Positions 1 through 64,000 of a stretch of DNA of 64,000 nucleotides are shown piece by piece. The number at the start of each line of letters is the position of its first letter. The first letter of the stretch is position 1. The DNA is taken from NCBI GenBank assembly GCA_903879915.1, contig CAIRNJ010000013.1, forward strand, positions 833 to 64,832, read 5' to 3'. The notes beneath the pieces are model-generated. The model searched no databases. It was given only the letters and a program-made list of their open reading frames with translations, and was not told the origin of the DNA. This DNA is from an uncultured Elusimicrobia bacterium. Lineage in GTDB: Bacteria > Elusimicrobiota > Elusimicrobia > Elusimicrobiales > UBA9959. Both the position numbers and the translations under genes were made by a program.

Positions 1-22
1 TCCCGGAGAGGCTAGACTATCA

Positions 23-1075
23 GTGAAGGGACGGCAGCGGTTAGCGCCGGACCGGATAGAGAGAGCGGCGGAGACGGGAGAAAATATAAAAAAGCGGATA
101 CTGGCGGCGATGATCCTGGGGATAGCGGTCTCTGGCGGCACCTGCCGCGCGGGCGGAGCAGCGTTAGGCGCCCTCAGCGCCGGCTCGAAAACACCGGAAG
201 TCCCGGCCGCGGCCGTGCCCGCACCGGAGCAGAACAGCGTTCTGGCAGACACGCTGCGTTCAGTGGCTTCGGACGTGGTTTTCCTTAAGGAGCGCGGCTT
301 CAAGGGCGAACTGAACCCGGCCTTCACCAAGCTGCTGGTGGACCGCCACTATAAAGCCGCCGGCGCGGACCGGGCCGCCATAAAGGCTGAGCTGGACAAA
401 CTCTACCGCCTGCTGGGCGCGCGGCCGGTCAACGAGGCCGCGCTCGCGGCACAGTATCCGCGGACGGTGTCCGCGGCCGGCCGTATAGACTGCCTGGATG
501 AAGCCCTCAGGGATGAACTGGCGGACATCAACGGCCGGCTCGTCTGGCTGCGCCAGGGCGCCGAACTCTATAACCTGAAAGAGCGGAAGCAGGAGGAAGG
601 CTGGTTCTACGCCAGGATGGTGGAGGAGCTGGAGGACCTGGCCTACGCGAAGCGGATCGGCTACCCGGGGGTAGACCTGGACGTTCTCACTGAGCGGCTG
701 GCAGGCAGGCACTACGCGCAACGCTGCACTGACCGCGCCGCTATCATAGCCGCGCTGGATGCCATGGACGCGAAACTGGCCGCCGCCAAACCCGGCCTCC
801 AGGCCATCAAGGCCGCCTATCCCGGGTTCATACGGACCGTCTCGAAAGTGGATCCGTTCGACAAGGAGCTTATGGACCGGCTGTATGGAACGCATAACCG
901 CGTGGCCGATATCGACGACGGCGAGCTCTCGCTCGGTATGATGTTCGATCTGATGGACGTACTCAAAGAGAAGAGCTCCAAGTCCCAGTGGTTCCTGCTG
1001 GACCTGTTCAAGTTCTACCTCGAGCCGAGCCTGCAGGAGGGCATACAGAACCTGCAGGCGATGGGCGCCAGGTGA
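23..1075 (+). CDS. hypothetical membrane-anchored/exported protein with two internal ~110-aa repeats
   Basis: 350-aa ORF with GTG start; hydrophobic N-terminal segment ILAAMILGIAVSGG; duplicated block RHYKAAGADRAAIKAELD...YPRTVS / RHYAQRCTDRAAIIAALD...YPGFIRTVS; no family recognised. Confidence 0.5.
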   Translation: MKGRQRLAPDRIERAAETGENIKKRILAAMILGIAVSGGTCRAGGAALGALSAGSKTPEVPAAAVPAPEQNSVLADTLRSVASDVVFLKERGFKGELNPAFTKLLVDRHYKAAGADRAAIKAELDKLYRLLGARPVNEAALAAQYPRTVSAAGRIDCLDEALRDELADINGRLVWLRQGAELYNLKERKQEEGWFYARMVEELEDLAYAKRIGYPGVDLDVLTERLAGRHYAQRCTDRAAIIAALDAMDAKLAAAKPGLQAIKAAYPGFIRTVSKVDPFDKELMDRLYGTHNRVADIDDGELSLGMMFDLMDVLKEKSSKSQWFLLDLFKFYLEPSLQEGIQNLQAMGAR

Positions 1076-1095
1076 ACGGCCGGGCTCCCTGGCGT

Positions 1096-1151
1096 CACGG
1101 TTTCGGGTTGCGGGGAAGAGGGGTTTATCCGGCGGGCCGCAGGCGTGTTCA
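1096..1151 (-). mobile_element. short remnant of the C-terminus-coding end of an IS91-family transposase gene
   Basis: 1128-1151 is identical over 24 nt to 6534-6557 (tccggcgggccgcaggcgtgttca, minus-strand EHACGPPD); the ~30 nt to its left resemble 6505-6533. Confidence 0.45.
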
Positions 1152-1189
1152 GCTAGCTCCAAGCAAAGAGAGCCCGCCTGGTAAAGGTG

Positions 1190-2026
1190 TCAGGGGGTTA
1201 TGTCGCTTTTGCCCCAGTGCGCCGTGAACGCGGAGGCATCGCCAACCGGCGCCAGCCTGGAAGGGGCGCATTCGGGGCGCGACGCGGGCGGGGTCTTGTA
1301 TTTATGGGGCCATTCATGGTACCCGGCTTCCGACCAGTCGATCTTATTATCGGCTTCTCCGGGAAATGCGCTGTCGCCCTTGCGCGCGAGATTTTTGTAG
1401 TAGTACATTAAATACGCCCTGATCTTTAATTTAGACCAGACGAGCGACTTGCCGCAAAGGCGCGTCATCGCTCCCCACATTATGTAATTAACCTCTTCGT
1501 TTCTATAACATTTCCCGTCTACCGCCAGGGTCATCCTGCACTTTCCCGCCAGCGGCAGGCTGCCGCTCAGGACGGATGGGTACCCCAGGTCCGGGCGAAG
1601 GTCCTGGATGTCCCAGGCGGTTATCACCGCTCGCTCAGTGCCCATATCCAGCGCGGCGCAGTTTTCCTCCCGCAGGGCAGGCGGCCAGGAATTATAGGCG
1701 GCGTTAATTCTGTCAAGGAAGCCGCTTAAAGGCCGGGTAATATCCGGGCCGCAATCCCCGGCGGCGCCGGTCTTTGCCATGGAAACATCCTTGTTGCCGC
1801 CCGATCTCTTGTATGCGGGGGAAGGCGGGGGCGGTGCTTCTCCGGCCGGAGCGGAATTGGCCAGTACATCTAACGCGCTGCCGGAATTGACGGCATCCCT
1901 CAGGTCGGAAGGATGATGGACGTAATTGCCGCGGCTGGGGATATAATACGCCGCCGACAAGATAAGGAACATGAAAACGGCCGGTACCCGGGCACACATA
2001 AACAGCCTCCGCGTCCTGCGATCCAA
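1190..2026 (-). CDS. hypothetical exported protein
   Basis: 278-aa ORF; N-terminal hydrophobic segment VPAVFMFLILSAAYY; Pro-rich linker; several Cys; non-shadow amino-acid composition; no family recognised. Confidence 0.45.
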   Translation of the reverse strand: MDRRTRRLFMCARVPAVFMFLILSAAYYIPSRGNYVHHPSDLRDAVNSGSALDVLANSAPAGEAPPPPSPAYKRSGGNKDVSMAKTGAAGDCGPDITRPLSGFLDRINAAYNSWPPALREENCAALDMGTERAVITAWDIQDLRPDLGYPSVLSGSLPLAGKCRMTLAVDGKCYRNEEVNYIMWGAMTRLCGKSLVWSKLKIRAYLMYYYKNLARKGDSAFPGEADNKIDWSEAGYHEWPHKYKTPPASRPECAPSRLAPVGDASAFTAHWGKSDITP

Positions 2027-2172
2027 GGGAGTCTTCTGTTAATTATACATGGCCGCCCTTGACATGTCAATGACGCCCCCCCCTTTTTTTGGGGCAAAGA
2101 ATTCTTCTTACTTCCAGAGAAAGAAACTGCTGTGGGATCAGAGCTGCCCACCGGCAGCGGGACGCCGCGGGT

Positions 2173-2208
2173 GGCCCCGGCGGGTTTATTTTGCGCGGGC
2201 GGCCGGCG
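2173..2208. repeat. copy 1 of a 3-copy ~40-nt motif (GC hairpin + tttattttgcg.gggcgg)
   Basis: ggccccggcgggtttattttgcgcgggcggccggcg resembles 4847-4888 and 7749-7790; the minus strand would encode ...PAARAK-stop, like the kinase C-terminus KAPSAPAK-stop. Confidence 0.4.
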
Positions 2209-2397
2209 ATGAGATAATTATCCGCGCGGCTTTGTTTCGCCCGGCCAAAGTCTTTAAGACGGGCACGCTGCGCGGGATAACTTCTCCGGACACGGATATC
2301 GTTCAATTGACCTTCACAGGTTTTGAGGAGTTTAAAATAAACCTTGCGGCCATAAGCCGGGAGGACAGAGATCCGCTGTTACAGTTATCGGCAGCGC

Positions 2398-3588
2398 CTA
2401 AAAATAAACCGATACTATCCCTTCGACGATCACTTGCGGGAAGGAGAATTGCTGTAATAACTCTCCGCTCCATACACCGGATACGCCGCCATAACTCTTA
2501 TAATCCTTGCGCGTAAAATTGTAGGCGCCGCGTACCGAGGCCCCTATGCGGGCCTGAGGTTTCCACTCCAGCGCTACAGAGGCGAAATTAGTCCTATAGT
2601 TCACTTTTTCGCTTTCTATACCGCAGTAAGCGCTTCCGCCGCTCTGGCTCTCATTTTTTTCAGAGACGGCAACCGACATTGCCAGCATTCCTAAGCCGGC
2701 CTTCATTTTAAACTTGCGGGAGAGCGGGAAGGAGTGATTTATGGAGACCCTGGTCATGCTGTTCTTCCGATCGCCGCCTTTATAATAATTCGTGACCGGC
2801 CCGGAAGGGTCATAGTTTGAAAAAACACTGCTCCCGCCGCTAAATTTCGCGCTAAGCATAAAAGCCGCGTCAATATCCCAAGCCGGCAGGAAGGTATAAT
2901 TCGCGCCCACGCCCGCATAGGTAAAAGCATCGATACCGTTAGTCGGGATGAGGCGATTCCCCGCGTGGGTAGTCGAATCGCGCGCCTGCAATTTTTTTGA
3001 TTTGACGGGAGCGTACCCGGCGGCAAGATATAACCCTATTGCCTGAGTATCAGGGACCAGCACCAGGTATCGCCCGGCATCCTCGTCAAATGTTTTAACG
3101 GGTATTTCAAATATCTCAGAGCCGAGCATTTCGCCCGTTTCCGCATCGATGAGTTTTGCGGTTACCTGGTAGGAATTGCCCAACTGTACGACGTTCCCCA
3201 GCAGCAGGAGCTTCGCCCCGATTAGTTTCCCTACTTCGGCAGCGGTCCTGGAATCCATCGCTCCGGAAAGCGCGAGTTTCTGTTCTTTAAGTATCTCTTC
3301 AAACTGGGAGCGTTCTGCGATCTTAAAGGTTCCCTGTTTAAGAATGGCGGCGGAAAACAACTCGCTTATAGCAAGGTTTACCCTTTTCATGGCCAGCGGC
3401 TTATCCGCCTGAAAGGGAAAGACCGCGAGCGCGGCACCGCTGAAAATGCGGCCTGAAGACGCCAACTTCTGCGCGGCCTTGTCTATTTTAGAGGAAAGCT
3501 CTTTAGCGCAAAGCGGAACACTGAAGAAAAGCAGTGCGGTAAGTACTGCGGTTGCGGTTCTTTTTAAGAGCATCATATCGTGGTTCAC
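2398..3588 (-). CDS. outer-membrane beta-barrel protein with N-terminal CsgG/LpoB/FlgO-like periplasmic domain
   Basis: 396 aa; signal-like N-terminus; FPF...NLAISELFSAAILKQGTFKIAERSQFEEILKEQKL...LLLLGNVVQLGNSYQVTAKLIDAETGE resembles the CsgG/LpoB-type fold; C-terminal half has alternating beta-strand pattern ending ...VSVYF (aromatic OMP terminus). Confidence 0.55.
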   Translation of the reverse strand: MNHDMMLLKRTATAVLTALLFFSVPLCAKELSSKIDKAAQKLASSGRIFSGAALAVFPFQADKPLAMKRVNLAISELFSAAILKQGTFKIAERSQFEEILKEQKLALSGAMDSRTAAEVGKLIGAKLLLLGNVVQLGNSYQVTAKLIDAETGEMLGSEIFEIPVKTFDEDAGRYLVLVPDTQAIGLYLAAGYAPVKSKKLQARDSTTHAGNRLIPTNGIDAFTYAGVGANYTFLPAWDIDAAFMLSAKFSGGSSVFSNYDPSGPVTNYYKGGDRKNSMTRVSINHSFPLSRKFKMKAGLGMLAMSVAVSEKNESQSGGSAYCGIESEKVNYRTNFASVALEWKPQARIGASVRGAYNFTRKDYKSYGGVSGVWSGELLQQFSFPQVIVEGIVSVYF

Positions 3589-3651
3589 ATTCTTTTTCTA
3601 AGCATGTCACTCACTATCTTTGTCATAGGCAGCGCAGCACATATCCATAGC

Positions 3652-3686
3652 ATTTAAATTGTAATATCAAAGGTCGGGGCAGCTTC
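3652..3686. repeat. partial copy of an intergenic repeat family (see 4028 and 6311)
   Basis: atttaaattgtaatatcaaaggtcggggcagcttc resembles atttattgtaatcccaaaagccggggcagtttcc at 6361-6394. Confidence 0.4.
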
Positions 3687-3817
3687 TTAAAATCCTGAAA
3701 AGCGCCGCCTGAGGGGCTGGCTCTAACTCAGGCTATTCAGCGGGCAGGCTCAGGTGAGCTAAGCTGCCTTTCCCCCCATCTAAACCCCAATTCCCCCTGC
3801 TATCCCCTCTTTACCCC

Positions 3818-4000
3818 TTAATGCCCGGTCTTGCGAAGCACTTTTATTATCACGAACAGCGCCAGGCCGAGGCCAATCAATGTCCCGAAGAAGTACTTCT
3901 CAACATTAGTGGCATTCTGGAAGTTAGCGGAGGTAAAGGCAAAAACAGGGTGATGCCAGAACAAAAGCGCTGCGCACAGAACCAGTTTTTTTAATTTCAT
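3818..4000 (-). CDS. small hypothetical membrane protein (60 aa)
   Basis: Signal-like N-terminus MKLKKLVLCAALLF and a C-terminal TM segment FFGTLIGLGLALFVIIKVL; lies in a lower-GC region; short, so weakly supported. Confidence 0.3.
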   Translation of the reverse strand: MKLKKLVLCAALLFWHHPVFAFTSANFQNATNVEKYFFGTLIGLGLALFVIIKVLRKTGH

Positions 4001-4027
4001 GGGCCGGTCTCCTTAGTACTATAGGAC

Positions 4028-4115
4028 GCTCTTTTCTCTGCTCGAAAATTTTTAAAAACAGCTTCGCACCCGTCTATTTATTATATTACAAAAAACCGTG
4101 TAGTTGGGGTACGCT
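4028..4115. repeat. intergenic repeat, ~85 nt, copy A
   Basis: gctcttttctctgctcgaaaattttt...atttatt... aligns with 6311-6395 (first 26 nt 24/26 identical by eye). Confidence 0.45.
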
Positions 4116-4234
4116 GCATGATAACTCGGCCATTTCCTCGTCCGGCAGCAGCCGGGCGCAGGGGTTTTTGGGACGGGTGGCATAAAAATTGCACTGTTTA
4201 CGCTGAAGATAGAAATGACCGCTTAAAGGAAACT

Positions 4235-4816
4235 ATGAAAAAGACCACGCTAGCGTTTCTTCTGGTTTTCGGCCCGGGAACGGTTTTTTCCCACGCTAAA
4301 GAAACAAACACGGATTTCAATTACCTGCATGGCGCCGAAATTAATAAAACAATAGAAATTATCTCTGCCTCAGCCGTGGCAGCACCCAGCGCTCCTTCAA
4401 TAGATAAGAGCACCCATTCCGCCGAGGGCCTTTTTAACTACAACTTGAAGAGAGAGTATACCTATCAGAACCTTGCGGAAAGGGACGGTAAAGCAGCGGC
4501 CAGGAAGCTGAAAACCGCCGGCTATAAGATCCTGGCGGAAAAGGTACGGCAGAATGATGACGGTACCTGGGGATACAGCATCGAATACGCGACGCCGCCG
4601 GATGCTTCTTCAGAAACTGTTAAGACTTACTGTCTGGCCGGTTTAAACGATTACCGGTATACTTACCAGAACCTGGCGGAAGCGGATGGCAGGGCGGTAG
4701 TCGCTAAGCTGCAGGCTGCCCGCTATATCATCCTTGAACAAAGGGTTCAAATGGAGAACGGCTACTGGAGCTGCTATATCGAATATCTTCCTCCGGCAGG
4801 TGTTTCCGCCGGCTAG
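4235..4816 (+). CDS. hypothetical exported protein with a duplicated ~50-aa module
   Basis: ~193 aa from ATG 4235 (MKKTTLAFLLVFG signal-like; the upstream 39 codons of the track ORF look non-coding); two copies of YTYQNLAE.DG.A...KL..A.Y.ILE..V....G.W...IEY. Confidence 0.5.
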   Translation: MKKTTLAFLLVFGPGTVFSHAKETNTDFNYLHGAEINKTIEIISASAVAAPSAPSIDKSTHSAEGLFNYNLKREYTYQNLAERDGKAAARKLKTAGYKILAEKVRQNDDGTWGYSIEYATPPDASSETVKTYCLAGLNDYRYTYQNLAEADGRAVVAKLQAARYIILEQRVQMENGYWSCYIEYLPPAGVSAG

Positions 4817-4836
4817 CTTGTTCCGGCTTGCGGGAA

Positions 4837-4866
4837 GCCGCCCGGAGGGCCCGGCGGCTTTATTTT
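4837..4866 (+). terminator. candidate intrinsic terminator of 4235-4816
   Basis: GC stem gccgcc(4837-4842)/ggcggc(4853-4858) followed by tttatttt (4859-4866), 20 nt after the stop codon. Confidence 0.45.
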
Positions 4867-4999
4867 GCGGGGGCGGCGGGCGCCTTTGCCCCACGCGCGA
4901 GTCGTCGCCGGCCAGAGGCGGCAGCACCGGCGGCACTTCCAGCGTCATATTGAGATTGCGTTTCTGGGCGGCTATCTTCACGCGCTCGCATATGTCCTG
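4847..4999 (-). pseudogene. internally deleted remnant of a histidine-kinase 3' end (duplicate of 7749-7790 + 8102-8212)
   Basis: Near-identical nucleotide stretches; minus-strand translation VKIAAQKRNLNMTLEVPPVLPPLAGDDSRVGQ matches the intact kinase (7763-9742), then jumps to the tail KAPAAPAK-stop; ~311 bp missing relative to the intact gene. Confidence 0.65.
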
Positions 5000-5142
5000 A
5001 TCTGGTTGAGTTGGGCGCTGAATAGACTAGTGGCAGGGTAGCCTATCTGTTTTCGTCTATTTTGATTGACGGTGCCTCAACAGCCATTCCATTCCTGAAT
5101 ATCCAACTTTATCCAAAAAACCAGGCAGCCTCCGTCCGCCTC

Positions 5143-5192
5143 TTGACGCTTAAAGCTCGGGCTTGATATACTGAATGTAATATATTTATTAC
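5143..5192 (+). promoter_or_regulatory. candidate sigma70-type promoter plus palindromic operator for the MNT/HEPN operon
   Basis: TTGACG (5143-5148), 18-nt spacer, TATACT (5167-5172); inverted repeat gtaata-tatt-tattac at 5177-5192, about 24 nt upstream of ATG 5216. Confidence 0.4.
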
Positions 5193-5215
5193 ACTTGTTA
5201 GTGTAGGTTAACAAT

Positions 5216-5845
5216 ATGACGCCAAAGCTATCTGCTCTTTCCGTACTCAACCAAAAATCCCAGGCGCTGGTCCTGCGTTTCCTCTGGAAAAGCCGCTCTG
5301 AATGGAGCGGCCGGGAGATCTCCCGGCAGACGGGCCTTAGCGCGCCGGCCTGCCACCAGGCGCTTAAGCAGCTCGATGCCCGGGGCCTCGCGCTTTTCCG
5401 GCGCGTCTCCAACGTCCACCTTTATAAAATAAATTCTGATAATTATCTGGTCGAGCACGTCTTCGCCCCGCTTTTTGAAACGGAAGCCGCCTTGCCTGGC
5501 CAGGTACTTAAAACAATTAAAGGATTCCTGGCCGTATATCCGGAGAACAAGAAACTTCTATCCGCTGTTGTGTTCGGCAGCATGGCTACGGGCCGGGAAC
5601 GCCTCAACAGTGACATGGATTTACTTGTCATCACTTCCGACACCGCAAGCGCCGGGGAGTTAGAGCAGCACATTCAGGATCTACGGATGTTGGTTTACAA
5701 GAAGTTCAGTATCCCCCTCTCGCCGTATATTCAACCGCTGGCGGAGATCCGGGCCAAGCTTAAAAAGAAGCTTCCGCTGATCCTCCGGATATTGAAAGAA
5801 GGCCAGAGCATATACGGCAAAGACCTTAAGGAGCTTTTACAATGA
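5216..5845 (+). CDS. winged-helix + minimal nucleotidyltransferase (MNT) domain protein, antitoxin-like
   Basis: 209 aa; N-terminal wHTH-like region (GREISRQTGLSAPACHQALKQLDARGL); NTase signature FGSMATGRERLNSDMDLLV (GS...D.D). Confidence 0.65.
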   Translation: MTPKLSALSVLNQKSQALVLRFLWKSRSEWSGREISRQTGLSAPACHQALKQLDARGLALFRRVSNVHLYKINSDNYLVEHVFAPLFETEAALPGQVLKTIKGFLAVYPENKKLLSAVVFGSMATGRERLNSDMDLLVITSDTASAGELEQHIQDLRMLVYKKFSIPLSPYIQPLAEIRAKLKKKLPLILRILKEGQSIYGKDLKELLQ

Positions 5846-6252
5846 CACCCAGGAAACATAAAACCCGGGACGTCTCGCGCGACCATTACACCACTTACCG
5901 TAAAAAGGCCAAGGAGTTCTTAAACTCAATGGAAGCCTCCCTGCGGGTCAGGGAATGGAACGCGGCTGGGCTTAACGCCGTGCATTGCGCCATCTCTTCG
6001 GCCGATGCGCTCTTGGTTTACAACGCCGGCATCCGCTCCGCCGGCGACTCACATCATGACATTACCTTTCTCCTGGTCCAGCATGTAAAAGATAAAGACA
6101 CCGCCCCGAAAGCCAAGACGCTCTCGAAGATACTCGATTACAAGTACCTCGCGGCCTATGAGGACCGGGAGATAACGGAAGCGGAAGCCCTGGAGCTGGC
6201 GAAGATCACCAGAAGATTCTTCGAATGGATGGAATCCCTGCTGGCCGGCTAG
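5842..6252 (+). CDS. HEPN domain protein (partner of the MNT gene)
   Basis: 136 aa; 4-nt ATGA overlap with the upstream NTase gene; helical HEPN-like pattern (AKEFLNSMEASL...WNAAGLNAVHCAISSADALL...HHDITFLL). Confidence 0.55.
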   Translation: MTPRKHKTRDVSRDHYTTYRKKAKEFLNSMEASLRVREWNAAGLNAVHCAISSADALLVYNAGIRSAGDSHHDITFLLVQHVKDKDTAPKAKTLSKILDYKYLAAYEDREITEAEALELAKITRRFFEWMESLLAG

Positions 6253-6310
6253 CGCCGGCAAAATCTGTAGTAAACATAAGGCCTATTATCGGAAGCTCTT
6301 TCCTTGTTTC

Positions 6311-6395
6311 GCTCTTTTCTCTGCCTGAAAATTTTTCAGAAAACTGTTTCCCTTCCATCAATTTATTGTAATCCCAAAAGCCGGGGCAGTTTCCT
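6311..6395. repeat. intergenic repeat, ~85 nt, copy B
   Basis: gctcttttctctgcctgaaaatttttcagaaaactg...atttattgtaatcccaaaagccggggcagtttcc aligns with 4028-4115 and, in its 3' half, 3652-3686. Confidence 0.45.
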
Positions 6396-6463
6396 GCAAT
6401 TTTAGTATGCTCTGCCGCGCCCAGCAGCTGCAGGGCGTCACAAAATTTTCGGGAGAGCTTATT

Positions 6464-7431
6464 TCAGTCGTCGGCCGGGGCGGGTTCTATTACTTCGTAT
6501 AAGTCACCTTTCGGGTCCGGCTGGCAGTCTTCGTCCGGCGGGCCGCAGGCGTGTTCATATAGCGCCGCTTGAGTTGCTGGCTTAAACTTAGGTAATTCAG
6601 AGGGCAGGCCAAGGTGGGTTAAGAGTCTTACAAGTTCTTTGTCGTTCAGAATAACCGCAACCGGCCTCATTTCCAGTTTGCATTGGGGGCATTATGCCGA
6701 TATCGGCATAAGGGGCAGATAAGCGGGTAGACTTCAAAAATGCGCGCCAGGCAGGCAGCCCAGGAGTTGTTTTTCTTTTGCGGCTTATCATCCCTTTCCT
6801 CCTGTGCAAGCTTCTGCGCCTCTTTTTCCGCCTGCAGCACTACCGCCGGGCGCAGCGGTGACCGGGGAGCGAGTGCGCCATAATAATGAATTAAGTTCTT
6901 ATTAGGCGGTGGCATCAGCAGCGTCCAGCGCCGCAGGAACTCAATGGGCGACATTACTAAGATATCCGACTTTCCCTCCTTGGGCGCTGTGCGGTAGATA
7001 ACCGTATTGGTTTTTTCTGCGTAGACCAATCTCTGTTGTGAAAGCGCAGGCCGCGCGCAATATCCTACCAGGTGCTTAAGGCCTTTCCGGTCACCGGCGT
7101 TAATATTCACCTCTTTATGTATTAAAAACCCTGAGTTCTTCCAGGATAACAGGTCTGCCGCCGCTTCCCGGCTTAAACCACTGGTCCTGCAAATGCGCCT
7201 GATCAGCTTTTTGCGCACTGCCGTTACAATAGCGGCCAGTTGTTCTGCTGTGGGGCAGGCAACCGGCGTAAATGCGAGTTCACGCCGCCCTAGCACATTT
7301 GTTTTTAAATTAAAGACCCCGTCCGAAACCACCGCGTGCACATGGATGTGCAGATTCAGCGACCCGCCGAACCTTTGAATGAAATGAAGCTGCGCCGGGG
7401 TATGGGCGGGGCTGCGAATCCGGCGGGCGTT
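6464..7431 (-). pseudogene. IS91-family (Y2/HUH rolling-circle) transposase, N-terminally truncated and frameshifted
   Basis: Open frame extends above the annotated start to 7431 and reads ...IQRFGGSLNLHIHVHAVVSDGVF (IS91-type H.H...DG motif). The C-terminal zinc-ribbon ...CPLC breaks by frameshift near 6670-6715, and the reading continues in ORF 6464-6670 (MRPVAVILNDKELVRLLTHLGLP). Confidence 0.6.
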
Positions 7432-7740
7432 TCAGCCATTGTTAAAATTCCGATAGATTATTTAGGACTATTTTTGATAGCGGGCTTTCCTCCGGGTTTC
7501 TGGCGCGGTAGCCGGCCTTTTCCCGGCTAGAAGCTGCACGGCAGATACGCCCGGGTTCTTCGGGTGCAATAACCTGCGCCGTATTATCAGACAGCCTTTC
7601 GCCAGCGCACATGCCACCCCCCGGTAATTGCGCACTCTCCAAGACCGTTTATAGCGTAGCAGAACATCCCGACAGCATACTGTCGGGTTTCAAGGAGTTA
7701 TTTTGGGTTGGGGCTGCAACTTTTATCCGGCAGGGTGGCG

Positions 7741-7769
7741 CCGCCGGGAAGGCCCGGCGGGGTTATTTT
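7741..7769. terminator. hairpin + T-tract overlapping the kinase stop codon (plus-oriented terminator-like; copy 3 of the 40-nt motif)
   Basis: Perfect 8-bp stem ccgccggg(7741-7748)/cccggcgg(7753-7760), loop aagg, then ggttatttt; same element as 4837-4866. Confidence 0.4.
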
Positions 7770-9742
7770 GCGGGGGCGGAGGGCGCCTTTAACGGGATGT
7801 GGAAGAAGAAGCGCGAGCCTACGCCGAGTTCGGATTCTATGCCCATCTCGCCGCCGTGGCGCTGCACGATCTCGCGGGCTATCTTGAGGCCCAGGCCGAA
7901 GCCGGCCTTGCGCATGCCCTGGGCTTCCTTGGTCTGGAAGAACCGTTCCCACACGCGCGGCAGGTCTTCCTTGGAAATACCGATGCCGGTGTCTATAACG
8001 CTGACCACTATCCGGTCGGGCTGGGCTTCCGCTTTAATGGTGATCTTGCCGCCTTCCTTGGTGTACTGGATGGCGTTGGTGCAGAGGTTCTGCACCACCT
8101 GGCCCACGCGCGAGTCGTCGCCGGCCAACGGCGGCAGCACCGGCGGCACTTCCAGCGTCATATTCAGATTGCGTTTCTGGGCGGCTATCTTCACACGCTC
8201 GAACACGTCCTGCACCACGGCCAGCAGGTTCAGGGTACCTATCTCCACGCGCAGCTTGCCGGATTCTATCGCGGCCAGGTCCACCAGGTCGGAAATAAGC
8301 ACGTTGAGCGTCTTGGCGGAAGTGTTGATATTGGAGGCGTAGCGCTGCTCGTTGGGCATGGCTTTGAGCTTCATGTTCAGCACTTCGGAGTAGCCGAGGA
8401 TGGCGGTCAGCGGGCTCTTCACGTCGTGGGCCACCGTGGCGAAGAATTTTTTCTGGAAGCCGTTGATCAGCTCCAGCTGGCCTTTCTGTTCCTGCGTTTC
8501 TTTAAGCAGGCGCGCGTTCTCCAGCATAAGGAACCGGCGCTCCAGCGCCTTTTCCACCGAGAAGATCAGGCGGGAGGCCTCCACGGGCTTGAGGATGGCG
8601 TCGTCGAGGCCCAGCTCCACCACCTGGCTGACGCCCTTCAGCGCCGCCTGCAGCGGGTACTGGTCCACCATGAAAATAATGCGCAGGTCGGGGTCGCGCT
8701 CGCGCAGTTTCTGCGCCAGCTCCGCCCCTGAATGCTCGGCGTAAGTGATGGCGGTGCCTATGACCGCCAGGTGAAAAGCGCCTTTAACGCACAGCCCGAG
8801 GGCCTCTTCGCCGTCCATCGAGGAGGTCACCGCGTAGCCCGCGCCCTGCAGGGCCTGGCCCAGCGTGGTCAGGGCGGGCTTAAAATTGTCCAGAAGCAGG
8901 ATACGTTCGGTGCCCCTGCCTTTAACGCGGATGTCCGCGCCTTCGCTGTTCTCTATCAGTATGCCGGCTATGCGGCCGGCGTGCTCCCGCGAAATGGATA
9001 CGTGGTGCCCGTCCTTGAGCGACTGAATGGCGTAGCGCACCAGGTCCGTGCCCGAGATCATATAACAGACGGTTTCCGGGGAAACGCCGCGGATGGCGGC
9101 GTCCAGCGCGTCGGCCTCTTTCTGGGTGCCGGCGAACTGCGCCACCACCACGTTGATGAGCGGAGGCGCGGCTTCGGACTCTTCTTCTTCGGTGGTGCCG
9201 CCCAGCAGCGACCAGGTTTTTTTTATTTTCTTAGGCTGGGAGGCGGCTATGCGCGCCTCGGTCTGCCGGCGGACGAACTCGGGCAGGTCGGCGGTGGTTT
9301 CCAGGGACATGGGCTGCACCCCGGACTGATGGAAAGCGGTCTGCACGGCCCCGGTGGAGAACAGGACCTGGTCGGCCAGGATGATCACCGTGCGCACAGT
9401 TACCCGCACCTGGTCCGCGAACCCCATGGGCAGCGGCCAGCTGAGCCGGCGCACCGGCGAGCTGAGCGTGGGCGTGATGCTGGCTACCGACTCCAGCATG
9501 AACAGATGCAGCTTCGGGAATTGTTTATGCAGCTCTATAAAAGCTTCGCGCTCGGCCGGGGGCACATGGTTGAAATCCACCACCATGGCGGAACAGTCGC
9601 CGGTGGCCAGCCGGGCGGCGGCGTACTTAAGGGTAGGCACGCAGACCAGCTCCAGGCCCCTGCCCGACATGGACGGCGCCAGCTCGTCAAGGAGCTCTTT
9701 GCCTGTAGTGATGACCAGTACGCGGCCTTTGGATTCTGCCAT
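7763..9742 (-). CDS. hybrid sensor histidine kinase with N-terminal receiver-like domains
   Basis: 659 aa; H-box FFATVAHDVKSPLTAILGYSE; HATPase N/G1/G2 boxes (QNLCTNAIQYT, VIDTGIGI, GFGLGLKIAREIV); N-terminal CheY-like segments (RVLVITTG..., ILLLDNFK...), at least one apparently lacking the acceptor Asp. Confidence 0.8.
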   Translation of the reverse strand: MAESKGRVLVITTGKELLDELAPSMSGRGLELVCVPTLKYAAARLATGDCSAMVVDFNHVPPAEREAFIELHKQFPKLHLFMLESVASITPTLSSPVRRLSWPLPMGFADQVRVTVRTVIILADQVLFSTGAVQTAFHQSGVQPMSLETTADLPEFVRRQTEARIAASQPKKIKKTWSLLGGTTEEEESEAAPPLINVVVAQFAGTQKEADALDAAIRGVSPETVCYMISGTDLVRYAIQSLKDGHHVSISREHAGRIAGILIENSEGADIRVKGRGTERILLLDNFKPALTTLGQALQGAGYAVTSSMDGEEALGLCVKGAFHLAVIGTAITYAEHSGAELAQKLRERDPDLRIIFMVDQYPLQAALKGVSQVVELGLDDAILKPVEASRLIFSVEKALERRFLMLENARLLKETQEQKGQLELINGFQKKFFATVAHDVKSPLTAILGYSEVLNMKLKAMPNEQRYASNINTSAKTLNVLISDLVDLAAIESGKLRVEIGTLNLLAVVQDVFERVKIAAQKRNLNMTLEVPPVLPPLAGDDSRVGQVVQNLCTNAIQYTKEGGKITIKAEAQPDRIVVSVIDTGIGISKEDLPRVWERFFQTKEAQGMRKAGFGLGLKIAREIVQRHGGEMGIESELGVGSRFFFHIPLKAPSAPAK

Positions 9743-9812
9743 GAATAACTATTATAGCCGTAGCAAAGACTCTATGCAAATCTTTCCGGCGGCTTAAAAC
9801 CGTCAGAAGCCG

Positions 9813-11630
9813 CTACGGCTTCGGCTTCGCCCCCGCGGCAAGGGCGTCCAGCACCAGGCCTTTGGTAAGCAGTTCGGGCAGCAGCACCGCCGGCCCGCCG
9901 CCGGGATGCACCACGTAAAGCGGCACGCCGTTGCGCCCGTACCTGGCTAGCTCGTCCTGTATGGCCTTGTCGCGCCCCGTCCAGTCGGCGCGGAAGGCGG
10001 AAACGCCGGGGCTGGAGAGCGCCGCGCGCACTTCCGGCGCGGCCAGCGCCGTGCGCTCGTTCACCTGGCAGGACAGGCACCAGGCGGCGGTAAAATCCAC
10101 CACCACGGTATCCCCGGCCGCGCGCGCCCGCTCCACGGCCTGGGCCGACCAGGGCTGCCACAGCGCGTCGGCGGGCGCGGGAACGGCCGCCAGCAGGTGC
10201 CAGCACACCCACAGCAGCCAGGCCGCGGTGGCGAACATGGGCAGCGACAGGAATTTTTTCAGCATCACCATCCAGTTGCCCGGCCGCGGCAGCAGCCGGG
10301 TAAGCGCGGGCCAGGAAGAAAGGCAGGCGTACGGCGCGGCCGCGCCCGCGCCCAGCGCCCCGAACACGGCCAGCACTTCTATGGCGGGCCGCGTCAGCGC
10401 CCAGCCCAGCGTGGCGCCCATGAACGGCGCGGTGCACGGCGCGCCGGCGGCCATGGCGAAAACGCCGGAGAAGAACGAGCCTATCCTGCCTTCGCGGGCG
10501 GTGAGCGCGCGCCCCGCGCCCATCCACCTGGCGCCGAACTCGAAAACGCCGAACAGGCTCAGGCCGGCGAAAATGAACAGCGCGGCCAGCGAGGAGACCG
10601 CCCAGGGCGACTGGAACTGGGTGCCCCAGCCGAGGGTCGCGCCGGCGCGGCGCGCGGCCAGCAGCACGACAGCCAGGGCTTCGCAGCTCAGCACCACGCC
10701 GGCTGCGTAGGCCAGCGCCTCGCAGCGCACCTGCGCAGGGTGATGGTCTTTGCGGTTCAGCAGCCCCAGCGCCTTGAAAGTGAGCACGGGCAGCACGCAG
10801 GGCATCAGGTTCAGCAGCAGCCCCCCCGCGAAAGCCAGGAAGAAAAAACGCGCTACGGCGCCGCCGGCGCTGACCGGGACGGAGATCTCCGCCGGCGCGA
10901 AACCCGGGCGGACCACGACGCCTTCCACCCGCGCCGGCAGCGCCTCGCCAGGGGCCTGCTTCAGGGTCAGTTCCGTTTCCACCGGGCTTACGCTTACGCC
11001 GGAACGCGCGTTGGCGAAAGTGCAGGGGTCTTTCGGGAAGAATTCGGCCCGCGGATGGCGGCCCCGCAGCCGCAGCAGCACCGTATCCCCGCTGCGCGCC
11101 GCCGCCACGGCCGCGCCGGCGTCCGGGCGCGGCACCCCGGCCAGGGCCGCGGCCAAAGCCGCGGCATCGGCGGCTTTTACAAGCGGCTCCCCGGCCACCC
11201 CGATGTTAAGCGTCAGCTCCGCCTCGCCGGGTTCGCACCCTTCGCGGCATTCCAGCCACTCGGCATGCGCGCGCAGCGCGGCGCGGGTCCCCGGGCGCGC
11301 GGCAGCGGGCACGGTAAGCGTCAGCGGCAGTATCACCTCTCCGTTGTAGCCGAAATTGGTCAGCGGCGGGAACTCCAGGCGTTCCGGGACCGGCCAGCTT
11401 AAAGGCGCGGCGTTCCAGCCCCGGGGCAGCCGCCAGGCAAGGCTGGGCGCCAGCCCGGCGTCGCCCGGATTTCGCCAGTACACGTGCCAGCCGTCCCTCA
11501 TTTTAAGTTTCAGCCCGGCCGCGAAGCTCTCTCCGGGCGCGGCGGCGGCGCGCGCCGAGAGCAGCGAAGCGTCCACATGCCCCGCCCGAGCGGGCAGGGA
11601 GAACAGCAGCAGCAGGGCGAGTGTTCTCAT
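9813..11630 (-). CDS. dsbD: DsbD/ScsB-family protein-disulfide reductase
   Basis: 605 aa; signal peptide; N-terminal DsbD-alpha-like domain (GWHVYWRNPGDAGLAP); multi-TM core with Cys (LNLMPCVLPV); C-terminal thioredoxin fold AAWCLSCQVNE. Confidence 0.8.
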   Translation of the reverse strand: MRTLALLLLFSLPARAGHVDASLLSARAAAAPGESFAAGLKLKMRDGWHVYWRNPGDAGLAPSLAWRLPRGWNAAPLSWPVPERLEFPPLTNFGYNGEVILPLTLTVPAAARPGTRAALRAHAEWLECREGCEPGEAELTLNIGVAGEPLVKAADAAALAAALAGVPRPDAGAAVAAARSGDTVLLRLRGRHPRAEFFPKDPCTFANARSGVSVSPVETELTLKQAPGEALPARVEGVVVRPGFAPAEISVPVSAGGAVARFFFLAFAGGLLLNLMPCVLPVLTFKALGLLNRKDHHPAQVRCEALAYAAGVVLSCEALAVVLLAARRAGATLGWGTQFQSPWAVSSLAALFIFAGLSLFGVFEFGARWMGAGRALTAREGRIGSFFSGVFAMAAGAPCTAPFMGATLGWALTRPAIEVLAVFGALGAGAAAPYACLSSWPALTRLLPRPGNWMVMLKKFLSLPMFATAAWLLWVCWHLLAAVPAPADALWQPWSAQAVERARAAGDTVVVDFTAAWCLSCQVNERTALAAPEVRAALSSPGVSAFRADWTGRDKAIQDELARYGRNGVPLYVVHPGGGPAVLLPELLTKGLVLDALAAGAKPKP

Positions 11631-11653
11631 TTATGGGTCCGAAGAGCCGGCCG

Positions 11654-12844
11654 TCAGCGGCCGGGGCTGTCCGTGTCCCCTGCAGGTCCGGCTTCGAGCA
11701 GTTCGATAGTGCGCGCGGCCGGCACCAGGGTTATGCCGAACTGCGCCTTGAGGGCGGCGGCTACGGCGTCATTGTCCGCGCCCGTCCATTCCAGCTTCAT
11801 ATCGTAGATCCCGGCCAGGCCGGTCTCGTCCAGCACCGGCTGTCCGAACCTGGACTCCAGGAATTCCAGCAGCTTGTCCATTCTGGCGCCCGCGGAGCGG
11901 ACATAGCTCCGCCCCTCGCTCCAGCCCCCCGCGTCCCCGGCGGGGGAGAACCCTGCATGCGGCGCGTTATCGTACTGCGCCAGCAGGACCTGCCTGGCGC
12001 CGGACACCTTACGCACTTGCGCGCCGTAAGCGGCCAGCACCGCCTGCCGCAGCAGGGGCTTGAGCATGTTTTCCGCCGCCTTTGGCGCCCGCACCAGGAA
12101 ACTGAACCTTTGCGCGGGCAGCGCCGAAGAGATCTCCACCCGCTGCTCGCCCACCCCGTAAGCCTGGGCGAGCATGGCGCGCAGGTCCAGCCGTGTATAT
12201 TCCTCGTACACAGTCCCGTTAAGGGAGCCGTGGCCGTAGCCCATATCGCCGTTCTCCGTGACGCTGGCCACCCGCACTTCGAACAGGGCGGGGTTCTCCG
12301 GCGCTTTTTCAGGCGCCGCGGCCTTGCTGTTGTTGATCTTTTCTATGGCTTCAGCTGAGCCGAGGTCCATCAGCTGCCGCAGCGCCTTCTCGGAAAGCTG
12401 CTCCGGAGAAGTATACCGCAACACCGCGCCGGCCTTGCCTATTATTACCGTCTGCGGGACCCCGGTCACGCCGAAAGCGCGCCAGGCGTTATTTCCGTCC
12501 ACGGCTACGCTGCCGGCCATAGGATGCGTCTTCAGGAATTTCTTGACCGTGTCGGCGCTTTCGACCGTGACGGAGATGAATTCAACAGGTTTCCCCCGGA
12601 AAGCCTTCGCCAGGTCGCTCATATGCGGGATATTGGCCACGCAGGGCACGCACCAGGTGGCCCAGAACTCCAGCACCACCACCTTGCCTTTGTACGCCGG
12701 CCAGCCGGGGAAGTCGGCGACGGCGCCGTTCCTGAGCAGCTTCATGCTCACCCGCGGCGCGGGCCGCCCTTCAGGCACCGCCGCGGCTAAAAAGGCCGGC
12801 AGCAGCGCAAGCACGGCCAGGAACACGGAAAGTTTTGTTTTCAT
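11654..12844 (-). CDS. TlpA/redoxin-type thioredoxin fused to a TIGR03435-like C-terminal domain
   Basis: 396 aa; signal peptide; WATWCVPC active site; C-terminal region (...YDMKLEWTG...LKAQFGITLVPAARTIELL) resembles the TIGR03435 family as I recall it. Confidence 0.65.
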   Translation of the reverse strand: MKTKLSVFLAVLALLPAFLAAAVPEGRPAPRVSMKLLRNGAVADFPGWPAYKGKVVVLEFWATWCVPCVANIPHMSDLAKAFRGKPVEFISVTVESADTVKKFLKTHPMAGSVAVDGNNAWRAFGVTGVPQTVIIGKAGAVLRYTSPEQLSEKALRQLMDLGSAEAIEKINNSKAAAPEKAPENPALFEVRVASVTENGDMGYGHGSLNGTVYEEYTRLDLRAMLAQAYGVGEQRVEISSALPAQRFSFLVRAPKAAENMLKPLLRQAVLAAYGAQVRKVSGARQVLLAQYDNAPHAGFSPAGDAGGWSEGRSYVRSAGARMDKLLEFLESRFGQPVLDETGLAGIYDMKLEWTGADNDAVAAALKAQFGITLVPAARTIELLEAGPAGDTDSPGR

Positions 12845-12919
12845 AAGCGATAATACTATTTTACTTTTATCCCGCCGGGGAACAATACCCCCCGGCCGCG
12901 ACCCGGCCAGGCCCGCTCC

Positions 12920-12949
12920 TTGACAATACGACGGTGAAATACATTTAAT
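12920..12949 (+). promoter_or_regulatory. candidate sigma70 promoter of ygeW-like gene
   Basis: TTGACA (12920-12925), 18-nt spacer, TTTAAT (12944-12949); about 40 nt upstream of ATG 12991, which has a GGAG 10 nt upstream. Confidence 0.4.
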
Positions 12950-12990
12950 TGAATAGCTATTTGCAGAACGAACCTCTGGAGATCAAAAAA

Positions 12991-14181
12991 ATGCCTATCG
13001 ATATAGAGAAGTCTTTGACTGAACTTGCCGGGCTCGGGGCCGACCTTTACGGCAAGGATTTCCTGCTTACCTGGGAAAAATCCGACGCGGAGCTTAACTC
13101 CGTGTTCATCATAGCGGAGCTGCTCAAAGAGCTGCACGCGAAGAACGTACCGCTCGACATGTTCAAGACGGGCCTCGCCGTCTCCAACTTCCGGGACAAC
13201 TCCACCCGCACCCGCTTCTCGTTCGCCTCCGCCTGCAACCTGCTGGGCCTGGCCGTGCAGGACCTTGACGAAGGGAAGTCCCAGATAGCCCACGGCGAGA
13301 CCGTGCGCGAAACGGCGAACATGATCTCTTTCCTGACCGAGGCCATCGGCATCCGGGACGATATGTTCATCGGCAAGGGCCACACCTATATGAAGGAAGT
13401 GGCGGAAGCGCTGGACGACGGTTTCAAGAACGGCGTGCTCAACCAGCGCCCGGCCGTGGTGAACCTCCAGTGCGACCTCGACCACCCGACGCAGTCGATG
13501 TCGGACATGCTGTTCATCAAGAACCATTTCGGCGGCTTCGACAAGCTGAAAGGCCGTAAGATCGCCATGACCTGGGCGTACTCGCCCAGCTACGGCAAGC
13601 CCCTCAGCGTGCCGCAGGGCGTGATAGCCCTGATGACCCGCTACGGGATGAACGTGGAACTGGCCTATCCCGAAGGGTACGACCTGCTGCCCGAGACCAT
13701 AAAAGTGGCCGGCGACAACGCCGCGAAGTCAGGCGGCACGTTCAAGGTCTCGAACAGCATGGAAAGCGCGTTCAGGGACGCCGACATCGTTTACCCGAAG
13801 AGCTGGGCGCCGTACAAAGTGATGGAGCGCCGCACCGCGCTGCTCGAGAAGAACGACCACCCGGGCCTGAAGGAGCTGGAGAAAGAATGCCTCGCGCAGA
13901 ACGCCCGGCACATGGGCTGGATCTGCGACGAGGAGATGATGAAGCTCACGAAGGGCGGCGAGGGCCTTTACCTGCACTGCCTGCCCGCGGACATCAAGGA
14001 CGTCTCCTGCAAGCACGGCGAAGTCACCGCCGGGGTGTTCGACAAGTACCGCATAGGCACCTACAAGGAAGCCGGGTACAAGCCCTTCATCATAGCGGCC
14101 ATGATAACCGCCTGCACCAAGAAGAACCCCGCGAAAGTGATAGAAGCGCTGTATAAGACCGGGCAGAAGCGCGTTCTGTAG
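12991..14181 (+). CDS. ygeW: YgeW-type knotted carbamoyltransferase
   Basis: 396 aa from ATG 12991; long near-colinear similarity to E. coli YgeW as I recall it (FRDNSTRTRFSFASACNLLGL, DLDEGKSQIAHGETVRETANMISF, VNLQCDLDHPTQSM, MTWAYSPSYGKPLSVPQG, HCLPADI). Confidence 0.8.
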   Translation: MPIDIEKSLTELAGLGADLYGKDFLLTWEKSDAELNSVFIIAELLKELHAKNVPLDMFKTGLAVSNFRDNSTRTRFSFASACNLLGLAVQDLDEGKSQIAHGETVRETANMISFLTEAIGIRDDMFIGKGHTYMKEVAEALDDGFKNGVLNQRPAVVNLQCDLDHPTQSMSDMLFIKNHFGGFDKLKGRKIAMTWAYSPSYGKPLSVPQGVIALMTRYGMNVELAYPEGYDLLPETIKVAGDNAAKSGGTFKVSNSMESAFRDADIVYPKSWAPYKVMERRTALLEKNDHPGLKELEKECLAQNARHMGWICDEEMMKLTKGGEGLYLHCLPADIKDVSCKHGEVTAGVFDKYRIGTYKEAGYKPFIIAAMITACTKKNPAKVIEALYKTGQKRVL

Positions 14182-14205
14182 ATCCGGGAACAGTTCCTTA
14201 AAAGT

Positions 14206-14237
14206 AAAAACCGGGCACCCGTGTGCCCGGTTTTTTT
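14206..14237. terminator. bidirectional intrinsic terminator between convergent ygeW and ygeY
   Basis: aaaaa-ccgggcac-ccgt-gtgcccgg-ttttttt: 8-bp perfect stem (14211-14218/14223-14230) flanked by an A-run and a T-run. Confidence 0.75.
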
Positions 14238-14290
14238 ACGCGCCGGAGATCCGGGGCCGCCGCCTGCCGCGGCCGGCCCCCGGGATCAAG

Positions 14291-15481
14291 TTACAGGTAC
14301 TGCGGGATGGCTGCGTAGAACGCGGCGGCCTTCACCAGGTCTTCCGCCGGCATGAACTCGTTGACGGTATGAGCGTAGACCTCGTTGCCGGGGCCGAAGC
14401 CTATCGTGGGAATGCCGAGGCGGCCGGCCGAGGCCACGCCGTTGGTGGAGAACACCCATCTGTCCACCACGGGCATTTTGTTAAGCGCCACTTTGCCCGC
14501 TTCCACGCCGGCGTTCACCAGCTTATGTTCGCGCGGCAGCACCCAGGTGGGGAAATATTTTTCCTGGCCCACTTTCAGTCCCGTCCAGGCCACGGCGTCG
14601 TAATGCAGAACCTCAACCTTGGCCTTGGCTTTTTTAACCGAAGGCAGGCACTGTATCTCGGCTACCGAGCTCTTCAGCGTCTCGCCTATGGTGAGGCGGC
14701 GGTCCAGGTAGATGGTGCATTCGTCCGGCACGGCGTTGTAGGACGGGGTCTTGCACTCTATGCAGGTGACGGCCACGGTGCCCTTGCCGATGAACTTGTC
14801 GTTCTTCAGCTTTTTGTTAAGCGCGGTTATTTCCTTGGTTATGTCGGCCATTTTCACCACGGCGTTGTCGCCGCGCTCGGGGGCGGAGGCGTGGCAGGAA
14901 CGGCCCTTGGTCACCACCTTCATCTCCATGCGGCCGCGGTGGCCGCGGTAGACTTTCAGGTCGGTCGGCTCGGTTATCACCACGAAATCCGGACGGATCT
15001 TCTCTTTGTTTATGATATGCAGCAGCGGCAGGCCGTCGCAGTCCTCTTCCATCACGGAGCCCACCACCATCAGCGTGTAGTCGCCCTCCAGTTTCAGGTC
15101 CTTAATTATCTTGCCGGCGTAGACCATGGAAGCCATGGAAAGCTTCTGGTCGGTGGCGCCGCGGCCGTAAATGGTGTCGTTCTTGTAGATCCCGGCGAAG
15201 GGGTCTATCTTCCAGGCGGTCCTGTCACCTATGCCCACGGTGTCTATGTGGGCGTCCATCATTATTTTCTTTTTGCCGTGGCCGATGAAGCCGATGATAT
15301 TGCCCATCGCGTCGATCTTCACTTTGTCGAAGCCGACCTTCACCATTTCCTTCTTTATCAGGTCAACCAGCTTGCCTTCCTGGCAGGAAAAGCTGGGCGT
15401 GCGGATGATGTTCCTGGCGAAAGCCACTATATCTTTTTTATATTTTCGCGCGGCGTCGCGTATAAGTTCGGCGTTGTTCAT
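14291..15481 (-). CDS. ygeY: YgeY-type M20 family metallo-hydrolase
   Basis: 396 aa; M20 motifs (MMDAHIDTV, RGATDQK, MEEDCDG); convergent neighbour of ygeW as in enterobacterial ygeW-ygeY. Confidence 0.75.
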   Translation of the reverse strand: MNNAELIRDAARKYKKDIVAFARNIIRTPSFSCQEGKLVDLIKKEMVKVGFDKVKIDAMGNIIGFIGHGKKKIMMDAHIDTVGIGDRTAWKIDPFAGIYKNDTIYGRGATDQKLSMASMVYAGKIIKDLKLEGDYTLMVVGSVMEEDCDGLPLLHIINKEKIRPDFVVITEPTDLKVYRGHRGRMEMKVVTKGRSCHASAPERGDNAVVKMADITKEITALNKKLKNDKFIGKGTVAVTCIECKTPSYNAVPDECTIYLDRRLTIGETLKSSVAEIQCLPSVKKAKAKVEVLHYDAVAWTGLKVGQEKYFPTWVLPREHKLVNAGVEAGKVALNKMPVVDRWVFSTNGVASAGRLGIPTIGFGPGNEVYAHTVNEFMPAEDLVKAAAFYAAIPQYL

Positions 15482-15610
15482 TTGTTCCTCCGTAAAGATT
15501 CTGAGCGTGCTTACATTCTATTTAAAGCGAAAGGCCTTGTAAAACGTTTTCATAAGGACCCGCCGAAAATAAAATATAATGACGGTACTGTGAAGATCCG
15601 TCAGAAAACC

Positions 15611-16558
15611 ATGCCGGTCCCCGGCGAGGCGGCCAAAAACGCGGCGCGCGGCGCGCCCGGGATCGTTTTCCTGGGCTCGGCCTGCAATTACGACTGCCTG
15701 TTCTGTTCGGGAGGGCCCGACGACAAGACCCAGACCGCGGCCGAGATCCGCGCCGTCATCGCGGCGCGGCCCGATACGCTTTCCATCGAGGGCGGCGAAC
15801 CGACCCTGGACCGCGGGCTGCCGGAGTGGGTGCGGCTGGCCCGCAAGACCGGCGTGCGCGACATCATCCTGTGCACCAACGGCGCGCGCTTCGGGAACGC
15901 CGCCTATGTGCGCGAGCTCTGCGGGGCCGGGGTGACGCTCTTCAACGTGAACTTCCCGTCGCACATCGAGAAGGTTTTCGGCGCGATCACGCGCACGAGC
16001 GGGGTGTTCCCCCGGTGCCTCAGGGCGCTGCGCGTCCTGATCGACACGGCCGGAGGCCCCCGGGTGCGGCTTAACTGCGTGGTGCACCTCCTCAGCGCGC
16101 CGGTACTCGAGGATTACGTGCGTTTCGTGCGCAGGAACTTCCCCGAGGTCTTCTACATCGAGTTCAACCTGGTCAAGGTGCTGGGCCATGTGAAGCGCCG
16201 CCGGTACCTGGTGCCGCGCCTCGGCTATATCCTCCCCCGGCTTTCCGCCGCGCTGGCGCTCGCGGACCGTTTCAAAATGCAGTGCATCTGCGACGGTTTC
16301 CCGCTCTGTCTCCTGCCGGGGCACGAGCATTGCGCCATCGACGCCCGCAAGCTGCTTACCGGGGACCTGCTCTATATGAAGGAGAAAATAAAATCGCCCC
16401 GCTGCGCGGGCTGCACGCTGGGCGCGCTGTGCGCGGGCCTGCGCGCGGACTACCTGCGCATCCATGGCGACGGCGAGATCAGGGCGTCCTCCCTCGACCC
16501 CGCGCCCATAGAGGCGCGCGTGAGGAAATTTCTTGCCGGGCCGCAGGGTCCGCGCTGA
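15611..16558 (+). CDS. radical SAM protein, short HxsC-like paralogue family ('fam1')
   Basis: 315 aa from ATG 15611 (GTG 15590 also possible; the 5' 1.2 kb of the 729-aa track ORF is antisense to ygeY); CNYDCLFC; SIEGGEPT; C-terminal CAGCTLGALCAGLRADYLRIHGDGEI tail. Confidence 0.7.
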   Translation: MPVPGEAAKNAARGAPGIVFLGSACNYDCLFCSGGPDDKTQTAAEIRAVIAARPDTLSIEGGEPTLDRGLPEWVRLARKTGVRDIILCTNGARFGNAAYVRELCGAGVTLFNVNFPSHIEKVFGAITRTSGVFPRCLRALRVLIDTAGGPRVRLNCVVHLLSAPVLEDYVRFVRRNFPEVFYIEFNLVKVLGHVKRRRYLVPRLGYILPRLSAALALADRFKMQCICDGFPLCLLPGHEHCAIDARKLLTGDLLYMKEKIKSPRCAGCTLGALCAGLRADYLRIHGDGEIRASSLDPAPIEARVRKFLAGPQGPR

Positions 16559-16595
16559 CGGCCCGGAGTTAAGCCGGTATCAGGATCAACGGCCC

Positions 16596-17537
16596 ATGTC
16601 TTTCCTAAAACTTAAAAAACCGCTCAACGGCCTCAAAGAGCTCAGGGACTTCGACCCGGGCCTCTCCGATCTTGCCGCCCTGCTCATCGGGGCGAAGCCG
16701 GTGCTTTACACGGACTTTTCCGCCGCCGGCTGGCCCTACATAAAGGAGCTGTGCGGGGCGCTTAAGCTCAGGTATCTCCTGCCTGAAGCCGTTTACGGGC
16801 GGGCGGGCTTCAAGGCCGCGCCGAAGTCCGGGAAACGGATGCTGCTCATAGGCAAGACCCCAAAAGTCCTGAAGGAAGCCGCGGAAAGCTGGAACCGTTC
16901 CCCCACCGACCCGGCCTGGGGCCGCCTGCTCGGCTACCCTGACTGCTGCGTTAAGGCCTACATAGACTGGCGCGCGGTGGCGCACAAGACCGACCTAGTC
17001 AATTTCACCTTTGCCAGGACCGTCAAAAAGGAGCGGCTGCACTTCGGGCTGAACAACGTTTTTAACTATTTCTCGCGGTTGACCGGCGAACCGGCCGACA
17101 TGGCGGATTTCGCGCGCATAAGGGCGGCCAACAAGGACCTGGGTATTTCCACTTTGCAGGTGATAAGCTGGCACCCCTGCGCCTATGATTGCGGGCGCAG
17201 CGTAAAACTTGCCGGCGAGATCTTCGCTTTCCTGCTCGAGCACCTGCCGGAGCGCGCGGCGGAGCTGAAAAGCCGCCTGGCAAAGCCGGTGCTTTTCAGG
17301 GATAAATACGAATACCTTCTCCTGAACGGACGGGAGAAGAACTCTAAAGTCTATTATTTAGGCATCGCCAGGCCTGAAGGCCTGCTGCCGGAAGAGATAA
17401 AGCGCAGGATAGCGGCCGGGAACGTCCTTTGCGCCGGGAAAGGCCGCGTCGCCGTGTTCAGCGGCGCCAGGCCGCTTTATGAAATAACCTCCGCCAAACC
17501 TTTTTCGCTGCTTAATTTCACGGCGGCTCAAAAATAA
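16596..17537 (+). CDS. hypothetical Cys-motif protein co-transcribed with rSAM 15611
   Basis: 313 aa from ATG 16596; conserved-looking motifs LLGYPDCCVKAY and WHPCAYDCGRS (possible metal site); no family confidently recognised. Confidence 0.5.
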   Translation: MSFLKLKKPLNGLKELRDFDPGLSDLAALLIGAKPVLYTDFSAAGWPYIKELCGALKLRYLLPEAVYGRAGFKAAPKSGKRMLLIGKTPKVLKEAAESWNRSPTDPAWGRLLGYPDCCVKAYIDWRAVAHKTDLVNFTFARTVKKERLHFGLNNVFNYFSRLTGEPADMADFARIRAANKDLGISTLQVISWHPCAYDCGRSVKLAGEIFAFLLEHLPERAAELKSRLAKPVLFRDKYEYLLLNGREKNSKVYYLGIARPEGLLPEEIKRRIAAGNVLCAGKGRVAVFSGARPLYEITSAKPFSLLNFTAAQK

Positions 17538-17547
17538 ATACCTGGCG

Positions 17548-18249
17548 TCAGCAGCCGCGCGCCTTCAGGCAGCGGGGAGTGAAGACGAGCCGTTCGACCG
17601 CCTTATGCGGGCAGGGCGCGTTGCCCCTGAAGTAAGCGTTAGCGCGAAGGACAAGGCTCTCCCCCCCGGGGCGGGTCAGCCCGGCCTGGACGCCGGCGCA
17701 GCCGCGCCCGCAAGCCGCGGACAGTTCCCCGGTATGCGCGCAGAGCCGGCTCATGGCCAGGTATTCCAGCGGGTAATGGAAGGAAATTTTAAGCGGCGAC
17801 GAGGCGGGCAGGTTACCCACCATGCCCGCCTCGTCGCTTTCGAGCAGTTTTATCCCGTACTCCCTGAAGAACTTTTTCAGGAATTCCGGGGACATGCGCA
17901 GGAAATCATGCGACACCGGCCTGCCCAGCAGAGGAACGGCCCGACCGCGGAAACGCCGCCGCAGCGCCGCCAGCAGGCCCAGGTCGTTGACCGACACTTC
18001 CACCTCTTTTTCCGTCTCGAGCACCCGCTCCAGCGTCTTGATGAATTTTTTAAGCGCCGCGCCGGTAAGCAGCGGGGTGGCCAGGGTCAGCGCGCGCGCG
18101 CCCGCCGCGCGCAGGCGGCGCACGTCGTCCGCGGCCGGCAGCAGGTTCTGGCAGAAGGAGCTGCCGATATAGACCCGGCCGTAGCAGCGGAGAAACCCCG
18201 GCTTGATCAGCAGCGCCTCGGGCGGGGTAAGGGAGACGGCCAGTTCCAT
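17548..18249 (-). CDS. peptidase-U32-family small paralogue (UbiV-like)
   Basis: 233 aa; start overlaps upstream stop (TGATG); TIM-barrel-like N-terminus (RVYIGSSFCQNLLP...ALTLATPLL) and Cys cluster CAHTGELSAACGRGCAG. Confidence 0.5.
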   Translation of the reverse strand: MELAVSLTPPEALLIKPGFLRCYGRVYIGSSFCQNLLPAADDVRRLRAAGARALTLATPLLTGAALKKFIKTLERVLETEKEVEVSVNDLGLLAALRRRFRGRAVPLLGRPVSHDFLRMSPEFLKKFFREYGIKLLESDEAGMVGNLPASSPLKISFHYPLEYLAMSRLCAHTGELSAACGRGCAGVQAGLTRPGGESLVLRANAYFRGNAPCPHKAVERLVFTPRCLKARGC

Positions 18250-19148
18250 CAGAATCCCTCCTTCAGGCGCAGGTACGCTCTGTCCATGGCGGTCCTTACC
18301 CGCAAAGCCTCGGCGGTGAAGCGTTCGCGCGAAAGCCCCGCGGCCAGCAGGCCCGCGAGGAGGCGTCCTTCGGCGAAGATCACGCGGGAGATCTCGGCCA
18401 CGGGAGAACGCCCCACTTTCAGGGTGCCGACGCCCAGGCGGTGATAATCGTGCAGCTGCGCCAGGTGCTCGGCCGGCGAGAACGCCGGCATGACGAAGCC
18501 GCGCCCGCGCAGGAGGAATTTCTTCTTGCAGGTGTTGGAATCTTTACCGCGGCATTCCAGGAAACACAGCCCGTTAAAGTTGCGGCAGCATTCCCTGGCC
18601 TTCAAAAAAACCTCCGTGCCTATGCCCCAGCGGTTGCGCACCAGTTCGGCGGCCTCGGCCGGCAGCAGCTGCTCCGGCAGGGCGAGGCGCGTCACGCCGT
18701 AGCGGCGGTAAAAGCCCAGCGCGGCGGCGTTGAGGCAGCAGGAAAGCGTGCTCAGTATCAGCGGGGTCCTTATGCGGCGCCGCCGGAGCAGGTCCATCAG
18801 CGCGAGGTCCCTGATTATCACGCCGTCTATGCCGCCGCCGGCCAGCTCCGCTATCACCCCGGCCGTCCTTTCCAGCAGGGCCGCGTGGACCTCGTTGGCG
18901 GCAAAGAACATTTTCGCCCCGGCGGCGCGGGCCAGCGCCGCGGCTTTCAGTATCTCGCCGGTCGAAGCGAAATTCCTGGCGCCTTCGACATGGCTCGGGA
19001 TATATTCAAGGCCGCAATAAAGCTCCGCCGCGCCTTCGCGGAGGTAATATTCGAGATCGCGGAAGGAGCCTATTCCCACCTGCAGGTTCATCGGCGCGGG
19101 TTCCGCGCCCCGCGTTCCGGTCGTCCTCCGGTTTGTTGTTCCCGTCAT
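18249..19148 (-). CDS. peptidase U32 family protein (UbiU/RlhA/TrhP-like)
   Basis: 299 aa (ATG 19091 is an alternative start); U32-like N-terminus (AAELYCGLEYIPSHVEGARNF...AGAKMFFAANEV) and Cys cluster CCRNFNGLCFLECRGKDSNTC. Confidence 0.6.
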   Translation of the reverse strand: MTGTTNRRTTGTRGAEPAPMNLQVGIGSFRDLEYYLREGAAELYCGLEYIPSHVEGARNFASTGEILKAAALARAAGAKMFFAANEVHAALLERTAGVIAELAGGGIDGVIIRDLALMDLLRRRRIRTPLILSTLSCCLNAAALGFYRRYGVTRLALPEQLLPAEAAELVRNRWGIGTEVFLKARECCRNFNGLCFLECRGKDSNTCKKKFLLRGRGFVMPAFSPAEHLAQLHDYHRLGVGTLKVGRSPVAEISRVIFAEGRLLAGLLAAGLSRERFTAEALRVRTAMDRAYLRLKEGF

Positions 19149-19163
19149 ATGGTCAAAGGCGGA

Positions 19164-20357
19164 TCAAAGCCATTTTTCTATCTCGGCGTACGGCCTGGAC
19201 AGGGACCAGTAATAGGTCCCGCGCGAAAAGCGGCTCTTTACAAAGCCCTTCTGCGTAAGCCGGGCGGCGGAATTCATCACGGCGTTGCCGTCCGAGCAGT
19301 CCCGGCAGAGCACTATTTTTTTCGACAGCCGCAGCGCCTCCCTGGTCGACGCTTCTTTTTTCAGCCGCAGTATCTCCACCAGGCAGCGCTCGTTGTCCGA
19401 AAGGAAAACCCTGCCGGCGGCCGGAGTATCCCCGGGCCTGCCCGGCGCCTTGACCGGAGCAAACCCGTTCCAGCCGAAAAGTTTCACGTAATTCCGGTCC
19501 GCCCCGCGGCATTTCCCGGCCAGGGCGCAGCGGCGGCAGGGCGGGCCTTTCACCTTGGCCGCGTCGGCGCCGGCGTCCAGGTCGGTGCGCTTCCCGTCGG
19601 GGTCGGTGACCACGGTGTTGAAGGCGTCGAGCCCTATGGCCAGGTTCTCGCGGCCGCTTATGAAGCAGGGCGGGGTGTTCAGGAAAAGTATCTCGCCCGG
19701 CAGGCCCGCTGCCTCCATGGTCCTGACCGCCCTGAGGAAATGCGGGGCGCATTGCGGCAGGCTGACGCCCAGCTTCCCGGCGTTAGCGGCCATGGACCCC
19801 ATATACACGGGATAAATTATGACGAAGTTGGTTATGCCGCGTTCCAGGAAGAATTTTATTATCTCCGGCAGGCGCCTGTAGTTCCGGCGGTTCACCAGGA
19901 TATTGGTGCCGACGCGTATCTTAAGGCGGCGGAGGTGCTCGAGCCCGGCCAGCGCCTTTTTGAAGGCCCCCGGCGCCCCCGTCAGCGCGTCGTGGTCTTT
20001 TTCCCTGTCGGTGGTGAAGGAGAATTTGCAGAAAGTGAGCCCGGCCTTGACCAGGCCGGCGCAGAACGCGGCGTCGGCCAGTTCTATCCCGTTGGTCTGC
20101 ACACGGATAAAATCGAAACCCACCGACTTGCCCAGCGCTATGACCTTGAGTATGTCCGGACGTATAAGCGGCTCCCCGCCGGTCAGGCCCAGTCGGCCGT
20201 AGCCGGCCTTGCGGGCGGCGTAGATATTGCGCGCTATGGCGGCGAACGGGGCGTTGCGCGACTTGTCGAAGCCGCCCTGCGAGCAGAAAAGGCAGCGCGC
20301 GTTGCAGTTATAGTTGAGTATCAGCTCGAAGCATTTTTCGCCGGCGGTCTTTTTCAT
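19164..20357 (-). CDS. radical SAM protein (fam1) with extra C-terminal winged-helix-like domain
   Basis: 397 aa from ATG 20357 (ATGA overlap with upstream stop); CNARCLFC; LTGGEPL; fam1 tail CRRCALAGKCRGADRNYVKLFGWNGFAPVK. A further ~80 aa follows (ERCLVEILRLKKEASTREALRLS...ARLTQKGFVKS), which looks like a wHTH. Confidence 0.7.
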   Translation of the reverse strand: MKKTAGEKCFELILNYNCNARCLFCSQGGFDKSRNAPFAAIARNIYAARKAGYGRLGLTGGEPLIRPDILKVIALGKSVGFDFIRVQTNGIELADAAFCAGLVKAGLTFCKFSFTTDREKDHDALTGAPGAFKKALAGLEHLRRLKIRVGTNILVNRRNYRRLPEIIKFFLERGITNFVIIYPVYMGSMAANAGKLGVSLPQCAPHFLRAVRTMEAAGLPGEILFLNTPPCFISGRENLAIGLDAFNTVVTDPDGKRTDLDAGADAAKVKGPPCRRCALAGKCRGADRNYVKLFGWNGFAPVKAPGRPGDTPAAGRVFLSDNERCLVEILRLKKEASTREALRLSKKIVLCRDCSDGNAVMNSAARLTQKGFVKSRFSRGTYYWSLSRPYAEIEKWL

Positions 20358-21367
20358 ATCACCCCGTGGAGGCGCCGGAATACGGGGCTTGAAAGCCCTG
20401 CTTCGGCCGCGGCCTTCAGCCAGCGCGCGGCTATCTTCCCGGCCGCGGCCTGCCCGGCGGGGACCGGGCCGCCGGCCGGCCTGAACCGCGCCGCCGCCCA
20501 GGGCGCGGCCGGGCACGCGGACTGCGAGGAACTTATGCCGCCGCGCGCGGCCAGCCTGAAGAATTTTTCACGGCCCTTTCCGTCCGCCCCCGCGCGGAAA
20601 GGGCGCAGCATGGCGGCCGGGCCGGAGAGCATCTTATCGCAGGGATAAAAATAGCCGTCGGGCGCCAGCGTCAGGTTGCGGCAGGGCCCCGGCCGGGCGC
20701 CGCCGGAGGCCGCGGCTATCGCTTCGTAGCCGTTGGCGAGTTCCCACAGGCCGCGCCCGCTCCTGAGCCGGACCAGGTACTCCAGCAGCAGGGCTTTCGA
20801 CGAGGCCCGGAGGCGGGCCAGAGCGGCCCCGTCCCAGGCGGCGGTAATGTCCGGGGACCAGGCCACCCGCCCGAAACCCAGGCCGAGCAGGCAAAGGACG
20901 GCGGCGGCAAGTTCCCCCGCGCCGGCCGGGGTAGCCACCACGGCGGCGCTGACCCTTTTGCGCAGGGCGCGCGGGATATTGGCCGCGCCGGTCCGCGCGC
21001 GCCCGGGCACGCCGGGACCGGCCGGACCGAAGCTCACCGTCAGTTTAACCCCGCGCTTAAGGAGTTTTTGCGCCTCCCCTTTTTTCAGCAGGAGGCCGTT
21101 AGTGAAGAGCTGCACGGGCGCGCCGGGGCCGAAAAGTTCTTCTATCCGGGCCAGCGCCGCGTACGCGAGGTCCCTGCAAAGCAGCGGCTCGCCGCCGAGT
21201 ATGGTGAACCGGGGGGCGGCGGGGCGGGCGGCGGCGAAAGCGCCCAGAGCGGCGAAGAGGGCGGCCCTGGAGATGGTGCGCCTGGAGACGCCGGCGGCGT
21301 AGCAGCAGGGACAGGACAGGTTGCAGCGCCCGCTCAGGTAAATTACCAGATGGTCAGGTTTTAGCAT
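20354..21367 (-). CDS. radical SAM protein, anSME-like with partial SPASM/twitch element ('fam2')
   Basis: 337 aa from ATG 21367; CNLSCPCC; ILGGEPL; CRNLTLAPDGYFYPC auxiliary-cluster-like motif. Confidence 0.65.
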   Translation of the reverse strand: MLKPDHLVIYLSGRCNLSCPCCYAAGVSRRTISRAALFAALGAFAAARPAAPRFTILGGEPLLCRDLAYAALARIEELFGPGAPVQLFTNGLLLKKGEAQKLLKRGVKLTVSFGPAGPGVPGRARTGAANIPRALRKRVSAAVVATPAGAGELAAAVLCLLGLGFGRVAWSPDITAAWDGAALARLRASSKALLLEYLVRLRSGRGLWELANGYEAIAAASGGARPGPCRNLTLAPDGYFYPCDKMLSGPAAMLRPFRAGADGKGREKFFRLAARGGISSSQSACPAAPWAAARFRPAGGPVPAGQAAAGKIAARWLKAAAEAGLSSPVFRRLHGVI

Positions 21368-22320
21368 GGTCTTATCCGCGCCGCGGCCGCTGGCTTTTTT
21401 ACGGGTTTGAGCTCGCTGTCGCCGTAATTCTTCAGATACTCCACCCAGATGCCTTCGCACTGGTCATAAAGCAGGCAGCCGCGGCAGCGGGCGGTTTTCC
21501 TGCGGCCCACGGCGGCGCGCGACCCGATGGCGTCGGTGTTGATGAAATCCGGGGCCCAGTGCTCGGTCAGGAAAAGCGTCCGCTCGTTCGTCTCGCTTAT
21601 CTGGTCCAGGCAGTCCCTGAAATGGCAGAGCGGCACGTACCTGGCCTTCCACTGGTCCATGCCGGCGCGCCGCCCGAAGGCCAGCGCGCGCCGCATGAAC
21701 GGCGCGGCTTTTGAAATGCGCGGCACCAGGGCGCTGAAATTCCTCTTCGCGCCGCCGTAATTGGGGTCCACGAAGATATACTCCACGTTGCGCACGCCGC
21801 TGGCGGCGTAGAACCGCGCGAGCTCCGGCAGCGCGGCCAGATTCTGTTTTACCACGGTGGTATTGCCGCTGATCTTTTCGAACCCGAGCGCTTTCAGGTT
21901 TTTCAGCCCTTTCACCAGCTGGGCGAAGCTGCCCGGCACGCGCGTGAGCGCGTCATGCACGCGCGCGCCCGGGCCGTGCACCGAGAAGATCAGCGAATCT
22001 ATGCCGGAAGCGACTATTCGTTTCGCCGCCGCCATGTCGGCGAAGACGCGGCCGTTGGTGGCGCAGGCCACCTCGGCGATGCCGAGTTTTTTAGCGGCCG
22101 CCACCACGCGGCTGAAATCGGGGCGTATGGTGGCCTCGCCGCCTATTATCTCCAGGATGTCGGCGCCCTTGCTCCCGGCCCGCATTATCCCGGCCAGCAG
22201 CTCCGCCGTGCTTTTCTGCGGCAGGCCGCGCTTATCCTCGTCTATGCAGAAGGCGCAGTTGTTGTTGCAGGCGTAGCCGGTGAAGAGGACTATCTTAAGT
22301 TTTTTCCCGTTCTTTTTCAT
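21361..22320 (-). CDS. radical SAM protein (fam1)
   Basis: 319 aa from ATG 22320 (ATGA overlap); CNNNCAFC; IIGGEAT; SVHG; tail CRGCLLYDQCEGIWVEYLKNYGDSELKPVK. Confidence 0.7.
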   Translation of the reverse strand: MKKNGKKLKIVLFTGYACNNNCAFCIDEDKRGLPQKSTAELLAGIMRAGSKGADILEIIGGEATIRPDFSRVVAAAKKLGIAEVACATNGRVFADMAAAKRIVASGIDSLIFSVHGPGARVHDALTRVPGSFAQLVKGLKNLKALGFEKISGNTTVVKQNLAALPELARFYAASGVRNVEYIFVDPNYGGAKRNFSALVPRISKAAPFMRRALAFGRRAGMDQWKARYVPLCHFRDCLDQISETNERTLFLTEHWAPDFINTDAIGSRAAVGRRKTARCRGCLLYDQCEGIWVEYLKNYGDSELKPVKKPAAAARIRPC

Positions 22321-23468
22321 TTCAGCAGCCCCGTCAGGCTGCGGTCCAGCACCAGCAGGAGCACGGCCCCCGCGAAGATCCACAGCGCGAAAGGCCTGCC
22401 GCGCACCGCTTCCACCTTGGCGTCGGGCACGGGCAGGCTCTTCAGCCAGTCCTTCAGTTCCGCCACCTGCTCGACGGTGAGGCCGTCCTTGAAGCAATCG
22501 TCGAAGGCGCCTTCGAAGACCGGGTTGCTCCTCAGGATGCGCGCGGCCTTCGAGGACAGCATCACGCCCGGCTCAAGCTCGCCGGCCGAAAGGCAATACG
22601 TGTCTTTTTTCTCCATCAGGAATTCCAGCATGAACCGCCCGAAGAAAAGCAGCAGGCTGAACGTCAGGACATTGCGAAGGGCCCCGGTGGCGAGCAGCCA
22701 CAGGTGCTCCGGGAAGTAAAAGAACCCGCCGATGAAATACACCGCGTAGCAGACGGCGCTTATGTAAACCCAGCGCCGGCTGCCGAACACGCCCCCGATC
22801 TTGTCCCACAGCATGAACAGGAAGAAGAACAGGATATCGGGGCGGGAAAAGAACCCGCCTATAAAGCCGCGGGCCTCCATGGCGAAGATCTGCTGCAGCA
22901 GGAAAAAGAGGCCCAGGTTGAACAGGCAGGCCGCCGCGGCCAATTTGTTCGTCCCGGCGCTCAGGGCGGACAGGCGCTTCCTGATATCGCCCCAGGTCTC
23001 CGCGAAAAAATCCCCGGGCGAGGCGGAAGCGAACCCGGAAGCGATGAAGCCGCCGAGTATCCACAGCGCGGCCGTCACGAAGATGTTTATCAGCAGGCTC
23101 AAAAAAAGATAGTGCGGGAAGCCGCGCAGGTACGGGTTGGCCAGCGGCAGGGCGGCCGAGACCAGCATGAAGAACTTGGCGTCCCCGGCGGGCCAGATCT
23201 CCGCGTACCAGAGTATCAGCCCGGCCAGCACCGACCAGAAAACGTGCATGGCGAGCAGCAGGTAAAAATAACAGTTCATGAAGCTCTGGGCGCGGCCGGC
23301 GTAGCCGAGCCCGGTGTAGACCGCAAAGGCCGCGAGCGCGGCGGCGAACAGCTTCAGCCCCGTCTTTATGGCGGCGTTGGGGATCTTCCTGGTGGCCAGG
23401 TCGCGGCTTACCACGGAAACCGACCAGGCGGTGAAGGCCGCGAGGAACAGCAGGGACACGCTCTTCAT
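22317..23468 (-). CDS. polytopic membrane protein with N-terminal A24 (prepilin/TadV-type) aspartyl-peptidase-like domain
   Basis: 383 aa from ATG 23468 (ATGA overlap); SRDLATRKIPN and WPAGDAKFFML resemble the two catalytic-Asp motifs (D...IPN; G.GD.KL) of A24 peptidases; many further TM segments and a ~70-aa soluble insert near the C-terminus. Confidence 0.5.
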   Translation of the reverse strand: MKSVSLLFLAAFTAWSVSVVSRDLATRKIPNAAIKTGLKLFAAALAAFAVYTGLGYAGRAQSFMNCYFYLLLAMHVFWSVLAGLILWYAEIWPAGDAKFFMLVSAALPLANPYLRGFPHYLFLSLLINIFVTAALWILGGFIASGFASASPGDFFAETWGDIRKRLSALSAGTNKLAAAACLFNLGLFFLLQQIFAMEARGFIGGFFSRPDILFFFLFMLWDKIGGVFGSRRWVYISAVCYAVYFIGGFFYFPEHLWLLATGALRNVLTFSLLLFFGRFMLEFLMEKKDTYCLSAGELEPGVMLSSKAARILRSNPVFEGAFDDCFKDGLTVEQVAELKDWLKSLPVPDAKVEAVRGRPFALWIFAGAVLLLVLDRSLTGLLK

Positions 23469-24358
23469 CTTCCCACCGGCTTCAGTTCGGCGGCGCCGAA
23501 CAGCTTGTAATATTCGCTCATCAGCCCGAGGCATTTTCTCCTGAGCCGGCAGCCGCGGCAGGCCGCCGGATAGACCCTGTCCTCCGGGGGCAGCGTCACC
23601 CGGCAGAGCGGCCTGAGCTCCGGCCTTACCTGGCAGAGCGGGAAATGGTAAAGCCTGAGGTCGGCGAAGCGCTTTATCAGCGGCAGGGCGGCGTCCACCG
23701 CTGCGGCGGAGGAGGAGAGCTTAAGCCCCACGGAGCGGTGGTTCTCCAGCGACATCCCCTCTATCTCGTAATGGATGGCCGTCACGCGGTAACGCCCGGT
23801 GTCCGGGAAGGTCTTGAGCAGGAATTCCAGCGTTTTGCGGAAATACGGCAGACTTATCTTGTGCAGCACCAGGCGTATCTCCACCCCGAGGCCGGGCCCC
23901 AGCGCGAAAAGGTTCCTGAGCCCGGCCACGGTCTGGGAGAAAGAGCCCCTGACCCCGGCCACGCCGTCGTGCGCGCCGGCCGTCGGGCCGTGCAGGGCTA
24001 TGGCCACGAAAAAAGGCGGCCGGGCGGCCGCGCAGAATTTCTCCGCGAATTTCCTGTCGGCGAAGCGCCGGCCGTTGGAAAGCAGCGTGATGGGCACGCG
24101 CGGCAGGCGGCGGCGGAAATAGGTCAGCAGCGGGAAAAAATCGGGATGGATGGTGGGCTCGCCGCCGGTGAGGCTGACGAAACCGGCGAGGTCCGCGTTC
24201 TTCAGGTATACCGGCCCCTGCCCCCTGAGGTAGCGCTCCATTTTTTCGATCTGCCCTTTAAGCCGGTACTGCGCGGAGTCCTGCCGGGAGAAGGAGGCCA
24301 TGTTGGTGCACATCACGCATTTACTGTTGCACTTGTTCCAGAAAGCTATGTCGGGCAT
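23465..24358 (-). CDS. radical SAM protein, HxsC-like (fam1), directly downstream of an HxsB-like gene
   Basis: 297 aa; CNSKCVMC; LTGGEPT; ALHG; tail CRGCRLRRKCLGLMSEYYKLFGAAELKPV. Confidence 0.7.
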   Translation of the reverse strand: MPDIAFWNKCNSKCVMCTNMASFSRQDSAQYRLKGQIEKMERYLRGQGPVYLKNADLAGFVSLTGGEPTIHPDFFPLLTYFRRRLPRVPITLLSNGRRFADRKFAEKFCAAARPPFFVAIALHGPTAGAHDGVAGVRGSFSQTVAGLRNLFALGPGLGVEIRLVLHKISLPYFRKTLEFLLKTFPDTGRYRVTAIHYEIEGMSLENHRSVGLKLSSSAAAVDAALPLIKRFADLRLYHFPLCQVRPELRPLCRVTLPPEDRVYPAACRGCRLRRKCLGLMSEYYKLFGAAELKPVGR

Positions 24359-24361
24359 AGG

Positions 24362-25801
24362 TCAGACGGCGGCTCCTTTTTCCAGCCAGCCTTCTATTAT
24401 CTTCCTGGTCTTTTTCTTTTCCAGCAGGGCGAAAACGGTCTTGAACATCCCTTTCTGCAGCGCGCACCAGGACCCGCCGGGGATATTGCCCCACGGCGAG
24501 CCCTGCACGGAGTAATTATGCACCGGGCAGACCCCGCAGAACGGCTTGAAGGCGCAGCGCGCGCAGTACGGCTGGCTTTCCAGGCAGGAGGCCATGGCGC
24601 AGAGCCTGGCGGCCGGCGCGGTCATCAGGTCCTCGAACCGGCCGGCGCGCACGCTGCCCAGGCGGAAAAGCTCGTCGCCGCAGGCGGCCGCCATGCGGCC
24701 CTCGTCGCAGGTATACACGTCGCCGTTGAAATTGTAGGCCAGCTGGCCGATGGCCGCGCCGCAGGGCGAGCGCAGGTCGAGGAAATTCGGGTCTTCCGCG
24801 CGCAGCATTTTGCGGGCCAGCAGCGCGGCGTTCCTTTCCACGAACTTCTCCCCCGCCCCGTTCACCGCCATTATGTAAGCCAGGGCGGCGCGATAGAAGC
24901 CCAGGAATTCCTCCGGGCCGTAGCCTATCTCCGGCCACGCGCCGCCGGCGTAGCCTATGGGCGAAAGCGGCCTGAGGAAGATCCCGCCCAGGCCCAGCTT
25001 TCTGTACTCGTCGACTATGCCGCGCGGGTCCGCGAGCGACAGCCGGGTGGTGGTCATCAGCGCGGAGGGCAAAGTGTCCGCGCGCCCGTCACGGCCGGCC
25101 GCGGCCGCGAACCTTTTAAGCCAGTGCACGGCCTTCGCGTGAGAGGACCCGCCGGACCAGCGCCGGTTGGCGTCGTGCAGCCGGGCGGGGCCGTCCAGGG
25201 AGGTGCAGACGGACACTCCTTCCTTTACCAAAAAATTAAATTTATCCTCGTCCATCAGGCTCAGGTTCGTCACCACGGAGAGCGCCAGGTCCTTGCCCGC
25301 TTTCAGGTTCTTTTTTTTCGCGTAAAGCACGGTGTCCCTGAGCACCGGCCAGTTCAGCAGGGCCTCGCCGCCCTGGAACTCCAGCGAGAGCTTGTTATTG
25401 GGAGAGGCAAAGGCGGTATCCACTGACTTTCTGGCGGTGGCGCGGCTCATGTCCGAGTTCTTCCCCGCCCCGCCGGCCGTGGCCCGGCAGTAGACGCAGG
25501 CGTGGTTGCACTTCAGCGTGAGCACCAGGATGTGCAGGCCCGGCCCGCCGTAAACGCCGGCCGAGAGCCCCCTGGCCCGCGCGGCCTCGGCCTCGAAATC
25601 AAGCCGCCCGCGCAGCAGGCCGGCCGCCTCGAGCCTGCGGAAAAGAACGGACCCTTCTTTGACCTTGCCCGCCCCGAAAAGCCGGAATTCCGCCGGGGTC
25701 AGCCGCAGCGCCGGCCCGAAAGGGCCGCTCACTATATAGCCGGCTCCGTCCCGCTCGAAACGGAAGTCAAAAGGCGCGGCGGAGTTTTTCATGGTTCTCA
25801 T
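24362..25801 (-). CDS. HxsB-like radical SAM/SPASM maturase (N-terminal ~90-aa extension)
   Basis: 479 aa; FDFRFERDGAGYIVS... extension; LTLKCNHACVYC; EFQGGEALLN; C-terminal SPASM-type cysteines CARCAFKPFCGVCPVHNY; paralogue of 39085 and 53323. Confidence 0.7.
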   Translation of the reverse strand: MRTMKNSAAPFDFRFERDGAGYIVSGPFGPALRLTPAEFRLFGAGKVKEGSVLFRRLEAAGLLRGRLDFEAEAARARGLSAGVYGGPGLHILVLTLKCNHACVYCRATAGGAGKNSDMSRATARKSVDTAFASPNNKLSLEFQGGEALLNWPVLRDTVLYAKKKNLKAGKDLALSVVTNLSLMDEDKFNFLVKEGVSVCTSLDGPARLHDANRRWSGGSSHAKAVHWLKRFAAAAGRDGRADTLPSALMTTTRLSLADPRGIVDEYRKLGLGGIFLRPLSPIGYAGGAWPEIGYGPEEFLGFYRAALAYIMAVNGAGEKFVERNAALLARKMLRAEDPNFLDLRSPCGAAIGQLAYNFNGDVYTCDEGRMAAACGDELFRLGSVRAGRFEDLMTAPAARLCAMASCLESQPYCARCAFKPFCGVCPVHNYSVQGSPWGNIPGGSWCALQKGMFKTVFALLEKKKTRKIIEGWLEKGAAV

Positions 25802-25802
25802 T

Positions 25803-26525
25803 TTACCCGCGGTTCCACGCCCCGGCGCGCCTGCGGCCGCGGACCACCCTGAATTTCTCGACCTTCAGCAGCTCCTGCCCCGCTATGCGGCCCGGGACCA
25901 GCTTCAAAGGGATCACCCGCCCGGCAAAAGCCGGGCTTTCCAGCACCAGCGTCTGGAGGTCGCTGCCGTCCACGGTGCGGCCGGCCTTCTTTTCCGCGGA
26001 GAGATAAGCGAGGAATTCCCCGTCCAGCTCGCGGCCCAGCCAGCGCCTGTCCACTTTTTTCGCCTCGACCCCGGTAATGAGGGCGCGCACGCCCAGTTCC
26101 AGGCAGAGCCGCACCGCGTAGATCAGGTCGAAGCCTATTACCGGGGCGTCCAGGCCGAACCCCGCCCTGGCCGCCGCCTTCCGCCAGGAGTCTATCTTCC
26201 CGCCGCAGCGGCAGCGCGCCACGCCCGAGACCAGCGTGTCCGCCCCGCAGGCTTCGCGGGCCGCGCGCGCCATAAGCGCCACGTTCCGCGCCAGGGCTTT
26301 TACCCTGAAGTCCGGCCCGGTCTTCAGGATAACGGCCGGGACGCCCAGCAGCCCGGCGTGGGCCGCCACGAGCTCCGGTTTCCTGTAGTCGTTGAAATAT
26401 TCCGCGTGCCCGGCGCCTCCGTCGAAACTGACAAGGCAGGCGATCTTCGCCCCGGAGGACGCGGCTTCGAGCAAAGCCAGGTGGCTGTCCTTGCCGCCGC
26501 TGTAGATCACCGCGCATTTTTTCAT
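25803..26525 (-). CDS. PP-loop ATP pyrophosphatase, DUF71 / diphthine-ammonia-ligase (Dph6)-like
   Basis: 240 aa from ATG 26525; MKKCAVIYSGGKDS PP-loop; preferred over two overlapping alternative-frame ORFs. Confidence 0.6.
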   Translation of the reverse strand: MKKCAVIYSGGKDSHLALLEAASSGAKIACLVSFDGGAGHAEYFNDYRKPELVAAHAGLLGVPAVILKTGPDFRVKALARNVALMARAAREACGADTLVSGVARCRCGGKIDSWRKAAARAGFGLDAPVIGFDLIYAVRLCLELGVRALITGVEAKKVDRRWLGRELDGEFLAYLSAEKKAGRTVDGSDLQTLVLESPAFAGRVIPLKLVPGRIAGQELLKVEKFRVVRGRRRAGAWNRG

Positions 26526-26638
26526 TTGCCGCCCGTTGTTTTCCACGCGCTTTTTACCGCCCAGGCCGGCCGCAAGGCCCGCCGCCGCTTTATATTGTAC
26601 TACATTGTTTTTTTGCGGCGGGCGGAAGGCCCGGCCCG

Positions 26639-28072
26639 TCAATCGTAGAGGGCGCGCACCATTTCCCACGGATGCGCGGCCTTCGCCGGGGTGACCGACA
26701 GCACGGACCTGGCCATGTTCAGGTACAGGGTCCGGTACCACTCCCGCTGCACCGGCGTACCGAACAGCAGCTTTTTGAACTGTTTAGGATGCAGCAGGTA
26801 GTTCCGGTGGAACCTGCGGTACTGCTTAAGGATGTGGGCCTTGCTCGGGATGAACTTCACGGTGTTATGGTAGAACATGTCGCCGCCGGGCAGGTCGAGC
26901 TGGGCCGTGGCGCGCGAGAAATCCGCCGTGCCGTGGCGCGGCTCGAAGATGGAGATGATCGGATAATCCGTCAGCTCGTCCGCGGCGCGGAACACGGCGT
27001 CCGTCTCCTCCTGCGTTTCATCCATGTAGCCTACCATCATGAAGCCGGCTATGAAGATGCCGGCCGCGCGCAGTATCTCCACGGCCCTGCGGCTGGTCTC
27101 CCCGTCGCTGGCCTTGGCGAAATCGGTCAGGATGCGGTTCACCGTGGTCTCTATGCCCAGCAGCGCCACGCGCATGCCGGCCCTGTAGGCGAGCTTCATC
27201 AGCTCCGGCGACCTGGCCACGGTGTCCGGGCGTATGAAAACTATGAAGTTCAGCTTGAGGTTCTCCCGCAGAATGCCCTCGAATATTTCGGTATAGCGCG
27301 CGGGGTCCGCGCAGAAGTTGTCGTCGGAGAACCAGATCCTGGTGAAGCCCAGGCGGTTCAGCGTGCGCAATTCCTCCAGCACGCGCGCCGGGCTCTTGAA
27401 GCGCTGCGTGTGCCCCCACATCTCGCTGGCCGCGCAGAAGCGGCAGCGGTGCTGGCAGCCGCGCGAGGTTTCGGCCGTGGTCGCGTAGCCTTTTATGGGC
27501 AGCGGCAGGCCGTAAAGCCCCGGGTCGTAAATGGTCCAGTCCGGCATCGGCAGGTCGTCCAGGTCGGCCGCCAGCTGTCTGGCCGGGTTCCGCCTGTAAT
27601 TCCTTTCGCCGTCCTTCCAGGACAGGCCAGCTATGCCGTCGTAAGGCCCGCCCTTCCCGATGGCGGCGAGCAGCTCCGTTATGGTCCGCTCGCCTTCGTT
27701 CCTGACCACGAAATGCGCGCCGCGGCCGAGCCATTCGAAATCGTAAGCGGTGGCGTGGTGGCCGCCCAGTATTATCGGCTTGCCGGGCGCCGTGTCCAGC
27801 AGGTGCCTGACGTTCGCCTCCACGTTGAGCGCGCCTATGCTGGAATGCGCGTTGACCAGCACCGCGTCGGCCTCCCGGGCCCGCCGCGTGAGCTCGGCCA
27901 GCGTATAGTCGCCGGCCAGGCCGTCCATGAACTCCGCGTCGTAGCCCTTCAGCGCGCCGCGCAGCTGCGCGAAGGCCAGCGTGGGAGAATTGCCGAGCAG
28001 CCCGGTGAAATCGTCCGGCATGGGCCAGCGCTCGTAAACGCGCAGCGGCTGCAGCATCAGTATCTTCTTCAT
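26639..28072 (-). CDS. B12-binding-domain (class B) radical SAM protein, subtype A
   Basis: 477 aa from ATG 28072 (overlaps upstream stop, TGATG); ILGGHHAT in N-terminal Rossmann-like domain; SRGCQHRCRFC. Confidence 0.75.
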   Translation of the reverse strand: MKKILMLQPLRVYERWPMPDDFTGLLGNSPTLAFAQLRGALKGYDAEFMDGLAGDYTLAELTRRAREADAVLVNAHSSIGALNVEANVRHLLDTAPGKPIILGGHHATAYDFEWLGRGAHFVVRNEGERTITELLAAIGKGGPYDGIAGLSWKDGERNYRRNPARQLAADLDDLPMPDWTIYDPGLYGLPLPIKGYATTAETSRGCQHRCRFCAASEMWGHTQRFKSPARVLEELRTLNRLGFTRIWFSDDNFCADPARYTEIFEGILRENLKLNFIVFIRPDTVARSPELMKLAYRAGMRVALLGIETTVNRILTDFAKASDGETSRRAVEILRAAGIFIAGFMMVGYMDETQEETDAVFRAADELTDYPIISIFEPRHGTADFSRATAQLDLPGGDMFYHNTVKFIPSKAHILKQYRRFHRNYLLHPKQFKKLLFGTPVQREWYRTLYLNMARSVLSVTPAKAAHPWEMVRALYD

Positions 28073-29508
28073 CAGCTCTCCTTGAGGCGGCGGAAAGAGG
28101 CGTAATTGCGGAACAGGTTGAATACCCGCGCCGGGATCTCCCAGCCGAAAGGGCCGTCCCTGACTATGCGGTAAGCCCGCGCGGGGTTGAGATAGAAACC
28201 GTAATAGGCCCACCGGTAAAGCATGCGGTAGGTGCGGTCGGACATGGCGCTGGCGTTGAAGGGCGCGCCGAAATACTCAAAATCGATCGGGTTCACGTCG
28301 GAACGCAGCTTGCCGGCCTTCGCGAACATGTCGTACATCTCGGTATTGCGGAAAGGGTTGGGGTTGAAGAACATCGCGAGGTGCAGGCGCGAGGCGTGCG
28401 CGAAGCGTATGGTGGCGCGCAGCTCGGCCTCGGTCTCCGTCGGCAGGCCCAGCATGAAGAAGCCGCGGGTAAAGATGCGCCGGTCGGCCAGCATGTCTAT
28501 GGTGCGGCTTACCCTGGCCAGGGAAAGGTTCTTCTTCAGCAGCTTCTGCAGGCGCTCCGAGACCGTTTCCACCGCCACGGACACCTCGCCGACCCCGACG
28601 CGCTTGAGCAGGTCCACGGAGGATTCGCGGATCAGGTCGGCGCGCACGGCGTTGGGGAAGCTCAGCACCGACTGCAGGTTCCGCTCCAGCAGCATTTCCA
28701 GCATGCGGTCGAAGCGGTCCGGGTCGAAATTGGAGATATCGTCCAGCACCTCTATGCTCTTCGTGCCCAGCCGGTGTATCATGGCCACTTCTTCGGCCAC
28801 GTTCTCGGGGGAGCGGGCGCGGAAGGTCTTGCCGAAGATCTGGTGGCAGAACACGCAATGGTACGGGCAGCCGCGCGAGGTGAAGATCGGCATGTACGGC
28901 CTTATGCCCACCGAGGCCATGCCGCCTATTTTCCAGAACTTTTTATAGTCTATCAGGTCCCAGGCCGGGAAGGGCAGCGAGTCCAGGTCCGTTATGGGGG
29001 CCCGGGGCGCGGAAAGCTCCGTTCTTCCGTCGCAGCGGAAAGCCAGGCCGGCCACCGCGCGCAGCGCCGCCGGCTCGAGCCAGCGCGGGCCTTCTTCCGC
29101 GATGACGCGCACCAGCTCGGTGAAAGTCTCCTCGCCCTCGCCTATAACGGCCGCGTCCACGCTGGCGTCCGCAAGCGCGCCGGCCGGGTCCGAAGTGGCG
29201 TGCGGACCGCCCATGACCACCGGCGTACCCGGGCTTTCGGCCTTTACGGCGGCGGCTATCCTGTGGGCCAGGAAGGATTCGGCCGTGAGCGAGCTTATGC
29301 CCACGACGTCAGGCTTCAGCCCGCGCAGCGCCGAGCGCACGGCCCCGAGCGCGTCAGGCTCCAGCGCCGCGTCCACCACGCGCACCACGGCGCCGAGGCG
29401 CTGCCTGAGGCGGGCGGCGATGTAAAGTATGCCCAGCGGCGGCGTGGTTCCGTTTATCTTGGAGACCAGGCTGCGGCTTTTGACCAGCAGCACCAGCGGT
29501 TTTTTCAT
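28072..29508 (-). CDS. B12-binding-domain (class B) radical SAM protein, subtype B
   Basis: 478 aa; VMGGPHAT; SRGCPYHCVFC; about two-thirds identical by eye to 34029-35477. Confidence 0.75.
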   Translation of the reverse strand: MKKPLVLLVKSRSLVSKINGTTPPLGILYIAARLRQRLGAVVRVVDAALEPDALGAVRSALRGLKPDVVGISSLTAESFLAHRIAAAVKAESPGTPVVMGGPHATSDPAGALADASVDAAVIGEGEETFTELVRVIAEEGPRWLEPAALRAVAGLAFRCDGRTELSAPRAPITDLDSLPFPAWDLIDYKKFWKIGGMASVGIRPYMPIFTSRGCPYHCVFCHQIFGKTFRARSPENVAEEVAMIHRLGTKSIEVLDDISNFDPDRFDRMLEMLLERNLQSVLSFPNAVRADLIRESSVDLLKRVGVGEVSVAVETVSERLQKLLKKNLSLARVSRTIDMLADRRIFTRGFFMLGLPTETEAELRATIRFAHASRLHLAMFFNPNPFRNTEMYDMFAKAGKLRSDVNPIDFEYFGAPFNASAMSDRTYRMLYRWAYYGFYLNPARAYRIVRDGPFGWEIPARVFNLFRNYASFRRLKES

Positions 29509-30923
29509 GATACCCTGGCCCTCCAGCCGAGAGCCTGGGCGGCCTTCCCCAGCACGAAATAGACGGCGCCGCGGTAAGCCCGGCGCATGAAGGTGCGTAT
29601 TACCCGGTTGGGATGCGCCAGCGTGAAAAGCGTGTCCGGCAGGGCGTAATGCAGGGCCAGCAGGCCGAAATAGCCCAGCTGCACCAGTCCCGGGTTATGG
29701 GCGCCGCTGATGAGGTATTTGCCCTCGTAAAAATCGGCCGGGTCCCTTGAGCTGAGCTGCCCGGAGCCGGCCAGGTCCTCATAGAGCCGCGAGCCCGGCA
29801 CCGGCGTGTAGATGGTCATGCGGAAAACATCCGAGTTGCGCCGGCCGTGGAAGAAAGTGGCCAGGTTGTCCCTGAGCCCGCTGGCCGGCCCGCCGAACAC
29901 GTGCGTGCCGTATACCGCCACGCCGTTGCGGCGCAGTATCCGGGAGGCCTCGCGGTTTATCCGCGCGGAGTTGCCCTTGGCGTACTCCTCCTGCACGGCG
30001 GAGGTGTAGCCCTCGAAGCCCACCACGGCCATGAACATGCCGGCGCGCGCGCCCGCTTCTACCAGGTCCGGGTTGGCGAGTATAATGTCGGCGCGCATCT
30101 GCACGCCGAAGCGCAGGTCCATCCTTTCGCGCAGCATGGTCTCGAAGATCTCGCGGGCTATCTGCGGCCTGGTCGCGAAAGAGTCGTCGTTGAACGAGAA
30201 CTCGGTGACGCCCAGGGCCTTCAGCCGGCGCAGCTCGTCCAGTATCCGCCCGGCGGATTTATAGCGCGGCGCCCCGTAGTAGCCGGGGATCGAGCAAAAG
30301 GTGCAGCGGAACGGGCAGCCGCGCGTGGTCTCCACGGCGGCGAAAAGGCCGTTCGAGAAGGAGGCCTTTTTCAGCGAGCCTTCCCAGCAGGGCATCGGCA
30401 GGCTGTCCAGGTCGCAGGCCACGCGCTCCGTCGCGGAGCGCTTCATGGTGCCGTCGGCCGCGCGCCAGGCGCAGCCTTTCAGGCCGTCGAGAGAGGCGCC
30501 GGAGAGCAGGGCTTCCGCCAGGGGGACCACGGTAGCCTCGGCTTCGTACAGCGCCACGGCGTCGAAGGGGCCGGCGGGACCGAGAAAGAGCTCGGGACAG
30601 AAAGTGGGGGCCTGGCCGCCGGCCAGCAGCTTCACCCGGGGATAGCGGCGCCGTACCGCGCGGGCGGTCGCTATCACTACCGGCGCGTTGGCCAGCTCGG
30701 AGTTGGAGAAGCCTATTATGTCCGGCTTGAATTCGTCTATCGCCCGCAGGAGCTCCGGGTGCATGGGCGGCAAATGCTGCACGTCCGCTATCCTCGCCTC
30801 GTGGCCGGCGGCGCGCAGCACGCCGGCGAGTATCTGCAGGCCCAGCGGCGGGATGTTGGGGAACAGCACCTGAAGGGTGTGGAACGGAAGCCAGGGGGGC
30901 GTAGTAAGGAGTATTTTTGCCAT
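29505..30923 (-). CDS. B12-binding-domain (class B) radical SAM protein, subtype C
   Basis: 472 aa; LLAGGQAPT; TRGCPFRCTFC; ATGA overlap with the downstream gene. Confidence 0.75.
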   Translation of the reverse strand: MAKILLTTPPWLPFHTLQVLFPNIPPLGLQILAGVLRAAGHEARIADVQHLPPMHPELLRAIDEFKPDIIGFSNSELANAPVVIATARAVRRRYPRVKLLAGGQAPTFCPELFLGPAGPFDAVALYEAEATVVPLAEALLSGASLDGLKGCAWRAADGTMKRSATERVACDLDSLPMPCWEGSLKKASFSNGLFAAVETTRGCPFRCTFCSIPGYYGAPRYKSAGRILDELRRLKALGVTEFSFNDDSFATRPQIAREIFETMLRERMDLRFGVQMRADIILANPDLVEAGARAGMFMAVVGFEGYTSAVQEEYAKGNSARINREASRILRRNGVAVYGTHVFGGPASGLRDNLATFFHGRRNSDVFRMTIYTPVPGSRLYEDLAGSGQLSSRDPADFYEGKYLISGAHNPGLVQLGYFGLLALHYALPDTLFTLAHPNRVIRTFMRRAYRGAVYFVLGKAAQALGWRARVS

Positions 30924-30943
30924 TGCAGCTGTTTTTAACTATA

Positions 30944-32503
30944 TCACATGCGGCCGCCGCGTAAAAGTCCCCGGCCCGGATGCCGGCCGGTACGGCGGGC
31001 CAAAGCGGCCATGCGCTCTTCGGAAGTATGCTTGCGCACCAGCGCGTCCTGCAGCCCGGCGGGCGGGACCCCTTTGAAATTGAGCAGCGTCAGGTAATCC
31101 TTCAGGCCGTCCAGCGTGAGCGCCGCGAATTCCTTCAGCAGGAAACGGTACATGTGCCGCACGAAGAGGCGCTTGGACTCCTTGCCCGAGAAGGCCTGGA
31201 ACGGGAGCCTGAAGAGCAGCTGCCGCATGAACAGCTGCATCGCTCTCGGCACGTTCTTCTCTGCGCCCTTCAGGCTGGGGATGCGCACGTCGTGGTAGAA
31301 CATGTCCTTGGCCAGCAGGCCGCGCTGCTCGTAGTCGTCGTAATCCGGCGTGCCCTTCATCGGCTGCAGGGCGTTCACCAGCGGGATATCGCACCACTGC
31401 TGGTGCAGCCGCATCGTCTCCGGGATATCCTCCACGCGCTCGCCCGGGTGGCCTACCAGCAGGAAACCGAAAACCAGTATCCCCGCCCTGTCCAGCAGGC
31501 GGAAGATCTCCGGGTAGGTGGACACCTCGGCGCCGCCGTCCGGGCCCTTGCCCCAGCGGCTGAGCATTTGCTGGCTGGGCGATTCAAAACCGACGAAGAC
31601 CGACTTGCAGCCGGAGCGGGCCAGCAGTTCCGGCAGCGCGGGCTCCCTGATTATGGAATCCACGCGCATGAACGACATCCAGTGCATGTCTATGCCGGCC
31701 TTTATCATCGCGCGCGCCAGCTCCATGTGGTACTCCGGCGGGTTGCCGAAGCCGTCGCCGACGAAGAGCAGCTGGTCCGCCCCCATGGCCGCCAGCTTCT
31801 TAAGGTCGTCCAGCACCCTGGGGATGGCCCGGTAGCGCTGCCTGCCGTCCCACATGCGCGTGGCCAGACAGAAGGAACAGCTGTTGGTGCAGCCGCGCGA
31901 GGTCTCGAGCGAGACGGTGAGGCCGCGGCGGCGGGTGAACTGGCGGTAGCAGCCGAGGTCCATCAGGTCCCAGCGCGGAAAAGGCAGGCTGTCCAGGTCC
32001 GGCACGAGTTCGCGCGCGGGAGTGCGCACGATCTTTCCGCCCTCGGCGAAAGAGATCCCGTTCACGCCGTGGAAGCTGCGCTTTTTTTCAATACATTCGA
32101 GCAGTTCCGCCATGGTATGCTCGCCTTCGCCGTGCACGATCACGGAGGCCCCGCGCGCCAGCCACTCGCCCGGGTAGAAGGTCGGGTGGTGTCCGCCCAT
32201 TATTATCGGCACGCCGGGCCTGAGCCGGCGCACAAGGCGCACGGTTATCTCGGCGTTGAGCGCCAGCTGCGAAGCCGAGCAGGTGATGCCCACCGCGTCG
32301 GCCTCCGCCACCCAGCGCCCGAATTCCTTCAGGTCGATACCGGAGGCTATCGGGTCCAGTATGCGCACCTTCCAGGACGGGCCGGCCATGGCCGCCAGCT
32401 GGGCCAGCGTGACGGGCGGATGCGGGCCCCAGACCATGGGGAAGTCGTTGGCGGACATGAAGCGCGGGACCGCCCGCAGCGGGGTCGTGAGCAGAAGGTT
32501 CAT
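30944..32503 (-). CDS. B12-binding-domain (class B) radical SAM protein, subtype A
   Basis: 519 aa; IMGGHHPT; SRGCTNSCSFC; similar to 26639 and 32500 (GEGEHTMAELL / DLDSLPFPRWDL). Confidence 0.75.
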   Translation of the reverse strand: MNLLLTTPLRAVPRFMSANDFPMVWGPHPPVTLAQLAAMAGPSWKVRILDPIASGIDLKEFGRWVAEADAVGITCSASQLALNAEITVRLVRRLRPGVPIIMGGHHPTFYPGEWLARGASVIVHGEGEHTMAELLECIEKKRSFHGVNGISFAEGGKIVRTPARELVPDLDSLPFPRWDLMDLGCYRQFTRRRGLTVSLETSRGCTNSCSFCLATRMWDGRQRYRAIPRVLDDLKKLAAMGADQLLFVGDGFGNPPEYHMELARAMIKAGIDMHWMSFMRVDSIIREPALPELLARSGCKSVFVGFESPSQQMLSRWGKGPDGGAEVSTYPEIFRLLDRAGILVFGFLLVGHPGERVEDIPETMRLHQQWCDIPLVNALQPMKGTPDYDDYEQRGLLAKDMFYHDVRIPSLKGAEKNVPRAMQLFMRQLLFRLPFQAFSGKESKRLFVRHMYRFLLKEFAALTLDGLKDYLTLLNFKGVPPAGLQDALVRKHTSEERMAALARRTGRHPGRGLLRGGRM

Positions 32504-34032
32504 CGGCCGGCCTTCCGCGCGAGCCGCGCGATATTTTTTCCCGAAAGATATTTCCCGCGCAGGTATTCGATAAGCCCCTCTTCGCCGGCGCGGCGGCCTT
32601 TTAAAAGGAACCAGAAAAAGTCTCCCAGGTTCTGCGGGTTCGCCCTGGGGAGGCCGCCGGCGAACCAGGAGTACAGGGCTATTTCCACCGGCCGCAGCTC
32701 CGGGTCCAGCATGCGCCGCAGCGCGCGGACGGGATTCAAAAGGTAGCGCAGGAAAAAGCGGTTGTAGGCGGCCAGTATAGGCCTGGTGCCGCGCACCGCC
32801 ACCGTGAAGGAGTCGTGGTAGAACATCTCCTTGGCCAGCAGGCCGTCCTGCCTGGTCTTGCGGTAGCCGGCCGTGCCGGGCAGCGGCTTGTACACCGTTA
32901 CCACGGGGTAATCGCAGAAGCGGTGGGCGTTCTCAAGGGTCTGTACGGCCGAAGCCTGGCTCTGGCCCGGGTAGCCGATAACGAAAAAGCCGAAAACGGC
33001 GATCCCGGCGCTTTTAAGAAAACGGTACTCCTCCTCGTAAGACGGCAGGCCGGTGAAAGCCGCGTTGCCCTTGTTGAACTGCCTGAGATCGGCGCCCTCC
33101 ACGCTTTCGAAGCCCACGCAGGCGAACTTGAGCCCCGAGCCGGCGGCTTCGCGCAGCAGGCCGTGGTTGGCGCGAATGTAGTCATGGCGGAAAAAACCGC
33201 CCCAGTCGAAGCGCAGGTCCTCGCGGCGCATGCCTTCGTAAACTTTCGCCTGCCGGCCGGTGTCCAGGCTCGAGCCGTAATTATCGTCCACCACGAAAAG
33301 CTGCGTCACGCCGTTCTTCCTGAGCAGGCGCATTTCCTCCAGCACGCGTTCGGGGGATTTGAAGCGGTGGGTGTTCTTCCACATCGGGCCGACCTGGCAG
33401 AAAGCGCAGTGCTGCTCGCAGCCGCGCCCGGTCTCCAGGCAGGCGGCCCGGCCCGGCCTGCGGAAATAAAGGTTATAGCCGGAGAAATCGACCAGGTCCC
33501 AGCGCGGCAGCGGCAGGCTGTCCAGGTCCTGTATGAAAGGCCGGTCCGGGTTCCTGCGCGCCGCCCCGCCGCGGTCCCGCCAGGAGAGCCCGGCGACCCC
33601 GGCAAGCGGGGCGCCGGACTCCAGCGCGCCCACCAGTTCCGGGAAGGTCCGCTCGCCCTCGCTGCGCACTACGGCGTCGGCGCCGCGCTCCAGCCACTGG
33701 ACGTCCTGGAAGGTGGCGTGGTGCCCGCCCAGCACCACGGGCAGCGCCGGCCTGAGCTCCTTTATAAAGCGCAGGTTCAGCTCCGTGTTGAGCGCCGCGT
33801 AGGAGCACATCACGTTCATGCCGATAACGTCCGCCCAGCGTATCAGCGCGGCGTATTCTTTAAGCGGGACGTCGTAGGCGTTGCCGTCGTGTATGCGCAC
33901 CTCGTGCCCTTTCAGGGAGGCGGCCAGCTGCGGCATGGTGACAGGCGCGGCGTTGGTCACCATCTTGGTGGTGTCCGGGGTGGTGGGCCAGCGCCTGTAC
34001 AGGGCCTGCGGCGTGAGTATCAGTACTTTCAT
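32500..34032 (-). CDS. B12-binding-domain (class B) radical SAM protein, subtype A
   Basis: 510 aa; VLGGHHAT; GRGCEQHCAFC; ATGA overlaps at both ends. Confidence 0.75.
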   Translation of the reverse strand: MKVLILTPQALYRRWPTTPDTTKMVTNAAPVTMPQLAASLKGHEVRIHDGNAYDVPLKEYAALIRWADVIGMNVMCSYAALNTELNLRFIKELRPALPVVLGGHHATFQDVQWLERGADAVVRSEGERTFPELVGALESGAPLAGVAGLSWRDRGGAARRNPDRPFIQDLDSLPLPRWDLVDFSGYNLYFRRPGRAACLETGRGCEQHCAFCQVGPMWKNTHRFKSPERVLEEMRLLRKNGVTQLFVVDDNYGSSLDTGRQAKVYEGMRREDLRFDWGGFFRHDYIRANHGLLREAAGSGLKFACVGFESVEGADLRQFNKGNAAFTGLPSYEEEYRFLKSAGIAVFGFFVIGYPGQSQASAVQTLENAHRFCDYPVVTVYKPLPGTAGYRKTRQDGLLAKEMFYHDSFTVAVRGTRPILAAYNRFFLRYLLNPVRALRRMLDPELRPVEIALYSWFAGGLPRANPQNLGDFFWFLLKGRRAGEEGLIEYLRGKYLSGKNIARLARKAGR

Positions 34033-35477
34033 GCGCCCGCCCCCGGCTCTTTCAGCCTGCGGAAGGAGACCACGTTGCGCAGCAGCTTGTAGGCGCGCGC
34101 CGGAATGTCGGAAAGGAAAGGCCGGTCCCTGGCTATCCGCCAGATACGGCGCGGGTCGAAATAGAAGCCGTAATACGCCCAGCGGTACAGCATGCGGTAG
34201 CGGCGGTCCGGGACCTCGCTGCCGTTGAAAGGCGCGCCGTAATACTCGAAGTCCACGGTCCTGGCTTCGGCCGGCAGCTTCCCCGCCCCGGCGAACATCC
34301 CGTAAAGCCCGGTGTTGCGGAACGGGTTCGGAGTGAAGAAAAGGGCGAGATGCAGCCTGGAAGCGTGGGCGAAGCGTATGGTGGAGCGCATCTCGGCCTC
34401 CGTCTCGGTAGGCAGGCCCAGCATGAAGAAGCCCCGCGTAAAAATGCGCTTTGAGACCAGCAGGTCGATGGCCCGCCCGGCCTTCTCCGGCGAAAGGTTC
34501 TTGTTCAGCAGCTTCTGCAGGCGCTCCGAGGCGGTCTCCACGGCCACCGAGACCTCGCCGGCGCCCACGCGTTTAAGCAGGTCCACCGAGCTTTCGCGCA
34601 GCAGGTCGGCGCGCACCGCGTTCGGGAAGCTGAGCACCGGGCGCAGGTCCCTTTCCAGCAGCAGCCCCAGCATGCGGTCAAAGCGGTCCGGGTCGAAATT
34701 GGCGATATCGTCAAGCACCTCTATATGTCCCGCGCCGAGCTTTTTTATCTCGGCCGCCTCGTCCGCCACGCTCTCCGGAGAGCGGGCGCGGAAGACCTTG
34801 CCGAAGAGCTGGTGACAGAACACGCAGCGGTAGGGGCAGCCCCTGGAGGTGAACATCGTGAGGTAGGGCCTTATGCCCAGGCTGGCCATGCTGGGCCGCG
34901 TCCAGAACTTGCGGTAGTCTATCAGGTCCCACGCGGGGAAAGGCAGCGCGTCCAGGTCCCTTATCGGTTCGCGCGGCGCGGAAAGCTCCACCCCGTTCCC
35001 GCCGCGGAAAGCGACGCCTTTCACGGCGCGCAGCGCCTCCGGGCCGAGCCCGGCCCGCCCCTCTTCGGTCAGAAGCCGCGTCAGCTCGGTGAAGGTCTCC
35101 TCCCCCTCGCCTATAACTGCCGCGTCCACGTTGGGGTCCTTAAGGGCCAGCTCCGGGTCGGCCGAGGGGTAGGGGCCGCCCATGACCACCGGGACGGCCG
35201 GGCCCTCCGCCTTTACCGCCGCGGCCAGGGCGTGCGCGGGGAAAGCTTCGGCCGTCAGCGCGCTTATGCCGGCCACGTCGGGCTTGCATGTCCGCACGGC
35301 GTCGCGCACGGCCCTGAGCGGGTCGGTCTCCAGCGCCGCGTCGATGATGCGCACTTCCGCCCCGAGGCTCTTGCGCAGGCAGGCGGCTATATATAGCAGG
35401 CCCAGCGGCGGGGTGCTGCCGCTGACCTTCGAAGCCACGCTGCGGCTCTTTATAAGAAGTACTGCCGGACGCCTCAT
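34029..35477 (-). CDS. B12-binding-domain (class B) radical SAM protein, subtype B (first gene of the operon)
   Basis: 482 aa; VMGGPYPS; SRGCPYRCVFC; paralogue of 28072-29508. Confidence 0.75.
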   Translation of the reverse strand: MRRPAVLLIKSRSVASKVSGSTPPLGLLYIAACLRKSLGAEVRIIDAALETDPLRAVRDAVRTCKPDVAGISALTAEAFPAHALAAAVKAEGPAVPVVMGGPYPSADPELALKDPNVDAAVIGEGEETFTELTRLLTEEGRAGLGPEALRAVKGVAFRGGNGVELSAPREPIRDLDALPFPAWDLIDYRKFWTRPSMASLGIRPYLTMFTSRGCPYRCVFCHQLFGKVFRARSPESVADEAAEIKKLGAGHIEVLDDIANFDPDRFDRMLGLLLERDLRPVLSFPNAVRADLLRESSVDLLKRVGAGEVSVAVETASERLQKLLNKNLSPEKAGRAIDLLVSKRIFTRGFFMLGLPTETEAEMRSTIRFAHASRLHLALFFTPNPFRNTGLYGMFAGAGKLPAEARTVDFEYYGAPFNGSEVPDRRYRMLYRWAYYGFYFDPRRIWRIARDRPFLSDIPARAYKLLRNVVSFRRLKEPGAGA

Positions 35478-35567
35478 AATACAATAATATAATAATATGA
35501 GCTTTCGGCATAAGGCCTTCTAATAAAGCCGGGCTGCCGCGGCGGCAGGAATTTGTACAATATTTTC
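35478..35567. promoter_or_regulatory. AT-rich divergent promoter region between the B12-rSAM operon and the polyferredoxin gene
   Basis: Only AT-rich stretch for many kb (aatacaataatataataatatga ... ttgtacaatatttt); small hairpin ctgccg-cgg-cggcag at 35534-35548; exact -10/-35 elements not assignable with confidence. Confidence 0.4.
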
Positions 35568-36704
35568 ATGGGAACGCGCTCCGTCCTGCGGACAACGCTG
35601 CTGGCGCTGCCGATGCTGGCGGTCACGGCCGCCGTATTCGCTGGCGGCGGGCTGCCGGCCGCCCCCGCCCGGCTGGCGGCGCTGGCGCTCATCTACGCCG
35701 CCTTCAACGCCGCTTTCATTTTAACGGTACATACCGGCAAGACCGACCGCTGGCGCGCCCCCGTCTATATTTCCTGCGCGTTCCTTTTCGCCGTCTCGTT
35801 CCTGGGCAACCTGCTGGAATTGAGCTCCGCCCCGGGCTACACGGCCGATTTCCTGTTCAAAGACGGGGCGTCCATCTGCCATATCGCCCTGCCGATGCTC
35901 CTTCTCCCGGCCGCTATCACAAGAACGCTGCTCTGGCCGGGCTCCGTTTCCGGCTCTTACGCCTCGGCCGCGTCGGTGCTGGTCGCCTGGCTGGGAGCCT
36001 CGCTGGCCCTGGGCCGCGGCTGGTGCAGCTGGGGCTGCTTTTTCGGGGGATTCGAGGACGGCTTCTCGCGTATCCTGCCGGTCCCGGTCATTAAAGATCC
36101 GCCTAAATGGCTCCTCAACCTCCCGCTGGCCCTGCTGATAATGTTCACGCTGCTTTCGGCCGCCACGCTGTTCCCGGCCTACTGCGTGGCGCTCTGCCCG
36201 TTCAAGACCGTGACCGAGCTGCCGGCCGGGAGTTCTCCGGGAGAGCTGGTCCGCGTCGGGATATACCTCTCGGTCTTCCTTTCCATGGTGGTGGCGCTGC
36301 CGCTGCTGTTGAAGCGGCGCGCGCAGTGCTCTTTCCTCTGCCCGCTCGGAGCGCTGCAGACCGGGGCCAATTTCATAGACCCTTTCGCCGTTAAAGTGGA
36401 CGCCGGAGCCTGCGTCAGATGCGGCGCCTGCGTGAAGGCCTGCCCCGCTTTCGCCATGACCGAAGAAAGCCTGGCCCTGGGCCGGGCCGGCAGGGCCTGC
36501 ATGACATGCGGAAAATGCGCGGATGTCTGTCCCGCCGGCGCCGTATATTTTCACGTGAAAGGGACCCCGGCGGACTCCGGCAGGGAATTGGCGCGCGTGC
36601 TGTTCCTGTACCCTGCTTTCCTTTTTCTGGCGGCCTTTGCCGGCGGAACCTGCGTTGACGGCGCGGCCAGGCTGATAAATCTTTTCGCGGGGAGGCTGTT
36701 CTGA
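35568..36704 (+). CDS. membrane-bound polyferredoxin (NapH/MauN/NosR-like 4Fe-4S protein)
   Basis: 378 aa from ATG 35568 (TTG 35553 possible); multiple TM segments; CSWGCFFGG motif; two ferredoxin motifs CVRCGACVKACP and CMTCGKCADVCP. Confidence 0.65.
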   Translation: MGTRSVLRTTLLALPMLAVTAAVFAGGGLPAAPARLAALALIYAAFNAAFILTVHTGKTDRWRAPVYISCAFLFAVSFLGNLLELSSAPGYTADFLFKDGASICHIALPMLLLPAAITRTLLWPGSVSGSYASAASVLVAWLGASLALGRGWCSWGCFFGGFEDGFSRILPVPVIKDPPKWLLNLPLALLIMFTLLSAATLFPAYCVALCPFKTVTELPAGSSPGELVRVGIYLSVFLSMVVALPLLLKRRAQCSFLCPLGALQTGANFIDPFAVKVDAGACVRCGACVKACPAFAMTEESLALGRAGRACMTCGKCADVCPAGAVYFHVKGTPADSGRELARVLFLYPAFLFLAAFAGGTCVDGAARLINLFAGRLF

Positions 36705-36784
36705 AGCCCCGCCTCAGGACGGTTCTCGGCTACGCCTGGGCCGCGCTGGCCGCGCCCCTGGTCGTTGCCGCGGCGACGCAGGCC

Positions 36785-37165
36785 GTGTTCTTAGGCGGGG
36801 CGCTGGCAGGCCGTACCGGCGTTAAGGTCTCGCCGCGCTTCACCGGCGGGGAAGTGGCCCGGGTGAAGGACCACGGCGCCTACAGGACCAGCGTGCACCG
36901 CCCGGTCTTCTACGGGCTGTTCGGCGAGAGGCGCGAGGGGTTCGTGCAGGTGGACTGGGAGCCGGTCACCGCGCTGCCGGAAAGCATACGCGAGGAAATA
37001 GACGTTTTCGGGGACGGGGCGTCCGGTTTCTATATCTCGCTTAACACCGCCGACGGCAGGGCCGGGTACGAGAACAAGCCGCCCGGCGTGAGAGGGAACC
37101 CCAAGCCGGCGCGGCTGCGGTCCGGCTGGGCCATACGCATAAAGGTCAGGAATCCCGGGAAATAG
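36785..37165 (+). CDS. hypothetical protein (start uncertain)
   Basis: 126-aa ORF from GTG 36785; the same frame is open from 36659 and encodes a signal/TM-like KPRLRTVLGYAWAALAAPLVVAAATQA with only a CTG (36701) as possible start. Confidence 0.3.
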   Translation: MFLGGALAGRTGVKVSPRFTGGEVARVKDHGAYRTSVHRPVFYGLFGERREGFVQVDWEPVTALPESIREEIDVFGDGASGFYISLNTADGRAGYENKPPGVRGNPKPARLRSGWAIRIKVRNPGK

Positions 37166-37172
37166 CGCCCGT

Positions 37173-37934
37173 TTATTGGATCGCTTCAAGCGCGTTCTTT
37201 TGCTGCTCCCGGAGCAGCTTTTCGCTCCGCTTCGTTTCCTCGTCTTTCTTCTGCTCCAGCGCGCGAGCGACGCCGCTTTTAAATTCCCCGAAGATATCCG
37301 CGCCCAGGTAGGTGATCTCGTAATTTATCTCCGGCTCCGTCCCGGGGTACAGCTTTTCCGTACCCAGGATAATTACGGTTTTCTTTTTCTCCCACAGCTC
37401 CAGGTTATAGGAGCCGATCACCGTGTTTTCGACGGGATCGGTATTCTCGAACGAGAGAGAGCGCGAACTGCCGCCATGGATGGATATTATCTTCTGCCTG
37501 TAGTCCGAGACCGGCAGGATCTTGTCCAGTGTTCCGGTATAGGCGAAGAACCGGCCTTTGTAAAAGCCGAATACCGCGTCCTGCGGCCCGTTGGAAAACC
37601 ATTCCATATCGCCGCCCAGCAGCTCGTCGGGGTCGGACTCGGAAAGACCGGACAGGCGCAGGATCTCCCACGGCATCTCCATAATCGAATGGGACGGTTC
37701 CGAACGCGCGAAATCCACATGCAGACCGGCTTTGACCTGGTCTTTTGACATTCCCCAGGCGGCCTGTTTATACCCGTTCAATTCCGGCCCGGCAGCGGCT
37801 TTATCCTTCACCGGCTGAGCGGCGCCGCCCGCGGCCCCGACGACAGGGCCTGTTGAAGTCCCCTGCGCGTCCGCTATAGCCGGAGGAACGCTGAGAATGA
37901 ACAGAATGAATACCGCTTTGAATGAACCGGACAT
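37173..37934 (-). CDS. hypothetical exported protein
   Basis: 253 aa; AGGAGG 5 nt upstream of ATG; signal peptide MSGSFKAVFILFILSVPPAIADA; ordinary amino-acid composition. Confidence 0.55.
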   Translation of the reverse strand: MSGSFKAVFILFILSVPPAIADAQGTSTGPVVGAAGGAAQPVKDKAAAGPELNGYKQAAWGMSKDQVKAGLHVDFARSEPSHSIMEMPWEILRLSGLSESDPDELLGGDMEWFSNGPQDAVFGFYKGRFFAYTGTLDKILPVSDYRQKIISIHGGSSRSLSFENTDPVENTVIGSYNLELWEKKKTVIILGTEKLYPGTEPEINYEITYLGADIFGEFKSGVARALEQKKDEETKRSEKLLREQQKNALEAIQ

Positions 37935-38040
37935 GCCGCCTCCTGACCTTCACTTTGCCAACGACTCGCCTGATCGTGCGAATAATTACCGGAACTGCCG
38001 CGCCTGAAGCCTGTCCTGCCGTCTGACCGCTGCCCCGCGG

Positions 38041-39072
38041 TCAGAAATAAACGGGGCCGGGCCCGAGCGGGACGGGCCTGGACTTAAGGGGTTTGAATTC
38101 GGCCGCGCCGTAAAGCGCGAAATATTCCTTCTCGAAGCCGGCGCAGGCGCGGTTATAGACGCAGGCGCGGCAGGACGGGCCTTTCATGCGCAGATTTTCG
38201 GTTATCATGTGGTACATCCTGTCGCGGTGCGCCGCCCCGGGAAGGAACAGGTCGTCGTCCAGCTCGGGGTATTTCCAGTCGCTCATCACGTTCTCCCGGC
38301 CCGGCAGCAGGCAGGGCAGGTAATTGCTGAGCAGGTTGAACGCGGGCCGGGCGACGCTGCCGTAGAACGCGCGCAGCGCGGCCTCGACGTATGGAAGCTG
38401 TTCTTTATAGGCTATCCGCAGCCGCGACCTGTTCTTATAAGCGGCGCCGATGTAATGCGTGGAAATTATATGGCAGGAATCCACCCCGAAATTCCCGGTG
38501 ACGAACCTGGTCAGGCGCGGCAGGTTCTTATAGTTAATGCCGGTCACCGCCGTGCCGGTATTAAGATAAACTCCGCTGCGCAGCAGGTTTTCTGCGGCCC
38601 GCAGGGTTTTCCTGAACGACCCTTTTATCCCGGTTATGGAATCGTGCAGGGCGGCGCTGTCGCCGTGTATGGAAAGCAGCGCCGTGTTAAGGCCCGCGCC
38701 GGCCAGCTCCCGCGCGTAGTCCGGGTCGGACAGGCGCAGGCCGTTGGAAACTATCTGTATGGCGGGATACCCGATCTTGGCCGCCAGCCGTATGAGCCTG
38801 GGAAGGCCTTCATAGATGGTCGGCTCCCCGCCGATGAACTGCACCATGCGCGCGCCGGTCTTATAGGAGGACAGCAGGTAGCCGGCCGCCTTCTTAAGGT
38901 CCAGGCCTTCCTTGTCCTTCCAGGCGTCCAGGTCCGGGGAGCTGTAGCAGAAAACGCAGCGCGCGTTGCAGGCGAAGCTCAGCGTCAGCTCGCACACCTT
39001 CATGCGGCTCAAAGGCCAGCCGAATTTCCGGGCGGCGGTCCCGATATCCATGCTTTTAACGGCTGAGCTCAT
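38041..39072 (-). CDS. radical SAM protein, HxsC-like (fam1), downstream of an HxsB-like gene
   Basis: 343 aa; CNARCVFC; FIGGEPT; SIHG; tail CRACVYNRACAGFEKEYFALYGAAEFKPLK. Confidence 0.7.
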   Translation of the reverse strand: MSSAVKSMDIGTAARKFGWPLSRMKVCELTLSFACNARCVFCYSSPDLDAWKDKEGLDLKKAAGYLLSSYKTGARMVQFIGGEPTIYEGLPRLIRLAAKIGYPAIQIVSNGLRLSDPDYARELAGAGLNTALLSIHGDSAALHDSITGIKGSFRKTLRAAENLLRSGVYLNTGTAVTGINYKNLPRLTRFVTGNFGVDSCHIISTHYIGAAYKNRSRLRIAYKEQLPYVEAALRAFYGSVARPAFNLLSNYLPCLLPGRENVMSDWKYPELDDDLFLPGAAHRDRMYHMITENLRMKGPSCRACVYNRACAGFEKEYFALYGAAEFKPLKSRPVPLGPGPVYF

Positions 39073-39084
39073 GGTCAGATTCTA

Positions 39085-40494
39085 TCATAATCCCTCTGCC
39101 AGCCATTTCCTGAAAACACGGCGCCGGCGCGGCTGCCGCCGGCCCTCCGCGAGCAGCCGGAACACGCCCTTGAAAACGGCGCAGCGCTGGCTTGACGCCA
39201 TATCTCCCCAGAAGGAGCCCTGGGCGGCGTAATTGTAGACGGGGGAAACCCTGCAGTATGGGCTGAAGGCGCAGCGCGCGCAGGCGGGCTGCGTAAGCTC
39301 CGGAAAACAGGACAGCAGCAGCGCCCTGGCCAGCGGACGGCCCAGCACGTCCCGGAAAGTATCGCGCCCGGCCGTGCCCAGCCTGAAGAACTCGTCGCCC
39401 CCGCCGGCCAGCATCCGTCCTTCGTCGGAGCCGTAAATCCCCCCGTCCCAGTTGTAAGCCAGGCGGAAGGCAAGGTCCAGGTTCCTTGAAGAAGGCCGCC
39501 GGCCGCTCTCCGTTTCCCGCAGGAAGCCCAGCGCGCCCTTCTCGTAGACGGCCCGGCCGGTCCTGATAGTGAGCGTCTCCATCCGGGCCAGCGCGCGGGC
39601 GTAGAATTTCAGGAATTCCCCGGAAGTATAACCCAGCCGGTCCCAGCCGGCCCGGGCCCGGCCCAGCGGGTCCAGCGGCCCCAGCTGCACGCGGTCTATG
39701 CCGTTGGCCGCGAACTCGTCCACTATCTCCTCCGGGCGGGAAAGGGCGGCGCGGGTAACGGTGCAGATGGCGTTAGGCGGTTCTGTCTCCGGGTGTTTTT
39801 TCCGGTAATCGTTTATCCGGCCCAGCCATTTGACCGCGGCGGCGTGGGCGCCGCGGCCCCTGTTGGCGTCGTGGAGGTCGCGCGGCCCGTCCAAAGAAGT
39901 GCATACCGTGACGCGGTGTTCCATGAGGAAGCGGAACTTGGCCTCGTCCATGGAGGCCAGGTTGGTGACGACGGAAAAACGGACCTCCCGGCCGGTCCGG
40001 GCCGCCAGGGCGGAAGCGCCTTCCACGGCGGCCTTCAGCGCGCCGAAGTTAAGCAGCGGCTCGCCGCCCTGGAATTCCAGCACCAGGCGCGGTACGTCTA
40101 TCGAGAAGATAAAATCGAGCACGCGGCGCACCGTGGCGGGCTTCATGCTGCCGAGGTTCGACCGGGAATTGGAGGCGGCCGAGCAGTAAGAGCAGGCAAG
40201 GCCGCAATGGCCCGTAAGCGTGAGTATGTGCACGTACGGCCCGCGCCAGCCGGCCAGGAACCTGGCGCGCAGCGCGGAGTCCAGCGCCGCCAGGTCCAGG
40301 CGGCCGCGCAGGAACCCCGCCCGCGCCAGTCCGGCGGACGCGGGGCCTGGCCGGCCCGCGAGCAGGGCCGCCAGCCCGGCGCCGGACACGTCCGAGCAAT
40401 TGCCGGCCAGGCCGGAAATAAAAACGCCGCCAGGCAGCCGCTCGAAATTGAGGTCGAAAAGCGGGCCGGCGGCCGGTCTTTGCGGCATGCTCAA
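39085..40494 (-). CDS. HxsB-like radical SAM/SPASM maturase
   Basis: 469 aa; LFDLNFERLPGGVFIS extension; LTLTGHCGLACSYC; EFQGGEPLLN; CARCAFSPYCRVSPVYNY. Confidence 0.7.
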   Translation of the reverse strand: MSMPQRPAAGPLFDLNFERLPGGVFISGLAGNCSDVSGAGLAALLAGRPGPASAGLARAGFLRGRLDLAALDSALRARFLAGWRGPYVHILTLTGHCGLACSYCSAASNSRSNLGSMKPATVRRVLDFIFSIDVPRLVLEFQGGEPLLNFGALKAAVEGASALAARTGREVRFSVVTNLASMDEAKFRFLMEHRVTVCTSLDGPRDLHDANRGRGAHAAAVKWLGRINDYRKKHPETEPPNAICTVTRAALSRPEEIVDEFAANGIDRVQLGPLDPLGRARAGWDRLGYTSGEFLKFYARALARMETLTIRTGRAVYEKGALGFLRETESGRRPSSRNLDLAFRLAYNWDGGIYGSDEGRMLAGGGDEFFRLGTAGRDTFRDVLGRPLARALLLSCFPELTQPACARCAFSPYCRVSPVYNYAAQGSFWGDMASSQRCAVFKGVFRLLAEGRRQPRRRRVFRKWLAEGL

Positions 40495-41567
40495 ATGCCC
40501 CCTCTTTTAAAAAGTTTTATCAGCAGCCTGAGGTAGTCCCGGATCGGGCCCTCGCAGGAGGAGCGCGCGACAAGGCCGCGCGCCGCCTCCAGGCAGATGT
40601 CAGTGCGCAGGCGGTAAGCCCGGCTTCCGCCTTCAAGCCCCGGCAGCCGGTAATAGCCGGCGACGCAGCCCGAGCAGGCGGCCGAGCCCGGATCGGGCCG
40701 GCAATCCCGGAACCGCGGGATCAGGCCGCTTTCAACGGAGCCGACCGATATTTTTTTTCGCTGCGCGGGAGTTTTGACGAACGGGTAAGGATAGAGGGAC
40801 AGCGTCCCGTCCGGATACATCTCGAGGTCCCGCAGGAACGGGCAGAACGAGCGGCTTTTATCGCAGAACAGCTCCATGAGCGGTTCCAGTACGATAAAAT
40901 CTCCGGCGGCCGCTTTTTCGGCGGTGAAAGCGGTTATGCCCCTCATAGCGCGGCCGAACGCGGAGTAGTCCCGTTCCCGCCACGGGAAGCCGTGCACGCA
41001 CTCTATGCCGATATTGCGGAACCCCAGCGCTACCAGGCGCTTAAAATCCCCCAGCGCCGAAGCCGCGCGCAGCGGGTGCACGCAGAAGATAACGTGCAGG
41101 CCGAGGCCCGGGACCGACAGCAGCAGCGGGAGCTTCTTTTCAAGCGCCGGGAAAGCGCCCCGCCCGGACGGCAAGCGGCGCGTAAGGTCGTTCGTCTTCC
41201 TGCCGCCGGAAAAACTGACGGAGAACCTTATCCCGTTCTCCGCCATATACTCGAGGTGCCGCCGCTCGGCAAGCATGCCGTTGCTGGCCACTGAGACCGC
41301 CAGGTCTTTCCCGAGCCTGCGGGCCGCCGCGCGCGCCGCGGTTATTATTTTTTTTACCAGAGCGAACTCCATAAGGGGTTCGCCGCCGTAAATTTCCAGG
41401 GTTTTGCTGGCGCCCGGAGAACGCAGGAAGGCGTCCGCCGCCCTCAGCGCGGCGGCCAACGGGATGGTCTCGTCGCGGCTCTTGTCTATAAAGCAGTGAG
41501 TGCAGCGCAGGCAGCAGCGCGACGTGACGGCGATCTTGAATTTTGCTATTTCCTTGTTGAACTTCAT
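40491..41567 (-). CDS. radical SAM protein, anSME-like (fam2)
   Basis: 358 aa; SRCCLRCTHC; IYGGEPL; C-terminal Cys-rich region (CPFLRDLEMYPDGTLSLYPYP...CSGC). Confidence 0.65.
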   Translation of the reverse strand: MKFNKEIAKFKIAVTSRCCLRCTHCFIDKSRDETIPLAAALRAADAFLRSPGASKTLEIYGGEPLMEFALVKKIITAARAAARRLGKDLAVSVASNGMLAERRHLEYMAENGIRFSVSFSGGRKTNDLTRRLPSGRGAFPALEKKLPLLLSVPGLGLHVIFCVHPLRAASALGDFKRLVALGFRNIGIECVHGFPWRERDYSAFGRAMRGITAFTAEKAAAGDFIVLEPLMELFCDKSRSFCPFLRDLEMYPDGTLSLYPYPFVKTPAQRKKISVGSVESGLIPRFRDCRPDPGSAACSGCVAGYYRLPGLEGGSRAYRLRTDICLEAARGLVARSSCEGPIRDYLRLLIKLFKRGGI

Positions 41568-42694
41568 TTTTTTCGGCGGGAATCCCGGCTTTTCCCGGCC
41601 AGCTGCGCGGCGCTCCCGTTCCCGAACAGGGTCCTTATCCGGAAGGCACCGGGGGCGCGCTTAAGCGGCTTGAATTCCCCGCCGCCCATCAGCGCCAGGT
41701 ACTCCCTGTCGAAGCCGCGGCACCGCGCGCCGAGCGCGCACCCGGCGCAGCGCGGAGTTTTGGCGCTCTGGGCGTTCTTCATCTCCGCCATGTTGACCGT
41801 GATCCCGTCCGCCGGCATCAGCGGGTCCGCGCCGCGGGTGTCCGACTCCCAGTCCGCCAGCAGGTTCATGTACCCGGGCAACAGGCAGGGCGTAAAATTC
41901 ACCAGCAGGCGGGACAGAGCGGGGAACCCGGAGCGTTCCAGCGTCTCAAGGCCTTTCTTTATGGCCGGCAGCGTGCGCGAGATCTTTACTTTGAGCATGT
42001 CTTTATTGGCGGCCATGACGCCGCGGTAATGCCCGTATATGATGTTGTAATAGTTGATACCCAGTCCGTTGTAGGCGAAACGGAAGAACTCCGGGAAATG
42101 CCGGTAGTTCAGCGCGTTGATCACCTGATTGGTGCCGGCTTCGCAGCCGAGCCGCCTGACGTTTTTCACCGCGCGCACGGCAAGGTCGAAAGCGCCAGGC
42201 ACCCCCACCAGCCTGTCGTGCAGCGCTGCCTCGTGGCCGTGCAGGGAGATGTCGAACATGTTGAAGCCGGCCTCGGCCAGCCCGGCGGCATAGGCGGGGT
42301 CGGCCAGTTTCGCCCCGTTGGTGCAGAGCTTGACGCAGGCGTAGCCGGCCTTGCGGGCGAAAGCGGCTATCTTGCGGATGTCGCCGCGCAGCGTCGGTTC
42401 GCCGCCTATGACGGCGGCTATCCAGCAGCCCTGCCGGCGCCCGCGGTAAAGCGCCCTGAAGACCGCTTCGAGCCCGGGTTCCGGGCCGCCGGGGCCGAAA
42501 GAGCCGGGCTCGCTGTAGCAGAAAAGGCACTTATTATTGCAGGCGGAATTTATCGTGACCTCGCAGACCCTGGCCTTAAGACTGACCGGCCACCTGATAT
42601 TGGCGAGGCGCGCGGCCAGCGCGGCCCTGTCCAGACCGGGCATTTTGCCCAGCGCGTATTCAAGATTTTTTTCCAGGAAAGGATTCATCAGCAT
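41564..42694 (-). CDS. radical SAM protein (fam1), first gene of module B
   Basis: 376 aa; CNNKCLFC; VIGGEPT; SLHG; tail CAGCALGARCRGFDREYLALMGGGEFKPLK. Confidence 0.7.
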   Translation of the reverse strand: MLMNPFLEKNLEYALGKMPGLDRAALAARLANIRWPVSLKARVCEVTINSACNNKCLFCYSEPGSFGPGGPEPGLEAVFRALYRGRRQGCWIAAVIGGEPTLRGDIRKIAAFARKAGYACVKLCTNGAKLADPAYAAGLAEAGFNMFDISLHGHEAALHDRLVGVPGAFDLAVRAVKNVRRLGCEAGTNQVINALNYRHFPEFFRFAYNGLGINYYNIIYGHYRGVMAANKDMLKVKISRTLPAIKKGLETLERSGFPALSRLLVNFTPCLLPGYMNLLADWESDTRGADPLMPADGITVNMAEMKNAQSAKTPRCAGCALGARCRGFDREYLALMGGGEFKPLKRAPGAFRIRTLFGNGSAAQLAGKSRDSRRKK

Positions 42695-42788
42695 AGTCGG
42701 CGAAATTTGAACATATGACCGGCTCTCCCAGAACCCGCGCTTACGGGGCTGGAGAGATTAATTATTATATAATTTACGGCGTAAGCAC
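42695..42788. promoter_or_regulatory. divergent promoter region (module B vs HemN-like gene)
   Basis: 94-bp gap containing an AT-rich block gagattaattattatataatttacgg immediately upstream of ATG 42789. Confidence 0.35.
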
Positions 42789-44138
42789 ATGCCGGAACTT
42801 AACGAACCTGTTTTTGACGCCTTCCTGGCCGCCCTCAGGCGCCTGGACTACACCGGCTACGCCGAGCAATACCCGCCTTTCGGCAGCTGGACGGATTTTA
42901 CCGGGCGGCAGGCCGACATACTGGCGGCCTGGCGCAGAAGCCTGGCGCGCGTGCGGGAGGCCGGGCTCTTCGTAAACATCCCTTTCTGCAGGTCCAGGTG
43001 CAGGTTCTGTTTCCTGCCGGTTACGCCCATAGGCTCGTCCGGCCCGGGGAGGGAGCGCTCTTTCGCGCAATACCTGGAGGCCCTGGACGGCGAAGCCTCC
43101 GTCTTTTCCCCGGTCTTTAAAAAGATCCGCATGTCGACGCTCTACATAGGCGGCGGCACGCCTTCGCTGATGACCCCGGCCGAGACCGCCCGCTTCTTCG
43201 CCCTGCTGCGCGGGCACTTCAATATTCCGCCCGGCTGCCAGGTGGTCCTGGAGCTGCACCCCGACGACGTTACCGGCGAAAAGCTTTCAGTTTACAGGGC
43301 CTGCGGCGTGAACCGGGTCTGCATAGGCGTGCAATCCATGGACAAGGCGGTGCTCACGAAGAACGCCAGGCGCCAGGAGCTGGGCCGCGTGGCCGCCGCC
43401 CACGCCGCGCTCAAGGCGCACGGCATAAGCGGCGTCAACATCGACCTTATCTGCGGCCTGCCCGGGCAGGGGAAAGCCAGCTTCCTGAGGGACCTGGCCA
43501 GTGTGATAGCCCTGCGCCCCGACCAGGTGCACCTGAACACGTTCATCAACACGCCTTACACCCTTCACGCCATGGCCGGCGGCCGCGCCGGGAACGAACG
43601 CGCGGTCGAGGCCGTCAGGAGCGAGGGCTTCAGGGAGCTTGCCAAAGCCGGCTATCAGAAGATCGATTCGGACTCTATGGGCCTGACCCCGGACTCGCGC
43701 AACCGCCAGACCGCGGACCTGAGCGGCAGGCGGTCCGTGCTGGGCCTGGGCCCCGGCGCCGTTTCGCGCGCTTTCGGCGCGGCGCGCTACATAAACCGGC
43801 CGGATTGGGAAGGCTACAGGGAGCTGGCCGCCAAGGGCAGGCCCCCGGTCGTGAAAGGCGTACTGTGCGGGCCGCGCGACGAGATGATCTATTCAGCCGT
43901 CACAAAACTCACCGACGGCCTGTCCGTAGACCTGGGGGAATTCCGCCGGACCTACGGCAAAAGTTTCAGCGAAGCTTTCCCCGCCGAGACCGCAGAACTC
44001 AGGCGCGCCGGCGCCCGCTTCTCCGGCGGCAGGCTTAAACTGGCGCGGAACATGTGGGGGCTCGTCAGGCGGGTTTTTTACCAGCCTGACGTCATAGCCC
44101 GCGGCCTCGCCAACCTCAGGTCAGCGCGAAAGGGCTGA
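42789..44138 (+). CDS. HemN/HemW-family (class C-like) radical SAM protein
   Basis: 449 aa; FVNIPFCRSRCRFCF; LYIGGGTPS; IGVQS; DLICGLPGQ. Confidence 0.75.
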   Translation: MPELNEPVFDAFLAALRRLDYTGYAEQYPPFGSWTDFTGRQADILAAWRRSLARVREAGLFVNIPFCRSRCRFCFLPVTPIGSSGPGRERSFAQYLEALDGEASVFSPVFKKIRMSTLYIGGGTPSLMTPAETARFFALLRGHFNIPPGCQVVLELHPDDVTGEKLSVYRACGVNRVCIGVQSMDKAVLTKNARRQELGRVAAAHAALKAHGISGVNIDLICGLPGQGKASFLRDLASVIALRPDQVHLNTFINTPYTLHAMAGGRAGNERAVEAVRSEGFRELAKAGYQKIDSDSMGLTPDSRNRQTADLSGRRSVLGLGPGAVSRAFGAARYINRPDWEGYRELAAKGRPPVVKGVLCGPRDEMIYSAVTKLTDGLSVDLGEFRRTYGKSFSEAFPAETAELRRAGARFSGGRLKLARNMWGLVRRVFYQPDVIARGLANLRSARKG

Positions 44139-45764
44139 AACTATTTTCTCGTTGGCTATCCTGAACAGGCCGCCGGCGCCGGCTATATAGAGATATTTTT
44201 TCGTCGCGCCCAGCGCCTCCACCCTCGGTGTCACATAAAAAACCCCGAGCTTTTTAGACGCGGCCGCGTCGTAAACCGCCACATCTCCGCCAAGATACGA
44301 CCCGGCGTAAAGGTATTTCCCGTCGGCGGAGAATTCCAGCTTCCTCACGTGGAAAGGCGCCCGCATAATGCCGGTTATCTTAAGGGTCTGGGCGTCCAGC
44401 TTGTATATGTCCCGCGTGAAAATGGACGGCGCGTATATGCGGCGCCCGTCCGGGGACAAGACCAGGTCCATGAAAGCCCTGGAGGGGTCCGAGGCGTTCA
44501 CGAGCGCCAGCGTCCGCTCATCCAGTTCGAATACGCGCCGGCCCGGCAGCACGCCCGGACCGTGCATAAGCCAGAGGAAGCGCCGGAACGCCGGCTTAGC
44601 CGCGGGATCCCTGCCGTAAACCGAGATCAGCAGGGTATGCCTGCGCGGGTTCCGCTTGACCTGAAAAACAACTCCGCCCATCTCCACCAGCCCGGCCTCC
44701 GCCAGCGACAGCGAGCGCAGCAGGCGGCCGGAGGGATCCAGTTCAAAAATGGCCGGGTTCAGGTTGTTGACCGCGTAAACCCTGCCGCAGGCGTTATGCA
44801 CGGCAAAAAGTTCCTCCACCGGCCAGCCGGCCGCGGAAGCCGGAAGAGGCAGGCGCTTTACGGTATCCGCACCCGGGACATATTCCAGCAGGTAATTCTC
44901 GTGCCAGGGGGCGAAATAAAGTTTAGCCGGGCATTCGGAGGAAAACCGGCGCACCTGCGAGTTTTCATGAAAAGCCCTGAACTCCGGCCGGCGCAGGTTC
45001 ACCCAGACGAAACTCGGCGGGAGGGCGTCCTTGCTCCCGAAGGTGGCACCGAAAGAAAGCGCCGCCCAGCCGTCGCCGGGATCCGCGTACAGGTCATGCG
45101 GGAACATGACGCCCTCCGGCCAGCGCTCCCCGTTCAGGCCGGAATAACCGGCAGCCGGAAAAACCTTTTCCACCCCGGCCGGCGGGCGGCGCCATTCGCG
45201 CAGCGGCCCGCCCGGGTGAAAATAAAGCAGCAGGAACAGCGTCAGTGTTGCCGCGCCGGGCGCAAGCACGGTAACGGTCAGCCGGAAAGCCGCGCGCCTG
45301 TAAGGCAGCAGCCAGTAGGCGGCGGCCAGCCCGAGCCCGAGGACAACTGCCGGGATGGGACTTGCCGTCCAGGTTATCCACAGCACGAAAGGCCACAGCC
45401 CTATCAGCGGCGCGAAAATAGACGGCTGCCCGTAAGCCCTGAGCGGGTACCAGAAGAACAGGGCGCTGAGAGCCAGCAGGAAAAGCATACGGCCGGCCAG
45501 CTGCGGCCATACCGCCGGCCCCGGCCCCAGCCGGCGGGCCTCTATAAGGCGGGTGGCGGCGTATTCAAAAGCCAGCAGCGGCAATGCCGCCGCCGCCGCG
45601 GCCCAGCCGGGCAGCGGCAGCAGGTACAGGAAATAACAGTGCACGGAACGTATGTAGTATAATTGTGCGAGCGTTACAACGGCCGGCGCGGCAAAATAAA
45701 AAGCAGCCGCGCCGAACCCCGCCGGAAGCGGGGCTTTCCTGAAGACCGAAGCTGTTCCTCTCAT
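44121..45764 (-). CDS. polytopic membrane protein with C-terminal beta-propeller (YVTN-like) domain
   Basis: 547 aa from ATG 45764 (the upstream 97 codons of the track ORF are Arg/Gly/Ala-rich shadow); about 6 TM segments, then repeats such as GRRIYAPS..., DGKYLYAGS..., KKYLYIAG. Confidence 0.5.
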   Translation of the reverse strand: MRGTASVFRKAPLPAGFGAAAFYFAAPAVVTLAQLYYIRSVHCYFLYLLPLPGWAAAAAALPLLAFEYAATRLIEARRLGPGPAVWPQLAGRMLFLLALSALFFWYPLRAYGQPSIFAPLIGLWPFVLWITWTASPIPAVVLGLGLAAAYWLLPYRRAAFRLTVTVLAPGAATLTLFLLLYFHPGGPLREWRRPPAGVEKVFPAAGYSGLNGERWPEGVMFPHDLYADPGDGWAALSFGATFGSKDALPPSFVWVNLRRPEFRAFHENSQVRRFSSECPAKLYFAPWHENYLLEYVPGADTVKRLPLPASAAGWPVEELFAVHNACGRVYAVNNLNPAIFELDPSGRLLRSLSLAEAGLVEMGGVVFQVKRNPRRHTLLISVYGRDPAAKPAFRRFLWLMHGPGVLPGRRVFELDERTLALVNASDPSRAFMDLVLSPDGRRIYAPSIFTRDIYKLDAQTLKITGIMRAPFHVRKLEFSADGKYLYAGSYLGGDVAVYDAAASKKLGVFYVTPRVEALGATKKYLYIAGAGGLFRIANEKIVSALSR

Positions 45765-45767
45765 AAA

Positions 45768-46502
45768 ATGCCTGAACTCGCGGTAATTATCCCGGCCTAC
45801 AACTCCGAAGCCGTACTGCCCGGCACCCTGGCGCGCCTGGCCGCCGTGCGGTCCGCCCTGCCCGGCGCGGCGGTGCTGCTGGTGGACGACGGCAGCACGG
45901 ACGGGACTGCCGCGGCCGCGCGCCGCGCCGCCCAGAAACTGGGCCTGGAGCTCCGCGTGCTGCCCCACCCGGGCAACCGGGGCTACGGCGCGGCCCAGAA
46001 GACCGGGCTGCGCGCCGCGCTGGACCTCGGCTGCCGCGCCGCCGTGCTGCTGCACGCCGACGGCCAGTACGCCCCGGAAGAGCTGCCGGTCATGGTCCGC
46101 CCGCTGCTTGACGGCTCGGCCGACGTGGCCGCCGGCTCCCGGCTCGCGTCGGGCAAAGCCCTGGCGCAGGGCATGCCCCTTGCCAGGTATCTGGCGAACC
46201 GCTGGCTGACGGCGCTAGAGAACGCCGTGTTCGGGCTGAACTTCTTCGAGTACCACTCGGGCTACATGGCCTACTCGGCCGGAGCGCTGCGCGCGATAAA
46301 ATTCGAAACGCTGACGGACAGGTTCCATTTCGACGGGGAAATGCTGCTCTGCGCCGGCAAGCTCGGGCTGCGCGTGGCCCAGCTGCCCGTCTCCGCCCAC
46401 TACGGTCCCGAATCGTCCAGCCTGGCCCCGCTGCCTTACCTGGCCGAGATAGCCGGCGTGCTGCTGCGGTACCTGCGCCGCGGCTACTTCTTCCAGCGCT
46501 AG
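45768..46502 (+). CDS. family 2 glycosyltransferase (polyprenyl-phosphate glycosyltransferase-like)
   Basis: 244 aa from ATG 45768; IIPAYNSE; LLVDDGSTDGT; GNRGYGAAQKTG; LHADGQY. Confidence 0.7.
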   Translation: MPELAVIIPAYNSEAVLPGTLARLAAVRSALPGAAVLLVDDGSTDGTAAAARRAAQKLGLELRVLPHPGNRGYGAAQKTGLRAALDLGCRAAVLLHADGQYAPEELPVMVRPLLDGSADVAAGSRLASGKALAQGMPLARYLANRWLTALENAVFGLNFFEYHSGYMAYSAGALRAIKFETLTDRFHFDGEMLLCAGKLGLRVAQLPVSAHYGPESSSLAPLPYLAEIAGVLLRYLRRGYFFQR

Positions 46503-47965
46503 CCCGTCCGCCCGCAAATTTTCTTCAGGAGCCCGTAGGCCCGGCGCTCCGGCAGCGGTTTTAAAAAACCCGTGCGCAGCCTGAACCAGGCCACGGGCCG
46601 GTAAGCGTTATACAGCGCTTTCAGCAGCCGGGCGCCCGAGCCGTAATCGTCCATTTTGCGGTCCAGGAACCTGCTGACGAAGCAGGCGCGTTCCAGGAAG
46701 TCCTTCAGCGCCGGGCTGCTTTCGTGCATATGGGAGCTGTCCCACTCGTACCTGCCCCAATCTTCGAGCCTGCCCGGGAAGACCGCGCCGCCGCGCTCCA
46801 GCGAGGAAAAGATCTCCGTGCCGGGATAAGGCGAAAAAATAAAGAACTGCGGTATGCGGAAATTCCCGCCCAGCCGCAGTATCTCGAGCCCGAGATCGAT
46901 GGTGGCGCGTATCTCCGCCCTGGTTTCGCCGGGAAGCCCCACTATGAAGGAGCAGAGCACGGCTATTTTCCTGTTCCTGAACCGGGCCAGCTGTTCGCGC
47001 GCCAGGCGCAGGTCGCCGGACTTGTTCAGGACCTCGGTCCGGACCCTGTCCACCCCGGATTCCACGCCTATGGACATCCGCACCACCCCGGCCGCTTCTA
47101 TAAGGTCCAGCTCGGCGTCGGACAGCCTGGCCAGCGTCTCTATGTCCACGCCCTGCAGCACGCAGCCCAGCCCCAGCTCTTTAAGTCCGGAAAGTATCGC
47201 CATGGCCCGGCGCTGGTCTATGAAAAAATTATCGTCGAGCAGGTAGACCAGCGAGAACTCGTAGCGGGAACGCAGGTCCTTCAGTTCCGCCAGCACGCGC
47301 GCCGCGCTTTTGGCGCGCAGGCGGCCCAGGTTGAAGGCGCGGTTATAGCAGTAAGCGCACTTGCACGGGCAGCCGCGGCTGGACTGGTAAAAGAACATTT
47401 TTTCGCCGCGGTAGGTCTGCGCGTATTTCGCCATGTCCACAAGATGGTATGGCACCGGCGGCAGGGCGTCCAGGTCGAGCAGCGGCCCGCGCGGCGCGCC
47501 CGTTACCCGCCCGTCTTTCCTGCGCCAGACCCCCGGTATCCCGCCGGTATCGGTCCCGGCCGCCAGCCGCCGCGCCAACTCGGCCAGCGCCAGCTCGCCT
47601 TCCCCCTCCACCACGTAATCCGCCAGGCCGTGGGCGGCCGTCTGCGCCGGCCTCAGCGAGGCGTGAATGCCGCCCCAGATAAGCGGCGCCCCGCACAGCC
47701 CGCGCGCGAGGCGCGCGGCCTCTAGCGCGTTAAGGATCATCCCCCCCGTCATGGCGGTAAGCCCGACGGCTACCGTGCCTCCGTCTATGGCCCGGGCCAG
47801 CGCGGCGCGCCAGTCGGCTTCGGCGCGCTGGTCGACTATGCGGACCTCGAACTCCGCGCAGACGAGCGAAGCGGCGCAAAGCAGGCCCAGCGGCGGGGTG
47901 GGGTTGGCGCGGAACATGTCCATGTCCCCGATGCCCGGCTGTATAAGAACGAGATTTTTTTTCAT
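46499..47965 (-). CDS. B12-binding-domain (class B) radical SAM protein (seventh, separate subtype)
   Basis: 488 aa; LIWGGIHAS; SRGCPCKCAYC; last gene of a 3-gene coupled unit. Confidence 0.75.
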   Translation of the reverse strand: MKKNLVLIQPGIGDMDMFRANPTPPLGLLCAASLVCAEFEVRIVDQRAEADWRAALARAIDGGTVAVGLTAMTGGMILNALEAARLARGLCGAPLIWGGIHASLRPAQTAAHGLADYVVEGEGELALAELARRLAAGTDTGGIPGVWRRKDGRVTGAPRGPLLDLDALPPVPYHLVDMAKYAQTYRGEKMFFYQSSRGCPCKCAYCYNRAFNLGRLRAKSAARVLAELKDLRSRYEFSLVYLLDDNFFIDQRRAMAILSGLKELGLGCVLQGVDIETLARLSDAELDLIEAAGVVRMSIGVESGVDRVRTEVLNKSGDLRLAREQLARFRNRKIAVLCSFIVGLPGETRAEIRATIDLGLEILRLGGNFRIPQFFIFSPYPGTEIFSSLERGGAVFPGRLEDWGRYEWDSSHMHESSPALKDFLERACFVSRFLDRKMDDYGSGARLLKALYNAYRPVAWFRLRTGFLKPLPERRAYGLLKKICGRTG

Positions 47966-48906
47966 GAGCCCGCCCCGGCGGGGACCGTAAAGCCGGGCAG
48001 CACGAGGGAATTTAAAACGGAAGCCCCGGCCGGAACGCGCCCGCCCGGGAAGACCACCGTGCGCACGAGGCGCGCCCCGGCGCCGGCCGAACCGCCGCGG
48101 GCCACCACGGAACCTTCCAGTTCAACTCCCGCCCCGACCTCGGCCTCCGGGTGCGCGAAACCGGACAGCCCTTTGTCCTCCAGCCAGGCCGCGTTGGCCG
48201 TCAGTATATCTTCCGGGTAGGTGATATTCACGTCCAGTTTGAGCGTTTCCATGGCCTTGACCGTGCCGCCGCCGGCGATAAGCCCCTGTATGGCGTCCGT
48301 AAGCTCTATCTCCCCGCGCAGCGCCGACGGGCGGGTCCGCCCGAGCGCCGCCATGAACCTGGGGCCGAAAAAATATACGCCGCAGGGTTTGACCAGGCTG
48401 AGCGCGCGCGCCGGCTTTTCCACTATCCGGAGCACCGTATCCGCGGCGTCCAGCTCTATCGTGCATTCTTTAAGTATCGCGGCCTCGTCCGCGACCTTCC
48501 TCACGGAGAGCACGGCGTCGGGTCCGCCGCCGCTTATCGCCCGTACCGCGCCGGCCAGGTCCGGCCGGGAGTAATAAGTGTCGCCCAGCACCAGCGCGAA
48601 AGGCCCGCCTTTCACCCAGGGCCCGGCCAGCAGCGCGGCGTGCCCTATGCCCCTGCGTTCGGCCTGGTGGACGACCGCGAGCTCCGCTCCGGAGCCTTCG
48701 AGGGCCCTCCTGGCGGCGCTCTCGACCTCTCCCGACGAAGGGTCGGTCACTATAACGAAAAGTTTCGTCCCGAGGGCTATAAAGACGCGCAGGTGGAGTT
48801 CCAGCAGCGGGCAGTCCCCGACGGGGAGCAGCGCTTTCGGGAAGAGCTTGCCGATTTCGCCGAGCCGCGTGCCGCTGCCGGCGGTCAGGATAACGACCGG
48901 GATCAT
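47962..48906 (-). CDS. sugar-phosphate nucleotidyltransferase with C-terminal left-handed beta-helix
   Basis: 314 aa; MIPVVILTAGSGTRLG...KALLPV signature; C-terminal hexapeptide-like repeats. Confidence 0.7.
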   Translation of the reverse strand: MIPVVILTAGSGTRLGEIGKLFPKALLPVGDCPLLELHLRVFIALGTKLFVIVTDPSSGEVESAARRALEGSGAELAVVHQAERRGIGHAALLAGPWVKGGPFALVLGDTYYSRPDLAGAVRAISGGGPDAVLSVRKVADEAAILKECTIELDAADTVLRIVEKPARALSLVKPCGVYFFGPRFMAALGRTRPSALRGEIELTDAIQGLIAGGGTVKAMETLKLDVNITYPEDILTANAAWLEDKGLSGFAHPEAEVGAGVELEGSVVARGGSAGAGARLVRTVVFPGGRVPAGASVLNSLVLPGFTVPAGAGS

Positions 48907-50264
48907 GAGAGTGTTTTTTCGGCCGCCGAAATGCCGGCCTCTATGCTGTGGTCCATGTTATAAATGGCCCATTCCCCGAAACGCCCGGCGGATATTATGC
49001 CGGCCTCCTCCAGGCGGCGCAGGCAGAACGGCACGTCCTCCCCGTGCCCGGCGTGCGGCACCGGGTATGCCGGGAAATGGTCATAAGCCCGCAGCGTCTT
49101 TATGTCCTTCTTTCTTATGACGCCGAGCTTTACGAGGCCGGCCGTGACGCGCGGGGCCAGGCCCGCCGCGGCGCGGTTCGCCCCGCCCGGGGGCAGGGCG
49201 CATTCCACCAGCAGCGCATGGCCGCCCGGCGCGGCGCCCGGGTTTATCAGGTCCGCGCGGGTGAGGCGGTAGAAAGGCGCGGCCGGGTCCGGCACGTAGA
49301 TCCAGTGATACGGCGGCAGGTTCACCCCGGACAGCACGTATTGCAGGCAGAGCACCCTCGTAGCGCGCAGGCGGGAGGCGGGCCCGGAACATTCCTTAAG
49401 GCCGGCCAGCCGTACGGCCCGGTCCAGCGGCAGCGTGGAGATCAGGCGGCCGTAGCCCACCTCGCCGCGCGACGTGAGAACGGTCTTGCGCCGCGCGTCT
49501 ATTTTCAGCACTTCGGCGCCGCAGACCGGCGCCGCGGGTTTCAGGCTCCCGAGCAGTCCCTCCACCAGCGACTCTATGCCGCCGCGCTTCGGGTAAACGA
49601 ATTCGGCGTGCGGGGCCGCGTCCCCGCGGCCGGCCCGCCGGCCGCCGAGTATGCTGTCGGCCAGGCCGGCGGCTCCGGGCAGGCGTATTTTAGCGGCCAG
49701 CCATTTATGGTCCATGCCGGCCAGCGGCGTCTGCCAGAGCTTCTCGTTGTAAGGCCGGAAGAACAGGTCCGTTATGCCGCCGCCCAGCTCCCGGACGGCC
49801 AGCTCCTCGAGGTTGCGCGGCCCGGCCGGGACGCTTTTAAAACGCGCTTCCAGCAAACCGCGCAGCGCCGTTTTCCTGTCTTCAAGGCCCAGCTGGTGTA
49901 TATTGTCCTGGAAAGGGAAATCCACGTAGCCGCCCTTCCACATTACGCCGAGGCGGTGCCTGTAGCTGTAAACCGGGCCGGCCATTTCCCTGAAGATGGC
50001 GGCGGCGCGTTTATTCCTGGTGAAAAAAACGTGGGGCAGTTCGTCGATCGTCACGCCGGCCGAGCGGTCGGTCTTAAGCAGGCCGCCGGGACGGGGACCG
50101 CGCTCCAGCAGCAGTACGTCCCGCGCTCCGGAGCGCAGCAGTTCCCTGGCCGCTATAAGCCCGGTCAGTCCGGCGCCCAGTATTACGACCTCGGCGCTGT
50201 CAGGCAGGCCGCCGGAACGGTTGATTTTTCGCTTTCTCCCCGTCATTTTAAATAATGTTAGCAA
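48903..50264 (-). CDS. FAD/NAD(P)-binding oxidoreductase (amine-oxidase / UDP-galactopyranose-mutase-like fold)
   Basis: 453 aa; dinucleotide-binding motif VVILGAGLTGLIAARELL...LLLERGPRPGG. Confidence 0.6.
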   Translation of the reverse strand: MLTLFKMTGRKRKINRSGGLPDSAEVVILGAGLTGLIAARELLRSGARDVLLLERGPRPGGLLKTDRSAGVTIDELPHVFFTRNKRAAAIFREMAGPVYSYRHRLGVMWKGGYVDFPFQDNIHQLGLEDRKTALRGLLEARFKSVPAGPRNLEELAVRELGGGITDLFFRPYNEKLWQTPLAGMDHKWLAAKIRLPGAAGLADSILGGRRAGRGDAAPHAEFVYPKRGGIESLVEGLLGSLKPAAPVCGAEVLKIDARRKTVLTSRGEVGYGRLISTLPLDRAVRLAGLKECSGPASRLRATRVLCLQYVLSGVNLPPYHWIYVPDPAAPFYRLTRADLINPGAAPGGHALLVECALPPGGANRAAAGLAPRVTAGLVKLGVIRKKDIKTLRAYDHFPAYPVPHAGHGEDVPFCLRRLEEAGIISAGRFGEWAIYNMDHSIEAGISAAEKTLS

Positions 50265-50450
50265 ATCTCCCGCGGCGCCATTTCAGTTTCCGAGCAGAGC
50301 ATGGTCCATTTCCCCGGCTTCAGGGTCCTTGTAAGTTTCCAGCCGGCGGCAGTATTTCCCCGGAGGACAGGGCCGGGACCAGCACCACCCTGAATTCCCG
50401 GCGCTGTCCGGAGGACGGGATACTTTCTTTCATGGAGGCGGGCGCGGGGG

Positions 50451-51596
50451 CTACCGGCGTTTCTCCGCCGGCAGGTCCGGATTTTCAAACCCCATCCCCT
50501 CTTCGCGCAGCGCGCGGACGATGTCGGCGCTGCTTTTCAGCAGCGGCTTAAGGCCGCCGCGCTCAAGAAGGTCCTTGTAATAGATACAAAGCAGGCAGGC
50601 GAGGAAAACGCGCTGCCCGCAGGCCATTACGGCCTTGAAAGCCCGCTCCCTCGAAGCGCGTACTTTTTGCAGGTCGAGCCCGGAGCGCCAGTCGCCCACG
50701 GCGTAAACGGCCCGCAGGGCGGGGTCCTGGGCCGCGCGGGAGGCCGAAAGTATGGAGCACGGGTAGAACACCCCGTCGGGGCCTATGGAGACCTCGCCCT
50801 GGGCGCAAAAAGAGTCAAGCCAGGCGCGGCCTTTTTCCAGGCGCTTGTAGCCGAATTTAGGGACCTCCAGGAAGGCGCCGCGGCCGGCGCCCTTGAGATA
50901 GAGCGCCGTCTTGCGCAGCTCACGCCGCAACGCCGCCAGGTCGCGAGCGCTCCACGCCTCCTGCACCGCGAAGGAAAGGCCGAGGTCGCCGGCGCCGAGC
51001 GAAGCCAGGAACCGGACGTTCTCGGCCAGGCGCGGGGCCGTGGTTTTGGTGACCGTGGCGGAAATGCCCAGGGCTTTCCTGGCCTCGGCGGGCAAAGCCC
51101 GGATGTTGCTTATTACCCGCCTGAAACTGGGCCTGCCGCCGCGCATAACCCTGTTCAGGTTCTGGCTGAGGGGCGCGCCGTCCAGGCTGATCTTAAGATG
51201 TACGGCGCTGCGCCTGAAAAGCTCCGCGGTGGGCGCGTCCAGCAGCAGGCCGTTCGAGAAGCACTCGATATCCACCGCCGGGCCCGCCGTCTTCCTGAGC
51301 CAGGGCAGCAGGCCGGCCAGCAGTTTTTTATCCAGCAGCGGCTCGCCGCCGGAAATACTTATCTTCTCCACTTTGCCGCCGCGGGCGGCGCGCAGGTAAT
51401 GCAGCACCGCCAGCTTTATCCGGCGCAGGTCCAGTTTTTGCACGCGGGCGCGGTCGAGATCGCCGGAATAGCAATAGCGGCAGCGCATGTTGCACTGGTT
51501 GGAAACGCAGATATCAAGCTCCGCCGGGAACGCCGGCAGGCGGCCCTGGGCCGCCTGCGCGGGACCGGCTACGGATCTGTGGGCTGGAAATGGCAT
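50451..51596 (-). CDS. radical SAM protein, anSME-like (fam2), last gene of the Hxs-type operon
   Basis: 381 aa; CNMRCRYC; ISGGEPLL; CAQGEVSIGPDGVFYPC partial SPASM. Confidence 0.7.
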   Translation of the reverse strand: MPFPAHRSVAGPAQAAQGRLPAFPAELDICVSNQCNMRCRYCYSGDLDRARVQKLDLRRIKLAVLHYLRAARGGKVEKISISGGEPLLDKKLLAGLLPWLRKTAGPAVDIECFSNGLLLDAPTAELFRRSAVHLKISLDGAPLSQNLNRVMRGGRPSFRRVISNIRALPAEARKALGISATVTKTTAPRLAENVRFLASLGAGDLGLSFAVQEAWSARDLAALRRELRKTALYLKGAGRGAFLEVPKFGYKRLEKGRAWLDSFCAQGEVSIGPDGVFYPCSILSASRAAQDPALRAVYAVGDWRSGLDLQKVRASRERAFKAVMACGQRVFLACLLCIYYKDLLERGGLKPLLKSSADIVRALREEGMGFENPDLPAEKRR

Positions 51597-51691
51597 CTTT
51601 AGGCGCTGACGTACGCGGAGCTTACCGCCGCCGGCGCGCCCGCGAAACCGCGGGCGCTGCGGGCGAACCCGTGAAACCGCTCAACTCCGCG

Positions 51692-51982
51692 CTAACACCA
51701 GCCGCCCCGGGAGTGCGAGCCGTGGCTGCCGTGGGAACCGTGCGAGGCGTGAGAGCCGTGGGAACCGTGGGAACCGTGGCTCAGGTGGCTGGTGTGGCTC
51801 GTCTCGTTGAAGGCGTTCGTGTGGAACGAGATCGCCGCCGCGTTAGCCTGGTCCGCCATGGCGGCCCCGATGATTCCAAGGGCGAGGCCGGTTTTCACTA
51901 TATCCGCGTCCAGCATCTTTCCCTCTTCGCTGTTGAGAAAGAGTCTTATGTTCTTGCCTGTCCGTGGTTCTTTCTTTTTCAT
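51692..51982 (-). CDS. hxsA: His-Xaa-Ser repeat peptide (HxsA-like candidate precursor)
   Basis: 96 aa; strong SD (GAAGGAG, 6-nt spacer); basic N-terminus, hydrophobic segment TGLALGIIGAAMA, C-terminal SHTSHLSHGSHGSHGSHASHGSHGSHGSHSRGGWC; flanked by HxsB/HxsD-like genes. Confidence 0.6.
   Translation of the reverse strand: MKKKEPRTGKNIRLFLNSEEGKMLDADIVKTGLALGIIGAAMADQANAAAISFHTNAFNETSHTSHLSHGSHGSHGSHASHGSHGSHGSHSRGGWC
51710..51799 (-). repeat. 10 x 9-nt imperfect tandem repeat (gtg-gNN-NNc on the plus strand) encoding the S-H-x repeat
   Basis: His codons (gtg on plus strand) at 51713, 51722, 51731 ... 51794, exactly 9 nt apart. Confidence 0.85.
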
Positions 51983-51993
51983 AACCGGCTCCT

Positions 51994-53022
51994 TCAGTTT
52001 TTTTTGAGAATTTCCCTGACCTTTTTATTGGTCTCGTCTATGGACGTTCTCTCCGCCCTGGACAAGTGGTTGGAGAGGCTCTGGCAATAAGCCTCGCCCA
52101 GCTTTTCAAGGACGCCCGCACAGCCCGCCGGGGATTTCGAGAAGAACGCGCTGCACTCGCCCGCGTACGCTTTCGGACAGGCGGCCCTGTTGCCGTCCTG
52201 GAGGGCGCTGTAAAGCTGAAAATTCTCGACGCATTCCGGATTTTTGCAATCGTCACGGCTGCTGGGGAAGGCCATGCGGCACCTGGCCTTGCTGCTTCCC
52301 GCCTTATCGCAGACCCAGGCGAAACCCTTCGCGGCCTCGCGGCAGAACTCGGGCGGAACGGAGGCGCCGGACACGTTATCCCCGGCCAGGTATTTCCGGC
52401 AGGGCTGTTCGCTTTTATACTTGCCGGCGGCGTAGGCGAAGAACAGCACCCTGGTGGAGGGACCCACGCACTGGTAATTCGGGGAATGGAAATAATTCTC
52501 TTTGCCGCTCTGCGCCCCGGGCAGGAAATTGCACATATCAGGATTGTCGGCGGCCACGGCCTGGCAGGAGAAATACTTCGCCAGCAGGGCGTAAACCGCG
52601 TCGTTCTCGTTCTTATAAAAAGCTTCCGGCCCGGAAGCGGAATAGCCCCAGAGCCTCCCGTGGGAGGACAGGATATCGTTGAGCGACTTGCCGTCGCGGC
52701 AGACCGGGGCGTTCGCGAAATTACTCAGGATGGAGGGCATGGGTCCCTTGCCGGCCATGACCGCCGGGGGAGTGAACCCGCCCTGCATCAAAGGCCGCAC
52801 GAACTGCGCGGGTTCCGCGCCGGAGGCCGCGGGCTGCGCGGACACAGCGGAGTAAGAGGCCGCATCGGCCGGCAGCGGCACCCCGCCCGGCTGGGCCGGC
52901 GCGGCCTGGCCCGGCATAGTCCGGTCCGGCCCGGACGGCGCCGCGTTCTTCCTCTGCATATACTGAAGGAAAAGCAGCACCGCGAGAAGCCCCACTACCG
53001 ATATAATAACTGGCTTTTTCAT
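51994..53022 (-). CDS. Cys-rich membrane-anchored/exported protein
   Basis: 342 aa from ATG 53022 (ATGA overlap with hxsD-like stop); N-terminal TM KKPVIISVVGLLAVLLFL; about 15 Cys in the C-terminal 230 aa. Confidence 0.5.
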   Translation of the reverse strand: MKKPVIISVVGLLAVLLFLQYMQRKNAAPSGPDRTMPGQAAPAQPGGVPLPADAASYSAVSAQPAASGAEPAQFVRPLMQGGFTPPAVMAGKGPMPSILSNFANAPVCRDGKSLNDILSSHGRLWGYSASGPEAFYKNENDAVYALLAKYFSCQAVAADNPDMCNFLPGAQSGKENYFHSPNYQCVGPSTRVLFFAYAAGKYKSEQPCRKYLAGDNVSGASVPPEFCREAAKGFAWVCDKAGSSKARCRMAFPSSRDDCKNPECVENFQLYSALQDGNRAACPKAYAGECSAFFSKSPAGCAGVLEKLGEAYCQSLSNHLSRAERTSIDETNKKVREILKKN

Positions 53023-53336
53023 TGTCCCCTCCCGTTCTTCGCCTGTGTTCTTTCGCCGCAAGCCGACAGCAGCGCCCTGGTGACTATCATACCGGCCAGC
53101 CTGGAATTCTTTTTGGCCAGGTCTATCCTGCACTGCTGGTTCAAAGCCTCGTTGGCCAGTTCCCCGGCCAGGCGCCCGTCCGCGTCCCCGTTCAGCAGCA
53201 CCCGCGTGACCGCCCTGCCCGGCAGCACTTTTACGCGGCATTTCCCGGAGAAAACATAAGCCGCCAGCTCCACGGCTTCCCTCGAATAGACCGCGGCCTC
53301 AAAAACGAGCTCCCTGCCGCTTTTACGCTCTTTCAT
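53019..53336 (-). CDS. hxsD: HxsD-like small protein
   Basis: 105 aa; ELANEALNQQCRIDL resembles the LLNDYxLRE signature I recall for HxsD (TIGR03976); start overlaps HxsB-like stop by 14 nt. Confidence 0.45.
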   Translation of the reverse strand: MKERKSGRELVFEAAVYSREAVELAAYVFSGKCRVKVLPGRAVTRVLLNGDADGRLAGELANEALNQQCRIDLAKKNSRLAGMIVTRALLSACGERTQAKNGRGQ

Positions 53337-54792
53337 TTGTCCTCACCCATTTTTCAAGAATTTCCCTGTCTCCGGCTTTCCTTAGCTTCGAGAAGAGCGT
53401 CCCGAAAACGCCCTTGAAAAGCCTGCACCTGTCGTTCGACCGCATGTTTCCCCAGAGCGAGCCCTGCGACTCGTAGTTATACACCGGGCAGACCCCGCAG
53501 TAGGGCTTATAGGCGCAGCGGGCGCAGTCCGGCTGCGCCTCTAGGTTCGAGGACAGCGAGCAGGCCCTGGCGGCCGGGCTTGAAAGGGCCTGCTTGAAGG
53601 TACTGGTGAAGACGTTGCCCATGCGGAAAATATCGTCGCCTTCCCAGCCCACCATGCGCCCCTCGTCGCAGGTGTAAAGGTCGCCGTTATAGTTATAAGC
53701 TATCTGGCCTATGGCCGCGCCGCAGGGGCCGCGCGCGTCCAGGTAGCCGGGCTCCCGGAAATCAAGGATCTTTTCCAGCATCATGGCCGCCATCTTCTCG
53801 CGTATGACAACGCCGCGGCGGTTCAGCGCTATTATGTAGTCAAGGCACTTCGCGTAAAAATCGGAGAACTCGGCCGGGGTAAAGCCTATCTTTTCCCAGA
53901 GGGTTTTGGCGTAGCCTATGGGGGAGAGCGGCCGTATAAAGATGTCCCCGAAGCCGAGCGCCGCGTACTCGTCGATGATCTCCTTGTGCCTGGAAAGGGA
54001 ATAGCGCGAAACGGTGAGCAGGGCGCTGGGCTTGAAAACGCGGTATTCGGGGACCTGGACCGCGTATCTCTTCCTGAAATATTTTATCCACCTCACCGCG
54101 CCGGCGTGGGAATTGCCGGCGGAGTACACGCGGTTCCTGTTGTGCAGGTCCGCCGGACCGTCCAGCGAGGTGCACAGAGAGACCTCGTTCTCAAGAAGGA
54201 ACCGCGCCTTCTCTTCCGTCATCAGCGTAAAATTGGAGACCAGCGCCAGCTTTAGTTCCTTTTTCGCGGCCGCGGCTTTTTTGCGCGCGTACTTCGTAAC
54301 GGCCTTGAGGACCTCCCAGTTAAGCAGCGGCTCTCCGCCCTGGAACTCTATGGTTATGGCCGGGTTGGGAGAGCTGAAGGCGAAATCCACGCTCCTGAGC
54401 GCGGTCTTAAGCGGCATGTCGGTCTTTTTTGCGCCAACGCCGGCGGCGCTGGACTGGCAGTAAAGGCATTTATGGTTGCACCTGAGCGTGAGGACCAGAA
54501 TGTGCAGCCCGGGGCCCTGGTCGAGGTGCCCGTTGCGGGTCCGCCACTTCGCGGCGAGCCCGTCCAGGTCCATGCGGTCGCGCACGAACCCGCCGGCGGC
54601 GAGGTCCGCGAACAGCGGGTCGCTCTTCGCCAGCCGGCCGCCTATCACGCGCCCGAAATCTTTCTCTTTCAGCCAGGCGTGGCAGCCGGCCTCGTTGGTC
54701 AGCAGGCGGCCGCCTGTCGTCCTTTCCCAGAGCGCCTGCGGCGCGGGCGAGACGGACCTATTTATTTTTTTTCGCGCTTGTTTTGCCGCCAT
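53323..54792 (-). CDS. hxsB: HxsB-like radical SAM/SPASM maturase
   Basis: 489 aa; N-terminal extension; LTLRCNHKCLYC; EFQGGEPLLN; CARCAYKPYCGVCPVYNY; next to His-Xaa-Ser peptide and HxsD-like genes. Confidence 0.7.
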   Translation of the reverse strand: MAAKQARKKINRSVSPAPQALWERTTGGRLLTNEAGCHAWLKEKDFGRVIGGRLAKSDPLFADLAAGGFVRDRMDLDGLAAKWRTRNGHLDQGPGLHILVLTLRCNHKCLYCQSSAAGVGAKKTDMPLKTALRSVDFAFSSPNPAITIEFQGGEPLLNWEVLKAVTKYARKKAAAAKKELKLALVSNFTLMTEEKARFLLENEVSLCTSLDGPADLHNRNRVYSAGNSHAGAVRWIKYFRKRYAVQVPEYRVFKPSALLTVSRYSLSRHKEIIDEYAALGFGDIFIRPLSPIGYAKTLWEKIGFTPAEFSDFYAKCLDYIIALNRRGVVIREKMAAMMLEKILDFREPGYLDARGPCGAAIGQIAYNYNGDLYTCDEGRMVGWEGDDIFRMGNVFTSTFKQALSSPAARACSLSSNLEAQPDCARCAYKPYCGVCPVYNYESQGSLWGNMRSNDRCRLFKGVFGTLFSKLRKAGDREILEKWVRTNERA

Positions 54793-55228
54793 ACGTGTCT
54801 TCCCAGGTCCTGGTTATTCCCAAAGGGTCTTCCTGCCGCCCGTTCAGCGCGTCCTTCTTTATTTCTCCCTCGACCTGCGCGATAAGCTCTTCAAGCTCTT
54901 TTTCCTGCTCGGCGGTAAGGCCCGGGTCCGCGGCGGCCTCCGGTTTCTTCGCCGGGGAAAGCGCCTTCATCACCAGGAATTCGCGCAGTTCCCTGTTATT
55001 GTCGGCGACGGCCTCCCGCAGCTTCTCGTCGGCGAGCTCGGACAGGAACCGGGCCCTGAGCCCGGCAGGCGGCTTGCCGTCCCTTGCGGACAGCTCCACC
55101 GCCATGCCGGTTTTTCCGGCACCCCGCACCATAACGAAAGCCGCGCCGCTGACCGCGTAGGCCGCGTAGCGCACGGCGTCGGCGCTGTACTTCTTCAGAT
55201 CCACTTTTACGATGATCGTCTTAGTCAA
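54758..55228 (-). CDS. HxsD-like protein with acidic C-terminal extension
   Basis: 156 aa; FLSELADEKLRE matches the LLNDYxLRE-type motif; about 60-aa charged tail (EQEKELEELIAQVEGEIKKD...). Confidence 0.45.
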   Translation of the reverse strand: MTKTIIVKVDLKKYSADAVRYAAYAVSGAAFVMVRGAGKTGMAVELSARDGKPPAGLRARFLSELADEKLREAVADNNRELREFLVMKALSPAKKPEAAADPGLTAEQEKELEELIAQVEGEIKKDALNGRQEDPLGITRTWEDTYGGKTSAKKNK

Positions 55229-55276
55229 AGCCCGCTCCTTTAACGGCCGGAACGCCGCGCGCCCGGTCGATCGGGG

Positions 55277-55963
55277 CTACCAAAGATTACAGCAGATCAT
55301 GGTACCGCCCCAGTCCCCGCCAAGACCGATAGCGCCGGGTTCGGCGCCGGCGCCCAGCGTTGCACTCACCGGCAAATACCCGACCTGTCTCGTAGTGCCG
55401 TCGCCCCTGAAACCGACGACCCTCGTGCTGCCCGGGCAGGTCCCCCAGCCCAGGCCGTAGCCTGTGGTGAAACAGACGTTATACATTTTCCCCTGGATCT
55501 CCAGACCCCCGTTCGTGGGGTCGGAGGTCTCCACCCTCAGGCGGGAGGCCTGCGACAGGATGACCCTGGCCGAAAAGTCCTCCGCCCCCTGGGCGAAATC
55601 TATATACGGCGTTCCGAGTCCCCCAAGCTCCAGGGAGGCACCCTGGTCCGAGGACAGCATCCCCTTGCTGACGGTGGGGCCCCATTTTATGGCGCCGATG
55701 ACGTTCAATTTCGTGGTGGTCGGGTTCCCGGAATTCGCGCCTATGCTAACGGTGGAATTCACCGAATCGCGGGCAAGGAAGGTATTGCCGGTGGTCAGGA
55801 GACTGGCATAGCCGCCGTAAGGGGCCGGATAGTAAGTAGTAAGGGTCAGGGTCTCGGAACCCAGCGTCCCGGGATGCCAGGCAAGGAACAAAAATGTCAG
55901 GATAAGCAGGGCTTTTTCCCTCGTCAGCCTGAACTCAATAACTATATTTCGGGTAGTTTCCAT
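55277..55963 (-). CDS. hypothetical exported Gly/Thr-rich protein
   Basis: 228 aa; TM/signal ALLILTFLFLAW; TTYYPAPYGGYASL; C-terminal GGDWGGTMICCNLW; 48 nt upstream of the Hxs-type operon on the same strand. Confidence 0.45.
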   Translation of the reverse strand: METTRNIVIEFRLTREKALLILTFLFLAWHPGTLGSETLTLTTYYPAPYGGYASLLTTGNTFLARDSVNSTVSIGANSGNPTTTKLNVIGAIKWGPTVSKGMLSSDQGASLELGGLGTPYIDFAQGAEDFSARVILSQASRLRVETSDPTNGGLEIQGKMYNVCFTTGYGLGWGTCPGSTRVVGFRGDGTTRQVGYLPVSATLGAGAEPGAIGLGGDWGGTMICCNLW

Positions 55964-56119
55964 AAAACCCCCCCCCGGACTCGTAGTCTACGCTATTGCG
56001 CCGGAAAGATGAACCGTCCGCTCCAGCCGGAGCTTGACGGCGCGAACCTGTTTAATACGCGTTTATAACTGTTATAGTCTACCACAAATACTCCCGCTAT
56101 TCAATGGCACGGGGGGCAC

Positions 56120-56776
56120 TCACGCCAGGACTTCGGCGGCAAAGGCTTTGACCTCTTCCATGAAGCTCTGCCATGAGCTTACCGGCAGACAGCCTGTACG
56201 GAAGATGACAAGATGGCCGCCGGCGCCCTGCACCCGCAGGCCCAGGTTGGCCTCGAACCAGGCGGCGCGCCGCGGCGTAAAGAACAGGTGCACCGCGGCC
56301 TCGTCGGGCCCGGTCAGGCGGTACTTATCGGAGAACAGCGGAAAGGCGGGCAGGTCGATGTCCTTGAACCCCAGGGCCTCGCCTATCTTGTAGACAAAGG
56401 TCTCGGGCTTCAGGTCGAAAGCCGGCACCGCGAAGCCCTGGCAGGCTATCAGCGCCAGCGTGAAATTATGGCTCTGGCTGTTCTTGCCGCCGCCTGTGAC
56501 ATAGCGGTAGTCGAAAAAACTTATATTCCCGGCCCGGGATTGCGTCTGTATCAGGTTAGAGGATTTGCGCGAACGCCCCAGCCTGAAGATCTCGAGCCCG
56601 GTGCCTTCCAGCGCGTAAGCGTCCGGACCTTCGGGAGAAAAAAGCAGGCCTATCGAGGCCGCCAGCTGTTCAAGGTCCTTGCGGCGCCGCCATTTCGAAT
56701 AAAAAGAAAAGGCGATCACGACCGCCGGTATGGCCAGGAATATCCACAGCATATTAGATTGAAGACTGGTTTCCAT
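56120..56776 (-). CDS. hypothetical N-terminally anchored protein
   Basis: 218 aa; TM MLWIFLAIPAVVIAFSFY; no family recognised. Confidence 0.45.
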   Translation of the reverse strand: METSLQSNMLWIFLAIPAVVIAFSFYSKWRRRKDLEQLAASIGLLFSPEGPDAYALEGTGLEIFRLGRSRKSSNLIQTQSRAGNISFFDYRYVTGGGKNSQSHNFTLALIACQGFAVPAFDLKPETFVYKIGEALGFKDIDLPAFPLFSDKYRLTGPDEAAVHLFFTPRRAAWFEANLGLRVQGAGGHLVIFRTGCLPVSSWQSFMEEVKAFAAEVLA

Positions 56777-56785
56777 TACCCCTCC

Positions 56786-57520
56786 TTAAAAGCGGCGCAG
56801 CGCGCGCCGCAGGGCCAGGCTGCCTTTTATATTGCGGGCCGCCAGCCCCAGGCGGTCGCCCAGCCCGCGGTTCCAGCTCGAAACGCCGCTGGTCCTTTCA
56901 CCCAGCCGCATAGGCACGCGCAGCACCGTGAACCCCAGCTTTCTGGCCAGCGCGTAAGCGTAAAGGTCCAGCAGGAAATTCTCCGGAGCTCCCGCCCAGT
57001 GCCCGAGCAGCGAGCGGTGGAAGAGGGTGGGCTGGCCGTTTATGTCCCGGAGCACGGTCCCGAAAAGCAGCGACTCGAAGACCGCCATGCCCGCGGTAAA
57101 GAAAGTTTCGGCCGGCGGCCGCGCGCCGCGCAGGCCTTTCAGGAATATTTTTTCCCCGCGGCCGGAGCGCAGCCTGTCCACCGCGGCCAGGATCTCCGCC
57201 GGGTCGTACTGGAGGTCGCCGTGCGCCCAGCCGGCGTACAGCCCGCGGGCGGTTTTCAGCCCTTCGTTTATGCCGTGGCCGTAGCCCCGGTTCTCAGGCA
57301 CGGTCACGACGCGCAGGAAGGGGAACTCCGGCGCCAGCGCGCGCAGCGCGGCGCCGGAGGCGTCGGTGGAGCCGTTGTCCACCACTATCAGCTCGAAATC
57401 CGGCGCGCTAAGCGCGGCGGCGAACCCGCCCACCAGGCGCGCCAGGTTCCCTTCCTCGTTGTAGCAGGGGATGACCAGGGAGCAGAAGATCTCCCGGGCG
57501 GAGCTATCCGTCGAGGCCAT
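56786..57520 (-). CDS. family 2 glycosyltransferase
   Basis: 244 aa; SLVIPCYNEEGNL; VVDNGSTD; ENRGYGHGI. Confidence 0.7.
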   Translation of the reverse strand: MASTDSSAREIFCSLVIPCYNEEGNLARLVGGFAAALSAPDFELIVVDNGSTDASGAALRALAPEFPFLRVVTVPENRGYGHGINEGLKTARGLYAGWAHGDLQYDPAEILAAVDRLRSGRGEKIFLKGLRGARPPAETFFTAGMAVFESLLFGTVLRDINGQPTLFHRSLLGHWAGAPENFLLDLYAYALARKLGFTVLRVPMRLGERTSGVSSWNRGLGDRLGLAARNIKGSLALRRALRRF

Positions 57521-58265
57521 GAGTTTTCACCTTCTCCACGTCTTCGGGCGTGCCCAGCGGCGTTATGCCGCGGGCCTCGTCCAGCACGAATTCCCGCCCG
57601 GCGGCGATGAGCGTATTGTAAAGCGGTGCCACGTATAGCTCGCCCGCCGCGGGCCCGGCCAGCGCCTCCCCGGCGGCGGAGAAAAAATCCGCGGCGTCCG
57701 TGAAATGATAAAGGCCGGTCAGGGCGTTGTCCGAGATCTGTATCTTTTCGGCCACGGCCAGCACCATTCCGCCGGGGCCGAGGCGCGCGAAGCTCCACTT
57801 GGGGTCTTTGGCCGCGAGCTTGAAGGACCCCAGCACGCCGTCTTTTTTACCGGGGCCGGAGAGTTTTCCGAGCAGCGTGTCCGACAGAAAACGCGTGTCG
57901 ATATTGTAAATGGCGAGCCCGGAGCCGGGCGGCACCGCGTCTTTCGCCCTCATCACGGTCTCGGCCTGCCCGCGCGTGGGCGCGTCCAGCAGAACCAGCT
58001 CGAAGTCAGGCCGGAAAGCCGCGCCGCCGCAGATGCCGTCCAGCGCCGAGACGATAAAGCCCTCCAGGCCGTATCGTTCCTGGTGCTCTTTCAGGGCGAT
58101 GAAGATTATTTTGCGCGCCGGTTCCAGCGGAAGGCTCCGCAGGGAATGCTCGAACAGCGTGGCGCCGGCGGCGCGCAGCATGTACTTGGGCAAAGTATAG
58201 CCGGCCCTGGTGAATCTTGTACCAAGGCCGGCCATGGCTACGGCGTAAACGAGGTTCTTTTTCAT
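57504..58265 (-). CDS. nucleotidyltransferase-fold (sugar-phosphate/capsule-type) protein
   Basis: 253 aa; AMAGLGTRF...LPKYML signature of GT-A-fold nucleotidyltransferases. Confidence 0.55.
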   Translation of the reverse strand: MKKNLVYAVAMAGLGTRFTRAGYTLPKYMLRAAGATLFEHSLRSLPLEPARKIIFIALKEHQERYGLEGFIVSALDGICGGAAFRPDFELVLLDAPTRGQAETVMRAKDAVPPGSGLAIYNIDTRFLSDTLLGKLSGPGKKDGVLGSFKLAAKDPKWSFARLGPGGMVLAVAEKIQISDNALTGLYHFTDAADFFSAAGEALAGPAAGELYVAPLYNTLIAAGREFVLDEARGITPLGTPEDVEKVKTHGLDG

Positions 58266-58287
58266 CCGCGCTCCGCCCGCGTACGGT

Positions 58288-59589
58288 CTACAGCAGTTCC
58301 GCCACCAGGGCCGCCAGCGGGCTGCGCTCGGTCTTGGTGAACGTTACATGGCCGTAAAGTTTCTGGCCGCGCATCCGGTCCACTATGTAGGTGAGGCCGT
58401 TGGACGCGATATCCAGGTAGGGGTTGTCTATCTGGTACGGGTCGCCGGTCACCACCACCTTGGTGCCCTCTCCGGCGCGCGAAAGGATGGTCTTTATCTC
58501 GTGCGGGGTGAGGTTCTGCGCGTCGTCCACGATCATGTACTGCTTGGGCAGCGAGCGGCCGCGGATATGGGTGACCGAGGCGATCTCTATCTTCTCGTTC
58601 TGCAGCAGGTATTCGAACTTCTCCATGGCGCTTTCCTGGTGGCGCTTGTCCATGATGAACTCCAGGTTGTCGTAGATGGCGCCCATCCAGGTGGAAAGCT
58701 TCTCTTCCTTGGTGCCGGGGATGAAGCCGATATCCTTGCCCACGGGCACTATCGGGCGGCAGATGATGAGCTTCCTGTAGATGTTCTCCTCCACCGATTT
58801 CTGCAGGCCGCAGACCAGCGTTATCAGCGTTTTGCCGGTGCCGGCCGCGCCCAGCAGCGTGACGAGCTTGACGGAGTCGTCCATCAGCAGTTCCATCGCG
58901 CAGCGCTGCTCCTTATTGAGCGGCCTGATGCCCCAGGGAGAGGGCTCCGGGTTAAGGGCGCGCAGCTTGGTGATATCGGCCGGGTCCACGCGGCCTATGG
59001 CCGATTTCTTGGCGTCTTCCTTGGAATGCAGCACCACGAATTCGTTGGGCGAAAGGTCCGGGGAGGGGCTGGCTATGACATGGTCCTTGTAGAACTTGTC
59101 CACCGTGTCGGAAGTGACGTCCTCCGCGACTATGCCGGAGTAAAGCTCGTCCACGTTGACCTTGCCGGCCTCGTAGTCCTGCGCCACCAGGCCCACGGCC
59201 TCGGCTTTCAGGCGCAGGTTGATGTCCTTGGTGACCAGGATGATGGTGTGCTTCTTCTGCGCGTGCCAGAACGCGTTGTTCAGGATGCGGTTATCCATCT
59301 CCACCAGCTTGAATTCCTTGGGCAGCACCTGCGGGCGGTCCAGCTCCACTATCAGCGTGCCGCCGTGCTCGGTCTTCACGCCCGTGCTCAGCTTGCCCTT
59401 GACGCGGTAGCCGTCCAGCTTGCGCGAAACTATGCGCGCGCTGCGGCCGCGCTCGTCGCCGGCGTTCTTGAAGGTGTCCAGCTCCTCGATGACGGAGATC
59501 GGGATGACCACCGTATTATCCTCGAATTTGGTGAAAGAAAGGGGGTCGTGGATAAGAACGTTGGTGTCGAGAATATAGAATTTTTTCAT
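58288..59589 (-). CDS. PIN-domain + PhoH-like ATPase (YlaK-type)
   Basis: 433 aa from ATG 59589; N-terminal PIN (FYILDTNVLIHDP); Walker A GAAGTGKT; Walker B-like MIVDDAQN. Confidence 0.8.
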   Translation of the reverse strand: MKKFYILDTNVLIHDPLSFTKFEDNTVVIPISVIEELDTFKNAGDERGRSARIVSRKLDGYRVKGKLSTGVKTEHGGTLIVELDRPQVLPKEFKLVEMDNRILNNAFWHAQKKHTIILVTKDINLRLKAEAVGLVAQDYEAGKVNVDELYSGIVAEDVTSDTVDKFYKDHVIASPSPDLSPNEFVVLHSKEDAKKSAIGRVDPADITKLRALNPEPSPWGIRPLNKEQRCAMELLMDDSVKLVTLLGAAGTGKTLITLVCGLQKSVEENIYRKLIICRPIVPVGKDIGFIPGTKEEKLSTWMGAIYDNLEFIMDKRHQESAMEKFEYLLQNEKIEIASVTHIRGRSLPKQYMIVDDAQNLTPHEIKTILSRAGEGTKVVVTGDPYQIDNPYLDIASNGLTYIVDRMRGQKLYGHVTFTKTERSPLAALVAELL

Positions 59590-59755
59590 TTTTTTCTCCG
59601 GCTTTAAGGCCTTATTTTTATGCACGCTTATTTTAGCATAAAGCGACGCTTTGCCGGGCCGCGGCGGCCGGCGGCCCGGCATTGCGGGGCCGCGTCTGAC
59701 GGTAAAAAATAGTAAAATATAATTATAGGTGCGTTTCTCAATTTTAAGGAGTTCG

Positions 59756-62146
59756 ATGAAAACCGCGACACTGTTTGCCCCCCTGCTGCTGTGCCTTTCC
59801 CTTTCAGGTTTTTCCTACGCCGCCGACCTGCCGGCCGCCGTTCCCGCCGCCGCCCTGCCCTCCCTGCCCGCTGAAGCGGCCGGGACCGCGGGCCGGGGCC
59901 CGTGGGAAGTGGCCGCGACCGCGGTGAAAGGCAACCTCAACGTTAAGGCGAAGGTCATACTTAAGACCGGCAAAGCGAAAACCGGCCGGCTCTACGAGCA
60001 GTCTTTCATCGCCCAGGACATAGAGGCCATCCTGGGCCTGGGCAGCGTGGACAAAGTGTCGGTGGAGCTGGAGGAAATAGAGGGCGGGGCGGTATCGAAG
60101 AAGCTGGCCGCGGTGGCGGGCTCCACCCTGCCGGTGCGCGTCACCTACGCGGTGACCGAGAAACCGATGATAAAGACCGTGACCGTGGCCGGCGCCAAGG
60201 AGCTTTCCAAGACCGCCGTCAAAGACGAAATGACCCTCAAGGAGAAGGATTTTTTCGACGAGCTGAAGATCCGCGAGGACATCGTGAAGATAGCCGACAA
60301 GTACCATGAGAAAGGCTACATAGACGCCGCCGCCAGCTACGAGACGCGCTTCGACACCGCCGCGGCGCTGTGCTACCTGACCGTGCGCGTGACCGAAGGC
60401 AAAAAAGCGAAGGTGGCGGCGGTGGAACTGCCGGGCGCGGCCGGCTTCCCGGTAAAAAAACTGGTGGGCAAGCTGAAGAACCGCCCGAAAAAGATCTACG
60501 CCCCCAAAGAGCTGGACGCGGACATCAAGGCGCTGGAAACCTTCTACAAGAACAACGGCTACGCCGATTTCAAGGTAACGGGGTCCTCGGCCTCCTTTAA
60601 CGAGAACCGCTCCAGCGTGACGCTGCGCCTGACGCTCTCCGAAGGCCGGCGCCAGCGCTTCGGCGCCACCTATTTCTCCGGCAACACCATCTACCTGCCC
60701 AGCGAATTCACGGCCGATATAGCTTACCGCCGCGGGAAGCTGTTCAACCAGGAGCGCTTCGACGACACGCTGCGCGCCATACAGGACCGCTACGCGGACA
60801 AGGGCTACCTCAGGGCCGCCATAACCCCGCAGCCCGAGGTCAATGAAAAGACCGGCGAGACGGATTACACTTTCACCATCGTGGAGAACAACCCCATTTA
60901 CGTGGACCACGTGGACGTGGAAGGCAACAAGGCCACCAAGACCTACGTGCTGCGCCGCGAAGTGGTGCAGAAGGAGGGAGAGGTCTTCAGCTCCTCCAAG
61001 GTGCGCCGCAGCCAGGAAAAGCTCCTCAACCTCGGCTTCATCGACGAGGCGAACCCCGTGATAAACCCCACTCCCGACCCCGACAAGGTGGACCTGATCT
61101 TCGACATCTCCGAAGGCAAGCCGGGCATGCTCACGGCCGGCGCCGGCATCTCCTCCACCGACGGGCTGGTGGGCACCGTGGCGCTGTCGCACATGAACCT
61201 GTTCGGCAGGGCGCAGCGCACGTCGCTGTCCTGGAACTTCGGCAAGAAGGTGCAGGACTACTACCTGAGCTGGTCCACCCCGTGGGTAGGCGGCTCCCCT
61301 ACCACGCTGGGAGCGGACGTCTTCAATACGCGCCATTACAAGCCGTACCGCGACACGCTGTCCGCCTACACCGAGCGCCGCACCGGCGGCAAGGTCACGG
61401 TGGCGCCGCGCTTCTCCGACGATAAATATCACCTCACTACCACCTACACCTACGAGAAGGTCAAGATCTCCGAGGTGGACGCCGTCTACCTCAACGAGCT
61501 CACCCCCGGCACCAGCGTCACCTCCTCGCTGTACGTCGAGATCGCCCGCGACACGCGCGACAACGTCTGGGACCCCACCCGCGGCTGCAGGACCTCGCTG
61601 GGCGTGGATTACGCCGGCGGGCTGCTGGGCGGGCAGGTGAATTATTACAAGCCTACGCTCTCCCACAGCTATAACCTGAAGCTGTTCTCCATAGACGACT
61701 ATCCGTTCGTGATGGCCATCAGCAACAGGCTCGGCTTCGCGGGGCGCTTCGGCTCCACGAAGACGGTGCCGGTGTATGAGCGCTATTTCCTGGGCGGCGC
61801 GGAGACCGTGCGCGGCTACGCGAACAACGGCCAGATAGGCCCCCTCAACGGCGGCAAGGTCTACGACGTGATGAACCTGGAGTTTAAGTTCCCGCTGGCC
61901 AGGGAACGGCGCCGGACCATAGTGCAGTGGGCTTTCTTTTTCGACATCGGGAACTCCTGGAACGGGTTCGACGACGTCTCCGGGCGCTTCGGCACGGGGG
62001 TCACGAACCTGAAAGCGGGCGCGGGCTTCGGCATACGGTTCACCACGCCGGCCTTCCCCATACGGCTGGACTGGGGATACGGCTTCAACCACAAGCCCGG
62101 CGAGCAGCGGTCGGACATTTACTTCACGCTGGGGAACCTGTTCTAA
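59756..62146 (+). CDS. bamA: outer membrane protein assembly factor BamA
   Basis: 796 aa from ATG 59756 (AAGGAG upstream); signal peptide; POTRA-type repeats; C-terminal barrel with VRGY and ...DIYFTLGNLF terminus. Confidence 0.85.
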   Translation: MKTATLFAPLLLCLSLSGFSYAADLPAAVPAAALPSLPAEAAGTAGRGPWEVAATAVKGNLNVKAKVILKTGKAKTGRLYEQSFIAQDIEAILGLGSVDKVSVELEEIEGGAVSKKLAAVAGSTLPVRVTYAVTEKPMIKTVTVAGAKELSKTAVKDEMTLKEKDFFDELKIREDIVKIADKYHEKGYIDAAASYETRFDTAAALCYLTVRVTEGKKAKVAAVELPGAAGFPVKKLVGKLKNRPKKIYAPKELDADIKALETFYKNNGYADFKVTGSSASFNENRSSVTLRLTLSEGRRQRFGATYFSGNTIYLPSEFTADIAYRRGKLFNQERFDDTLRAIQDRYADKGYLRAAITPQPEVNEKTGETDYTFTIVENNPIYVDHVDVEGNKATKTYVLRREVVQKEGEVFSSSKVRRSQEKLLNLGFIDEANPVINPTPDPDKVDLIFDISEGKPGMLTAGAGISSTDGLVGTVALSHMNLFGRAQRTSLSWNFGKKVQDYYLSWSTPWVGGSPTTLGADVFNTRHYKPYRDTLSAYTERRTGGKVTVAPRFSDDKYHLTTTYTYEKVKISEVDAVYLNELTPGTSVTSSLYVEIARDTRDNVWDPTRGCRTSLGVDYAGGLLGGQVNYYKPTLSHSYNLKLFSIDDYPFVMAISNRLGFAGRFGSTKTVPVYERYFLGGAETVRGYANNGQIGPLNGGKVYDVMNLEFKFPLARERRRTIVQWAFFFDIGNSWNGFDDVSGRFGTGVTNLKAGAGFGIRFTTPAFPIRLDWGYGFNHKPGEQRSDIYFTLGNLF

Positions 62147-62218
62147 AGAACGGCCGGGGCGGGAGTCGGGGATCGAGGATCGGAAATCGGGCAGGAACAG
62201 GAAGATGAAAGGCAATTT

Positions 62219-63055
62219 ATGAAGAAGATAATTTTTCTCGCACTTTTGGCGGCCCTGCCGCCCGGAGCCGGGGCGCTGGAGCTGCTGCTGGAAGACAACC
62301 GCGGCGAGTCGGGCACCATAGGCTACGTGGACATCGACAAGGTTTTTAAGGAATACTCCGGCACCTCCGGCGCGCGGGACCAGTTCATTGCCGAGATCAA
62401 GAAAAAAGAAAGCGAGGCCGCGGCCCTGAAGACCGGGATCTACACGCTCAAAGCGGAACTGGACAAGCTGCGCCAGGAGCGCGAATTCGCGCTGACGCTC
62501 CCGTCGCTGATGGAAACGCGCAAAAGCGTGGCTGACGCTGCCGCAGCGGCCGCGGAGCCCCCCGCGCAGCCTGCCGCGCAGCAGCCCCCCCCCGACGCCC
62601 AGGTTTCCACCGCCGCGGCACAGCAAGCCGGCGCCGCCCCGCAGGCCCCCGCCCCCGCGGCACAGGTCCCGGCCCCTGCCCCCGCCGCCGCGCCGGCCCG
62701 GAGGCTTGACACCATAGATCTGCCCGGAGTGGGCGCGGTGCCGCTGCCGAATTTTAAATTCTCCGTTTCCACTTCGGTGCCGGAAATAGACGCCGCCATC
62801 GCTAAAAAGGAAAGCGACCTCAAACAAAGCGAGGACTACCTGCGCGTGTTCCAGCGCCAGGCCGAACGCGAGCTGCTGGACTACGAAAGCCGCAAGAACG
62901 AGGCGCTGCTGGGCAAGATCTACGTAGCGCTCAAAGAACTCGCGCAGAAAGAAGAGGTCAGCGTGGTGGTGGACAAGCGCAACATCCTGTTCGGCCAGAG
63001 CGCGGTGGACCTTACGGACAAACTCCTGGAAAAGCTCGAGGATAACGGACTATGA
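62219..63055 (+). CDS. skp: OmpH/Skp-family periplasmic chaperone with Ala/Pro/Gln-rich insertion
   Basis: 278 aa; signal peptide; [14 protein letters not shown] start typical of Skp; coiled-coil-like arms; position between bamA and lpxD. Confidence 0.65.
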
Positions 63056-64000
63056 ACCTTACAGCCGCCGATATAGCGCGTCTGGCCGCGGGAACGCTGC
63101 GCGGCGACGCCGGAGCGCGGATCACCGGCGCCGCGCCGCTAGAAGCCGCCGGCCCCGGGGACCTTTCTTTCCTGGCCGACGCAGCCATGGCCGCGGCGGC
63201 CGCCGCCTCGAAGGCGGGCTGCCTGCTGGCCCCGGCCGGCGCCGAAGCGCAGCTTAAAGATTTCGCCGGCACCGTAGTTTTCACTAAGAACCCCAGGTAT
63301 GTTTTCATGCTGGCGCTGCGGCTGGTGGAAAAAGAAGCCCGCCCGCTGCCCGCTCCGGGCATCCATCCTTCAGCCTTCGTTTCGCCTGCGGCCGCGCCGG
63401 GCGCCAGCGTGCACGTAGGCGCTTTCGCGGTGATAGAGGAAGGCGCCGTGCTGGGAGACTGGTCCGTTATAGGGGCGCAGTGCTACGTGGGCCGCAACGC
63501 CAAAGTAGGCGCCCGCTCGCGCCTGTACCCGGGCGTAAAGCTGCTGGACGGCTGCGAGGTGGGGCACGACGCTATCCTGCACGCCGGGGCGGTGATAGGC
63601 TCCGACGGCTACGGCTATGTTTCGCCGGAAGGCCGCCACGAAAAAATACCGCAGCTGGGCAAGGTCATAGTGGAGGACGGAGTGGAGATAGGCGCCAACA
63701 CCACCATAGACCGCGCCGCGCTGCAGACCACGGTGATAGGCGCCGGCACCAAGATAGATAATCTAGTGCACATAGCGCACAACGTCCGCGTAGGCAGGAA
63801 CTGCCTTATAATGGCGCAGGCGGCAATAGCCGGCTCCACCGTAATAGGCGACAACGTGATAGTAGCCGGGCAGGCCGGCATCTCGGACCACCTGACCGTG
63901 GGGAACAATACCGTCATCATGGGCAAGACCGGCGTGATGAGCAGCCTGGGGCCGAACGAACTGGTGTTCGGCCATTTCGCCAGGCCGCGCCTGCAGACGC
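63052..64000 (+). CDS. lpxD: UDP-3-O-acylglucosamine N-acyltransferase LpxD (3'-truncated by window end)
   Basis: My own translation from ATG 63052 (ATGA overlap with skp stop): [43 protein letters not shown]..., followed by hexapeptide repeats (IHPSAFVSP...[15 protein letters not shown]...); open to the end of the window. Confidence 0.8.

Follow-up and report, generated by a model that had tools for sequence, protein, structure and literature searches.

A composite radical-SAM island in an uncultivated Elusimicrobiota bacterium is an Elusimicrobia form of the His-Xaa-Ser (HXS) system

The window analyzed here is a stretch of 64,000 nucleotides from an uncultivated groundwater Elusimicrobiota bacterium. 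A preliminary description of it reported 20 radical-SAM (rSAM) ORFs in approximately 39 kb, in several families. Profile searches placed 20 of 20 in the superfamily: all scored above the gathering threshold of PF04055 (Pfam Radical_SAM; 29.5 bits) with 30.9–79.5 bits, and all contained CxxxCxxC. All-vs-all BLASTP returned exactly the groups described, four families plus one: six C paralogues, three HxsB-like enzymes, three S enzymes, seven B12 enzymes, and one HemN-like singleton. These enzymes account for 20 of the approximately 36 genes in the region and 64% of its bases. The chance of such a density is approximately 6e-25 at a background rate of 2%, a figure that is illustrative because that rate is an assumption. 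The features are as follows, with profile scores in bits.

15611–16558, plus: C1, HxsC/HxsC4-like rSAM (PF04055 37.5; HxsC4 74.6 and HxsC 70.3, both below cut-off)
16533–17537, plus: DUF483-like protein (PF04467 22.7, gathering score 25)
17548–18249, minus: U32b, partner of U32a (no HMM match)
18249–19148, minus: U32a (PF01136 49.3; UbiU-like 51.5)
19164–20357, minus: C2, HxsC-like rSAM with C-terminal extension (PF04055 63.4; HxsC4 92.7; HxsC 85.4)
20354–21367, minus: S1, PapB/SPASM-type rSAM, motif PDGYFYPC (PF04055 37.7; best NCBIfam match PapB, 36.9)
21361–22323, minus: C3, HxsC4-like rSAM (PF04055 68.8; HxsC4 148, cut-off 500)
22317–23468, minus: A24-like (TadV/FlaK-type) polytopic aspartic peptidase with C-terminal extension (PF01478 20.5, threshold 26.5)
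23465–24358, minus: C4, closest counterpart of canonical HxsC (TIGR03977 150.9, cut-off 267.9, model positions 33–290 of 292)
24362–25801, minus: B1, HxsB, SPASM rSAM maturase, copy 2 (TIGR03978 442.7, cut-off 370)
25803–26525, minus: PP-loop ATPase, Dph6 (diphthine-ammonia ligase)-like (PF01902 51.2; TIGR03679 64, cut-off 197)
26639–35462, minus: array of six class-B (B12-binding) rSAM enzymes, M1 (26639–28072), M2 (28072–29508), M3 (29505–30923), M4 (30944–32503), M5 (32500–34032), and M6 (34029–35462)
35568–36704, plus: membrane-bound NapH-like polyferredoxin (several Fer4 Pfam families; NapH/MauN 48.9)
36704/36785–37165, plus: x153, small protein (no family match)
37173–37751, minus: x192, small secreted protein (no family match)
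38041–42694, minus: four-gene rSAM operon (PF04055 41.5–70.9) of C6 (41564–42694, HxsC-like), S2 (40491–41567, S family), B2 (39085–40488, divergent HxsB, TIGR03978 304.5), and C5 (38041–39072, HxsC-like)
42789–44138, plus: HemN-like (class C-type) rSAM (PF04055 64.1; STM4012 family 151, ChuW/HutW 130, HemN 125, all below cut-off)
44121–45764, minus: memProp, polytopic membrane protein whose C-terminal domain is beta-rich and propeller-like (weak beta-propeller matches)
45768–46502, plus: GT2 glycosyltransferase, polyprenyl-phosphate-sugar synthase-like (PF00535 89.9; best NCBIfam matches PpgS, AglJ, ArnC-like)
46499–50246, minus: sugar module with profile matches for three genes, FADox (48903–50246, FAD amine-oxidase/UGM-like oxidoreductase), NTP (47962–48906, sugar-1-P nucleotidyltransferase), and M7 (46499–47965, seventh B12 rSAM enzyme)
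50451–51596, minus: S3, PapB-like rSAM, motif PDGVFYPC (PF04055 58.1; PapB 100.8, cut-off 340)
51692–51982, minus: HxsA4 precursor, 96 aa (NF038313 63.5, cut-off 55)
51994–53022, minus: Cys-rich secreted protein, 342 aa
53019–53336, minus: HxsD2, HxsD-like
53323–54792, minus: B3, HxsB copy (TIGR03978 482, cut-off 370; SPASM PF13186/TIGR04085)
54758–55228, minus: HxsD1, HxsD-like
55277–55963, minus: x228, signal-anchored protein with the motif TLTTYYPAPYGGY

The start of C2 was taken from a 397-aa gene call on a 98–99% identical contig, and the minus-strand ORF at 15518–16465 was rejected as a shadow of C1. Among the 36 genes, fifteen are members of HXS families, encode proteins conserved beside them, or are x228 (nine rSAM enzymes, two HxsD-like proteins, HxsA4, the A24-like peptidase, the Cys-rich protein, and x228). 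Fifteen genes in a row, from 35462 down to 17548, share a strand and either overlap or are separated by ≤20 nt, with one exception of 113 nt; this arrangement suggests co-expression.

Three enzymes had been called HxsB-like. B1 and B3, which are 49% identical, passed TIGR03978; B2 fell below its cut-off of 370 and is without two SPASM cysteines found in B1 and B3. The locus thus contains two bona fide HxsB enzymes and one divergent HxsB. The HxsD-like assignment was confirmed and a second such gene, HxsD2, which had been overlooked, was added; the two proteins scored 40.9 and 30 bits with TIGR03976, both below the cut-off of 50, and PF27806 HxsD matches are on record for both. The gene first described as HxsA-like passed the HxsA4 model. 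In its product, a conserved FLNSEEG leader is followed by a short hydrophobic helix, ten HxS repeats, and an RGGWC tail. Alignment of the family showed no variation at A1, L16, E19, and G21 or in the last repeats, as well as conservation of the tail. The leader had no match among pilin family HMMs. A six-frame search found no HxS-repeat ORF besides HxsA4, in agreement with the proposal of a single HxS substrate candidate. The Cys-rich protein always lies between HxsD2 and HxsA4, a position kept in L010, L017, L022, L099, L101, and L103 at 29–56% identity, and x228 is always upstream of HxsD1 and is kept in every Elusimicrobia locus, short forms included. Family HMM searches gave no match for either protein.

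The six paralogues of 300–400 aa, a family left unnamed in the preliminary description, do share the tail reported for them (C-x2-C-x5-C-x-G...Y...G..E(F/L)KP in the alignment). Their best NCBIfam matches were HxsC and HxsC4, all below cut-off, and they are HxsC/HxsC4-like enzymes of the twitch type that diverged anciently. C1 is 24–29% identical to the other members, and C2 has orthologues in Elusimicrobia loci at 54–84% identity. C3 is the most conserved, with >120 Elusimicrobia homologues at 63–98% identity. The best Foldseek matches of its AF2 model (pLDDT 85.8) were BlsE, GDGT-MAS, SkfB, and MoaA at ≤18% identity, and the modeled fold resembles that of twitch-type enzymes, among them SkfB and SuiB, which are peptide maturases. 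HxS peptides adjoin C-family enzymes in CPR and Myxococcota too. The Pfam match of the A24-like peptidase, covering profile positions 2–103 of 104, was below threshold, yet the two catalytic Asp motifs, xD...(R/K)KIxN and (A/G)GDAKF, do not vary among 26 orthologues, CPR and Myxococcota included, and the original assignment was retained.

The S enzymes had been described as anSME-like with a PDG...YPC element. They are nearer to PapB-type maturases, and the element is present in S1 and S3 and degenerate in S2 (PDGTLSLYPYP, without Cys). Only some relatives have S1 at its position between C3 and C2, S3 lies directly downstream of the HxsA4 gene, and the block C6-S2-B2-C5 is kept in L005, L012, L013, and L016. 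The single HemN-like enzyme was as described.

The frame HxsD1-B3-HxsD2-(Cys-rich-HxsA4-...-B1)-C4-A24-C3-(S1)-C2 was found at one and the same chromosomal site in approximately 17 species-level loci of Elusimicrobia; in many Elusimicrobia MAGs this site lies between phoH/bamA and M20/OTC. Because the frame contains 5 to at least 14 rSAM genes among these MAGs, we concluded that it is a variable hot spot. Relatives mostly carry shorter or differently filled versions, and the window has the largest among those compared. In short-form loci (HxsD-HxsB-HxsD-C4-A24-C3-C2), where C4 directly follows the second HxsD, no HxS gene was found within 10 kb; thus, HxsA4 is not an obligatory neighbor. The suggestion that the density exceeds that of any known RiPP, cofactor, or lipid cluster did not stand, since 14 rSAM genes occupy 20.9 kb in one relative and 12 occupy 21 kb in B12-rich loci. 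We conclude that this is the HXS system in its Elusimicrobia form, with a backbone of HxsA4, two HxsD-like adaptors, three HxsB, six HxsC-like enzymes, a TadV-like peptidase, and a Cys-rich partner. In this genome, the frame took in the six-gene B12 array and the polyferredoxin, and it also carries the sugar module (FADox, NTP, M7, GT2, and memProp).

All seven enzymes described as having a B12 domain passed PF02310 as well as PF04055. None of M1–M6 reached an NCBIfam equivalog cut-off, the best matches being BchE, HpnR, PhpK, and ApyD; M2 and M6 share 71% identity. In the closest relative MAG, orthologues of M5, M4, M3, M2, and M1 (78–84%) occur in the same order on a different contig beside aconitase, and the HXS locus of that MAG runs straight from C5 to the PP-loop gene. 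The "super-cluster" is composite in that its array sits at another locus there. This separate contig, and the origin of the window from metagenome assemblies, might suggest an assembly or binning chimera, an explanation that we find scarcely credible. L094 (GCA_037138235.1), L095 (GCA_005795865.1), and L096 (Logan SRR8517162) reproduce B2-C5-...-polyferredoxin-M6..M1-PP-loop-B1-C4... at 96–99% identity, so the junctions recur in these three independent assemblies. The remaining order is reproduced by L001, L007–L009, and further contigs listed without sequence (longest 42 kb), and L106 spans FADox to S2. The gene order is therefore not a misassembly, and the 39-kb island is real and composite.

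B12 arrays elsewhere adjoin sugar-modifying genes rather than peptides; together with the location of the array in the relative, this means that it may serve a pathway other than HxsA4 maturation. It is possible, although on the whole doubtful, that two or three unrelated pathways lie side by side, the HXS genes maturing a peptide while the B12 array with the polyferredoxin and FADox-NTP-M7-GT2-memProp synthesize an envelope component such as a methylated glycan or lipid. Besides the arrangement in the relative, this would fit the 113-nt gap and a probable promoter element exactly at the M1|PP-loop junction, the lipid and sugar enzymes among the best B12 matches (HpnR, a ladderane-type lipid enzyme, and PhpK), and a homologue 68% identical to M2 in GWA2_61_42 (contig MGUE01000023), whose locus has 12 rSAM genes, a SAM methyltransferase, an acetyltransferase, and an epimerase. 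However, in this organism PP-loop-B1-C4 follows the array directly and on the same strand, in one tightly packed gene train with HxsB and HxsC-like genes on which three assemblies agree, and B12 and C-family enzymes occur together in unrelated lineages (L029, L078, and L087). The polyferredoxin was confirmed as NapH-like, and a polyferredoxin gene is also found near the array in L092 and after memProp in L103 and L104. The sugar module also stays with the HXS genes: FADox-NTP-M7 is directly downstream of HxsA4-S3 in L099, L101, and L103 at 69–86% identity, and the 5' block including FADox-NTP-M7-GT2-memProp is 70–86% identical among relatives. Of the glycosylation genes proposed earlier, GT2 and the nucleotidyltransferase were confirmed. 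MemProp is kept in L012 and L103 at 71–79% identity; its single-sequence AF2 model (pLDDT 41.7) was unusable.

Orthologues of the PP-loop ATPase, correctly recognized at the outset and Dph6-like by its PF01902 match, lie directly upstream of B1 in L012 and L013 at 79–88% identity; x153 and x192 are kept in L094 at 93–96% identity. Of the proposed U32 pair, U32a was confirmed by PF01136, and its partner had no HMM match. The pair recurs beside C-family genes in L014, L015, L023, L024, and L031 and, by analogy with UbiU/UbiV and TrhP, may be an oxygen-independent hydroxylase. DUF483-like genes adjoin C-family genes in the CPR loci L028 and L031.

The preliminary description had pointed to rSAM-rich loci beside nitrogenase paralogues, and up to 13 rSAM genes are indeed described beside group VI paralogues in Elusimicrobia (Meheust et al. 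2020). By extension, the locus might make a novel small-molecule cofactor, such as a modified tetrapyrrole, as proposed for those suites; we regard this as very unlikely. HemN-like and BchE-like B12 enzymes are present, the C-A24-C triad (rSAM-peptidase-rSAM) occurs inside a NifH/NifDK-paralogue locus of another Elusimicrobia MAG (L050), and L080 has nine rSAM genes along with nif-like ones. Nevertheless, the window has no NifH- or NifD/K-like sequence (best tblastn E-value 0.27), as first reported, and no tetrapyrrole or cofactor biosynthesis genes were found among the scanned ORFs; what it does contain is a peptide precursor of a curated family, SPASM maturases of the peptide type, HxsD, and a peptidase of the leader type. 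The proposal for the nitrogenase-paralogue suites itself remains hypothetical (PMC13474568).

The most likely reading, which we consider somewhat probable, is that the HXS backbone of the composite island matures HxsA4 by successive radical reactions and that the product is exported to the envelope. The HxsA4 leader would be bound by HxsD together with the N-terminal HxsB domains, and the HxsB, HxsC-like, and PapB-like enzymes would introduce cross-links or C-H functionalizations on the repeated His/Ser units and the Trp-Cys tail. The B12 enzymes could attach methyl groups or have a nucleotide-sugar as their substrate, the U32 pair could carry out oxygen-free hydroxylation, the Dph6-like ATPase could amidate a carboxylate, and the polyferredoxin could supply electrons. 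At the membrane, the peptidase would cut off the leader, and the product would pass to the cell envelope. These substrate assignments are predictions from sequence. Weighing against maturation are the scores below curated HXS cut-offs of B2, the two HxsD-like proteins, and all six members of the C family, as well as the short-form loci with no HxS gene within 10 kb, the leader that no pilin HMM matched, the separate location of the B12 array in the relative, and the lack of a matching PADLOC defense model.

The chemistry of HXS peptides is not wholly unknown, as had been supposed. The E. coli HXS system is an antiphage system: HxsA is matured and processed by HxsB, HxsC, and HxsD before its export, an SHRSS motif carries a modification of +8 Da, and phage DNA entry is blocked by a periplasmic barrier (PMC13128918). 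By analogy, the product here could counter the entry of phage DNA, but it could just as well be a His-rich metal binder. That it is an antiphage effector of the E. coli kind, which would be compatible with maturation of HxsA4 for the envelope, we judge unlikely. The shared protein families, the His-rich HxS repeats, and contents as variable and patchy between close relatives as in defense islands would favor it. On the other hand, the island has a fixed chromosomal position amid housekeeping envelope genes, PADLOC found no matching defense model in the locus beyond generic viperin-like rSAM similarity, and 99.7% of characterized-type HXS systems are in Pseudomonadota with the order D-B-C-A (PMC13128918). 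HxsA4 is also without a peptidoglycan-binding domain and has few basic residues. Common to both systems are an HxsA-type repeat protein, HxsB, HxsD, and an HxsC-like enzyme, and the locus is an extreme, composite version of a known, barely understood peptide-maturation system.

Genes were called from third-position GC content, and their starts were refined with the gene calls on near-identical public contigs. The island (15590-55228) contains approximately 36 genes, 20 of which carry a CxxxCxxC motif. The preliminary description had counted 20 radical-SAM ORFs; all of these carry the motif and scored above the PF04055 gathering threshold (30.9-79.5 bits vs. 29.5; Pfam). They take up 64% of the bases of the island, and, under an assumed radical-SAM gene rate of 2%, the probability of 20 among 36 genes is ~6e-25. 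The island is real and exceptionally rich in radical-SAM genes. A 315-aa ORF opposite the first of them (15518-16465, minus strand) was dismissed as the shadow of a high-GC gene; its translation is low-complexity and rich in Arg and Ala. All-vs-all BLASTP reproduced the grouping already proposed, with six C paralogues, three HxsB-like, three S, seven B12 enzymes and one HemN-like enzyme.

Radical-SAM families of the island, by all-vs-all BLASTP (positions in the window)
15611, 19164, 21361, 23465, 38041, 41564: C paralogues, HxsC-like (C1-C6)
24362, 39085, 53323: HxsB-like enzymes (B1-B3)
20354, 40491, 50451: S enzymes, PapB-like (S1-S3)
26639-35462: six B12 enzymes in tandem (M1-M6)
46499: seventh B12 enzyme (M7)
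42789: HemN-like singleton

Because identities within families are only 23-49%, with M2 and M6 (71%) as the one exception, we concluded that these are old paralogues and not recent copies; recent duplication was rejected as their origin. Seven ORFs passed the B12-binding profile PF02310 (35-87 bits vs. 32.1), joined in each to the radical-SAM core, and none of the seven reached an NCBIfam equivalog cut-off. The nearest NCBIfam families were PapB for the S enzymes and STM4012/ChuW/HemN for the HemN-like enzyme. The tail motif described for the C family was found in the alignment, and the PDG...YPC element ascribed to the S enzymes was present in two of them and degenerate in the third. An AF2 model of C3 (pLDDT 85.8) was most like the twitch-type enzymes BlsE, GDGT-MAS, SkfB, MoaA and SuiB; sequence identity to these was at most 18%, so there is no close solved structure.

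The backbone of the island is of the HXS type. Its precursor passes the HxsA4 model NF038313 (63.5 bits vs. a cut-off of 55; NCBIfam) and has 96 aa, ten HxS units and no Pfam domain. In the HxsA4 family alignment, the leader core F-L-x-S-E-E-G is invariant, the hydrophobic helix is Gly/Ala-rich, an HxNYF element is conserved, the number of HxS repeats varies, and the C-terminal ...SHARGGWC is almost invariant. Peptides with an FLxxEEG leader, sought in the window and 106 loci, were of the HxsA4 type only. The A24-like peptidase in the locus makes a pilin-type leader a tempting reading, the likeness being at the level of motifs only (FLxxEEG followed by a hydrophobic helix). A Flp/type IV pilin-like precursor was rejected after a Pfam scan of 28 HxsA4 members at E-values up to 10 gave no match to any pilin or Flp family, and we treat the pilin-type leader as hypothetical. 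Directly 3' of the hxsA4 stop lies a GC-rich hairpin (51597-51691, minus strand) with a 9-10 bp stem and a UUUC loop, lacking a U-run; it was not significant against shuffles (z = -1.65). Such stems are common after precursor genes in peptide operons.

Two of the HxsB-like proteins scored above the TIGR03978 equivalog cut-off of 370 (53323-54792, 482 bits; 24362-25801, 443 bits), and B2 fell below it (39085-40488, 304 bits). B2, encoded on the minus strand, has lost two cysteines of the first SPASM part that B1 and B3 retain (RSPCG...YTCDEG to SSRNL...YGSDEG) and, judged from these residues, probably lacks one auxiliary cluster. An exact-sequence look-up of the 489-aa HxsB ORF gave no identical match; other window proteins matched contigs. 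In NCBIfam, each of the six C paralogues matched HxsC4 and HxsC best, five of them with HxsC4 in first place, and all scores were far below cut-off. The highest were C4 (23465) against HxsC, at 150.9 bits vs. 267.9 (TIGR03977) with nearly the whole model covered, and C3 against HxsC4, at 148 bits vs. 500 (NF038332). By the curated test, therefore, the C paralogues are relatives and not members. The HxsD-like call at 54758-55228 stood, and a second such gene, at 53019-53336, had been missed. Both were below the TIGR03976 cut-off of 50 (40.9 and 30 bits); precomputed PF27806 (HxsD) matches, with no mark as weak or faint, are on record for proteins identical to both.

Profile matches substantiated the accessory genes: a Dph6-like PP-loop ATPase, a NapH-like polyferredoxin, one U32 protein with a recurrent partner, a GT2 polyprenyl-P-sugar synthase-like protein and a sugar-1-P nucleotidyltransferase. 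An FAD amine-oxidase/UGM-like protein is also present. The A24-like protein scored 20.5 bits against PF01478, below the cut-off of 26.5, with nearly the whole profile covered; its two Asp motifs do not vary across the 26 orthologues compared, which span three phyla, and a sequence search against PDB chains gave no matches. A GT-C fold was considered for the membrane/propeller-like protein at 44121-45764 (547 aa); its single-sequence AF2 model was discarded without a fold search because pLDDT was 41.7. The product of x228 (55277-55963, minus strand) is signal-anchored, has a Cys-rich end and, N-terminally, the strongly conserved motif TLTTYYPAPYGGY...LARD, and had no match in a family search. 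All Elusimicrobia loci, even the short forms without HxsA4, have this gene immediately upstream of HxsD1, and it could encode a second substrate or a partner.

Comparison loci were collected from species-representative genomes with C4 as query (80 loci), from metagenomes with S3 as query (ten loci) and, for several, by exact-protein look-ups; all were mapped against the window proteins. Homologues of C3, HxsA4 and M2 were almost all in Elusimicrobia MAGs. There the locus has one common frame at one chromosomal site, from bamA-ompH/phoH to M20-OTC, in the order x228-HxsD1-HxsB-HxsD2-[CysRich-HxsA4-variable middle-HxsB']-C4-A24-C3-(S1)-C2. Short forms (e.g. L002, L019-L021) lack the CysRich-HxsA4-middle-HxsB' part and have 5-8 radical-SAM genes, with no HxS gene within 10 kb. 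In the long forms the number ranges from 8 to at least 14 (in L016, 14 in 20.9 kb). An HxsA4-S3-FAD oxidoreductase-nucleotidyltransferase-M7-GT2-membrane/propeller block is kept at 69-86% identity in several lineages, and a C6-S2-B2-C5 block is kept in the nearest species. The contents of the island are modular and variable. This chromosomal site, at which radical-SAM genes come, go and shuffle (5 to 20 per locus in groundwater Elusimicrobia), is relevant to the diversification of enzyme families.

Between phoH/bamA and the HXS locus, several relatives carry a barnase-type ribonuclease/barstar pair (L002:3821-4788, L010:5016-5953, L011:4512-5500); the window lacks the pair and has x218, GT2 and NTP-transferase-like genes at that place. 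Elsewhere in the window, the stretch 2000-8000 has a lower GC content (51-55% vs. ~64%) and resembles a small insert, mobile or foreign in origin, that has no bearing on the island. It contains the following:

2398-3588: CsgG/LpoB-like lipoprotein
5216-6252: nucleotidyltransferase/HEPN pair
6667-7341: Y2-transposase fragment

HxS peptides adjoin C-family enzymes in CPR and Myxococcota loci too, which speaks for a functional connection of C-type enzymes with HxS substrates. HxS-repeat peptides beside multiple C-family enzymes were seen outside the lineage of the window in L054, L067 and L075 (Myxococcota), L049 (Moraniibacteriota), and L030 and L042 (Elusimicrobia). They end in ...GSHGSW, ...GQW or ...GAW; the L030 ORF, with more than 25 repeats, has GGWCCPRC. 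Two loci outside Elusimicrobia are also dense in such genes: L028 (bacterium CSMAG_2764) has ten C/S-family genes in 12.7 kb, and L080 (bacterium JA2.bin36) has nine radical-SAM genes, seven of them HemN-like, with nif-like genes.

There are many public assemblies of this organism. Every junction around the B12 array was reproduced at 96-99% identity in GCA_037138235.1, GCA_005795865.1 and a Logan run, and the rest of the cluster was covered by other contigs. This agreement of three independent assemblies argues that the cluster is not a chimera, an explanation we consider much less likely. Several modules share one orientation here and lie close together: 15 genes, the array among them, follow one another on a single strand from 35462 down to 17548 with overlaps or tiny gaps. 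The sole larger gap, of 113 nt, is exactly at the M1|PP-loop junction and contains an AT-rich element, GTACAATAT, at 26592-26600 (5' of the PP-loop gene, minus strand). A second copy is at 35555-35563 (5' of the polyferredoxin gene, plus strand), and both have the same orientation relative to their own gene. The copies are probably promoters, and the first marks the meeting point of the B12 array and the ancestral operon. A search of the array borders for shared k-mers revealed no convincing insertion scars, an Rfam scan gave no cobalamin or SAM riboswitch at gathering thresholds, and no tRNA marking an integration site was found.

The six-gene B12 array is the special addition of this window. 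The closest other species (JAUSCK01) has PP-loop-B1 immediately after C5; its orthologues of M5, M4, M3, M2 and M1 (78-84%) keep their order but are on a different contig, next to aconitase and a polyferredoxin. Because the closest relative has the array elsewhere, real weight must be given to the main rival explanation, that the array and the sugar module serve a pathway of their own, for a glycan or lipid of the envelope, and are mere neighbors of the HXS genes. B12-rich arrays elsewhere accompany sugar-modifying genes. In L103 and L104 the polyferredoxin gene again follows that of the membrane/propeller-like protein, where the fetched DNA stops, a hint at a possible second lineage with the array inside the locus.

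The preliminary description had reported no NifH or NifD in the window, and we likewise found no NifH P-loop in six frames; tblastn with the Nif-like proteins of L050 gave a best E-value of 0.27. L050 itself, from an uncultured Elusimicrobia (CAZEAE010000025.1), has an HxsC-like, A24-like, HxsC-like triad that is flanked on either side by a set of NifH and NifD/K paralogues (L050:3242-16922), with no HxS peptide within reach. From this placement we concluded that the HXS locus and group VI Nif-like loci share a module. In groundwater Elusimicrobia, group VI nitrogenase paralogues are accompanied by up to 13 radical-SAM genes, for which a tetrapyrrole cofactor has been proposed (Meheust et al. 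2020); a 2026 review still lists the function of these paralogues as unknown (PMC13474568). The island resembles such suites in phylum and habitat, in its clustered radical-SAM genes, some B12-fused or HemN-like, and in the triad, which occurs in one such locus. Unlike them, the window has 20 radical-SAM genes, no NifH/D/K-like gene, and a peptide precursor with HxsB and HxsD. A cofactor as the product of the locus is much less likely. The triad of radical-SAM enzyme, peptidase and radical-SAM enzyme provides a lead on the group VI paralogues and a testable alternative to the tetrapyrrole hypothesis.

The locus is an expanded, composite Elusimicrobia HXS locus with an unexpected tie to nitrogenase-paralogue loci; the earlier observation stood in full and its interpretation in part. 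In the mechanism we propose, HxsA4 would be the common substrate, with its leader recognized by HxsD and the N-domains of HxsB. The repeats and the Trp-Cys tail would be cross-linked or functionalized by the B, C and S enzymes, and the B12 enzymes would place methyl groups on the peptide or on a nucleotide-sugar. The U32 pair may hydroxylate, the Dph6-like enzyme may amidate, and the polyferredoxin may supply electrons; the peptidase would then cut off the leader, and the product would go to the envelope. The most far-reaching version, in which all or nearly all 20 enzymes act with the oxygen-independent U32 hydroxylase, the Dph6-like amidating ATPase and the polyprenyl-sugar glycosylation pair in one pathway on the ten-repeat HxsA4 to give a hyper-modified, membrane-processed envelope polymer, and in which Nif-like enzymes are also peptide-directed, seems to us improbable. 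If true, it would make this the most radical-SAM-intensive ribosomal product known, and, since the triad is embedded in group VI loci, the Nif-like enzymes would use a peptide-derived substrate and not a tetrapyrrole. With nine diverged HxsB/HxsC-type, three PapB-like and seven B12 enzymes beside a simple repetitive substrate, the locus is a rich test bed for new radical chemistry on peptides, at His, Ser, Gly, Trp and Cys residues.

Among multi-radical-SAM RiPP pathways, that of polytheonamide has the B12-dependent C-methyltransferases PoyB and PoyC, and pathways of this type use two or three radical-SAM enzymes acting iteratively. The island shares with them a ribosomal peptide with a leader and a repetitive core, encoded in one operon together with class-B radical-SAM enzymes; it differs in having 20 separate, anciently diverged enzymes. 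A literature search found no paper or pathway for HxsA4, HxsC4 or the Elusimicrobia locus. Among the closest entries is the NCBIfam 'rare' HXS variant, HxsA4 (NF038313) with HxsC4 (NF038332): Elusimicrobiales proteins are already named HxsA4 by NCBI, and the precursor passes that model, whereas for the C paralogues even the highest HxsC4 score, 148 bits, is short of the cut-off of 500. A PADLOC 2023 scan of ten core proteins, with a release that has no HXS model, gave only generic weak viperin-like (pVip-like) radical-SAM similarity.

The canonical four-gene HXS is an antiphage system (Li et al., Nat Commun 2026, PMC13128918). In E. coli, HxsA is matured by HxsB, HxsC and HxsD: its N terminus is processed, an SHRSS motif undergoes a +8 Da change, and the mature protein acts in the periplasm as an effector against DNA entry, which it blocks; 99.7% of surveyed systems are in Pseudomonadota, in the order D-B-C-A (PMC13128918). 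That one mass change is nearly all that is known of HXS maturation chemistry. The island shares with HxsABCD tandem HxS units in a repeat protein, a SPASM maturase of the HxsB type, with two copies above the equivalog cut-off, small HxsD-like proteins flanking HxsB, and a second radical-SAM enzyme, the HxsC-like C4, which in short-form relatives stands directly after D-B-D. It differs in that it has three HxsB and six HxsC-like enzymes where HxsABCD has a single copy of either, two HxsD-like proteins, and a 96-aa HxsA4 precursor without a peptidoglycan-binding domain. Its order, D1-B3-D2-CysRich-A4 ... B1-C4, does not fit the characterized E. coli-type order, and it adds an A24-like peptidase, a Cys-rich partner, B12 enzymes, a U32 pair, a PP-loop ATPase and sugar genes. 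By analogy with HxsABCD, an N-terminally processed, exported product is plausible. The host belongs to Elusimicrobiota and not to Pseudomonadota. If the product is located in the envelope as E. coli HxsA is, the recently described antiphage principle would reach into a distant phylum.

What the first reader, a model, noticed from the sequence alone, without database searches (positions are those of the whole stretch)
19164..54792. Three dispersed Hxs-type modules with a recurring gene syntax
Each of the three HxsB-like genes sits with the same partner families. Module A runs 25801 to 19164 in the order HxsB-like, fam1 (HxsC-like), A24-like peptidase, fam1, fam2, fam1+wHTH. Module B runs 42694 to 38041 in the order fam1, fam2, HxsB-like, fam1. 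Module D runs 55228 to 50451 in the order HxsD-like, HxsB-like, HxsD-like, Cys-rich protein, His-Xaa-Ser peptide, fam2. Canonical His-Xaa-Ser systems, as I recall the TIGRFAM definitions, have one each of HxsA-D. Here the maturase set is triplicated, but only one repeat peptide is evident. This suggests either sequential modification of one peptide by three maturase sets or undetected additional substrates.
Basis: partly seen in the sequence, partly recalled or inferred. Interest (0 to 1): 0.78.

Follow-up and report, generated by a model that had tools for sequence, protein, structure and literature searches.

The report
Expanded His-Xaa-Ser peptide maturation cluster
An uncultivated Elusimicrobia bacterium carries one His-Xaa-Ser repeat peptide gene surrounded by about twenty radical-SAM enzyme genes, including three anciently diverged HxsB paralogs. 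This is a much larger version of the four-gene HXS system that was recently shown to block phage DNA entry in E. coli.

Summary
All module coordinates match real ORFs. All three HxsB-like genes hit TIGR03978 far above any other family: 482 and 443 bits (above the 370 cutoff) and 305 bits (below it). Six fam1 genes are HxsC-like radical-SAM proteins that share a C-terminal CxxCx5CxG motif. Three fam2 genes are CteB/PapB-like. The window holds exactly one HxS-repeat peptide, which passes the NCBIfam HxsA4 model.

The modules are not three copies of one set.
- The D-type HxsB sits with HxsD, a second HxsD-like gene, a Cys-rich secreted protein and HxsA.
- The A-type HxsB sits with the HxsC ortholog and an A24-like peptidase.
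- The B-type HxsB has neither set of partners, and its whole clade lacks three SPASM cysteines.

Each paralog has its own orthologous clade across Elusimicrobia. In several relatives the three modules form one contiguous same-strand array with a single HxsA. So this is one ancient super-cluster. In this genome it is split by inserted blocks: six B12-radical-SAM genes on one side, and sugar and FAD genes on the other.

Many enzymes acting on one peptide is favoured over hidden substrates. The chemistry and the function are inferred, not shown. I rate it a new variant of a known kind.

The parts
15611..16558 (+).
   Evidence: HxsC4 74.6 bits and HxsC 70.3 bits are its best NCBIfam hits. It carries the fam1 C-terminal signature.
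16593..17537 (+). Conserved hypothetical protein with a weak DUF483 match
   Evidence: Pfam DUF483 22.7 bits, below the gathering cutoff. Orthologs lie in Hxs loci L009 and L013.
17548..19148 (-). Pair of U32-family genes: UbiU-like 18249-19148 and its partner 17548-18249
   Evidence: Pfam Peptidase_U32 49.3 bits. UbiU 51.5 bits, below cutoff. The pair lies 15 bp after module A and recurs in Hxs loci L010, L019, L021, L051 and L060.
19164..20357 (-). A_f1c: fam1 radical SAM with a C-terminal winged-helix domain that has three invariant Cys
   Evidence: AlphaFold2 pLDDT 81.8 (whole protein) and 84.0 (domain alone). Foldseek matches MecI/BlaI, ArsR and MarR with TM up to 0.71.
20354..21367 (-). 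A_f2: fam2 radical SAM with a degenerate SPASM-like C-terminus
   Evidence: Best NCBIfam hit is PapB-like, 36.9 bits. Closest solved structure is CteB.
21361..22320 (-). A_f1b: fam1 radical SAM
   Evidence: HxsC4 148 bits (cutoff 500) and HxsC 79.8 bits. Orthologs reach 85% identity.
22317..23468 (-). Polytopic membrane protein resembling an A24 (prepilin-type) aspartyl peptidase
   Evidence: Pfam Peptidase_A24 20.5 bits, below the 26.5 cutoff. Six of 12 orthologs match weakly. The motifs D-L-x4-I-P-N and W-P-A-G-D-A-K-F are invariant.
23465..24358 (-). A_f1a: the HxsC ortholog
   Evidence: TIGR03977 150.9 bits over profile positions 33-290 of 292, below the 267.9 cutoff. It lies directly after the A-type HxsB in 9 of 11 relatives.
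24362..25801 (-). A-type HxsB, with the full set of SPASM cysteines
   Evidence: TIGR03978 442.7 bits. Member of the A clade. Cysteines checked.
25803..26531 (-). Dph6-like ATP pyrophosphatase, 1 bp upstream of the A-type HxsB
   Evidence: Pfam Diphthami_syn_2 52.4 bits. TIGR03679 64.2 bits, below cutoff. Spacing.
26639..35477 (-). Six tandem B12-binding radical SAM genes, mostly joined by 4-bp overlaps and co-directional with module A
   Evidence: BchE, HpnR, PhpK and ApyD-like hits, all below cutoff. (25-71% identity between them). (spacing). The block is absent at this position in the closest relative, L036.
35553..36704 (+). NapH/MauN-like membrane ferredoxin, divergently transcribed
   Evidence: TIGR02163 48.9 bits, below cutoff.
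37173..37934 (-). Predicted secreted protein at the downstream end of the module B gene string; no family match
   Evidence: It lies 106 bp after B_f1b on the same strand. An N-terminal signal-peptide-like sequence is visible in the translation. No NCBIfam or Pfam match.
38041..39072 (-). B_f1b: fam1 radical SAM
   Evidence: HxsC4 106.9 bits and HxsC 91.7 bits. 58-60% orthologs lie directly after the B-type HxsB in L018, L019, L021 and L067.
39085..40494 (-). B-type HxsB: keeps the radical-SAM CX3CX2C motif and four auxiliary cysteines, but lacks three SPASM cysteines
   Evidence: TIGR03978 304.5 bits, below the 370 cutoff. No Pfam SPASM hit. The clade-wide cysteine loss is shown.
40491..41567 (-). 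B_f2: fam2 radical SAM
   Evidence: PapB-like 99 bits, below cutoff. Closest solved structure is CteB.
41564..42694 (-). B_f1a: fam1 radical SAM
   Evidence: HxsC4 104.9 bits and HxsC 84.3 bits.
42789..44138 (+). HemN-like radical SAM gene, divergent from module B
   Evidence: STM4012, HutW and HemN-like hits, all below cutoff. Conserved at 71-81% next to B_f1a in L035, L036 and L038.
46499..50264 (-). Seventh B12-radical SAM gene, a sugar nucleotidyltransferase and an FAD oxidoreductase, downstream of module D
   Evidence: The same order is seen in L001 and L002.
50451..51596 (-). D_f2: fam2 radical SAM
   Evidence: PapB-like 100.8 bits, below cutoff. CteB 5wgg 88.9 bits for the fam2 profile.
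51692..51982 (-). HxsA4 precursor, 96 aa. It has a conserved FLxSEEGK leader motif, a hydrophobic helix, nine tandem HxS repeats and a C-terminal RGGWC.
   Evidence: NF038313 63.5 bits, above the 55 cutoff. It is the only HxS run in the window. Leader conservation is shown.
51994..53022 (-). Cys-rich protein with an N-terminal hydrophobic anchor; no family match
   Evidence: no hits. Homologs lie after the D- or E-type HxsB in about 20-25 loci.
53019..53336 (-). Second HxsD-like gene (HxsD2), 105 aa
   Evidence: TIGR03976 30.0 bits, E 5e-7, below cutoff; HxsD_rel 19 bits. Found. Orthologs in many loci.
53323..54792 (-). D-type HxsB, with the full set of SPASM cysteines
   Evidence: TIGR03978 482.1 bits. 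Pfam SPASM 25.8 bits, above the 21.5 cutoff. Member of the D clade.
54758..55228 (-). HxsD
   Evidence: TIGR03976 40.9 bits, below the 50 cutoff and the only hit. It lies upstream of the D-type HxsB in 24 of 25 relatives. The motif LADEKLRE is visible in the sequence.

Best explanation
The region from about 15.6 to 55.2 kb is one lineage-typical, vertically inherited, expanded HXS cluster of Elusimicrobia. It is not three parallel systems. It encodes a single precursor, HxsA4.

HxsA4 has three parts:
- a conserved N-terminal leader, F-L-x-S-E-E-G-K followed by a hydrophobic helix;
- nine tandem His-Xaa-Ser repeats;
- the C-terminal sequence RGGWC.

About twenty radical-SAM genes surround it, together with accessory genes.

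**Shown.**
- The three HxsB genes are ancient, non-equivalent paralogs with fixed partners.
  - HxsB-D sits with HxsD, HxsD2, the Cys-rich protein and HxsA.
  - HxsB-A sits with the HxsC ortholog, an A24-like membrane peptidase, and further fam1 and fam2 genes.
  - HxsB-B sits with fam1 and fam2 genes, and its clade lacks three of the conserved SPASM cysteines.
- In several relatives all of these genes form one contiguous same-strand array with a single HxsA.
- In this window the genes are packed with 4-bp overlaps into three co-directional strings.

**Inferred.**
- The enzymes act in the cytoplasm on the one HxsA4 precursor, which is recognised through its leader.
- The HxsB paralogs, the HxsC-like enzymes and the fam2 enzymes install different modifications, or act at different sites, on the His/Ser repeats and the C-terminal aromatic residue.
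- The B12 and HemN-like radical-SAM enzymes, the U32 pair and the Dph6-like enzyme add methylation, hydroxylation and amidation-type steps.
- The A24-like peptidase, or signal peptidase, removes the leader.
- The product ends up in the cell envelope, by analogy with E. coli HxsA. There it could act against phage DNA entry or serve another envelope or metal-related role.
For: **Family identity and counts.**
- The window holds exactly one HxS peptide.
- No credible extra small ORFs lie in the nine intergenic gaps longer than 60 bp, apart from HxsD2.
- There are exactly six fam1 signatures.

**Paralogs are ancient and non-equivalent.**
- An NJ tree of 102 HxsB sequences gives separate A, B and D clades, plus a fourth 'E' clade.
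- Neighbour statistics differ by clade.
- Orthologs of each fam1 and fam2 gene are up to 58-85% identical, against 23-37% between the window's own paralogs.
- The three missing cysteines are absent in 18/18 B-clade sequences and present in every A, D, E and other sequence (84 in all). They are also absent in all of the roughly 73 database homologs that are at least about 41% identical to the B-type.

**One cluster rather than three.**
- Contiguous D-B-A arrays with one HxsA occur in L014, L071, L016, L074, L020 and L052.
- PhoH sits a few genes upstream of HxsD-HxsB in 14 loci, usually with the p55k homolog between them.
- 4-bp overlaps and gaps of at most 107 bp run from B12_6 down to the U32 genes.
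- B12-radical-SAM genes recur next to HxsB in other lineages: L023, L031, L053, L058, L064 and L070.

**Substrate recognition and processing.**
- The leader motif is invariant in 49/50 precursors from several phyla.
- The A24-like protein keeps both catalytic-Asp motifs.

**Precedent.** E. coli HxsB, HxsC and HxsD are all required for processing of one HxsA, and the processed periplasmic HxsA carries a site-specific modification (PMC13128918).
Against: - No chemistry was observed. Every substrate assignment rests on gene context.
- HxsC and HxsD score below their equivalog cutoffs, and fam1 is far below the HxsC4 cutoff.
- The six-B12 block is absent at this position in the closest relative (L036), so it may belong to a different pathway.
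- HxsA4 lacks the peptidoglycan-binding domain and the basic residues of E. coli HxsA, so the envelope or anti-phage role may not carry over.
- The conserved chromosomal position next to housekeeping genes is unlike a typical defence island.
- The Cys-rich protein and other secreted proteins in the cluster could be additional substrates.
- The NJ tree has no bootstrap support values.
- The promoter and terminator scans were uninformative.
Confidence: 0.6

Rival explanations
1. There are three independent Hxs-type systems. Each has its own substrate, and two of the substrates are not HxS repeats or were missed.
For: - The modules lie 12-13 kb and 8 kb apart in this window.
- HxsB aligns to CteB from profile position 51, well ahead of its radical-SAM motif near position 105, so some N-terminal domain is shared. 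I infer, but did not test, that this region could bind a leader peptide in each paralog.
- A 90-aa ORF with high GC3 lies in the gap at 36893-37165.
Against: - No second (HxS)>=3 ORF exists in any frame.
- Genes within the modules overlap or sit at most 12 bp apart, which leaves no room for a peptide gene.
- Among 28 orthologs of A- and B-type HxsB, none has an HxsA within 3 kb or an HxsD upstream.
- In relatives the three modules are contiguous with a single HxsA.
Confidence: 0.1
2. A recent block-wise triplication of one Hxs maturase set produced redundant copies.
For: The same three protein families recur: HxsB three times, fam2 three times and fam1 six times.
Against: - The paralogs are only 40-49% (HxsB), 23-37% (fam1) and 25-28% (fam2) identical.
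- Each paralog has much closer orthologs in many genomes.
- Gene order and content differ between the modules, and module D has no fam1 gene.
- The closest pairs do not agree between families: HxsB A pairs with D, whereas fam1 A_f1c pairs with B_f1a.
- The B clade has lost three conserved cysteines.
Confidence: 0.03
3. It is one cluster with several protein substrates. Some of the paralogous enzymes, especially the CteB/PapB-like fam2 genes and the B-type HxsB, act on the Cys-rich secreted protein or on other secreted proteins encoded in the cluster, rather than only on HxsA4.
For: - The Cys-rich protein is conserved between the D- or E-type HxsB and HxsA in about 20-25 loci.
- A fam2 gene often follows directly after it (L001, L002, L010, L017, L023).
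- The closest solved relative of fam2 is the thioether-forming enzyme CteB.
Against: - The Cys-rich protein is 342 aa and has an N-terminal hydrophobic membrane-anchor-like segment, so it is probably exported. It shows no leader like the HxsA leader.
- fam2 genes also occur in modules A and B, away from the Cys-rich gene.
- There is no direct evidence either way.
Confidence: 0.2

Closest known systems
Canonical HXS anti-phage system of E. coli and Klebsiella (HxsD-HxsB-HxsC-HxsA; TIGR03976-03979; Li et al. 2026, PMC13128918)
   Same: - Both have a His-Xaa-Ser repeat protein, an HxsB-family radical-SAM maturase, an HxsC-like radical-SAM enzyme and a small HxsD protein.
- HxsD lies directly upstream of HxsB.
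- The precursor has an N-terminal hydrophobic, signal-like segment.
   Different: - This window has three HxsB paralogs, six HxsC-like genes, three extra SPASM-like enzymes, two HxsD-like genes, an A24-like peptidase and a Cys-rich protein. It also has eight further radical-SAM genes.
- HxsA is a 96-aa peptide with no peptidoglycan-binding domain. Its nine repeats are mostly HGS rather than basic.
- The HxsC ortholog is 29 kb from HxsA, beside a different HxsB.
- HxsC and HxsD fall below their equivalog cutoffs.
- The locus is syntenic across Elusimicrobia. Li et al. instead describe signs of transfer between enterobacterial genera, report 99.7% of systems in Pseudomonadota, and find more than 99.8% with four genes.
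NCBIfam type-4 models: HxsA4 (NF038313), HxsC4 (NF038332) and HxsD_rel (NF038315)
   Same: The peptide passes the HxsA4 cutoff (63.5 bits against 55). HxsC4 is the best-scoring family for five of the six fam1 genes.
   Different: The fam1 genes score 75-148 bits against a cutoff of 500, so none is HxsC4 itself. HxsD2 scores 19 bits against 41 for HxsD_rel.
CteB (PDB 5wgg; SCIFF thioether maturase) and anSME (4k36-4k39), both SPASM-domain radical-SAM enzymes
   Same: These are the closest solved structures to HxsB (101.6 bits) and to fam2 (88.9 bits). The A- and D-type HxsB keep the full set of SPASM cysteines.
   Different: The B-type HxsB lacks three SPASM cysteines, and fam2 has a degenerate C-terminal cysteine pattern. 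The substrate is a His/Ser repeat, not a Cys-rich peptide.
Multi-radical-SAM RiPP pathways such as the proteusins (polytheonamide), in which B12-radical-SAM C-methyltransferases and other radical-SAM enzymes act repeatedly on one precursor. This comparison rests on my own knowledge.
   Same: Many radical-SAM genes, including several B12-binding ones, surround one precursor gene.
   Different: The enzyme families and the precursor class are different. No nitrile-hydratase-like leader is present. Nothing about the chemistry was tested here.

Membership tests
HXS system (TIGR03976-03979; PMC13128918) | A protein with tandem His-Xaa-Ser repeats (HxsA) | tested here: met
   There are nine tandem HxS repeats at 51716-51796. 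HxsA4 NF038313 scores 63.5 bits, above the 55 cutoff. The canonical HxsA model TIGR03979 gave no hit at E<=0.01.
HXS system | HxsB radical-SAM maturase at or above the TIGR03978 cutoff of 370 bits | tested here: met
   24362-25801 scores 442.7 bits and 53323-54792 scores 482.1 bits. The third copy, 39085-40494, scores 304.5 bits, which is below the cutoff although HxsB is still its top family.
HXS system | HxsC radical-SAM maturase at or above the TIGR03977 cutoff of 267.9 bits | tested here: not met
   The best score is 150.9 bits, for 23465-24358, aligned over profile positions 33-290 of 292. The other fam1 genes score 70-92 bits.
HXS system | HxsD small protein at or above the TIGR03976 cutoff of 50 bits, with the LLNDYxLRE motif | tested here: not met
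   Scores are 40.9 bits (54758-55228) and 30.0 bits (53019-53336), and TIGR03976 is the top hit for both; the second ORF also has a weak HxsD_rel match (19 bits). HxsD keeps L-A-D-E-K-L-R-E. HxsD2 has L-A-N-E-A-L-N-Q instead (sequence).
HXS system | [quoted passage not shown] | tested here: not met
   The order here is HxsD-HxsB-HxsD2-CysRich-HxsA-fam2. The HxsC ortholog lies next to a different HxsB 29 kb away (paper).
HXS system | HxsA carries a peptidoglycan-binding domain and acts in the periplasm against phage DNA entry | not testable with these tools
   The 96-aa peptide has no room for such a domain, and no domain hit was found. Function cannot be tested in silico. PADLOC-DB 2.0.0 gave no specific match to any component, only weak generic radical-SAM (viperin) hits.
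HxsC4 (NF038332) | Score at or above 500 bits | tested here: not met
   The six fam1 genes score 63.5-148 bits.
SPASM-domain radical SAM | CX3CX2C motif plus the C-terminal cysteines Cx9-15Gx4C ... Cx2Cx5Cx3C ... C | tested here: met
   The A- and D-type HxsB keep all of these cysteines. The B-type lacks those at D-type positions 357, 375 and 435, in 18/18 clade members and in about 73 database homologs. Pfam SPASM scores are 25.8 bits for D, 16.2 for A and no hit for B. So the feature is met for A and D and not met for B.
Peptidase A24 (prepilin peptidase family) | Pfam PF01478 at or above 26.5 bits, with two catalytic Asp motifs | tested here: inconclusive
   Scores are 20.5-20.7 bits, and 6 of 12 orthologs match at E<=0.01. 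D23 in D-L-x4-I-P-N and D96 in P-A-G-D-A-K-F are invariant. There is no sequence match in the PDB.
Winged helix-turn-helix fold (C-terminus of 19164-20357) | H-S-H-H-S-S topology with structural matches to known wHTH proteins | tested here: met
   AlphaFold2 gives pLDDT 84 for the domain. Foldseek matches MecI, BlaI, SqrR and MarR with probability 1.00 and TM 0.54-0.71. Sequence-only searches were not significant.

The most novel reading that the evidence does not exclude
Elusimicrobia, and in simpler form several CPR lineages, vertically inherit a radical-SAM 'assembly line' of up to about 20 enzymes. It converts one His/Ser-repeat peptide into a very heavily modified envelope molecule, metallophore or cofactor-like product.

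In this reading:
- three sub-functionalised HxsB paralogs take part, one of which has lost an auxiliary Fe-S site;
- a prepilin-peptidase-like protease cleaves a pilin-like leader;
- a diphthamide-synthase-like amidating enzyme acts on modified histidine.

The system would then be a housekeeping pathway from which the four-gene proteobacterial anti-phage HXS system is a reduced offshoot, or the reverse.
Probability: 0.3. Interest if true: 0.85.

Novelty: new variant of a known kind. Interest (0 to 1): 0.64.

Why it matters
HXS was given a function only in 2026, as a block to phage DNA entry. That paper described it as an almost purely proteobacterial, invariant four-gene system whose radical chemistry is unsolved.

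This locus shows a second, much more elaborate radiation of the same system in Elusimicrobia and CPR bacteria. It is conserved in chromosomal position, and its HxsB paralogs have a clear division of labour.

It gives enzymologists natural 'dissected' versions of the pathway. There is an HxsB paired with HxsD and HxsA, and another paired with HxsC. One HxsB clade lacks the conserved SPASM cysteines and the others keep them. These could help work out what HxsB and HxsC each do.

It also raises the question of whether HxS-repeat peptides have roles beyond phage defence.

Tried and rejected
- **Exact-sequence lookup.** The D-type HxsB is not on record in the assembly index.
- **Promoter and terminator scans.** Over 17-57 kb, counts were near the shuffled background and nearly all sites were intragenic. 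They could not define operon boundaries (searches failed on range limits).
- **PADLOC.** No HXS model exists there; only generic viperin-type radical-SAM similarity was found.
- **Sequence-only identification of the A_f1c C-terminal domain.** The best hits were eS10 and ArsR at E of about 0.1-0.4, which is not significant. This was resolved by structure prediction instead.
- **PDB profile search for the A24-like family.** No match.
- **The nitrogenase-paralog radical-SAM loci of groundwater Elusimicrobia (Meheust et al., 10.1101/765248).** I considered them and rejected them as the same thing. That paper does not mention His-Xaa-Ser, and I recognised no NifHDK-like gene among the window's ORFs (ORF lists).
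- **Module-wise duplication.** Rejected (see the rival explanations).
- **fam1 and fam2 trees.** I did not build them. At 23-37% identity an NJ tree would not be reliable, so I compared ortholog and paralog identities instead.
- **A reverse test.** Starting from distant fam1 homologs and asking whether HxsB is nearby was not run.

Full report
**1. What is there**

The window is 64 kb at about 65% GC. It comes from an uncultivated member of the Elusimicrobia.
- The best database matches to its HxsB genes are 97-60% identical. Every hit that carries a source name is from an Elusimicrobia metagenome-assembled genome.
- The flanks encode BamA-, Skp- and PhoH-like proteins by my reading of the translations.
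- The closest assembled relative is 'Elusimicrobia bacterium CG1_02_56_21' (contig MNUR01000077.1; loci L001 and L036), at about 80% protein identity.

Every coordinate in the finding matches an ORF.

**2. Family assignments**

*HxsB.* All three HxsB-like genes have TIGR03978 as their top family by a wide margin.

| Gene | TIGR03978 (cutoff 370) | Runner-up family |
|---|---|---|
| D-type, 53323-54792 | 482.1 bits | 132 bits |
| A-type, 24362-25801 | 442.7 bits | 141 bits |
| B-type, 39085-40494 | 304.5 bits | 96 bits |

It does not.

*HxsA.* The 96-aa ORF at 51692-51982 passes the curated HxsA4 model, at 63.5 bits against a cutoff of 55.

*HxsD.* HxsD (54758-55228) scores 40.9 bits against TIGR03976. 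A second HxsD-like ORF (53019-53336) was recovered in the gap analysis and scores 30.0 bits. TIGR03976 is the top hit for both, and both fall below its cutoff of 50; the second ORF also has a weak HxsD_rel match (19 bits).

*fam1.* This family has six members.
- All six share a CNxxCxxC radical-SAM motif and four further invariant cysteines. Three of these lie in a C-terminal CxxCx5CxG...Y...G motif.
- That signature occurs exactly six times in the six-frame translation of the window.
- Their best families are HxsC4 and HxsC, all below cutoff.
- One member, 23465-24358, aligns along the whole HxsC model at 150.9 bits, so I treat it as the HxsC ortholog.
- The closest solved structures are BlsE, GDGT-MAS, SkfB, PqqE and MoaA.

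*fam2.* This family has three members. Each has a radical-SAM core with a degenerate SPASM-like tail. They are closest to PapB-type maturases and to CteB.

*The 'A24-like' protein.* It is below Pfam's threshold (20.5 bits against 26.5). It does keep both aspartate motifs of that family, and they are invariant in 12 orthologs.

*The 'wHTH'.* The C-terminal domain on 19164-20357 is confirmed. AlphaFold2 gives an H-S-H-H-S-S domain at pLDDT 84. Foldseek matches it to MecI/BlaI, ArsR and MarR folds with TM up to 0.71. The domain also has three invariant cysteines.

*Total.* Counting the seven B12-binding radical-SAM genes and one HemN-like gene, the stretch from 15.6 to 54.8 kb holds 20 radical-SAM genes. 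By inspection of the translations, all keep an intact CX3CX2C motif.

**3. Is there a hidden substrate?**

- A six-frame search for three or more tandem HxS units finds only the HxsA4 gene.
- With refined gene starts, only nine intergenic gaps exceed 60 bp. The only ORFs in them that have both a ribosome-binding site and high GC3 are HxsD2, part of a glycosyltransferase gene, and one unexplained 90-aa ORF at 36893-37165.
- Inside the modules, neighbouring genes overlap by 4 bp or lie at most 12 bp apart.

**4. Comparative genomics**

A scan of one genome per species returned 77 HxsB loci. Most are from Elusimicrobia. Others come from CPR groups, Deltaproteobacteria, Myxococcales, Omnitrophota and Spirochaetes. 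I mapped the window's proteins onto these loci with tblastn and ORF-by-ORF blastp. Three results stand out.

*(i) Three deep HxsB clades.* An NJ tree of 102 HxsB sequences places the three window genes in three separate deep clades. Each clade holds orthologs from many genomes. A fourth Elusimicrobia clade ('E') is absent from this window.

*(ii) Each clade has its own conserved neighbours.*

| HxsB clade | HxsD upstream | HxsA within 3 kb downstream | HxsC ortholog next gene |
|---|---|---|---|
| D-type | 24/25 | 15/25 | 1/25 |
| A-type | 0/11 | 0/11 | 9/11 |
| B-type | 0/17 | 0/17 | 0/17 |

*(iii) The modules are contiguous in some relatives.* In L014/L071, L016, L074, L020 and L052 the gene sets form one same-strand array with a single HxsA. 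The order is HxsD, HxsB-D, HxsD2, (CysRich), HxsA, (fam1/fam2), HxsB-B, fam1, HxsB-A, HxsC, A24-like, then further fam1 genes with, in several of these loci, a fam2 gene.
- At least nine assemblies carry all three types.
- Others carry D plus B, or D plus the HxsC/A24/fam1 string with an E-type system nearby.

*Further points.*
- The upstream synteny with PhoH, usually with the p55k homolog directly before HxsD, is seen in 14 loci. This argues for vertical inheritance.
- Orthologs of each fam1 and fam2 gene are up to 58-85% identical. The window's own paralogs are only 23-37% identical to each other.
- The modules are not copies of one another, and 'dispersed' is a derived state.
- Relative to the closest genome (L001+L036), this window has an extra block between modules B and A: six B12-radical-SAM genes, a NapH-like ferredoxin and a secreted protein.

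**5. A new detail on the B-type HxsB**

- All 18 B-clade sequences lack cysteines at the positions matching D-type residues 357, 375 and 435. All 84 A, D, E and other sequences keep them.
- The CX3CX2C motif and the cysteines at 423, 426, 432 and 456 are universal (one 'other'-clade sequence lacks Cys432).
- The loss holds for all of the roughly 73 database homologs that are at least about 41% identical to the B-type. It matches the absence of a Pfam SPASM hit.
- By comparison with SPASM enzymes such as anSME, the missing residues are three of the ligands of the first auxiliary cluster. That comparison rests on established knowledge and was not tested here.
- A separate group of proteins that sources name HxsB, for example one from Rhodospirillales, also lacks them.
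- Li et al. describe E. coli HxsB as having two Fe-S cluster domains.
- So the full-SPASM A- and D-types, not the B-type, may be the unusual ones relative to the canonical system.

**6. The precursor**

Fifty HxsA precursors from the loci share a nearly invariant F-L-x-S-E-E-G-K motif (49/50). It is followed by an amphipathic and hydrophobic helix, then the repeats.
- Eighteen precursors end in RGGWC, as the window's does.
- Most of the others end in an aromatic residue (GSY, GQW and similar).
- The leader layout is a charged N-terminus, a conserved Gly and then a hydrophobic helix. It recalls Flp/Tad-type prepilins, and an A24-like peptidase is encoded in the cluster.
- Cleavage at that Gly is my inference and is not shown. 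The leader motif also occurs in lineages where no A24-like gene lies within 10 kb.

**7. How it probably works**

In the experimentally studied E. coli system, HxsB, HxsC and HxsD are all needed to process one HxsA, and the processed periplasmic HxsA carries a site-specific +8 Da change in an HxS repeat. HxsC binds HxsD, and the product acts in the periplasm (PMC13128918).

By extension, and given the context evidence above, I propose the following.
- The window's enzymes form one maturation pathway for HxsA4.
- HxsB-D, with HxsD and HxsD2, handles the precursor first.
- HxsB-A with the HxsC ortholog, HxsB-B, the extra HxsC-like enzymes and the fam2 enzymes then install further or site-specific modifications.
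- The co-transcribed B12-radical-SAM, Dph6-like and U32 (UbiU-like) genes plausibly add methyl, amide and hydroxyl groups.

What is shown: the families, the paralogy, the contexts and the single precursor. What is inferred: every enzymatic step, the order of steps, the export and the biological role.

The anti-phage role may not carry over. HxsA4 has no peptidoglycan-binding domain and its repeats are not basic. The locus also behaves like a core chromosomal feature rather than a mobile island.

**8. Novelty**

- The HXS system, HxsB and even the HxsA4 peptide class are already known to curators and, since 2026, to experiment.
- I found no description of a multi-HxsB, roughly 20-radical-SAM architecture, of its conservation across Elusimicrobia, of the division of labour among the HxsB paralogs, or of the B-clade cysteine loss.
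- Li et al. report 99.7% of systems in Pseudomonadota and more than 99.8% with four genes.
- I therefore rate this a new variant of a known kind, of moderate-to-high interest.

Noticed in passing
window 17548-19148 (-), with 15611-17537 (+): A pair of U32-family genes, one of them UbiU-like (51.5 bits, below cutoff), lies 15 bp downstream of module A. Beyond it, on the + strand, lie a DUF483-like gene and the sixth fam1 gene. U32 pairs recur inside Hxs clusters of relatives (L010, L019, L021, L051, L060). UbiU, UbiV and TrhP are oxygen-independent hydroxylases, which hints at an anaerobic hydroxylation step.
   Followed up: partly
window 25803-26531 (-): A Dph6-like (diphthine-ammonia ligase family) ATP pyrophosphatase ends 1 bp before the A-type HxsB start. 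Diphthamide is a modified histidine, and the substrate here is histidine-rich. Homologs lie in some related Hxs loci (L036 79%, L051 42%, L018 32%).
   Followed up: partly
window 26639-35477 (-): Six tandem B12-binding radical-SAM paralogs are joined mostly by 4-bp overlaps. Two of them (28072-29508 and 34029-35477) are 71% identical, which suggests a recent duplication. The block is missing at this position in the closest relative (L036).
   Followed up: partly
window 55277-55963 (-): A 228-aa protein with an N-terminal hydrophobic segment, an LTLTTYYPAPYGGY motif and a C-terminal ...MICCNLW has no family match. Homologs sit directly upstream of HxsD in most Elusimicrobia loci, sometimes in two copies (L003).
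   Followed up: partly
window 36893-37165 (+): A 90-aa ORF with a ribosome-binding-site-like sequence and GC3 of 0.86 lies in the 468-bp gap after the NapH-like gene. It overlaps a 132-aa ORF on the opposite strand. It is unannotated and unexplained.
   Followed up: no
loci L022, L027, L029, L030, L033, L034, L045: A fourth Elusimicrobia HxsB clade ('E') is absent from this window. It has its own Cys-rich protein and an HxsA ending in GSY, and no HxsD upstream. It often sits on the same contig as a D-type locus that lacks an adjacent HxsA.
   Followed up: partly
HxsA precursors in loci L001-L076 and window 51692-51982: Almost all HxsA precursors end in an aromatic residue (…GSY, …GQW, …GSW, …GAW) or in RGGWC. 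This suggests the C-terminus is itself a modification or recognition site.
   Followed up: partly
window about 2000-8000: This is a lower-GC stretch (51-55%, against about 65% elsewhere). It holds a truncated Y2-type transposase (6670-7341), a Pol-beta-type nucleotidyltransferase with an HTH domain (5216-5842) and a CsgG/LpoB-like lipoprotein (2401-3588). It may be an acquired island.
   Followed up: no
window 9816-12844 (-): DsbD (GC about 72% locally) and a TlpA/AhpC-like thioredoxin-fold protein with DUF3738 make up a periplasmic thiol-reduction pair. They lie a few kilobases from a cluster that encodes a Cys-rich secreted protein.
   Followed up: no
window 44121-46502: The mechanical ORF for the membrane and beta-propeller protein (- strand) overlaps a GT2 glycosyltransferase gene (45663-46502, + strand) by more than 100 bp. 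The true start of the former is uncertain.
   Followed up: no
proteins P0340, P0344, P0352 and similar: A group of proteins that their sources name HxsB (the one with an organism name is from Rhodospirillales) lack the same three SPASM cysteines as the Elusimicrobia B-clade, and also Cys207. They are no closer to the B-type than to the A- or D-types (34-37% identity). This suggests independent loss, or an ancestral state with one auxiliary cluster.
   Followed up: partly
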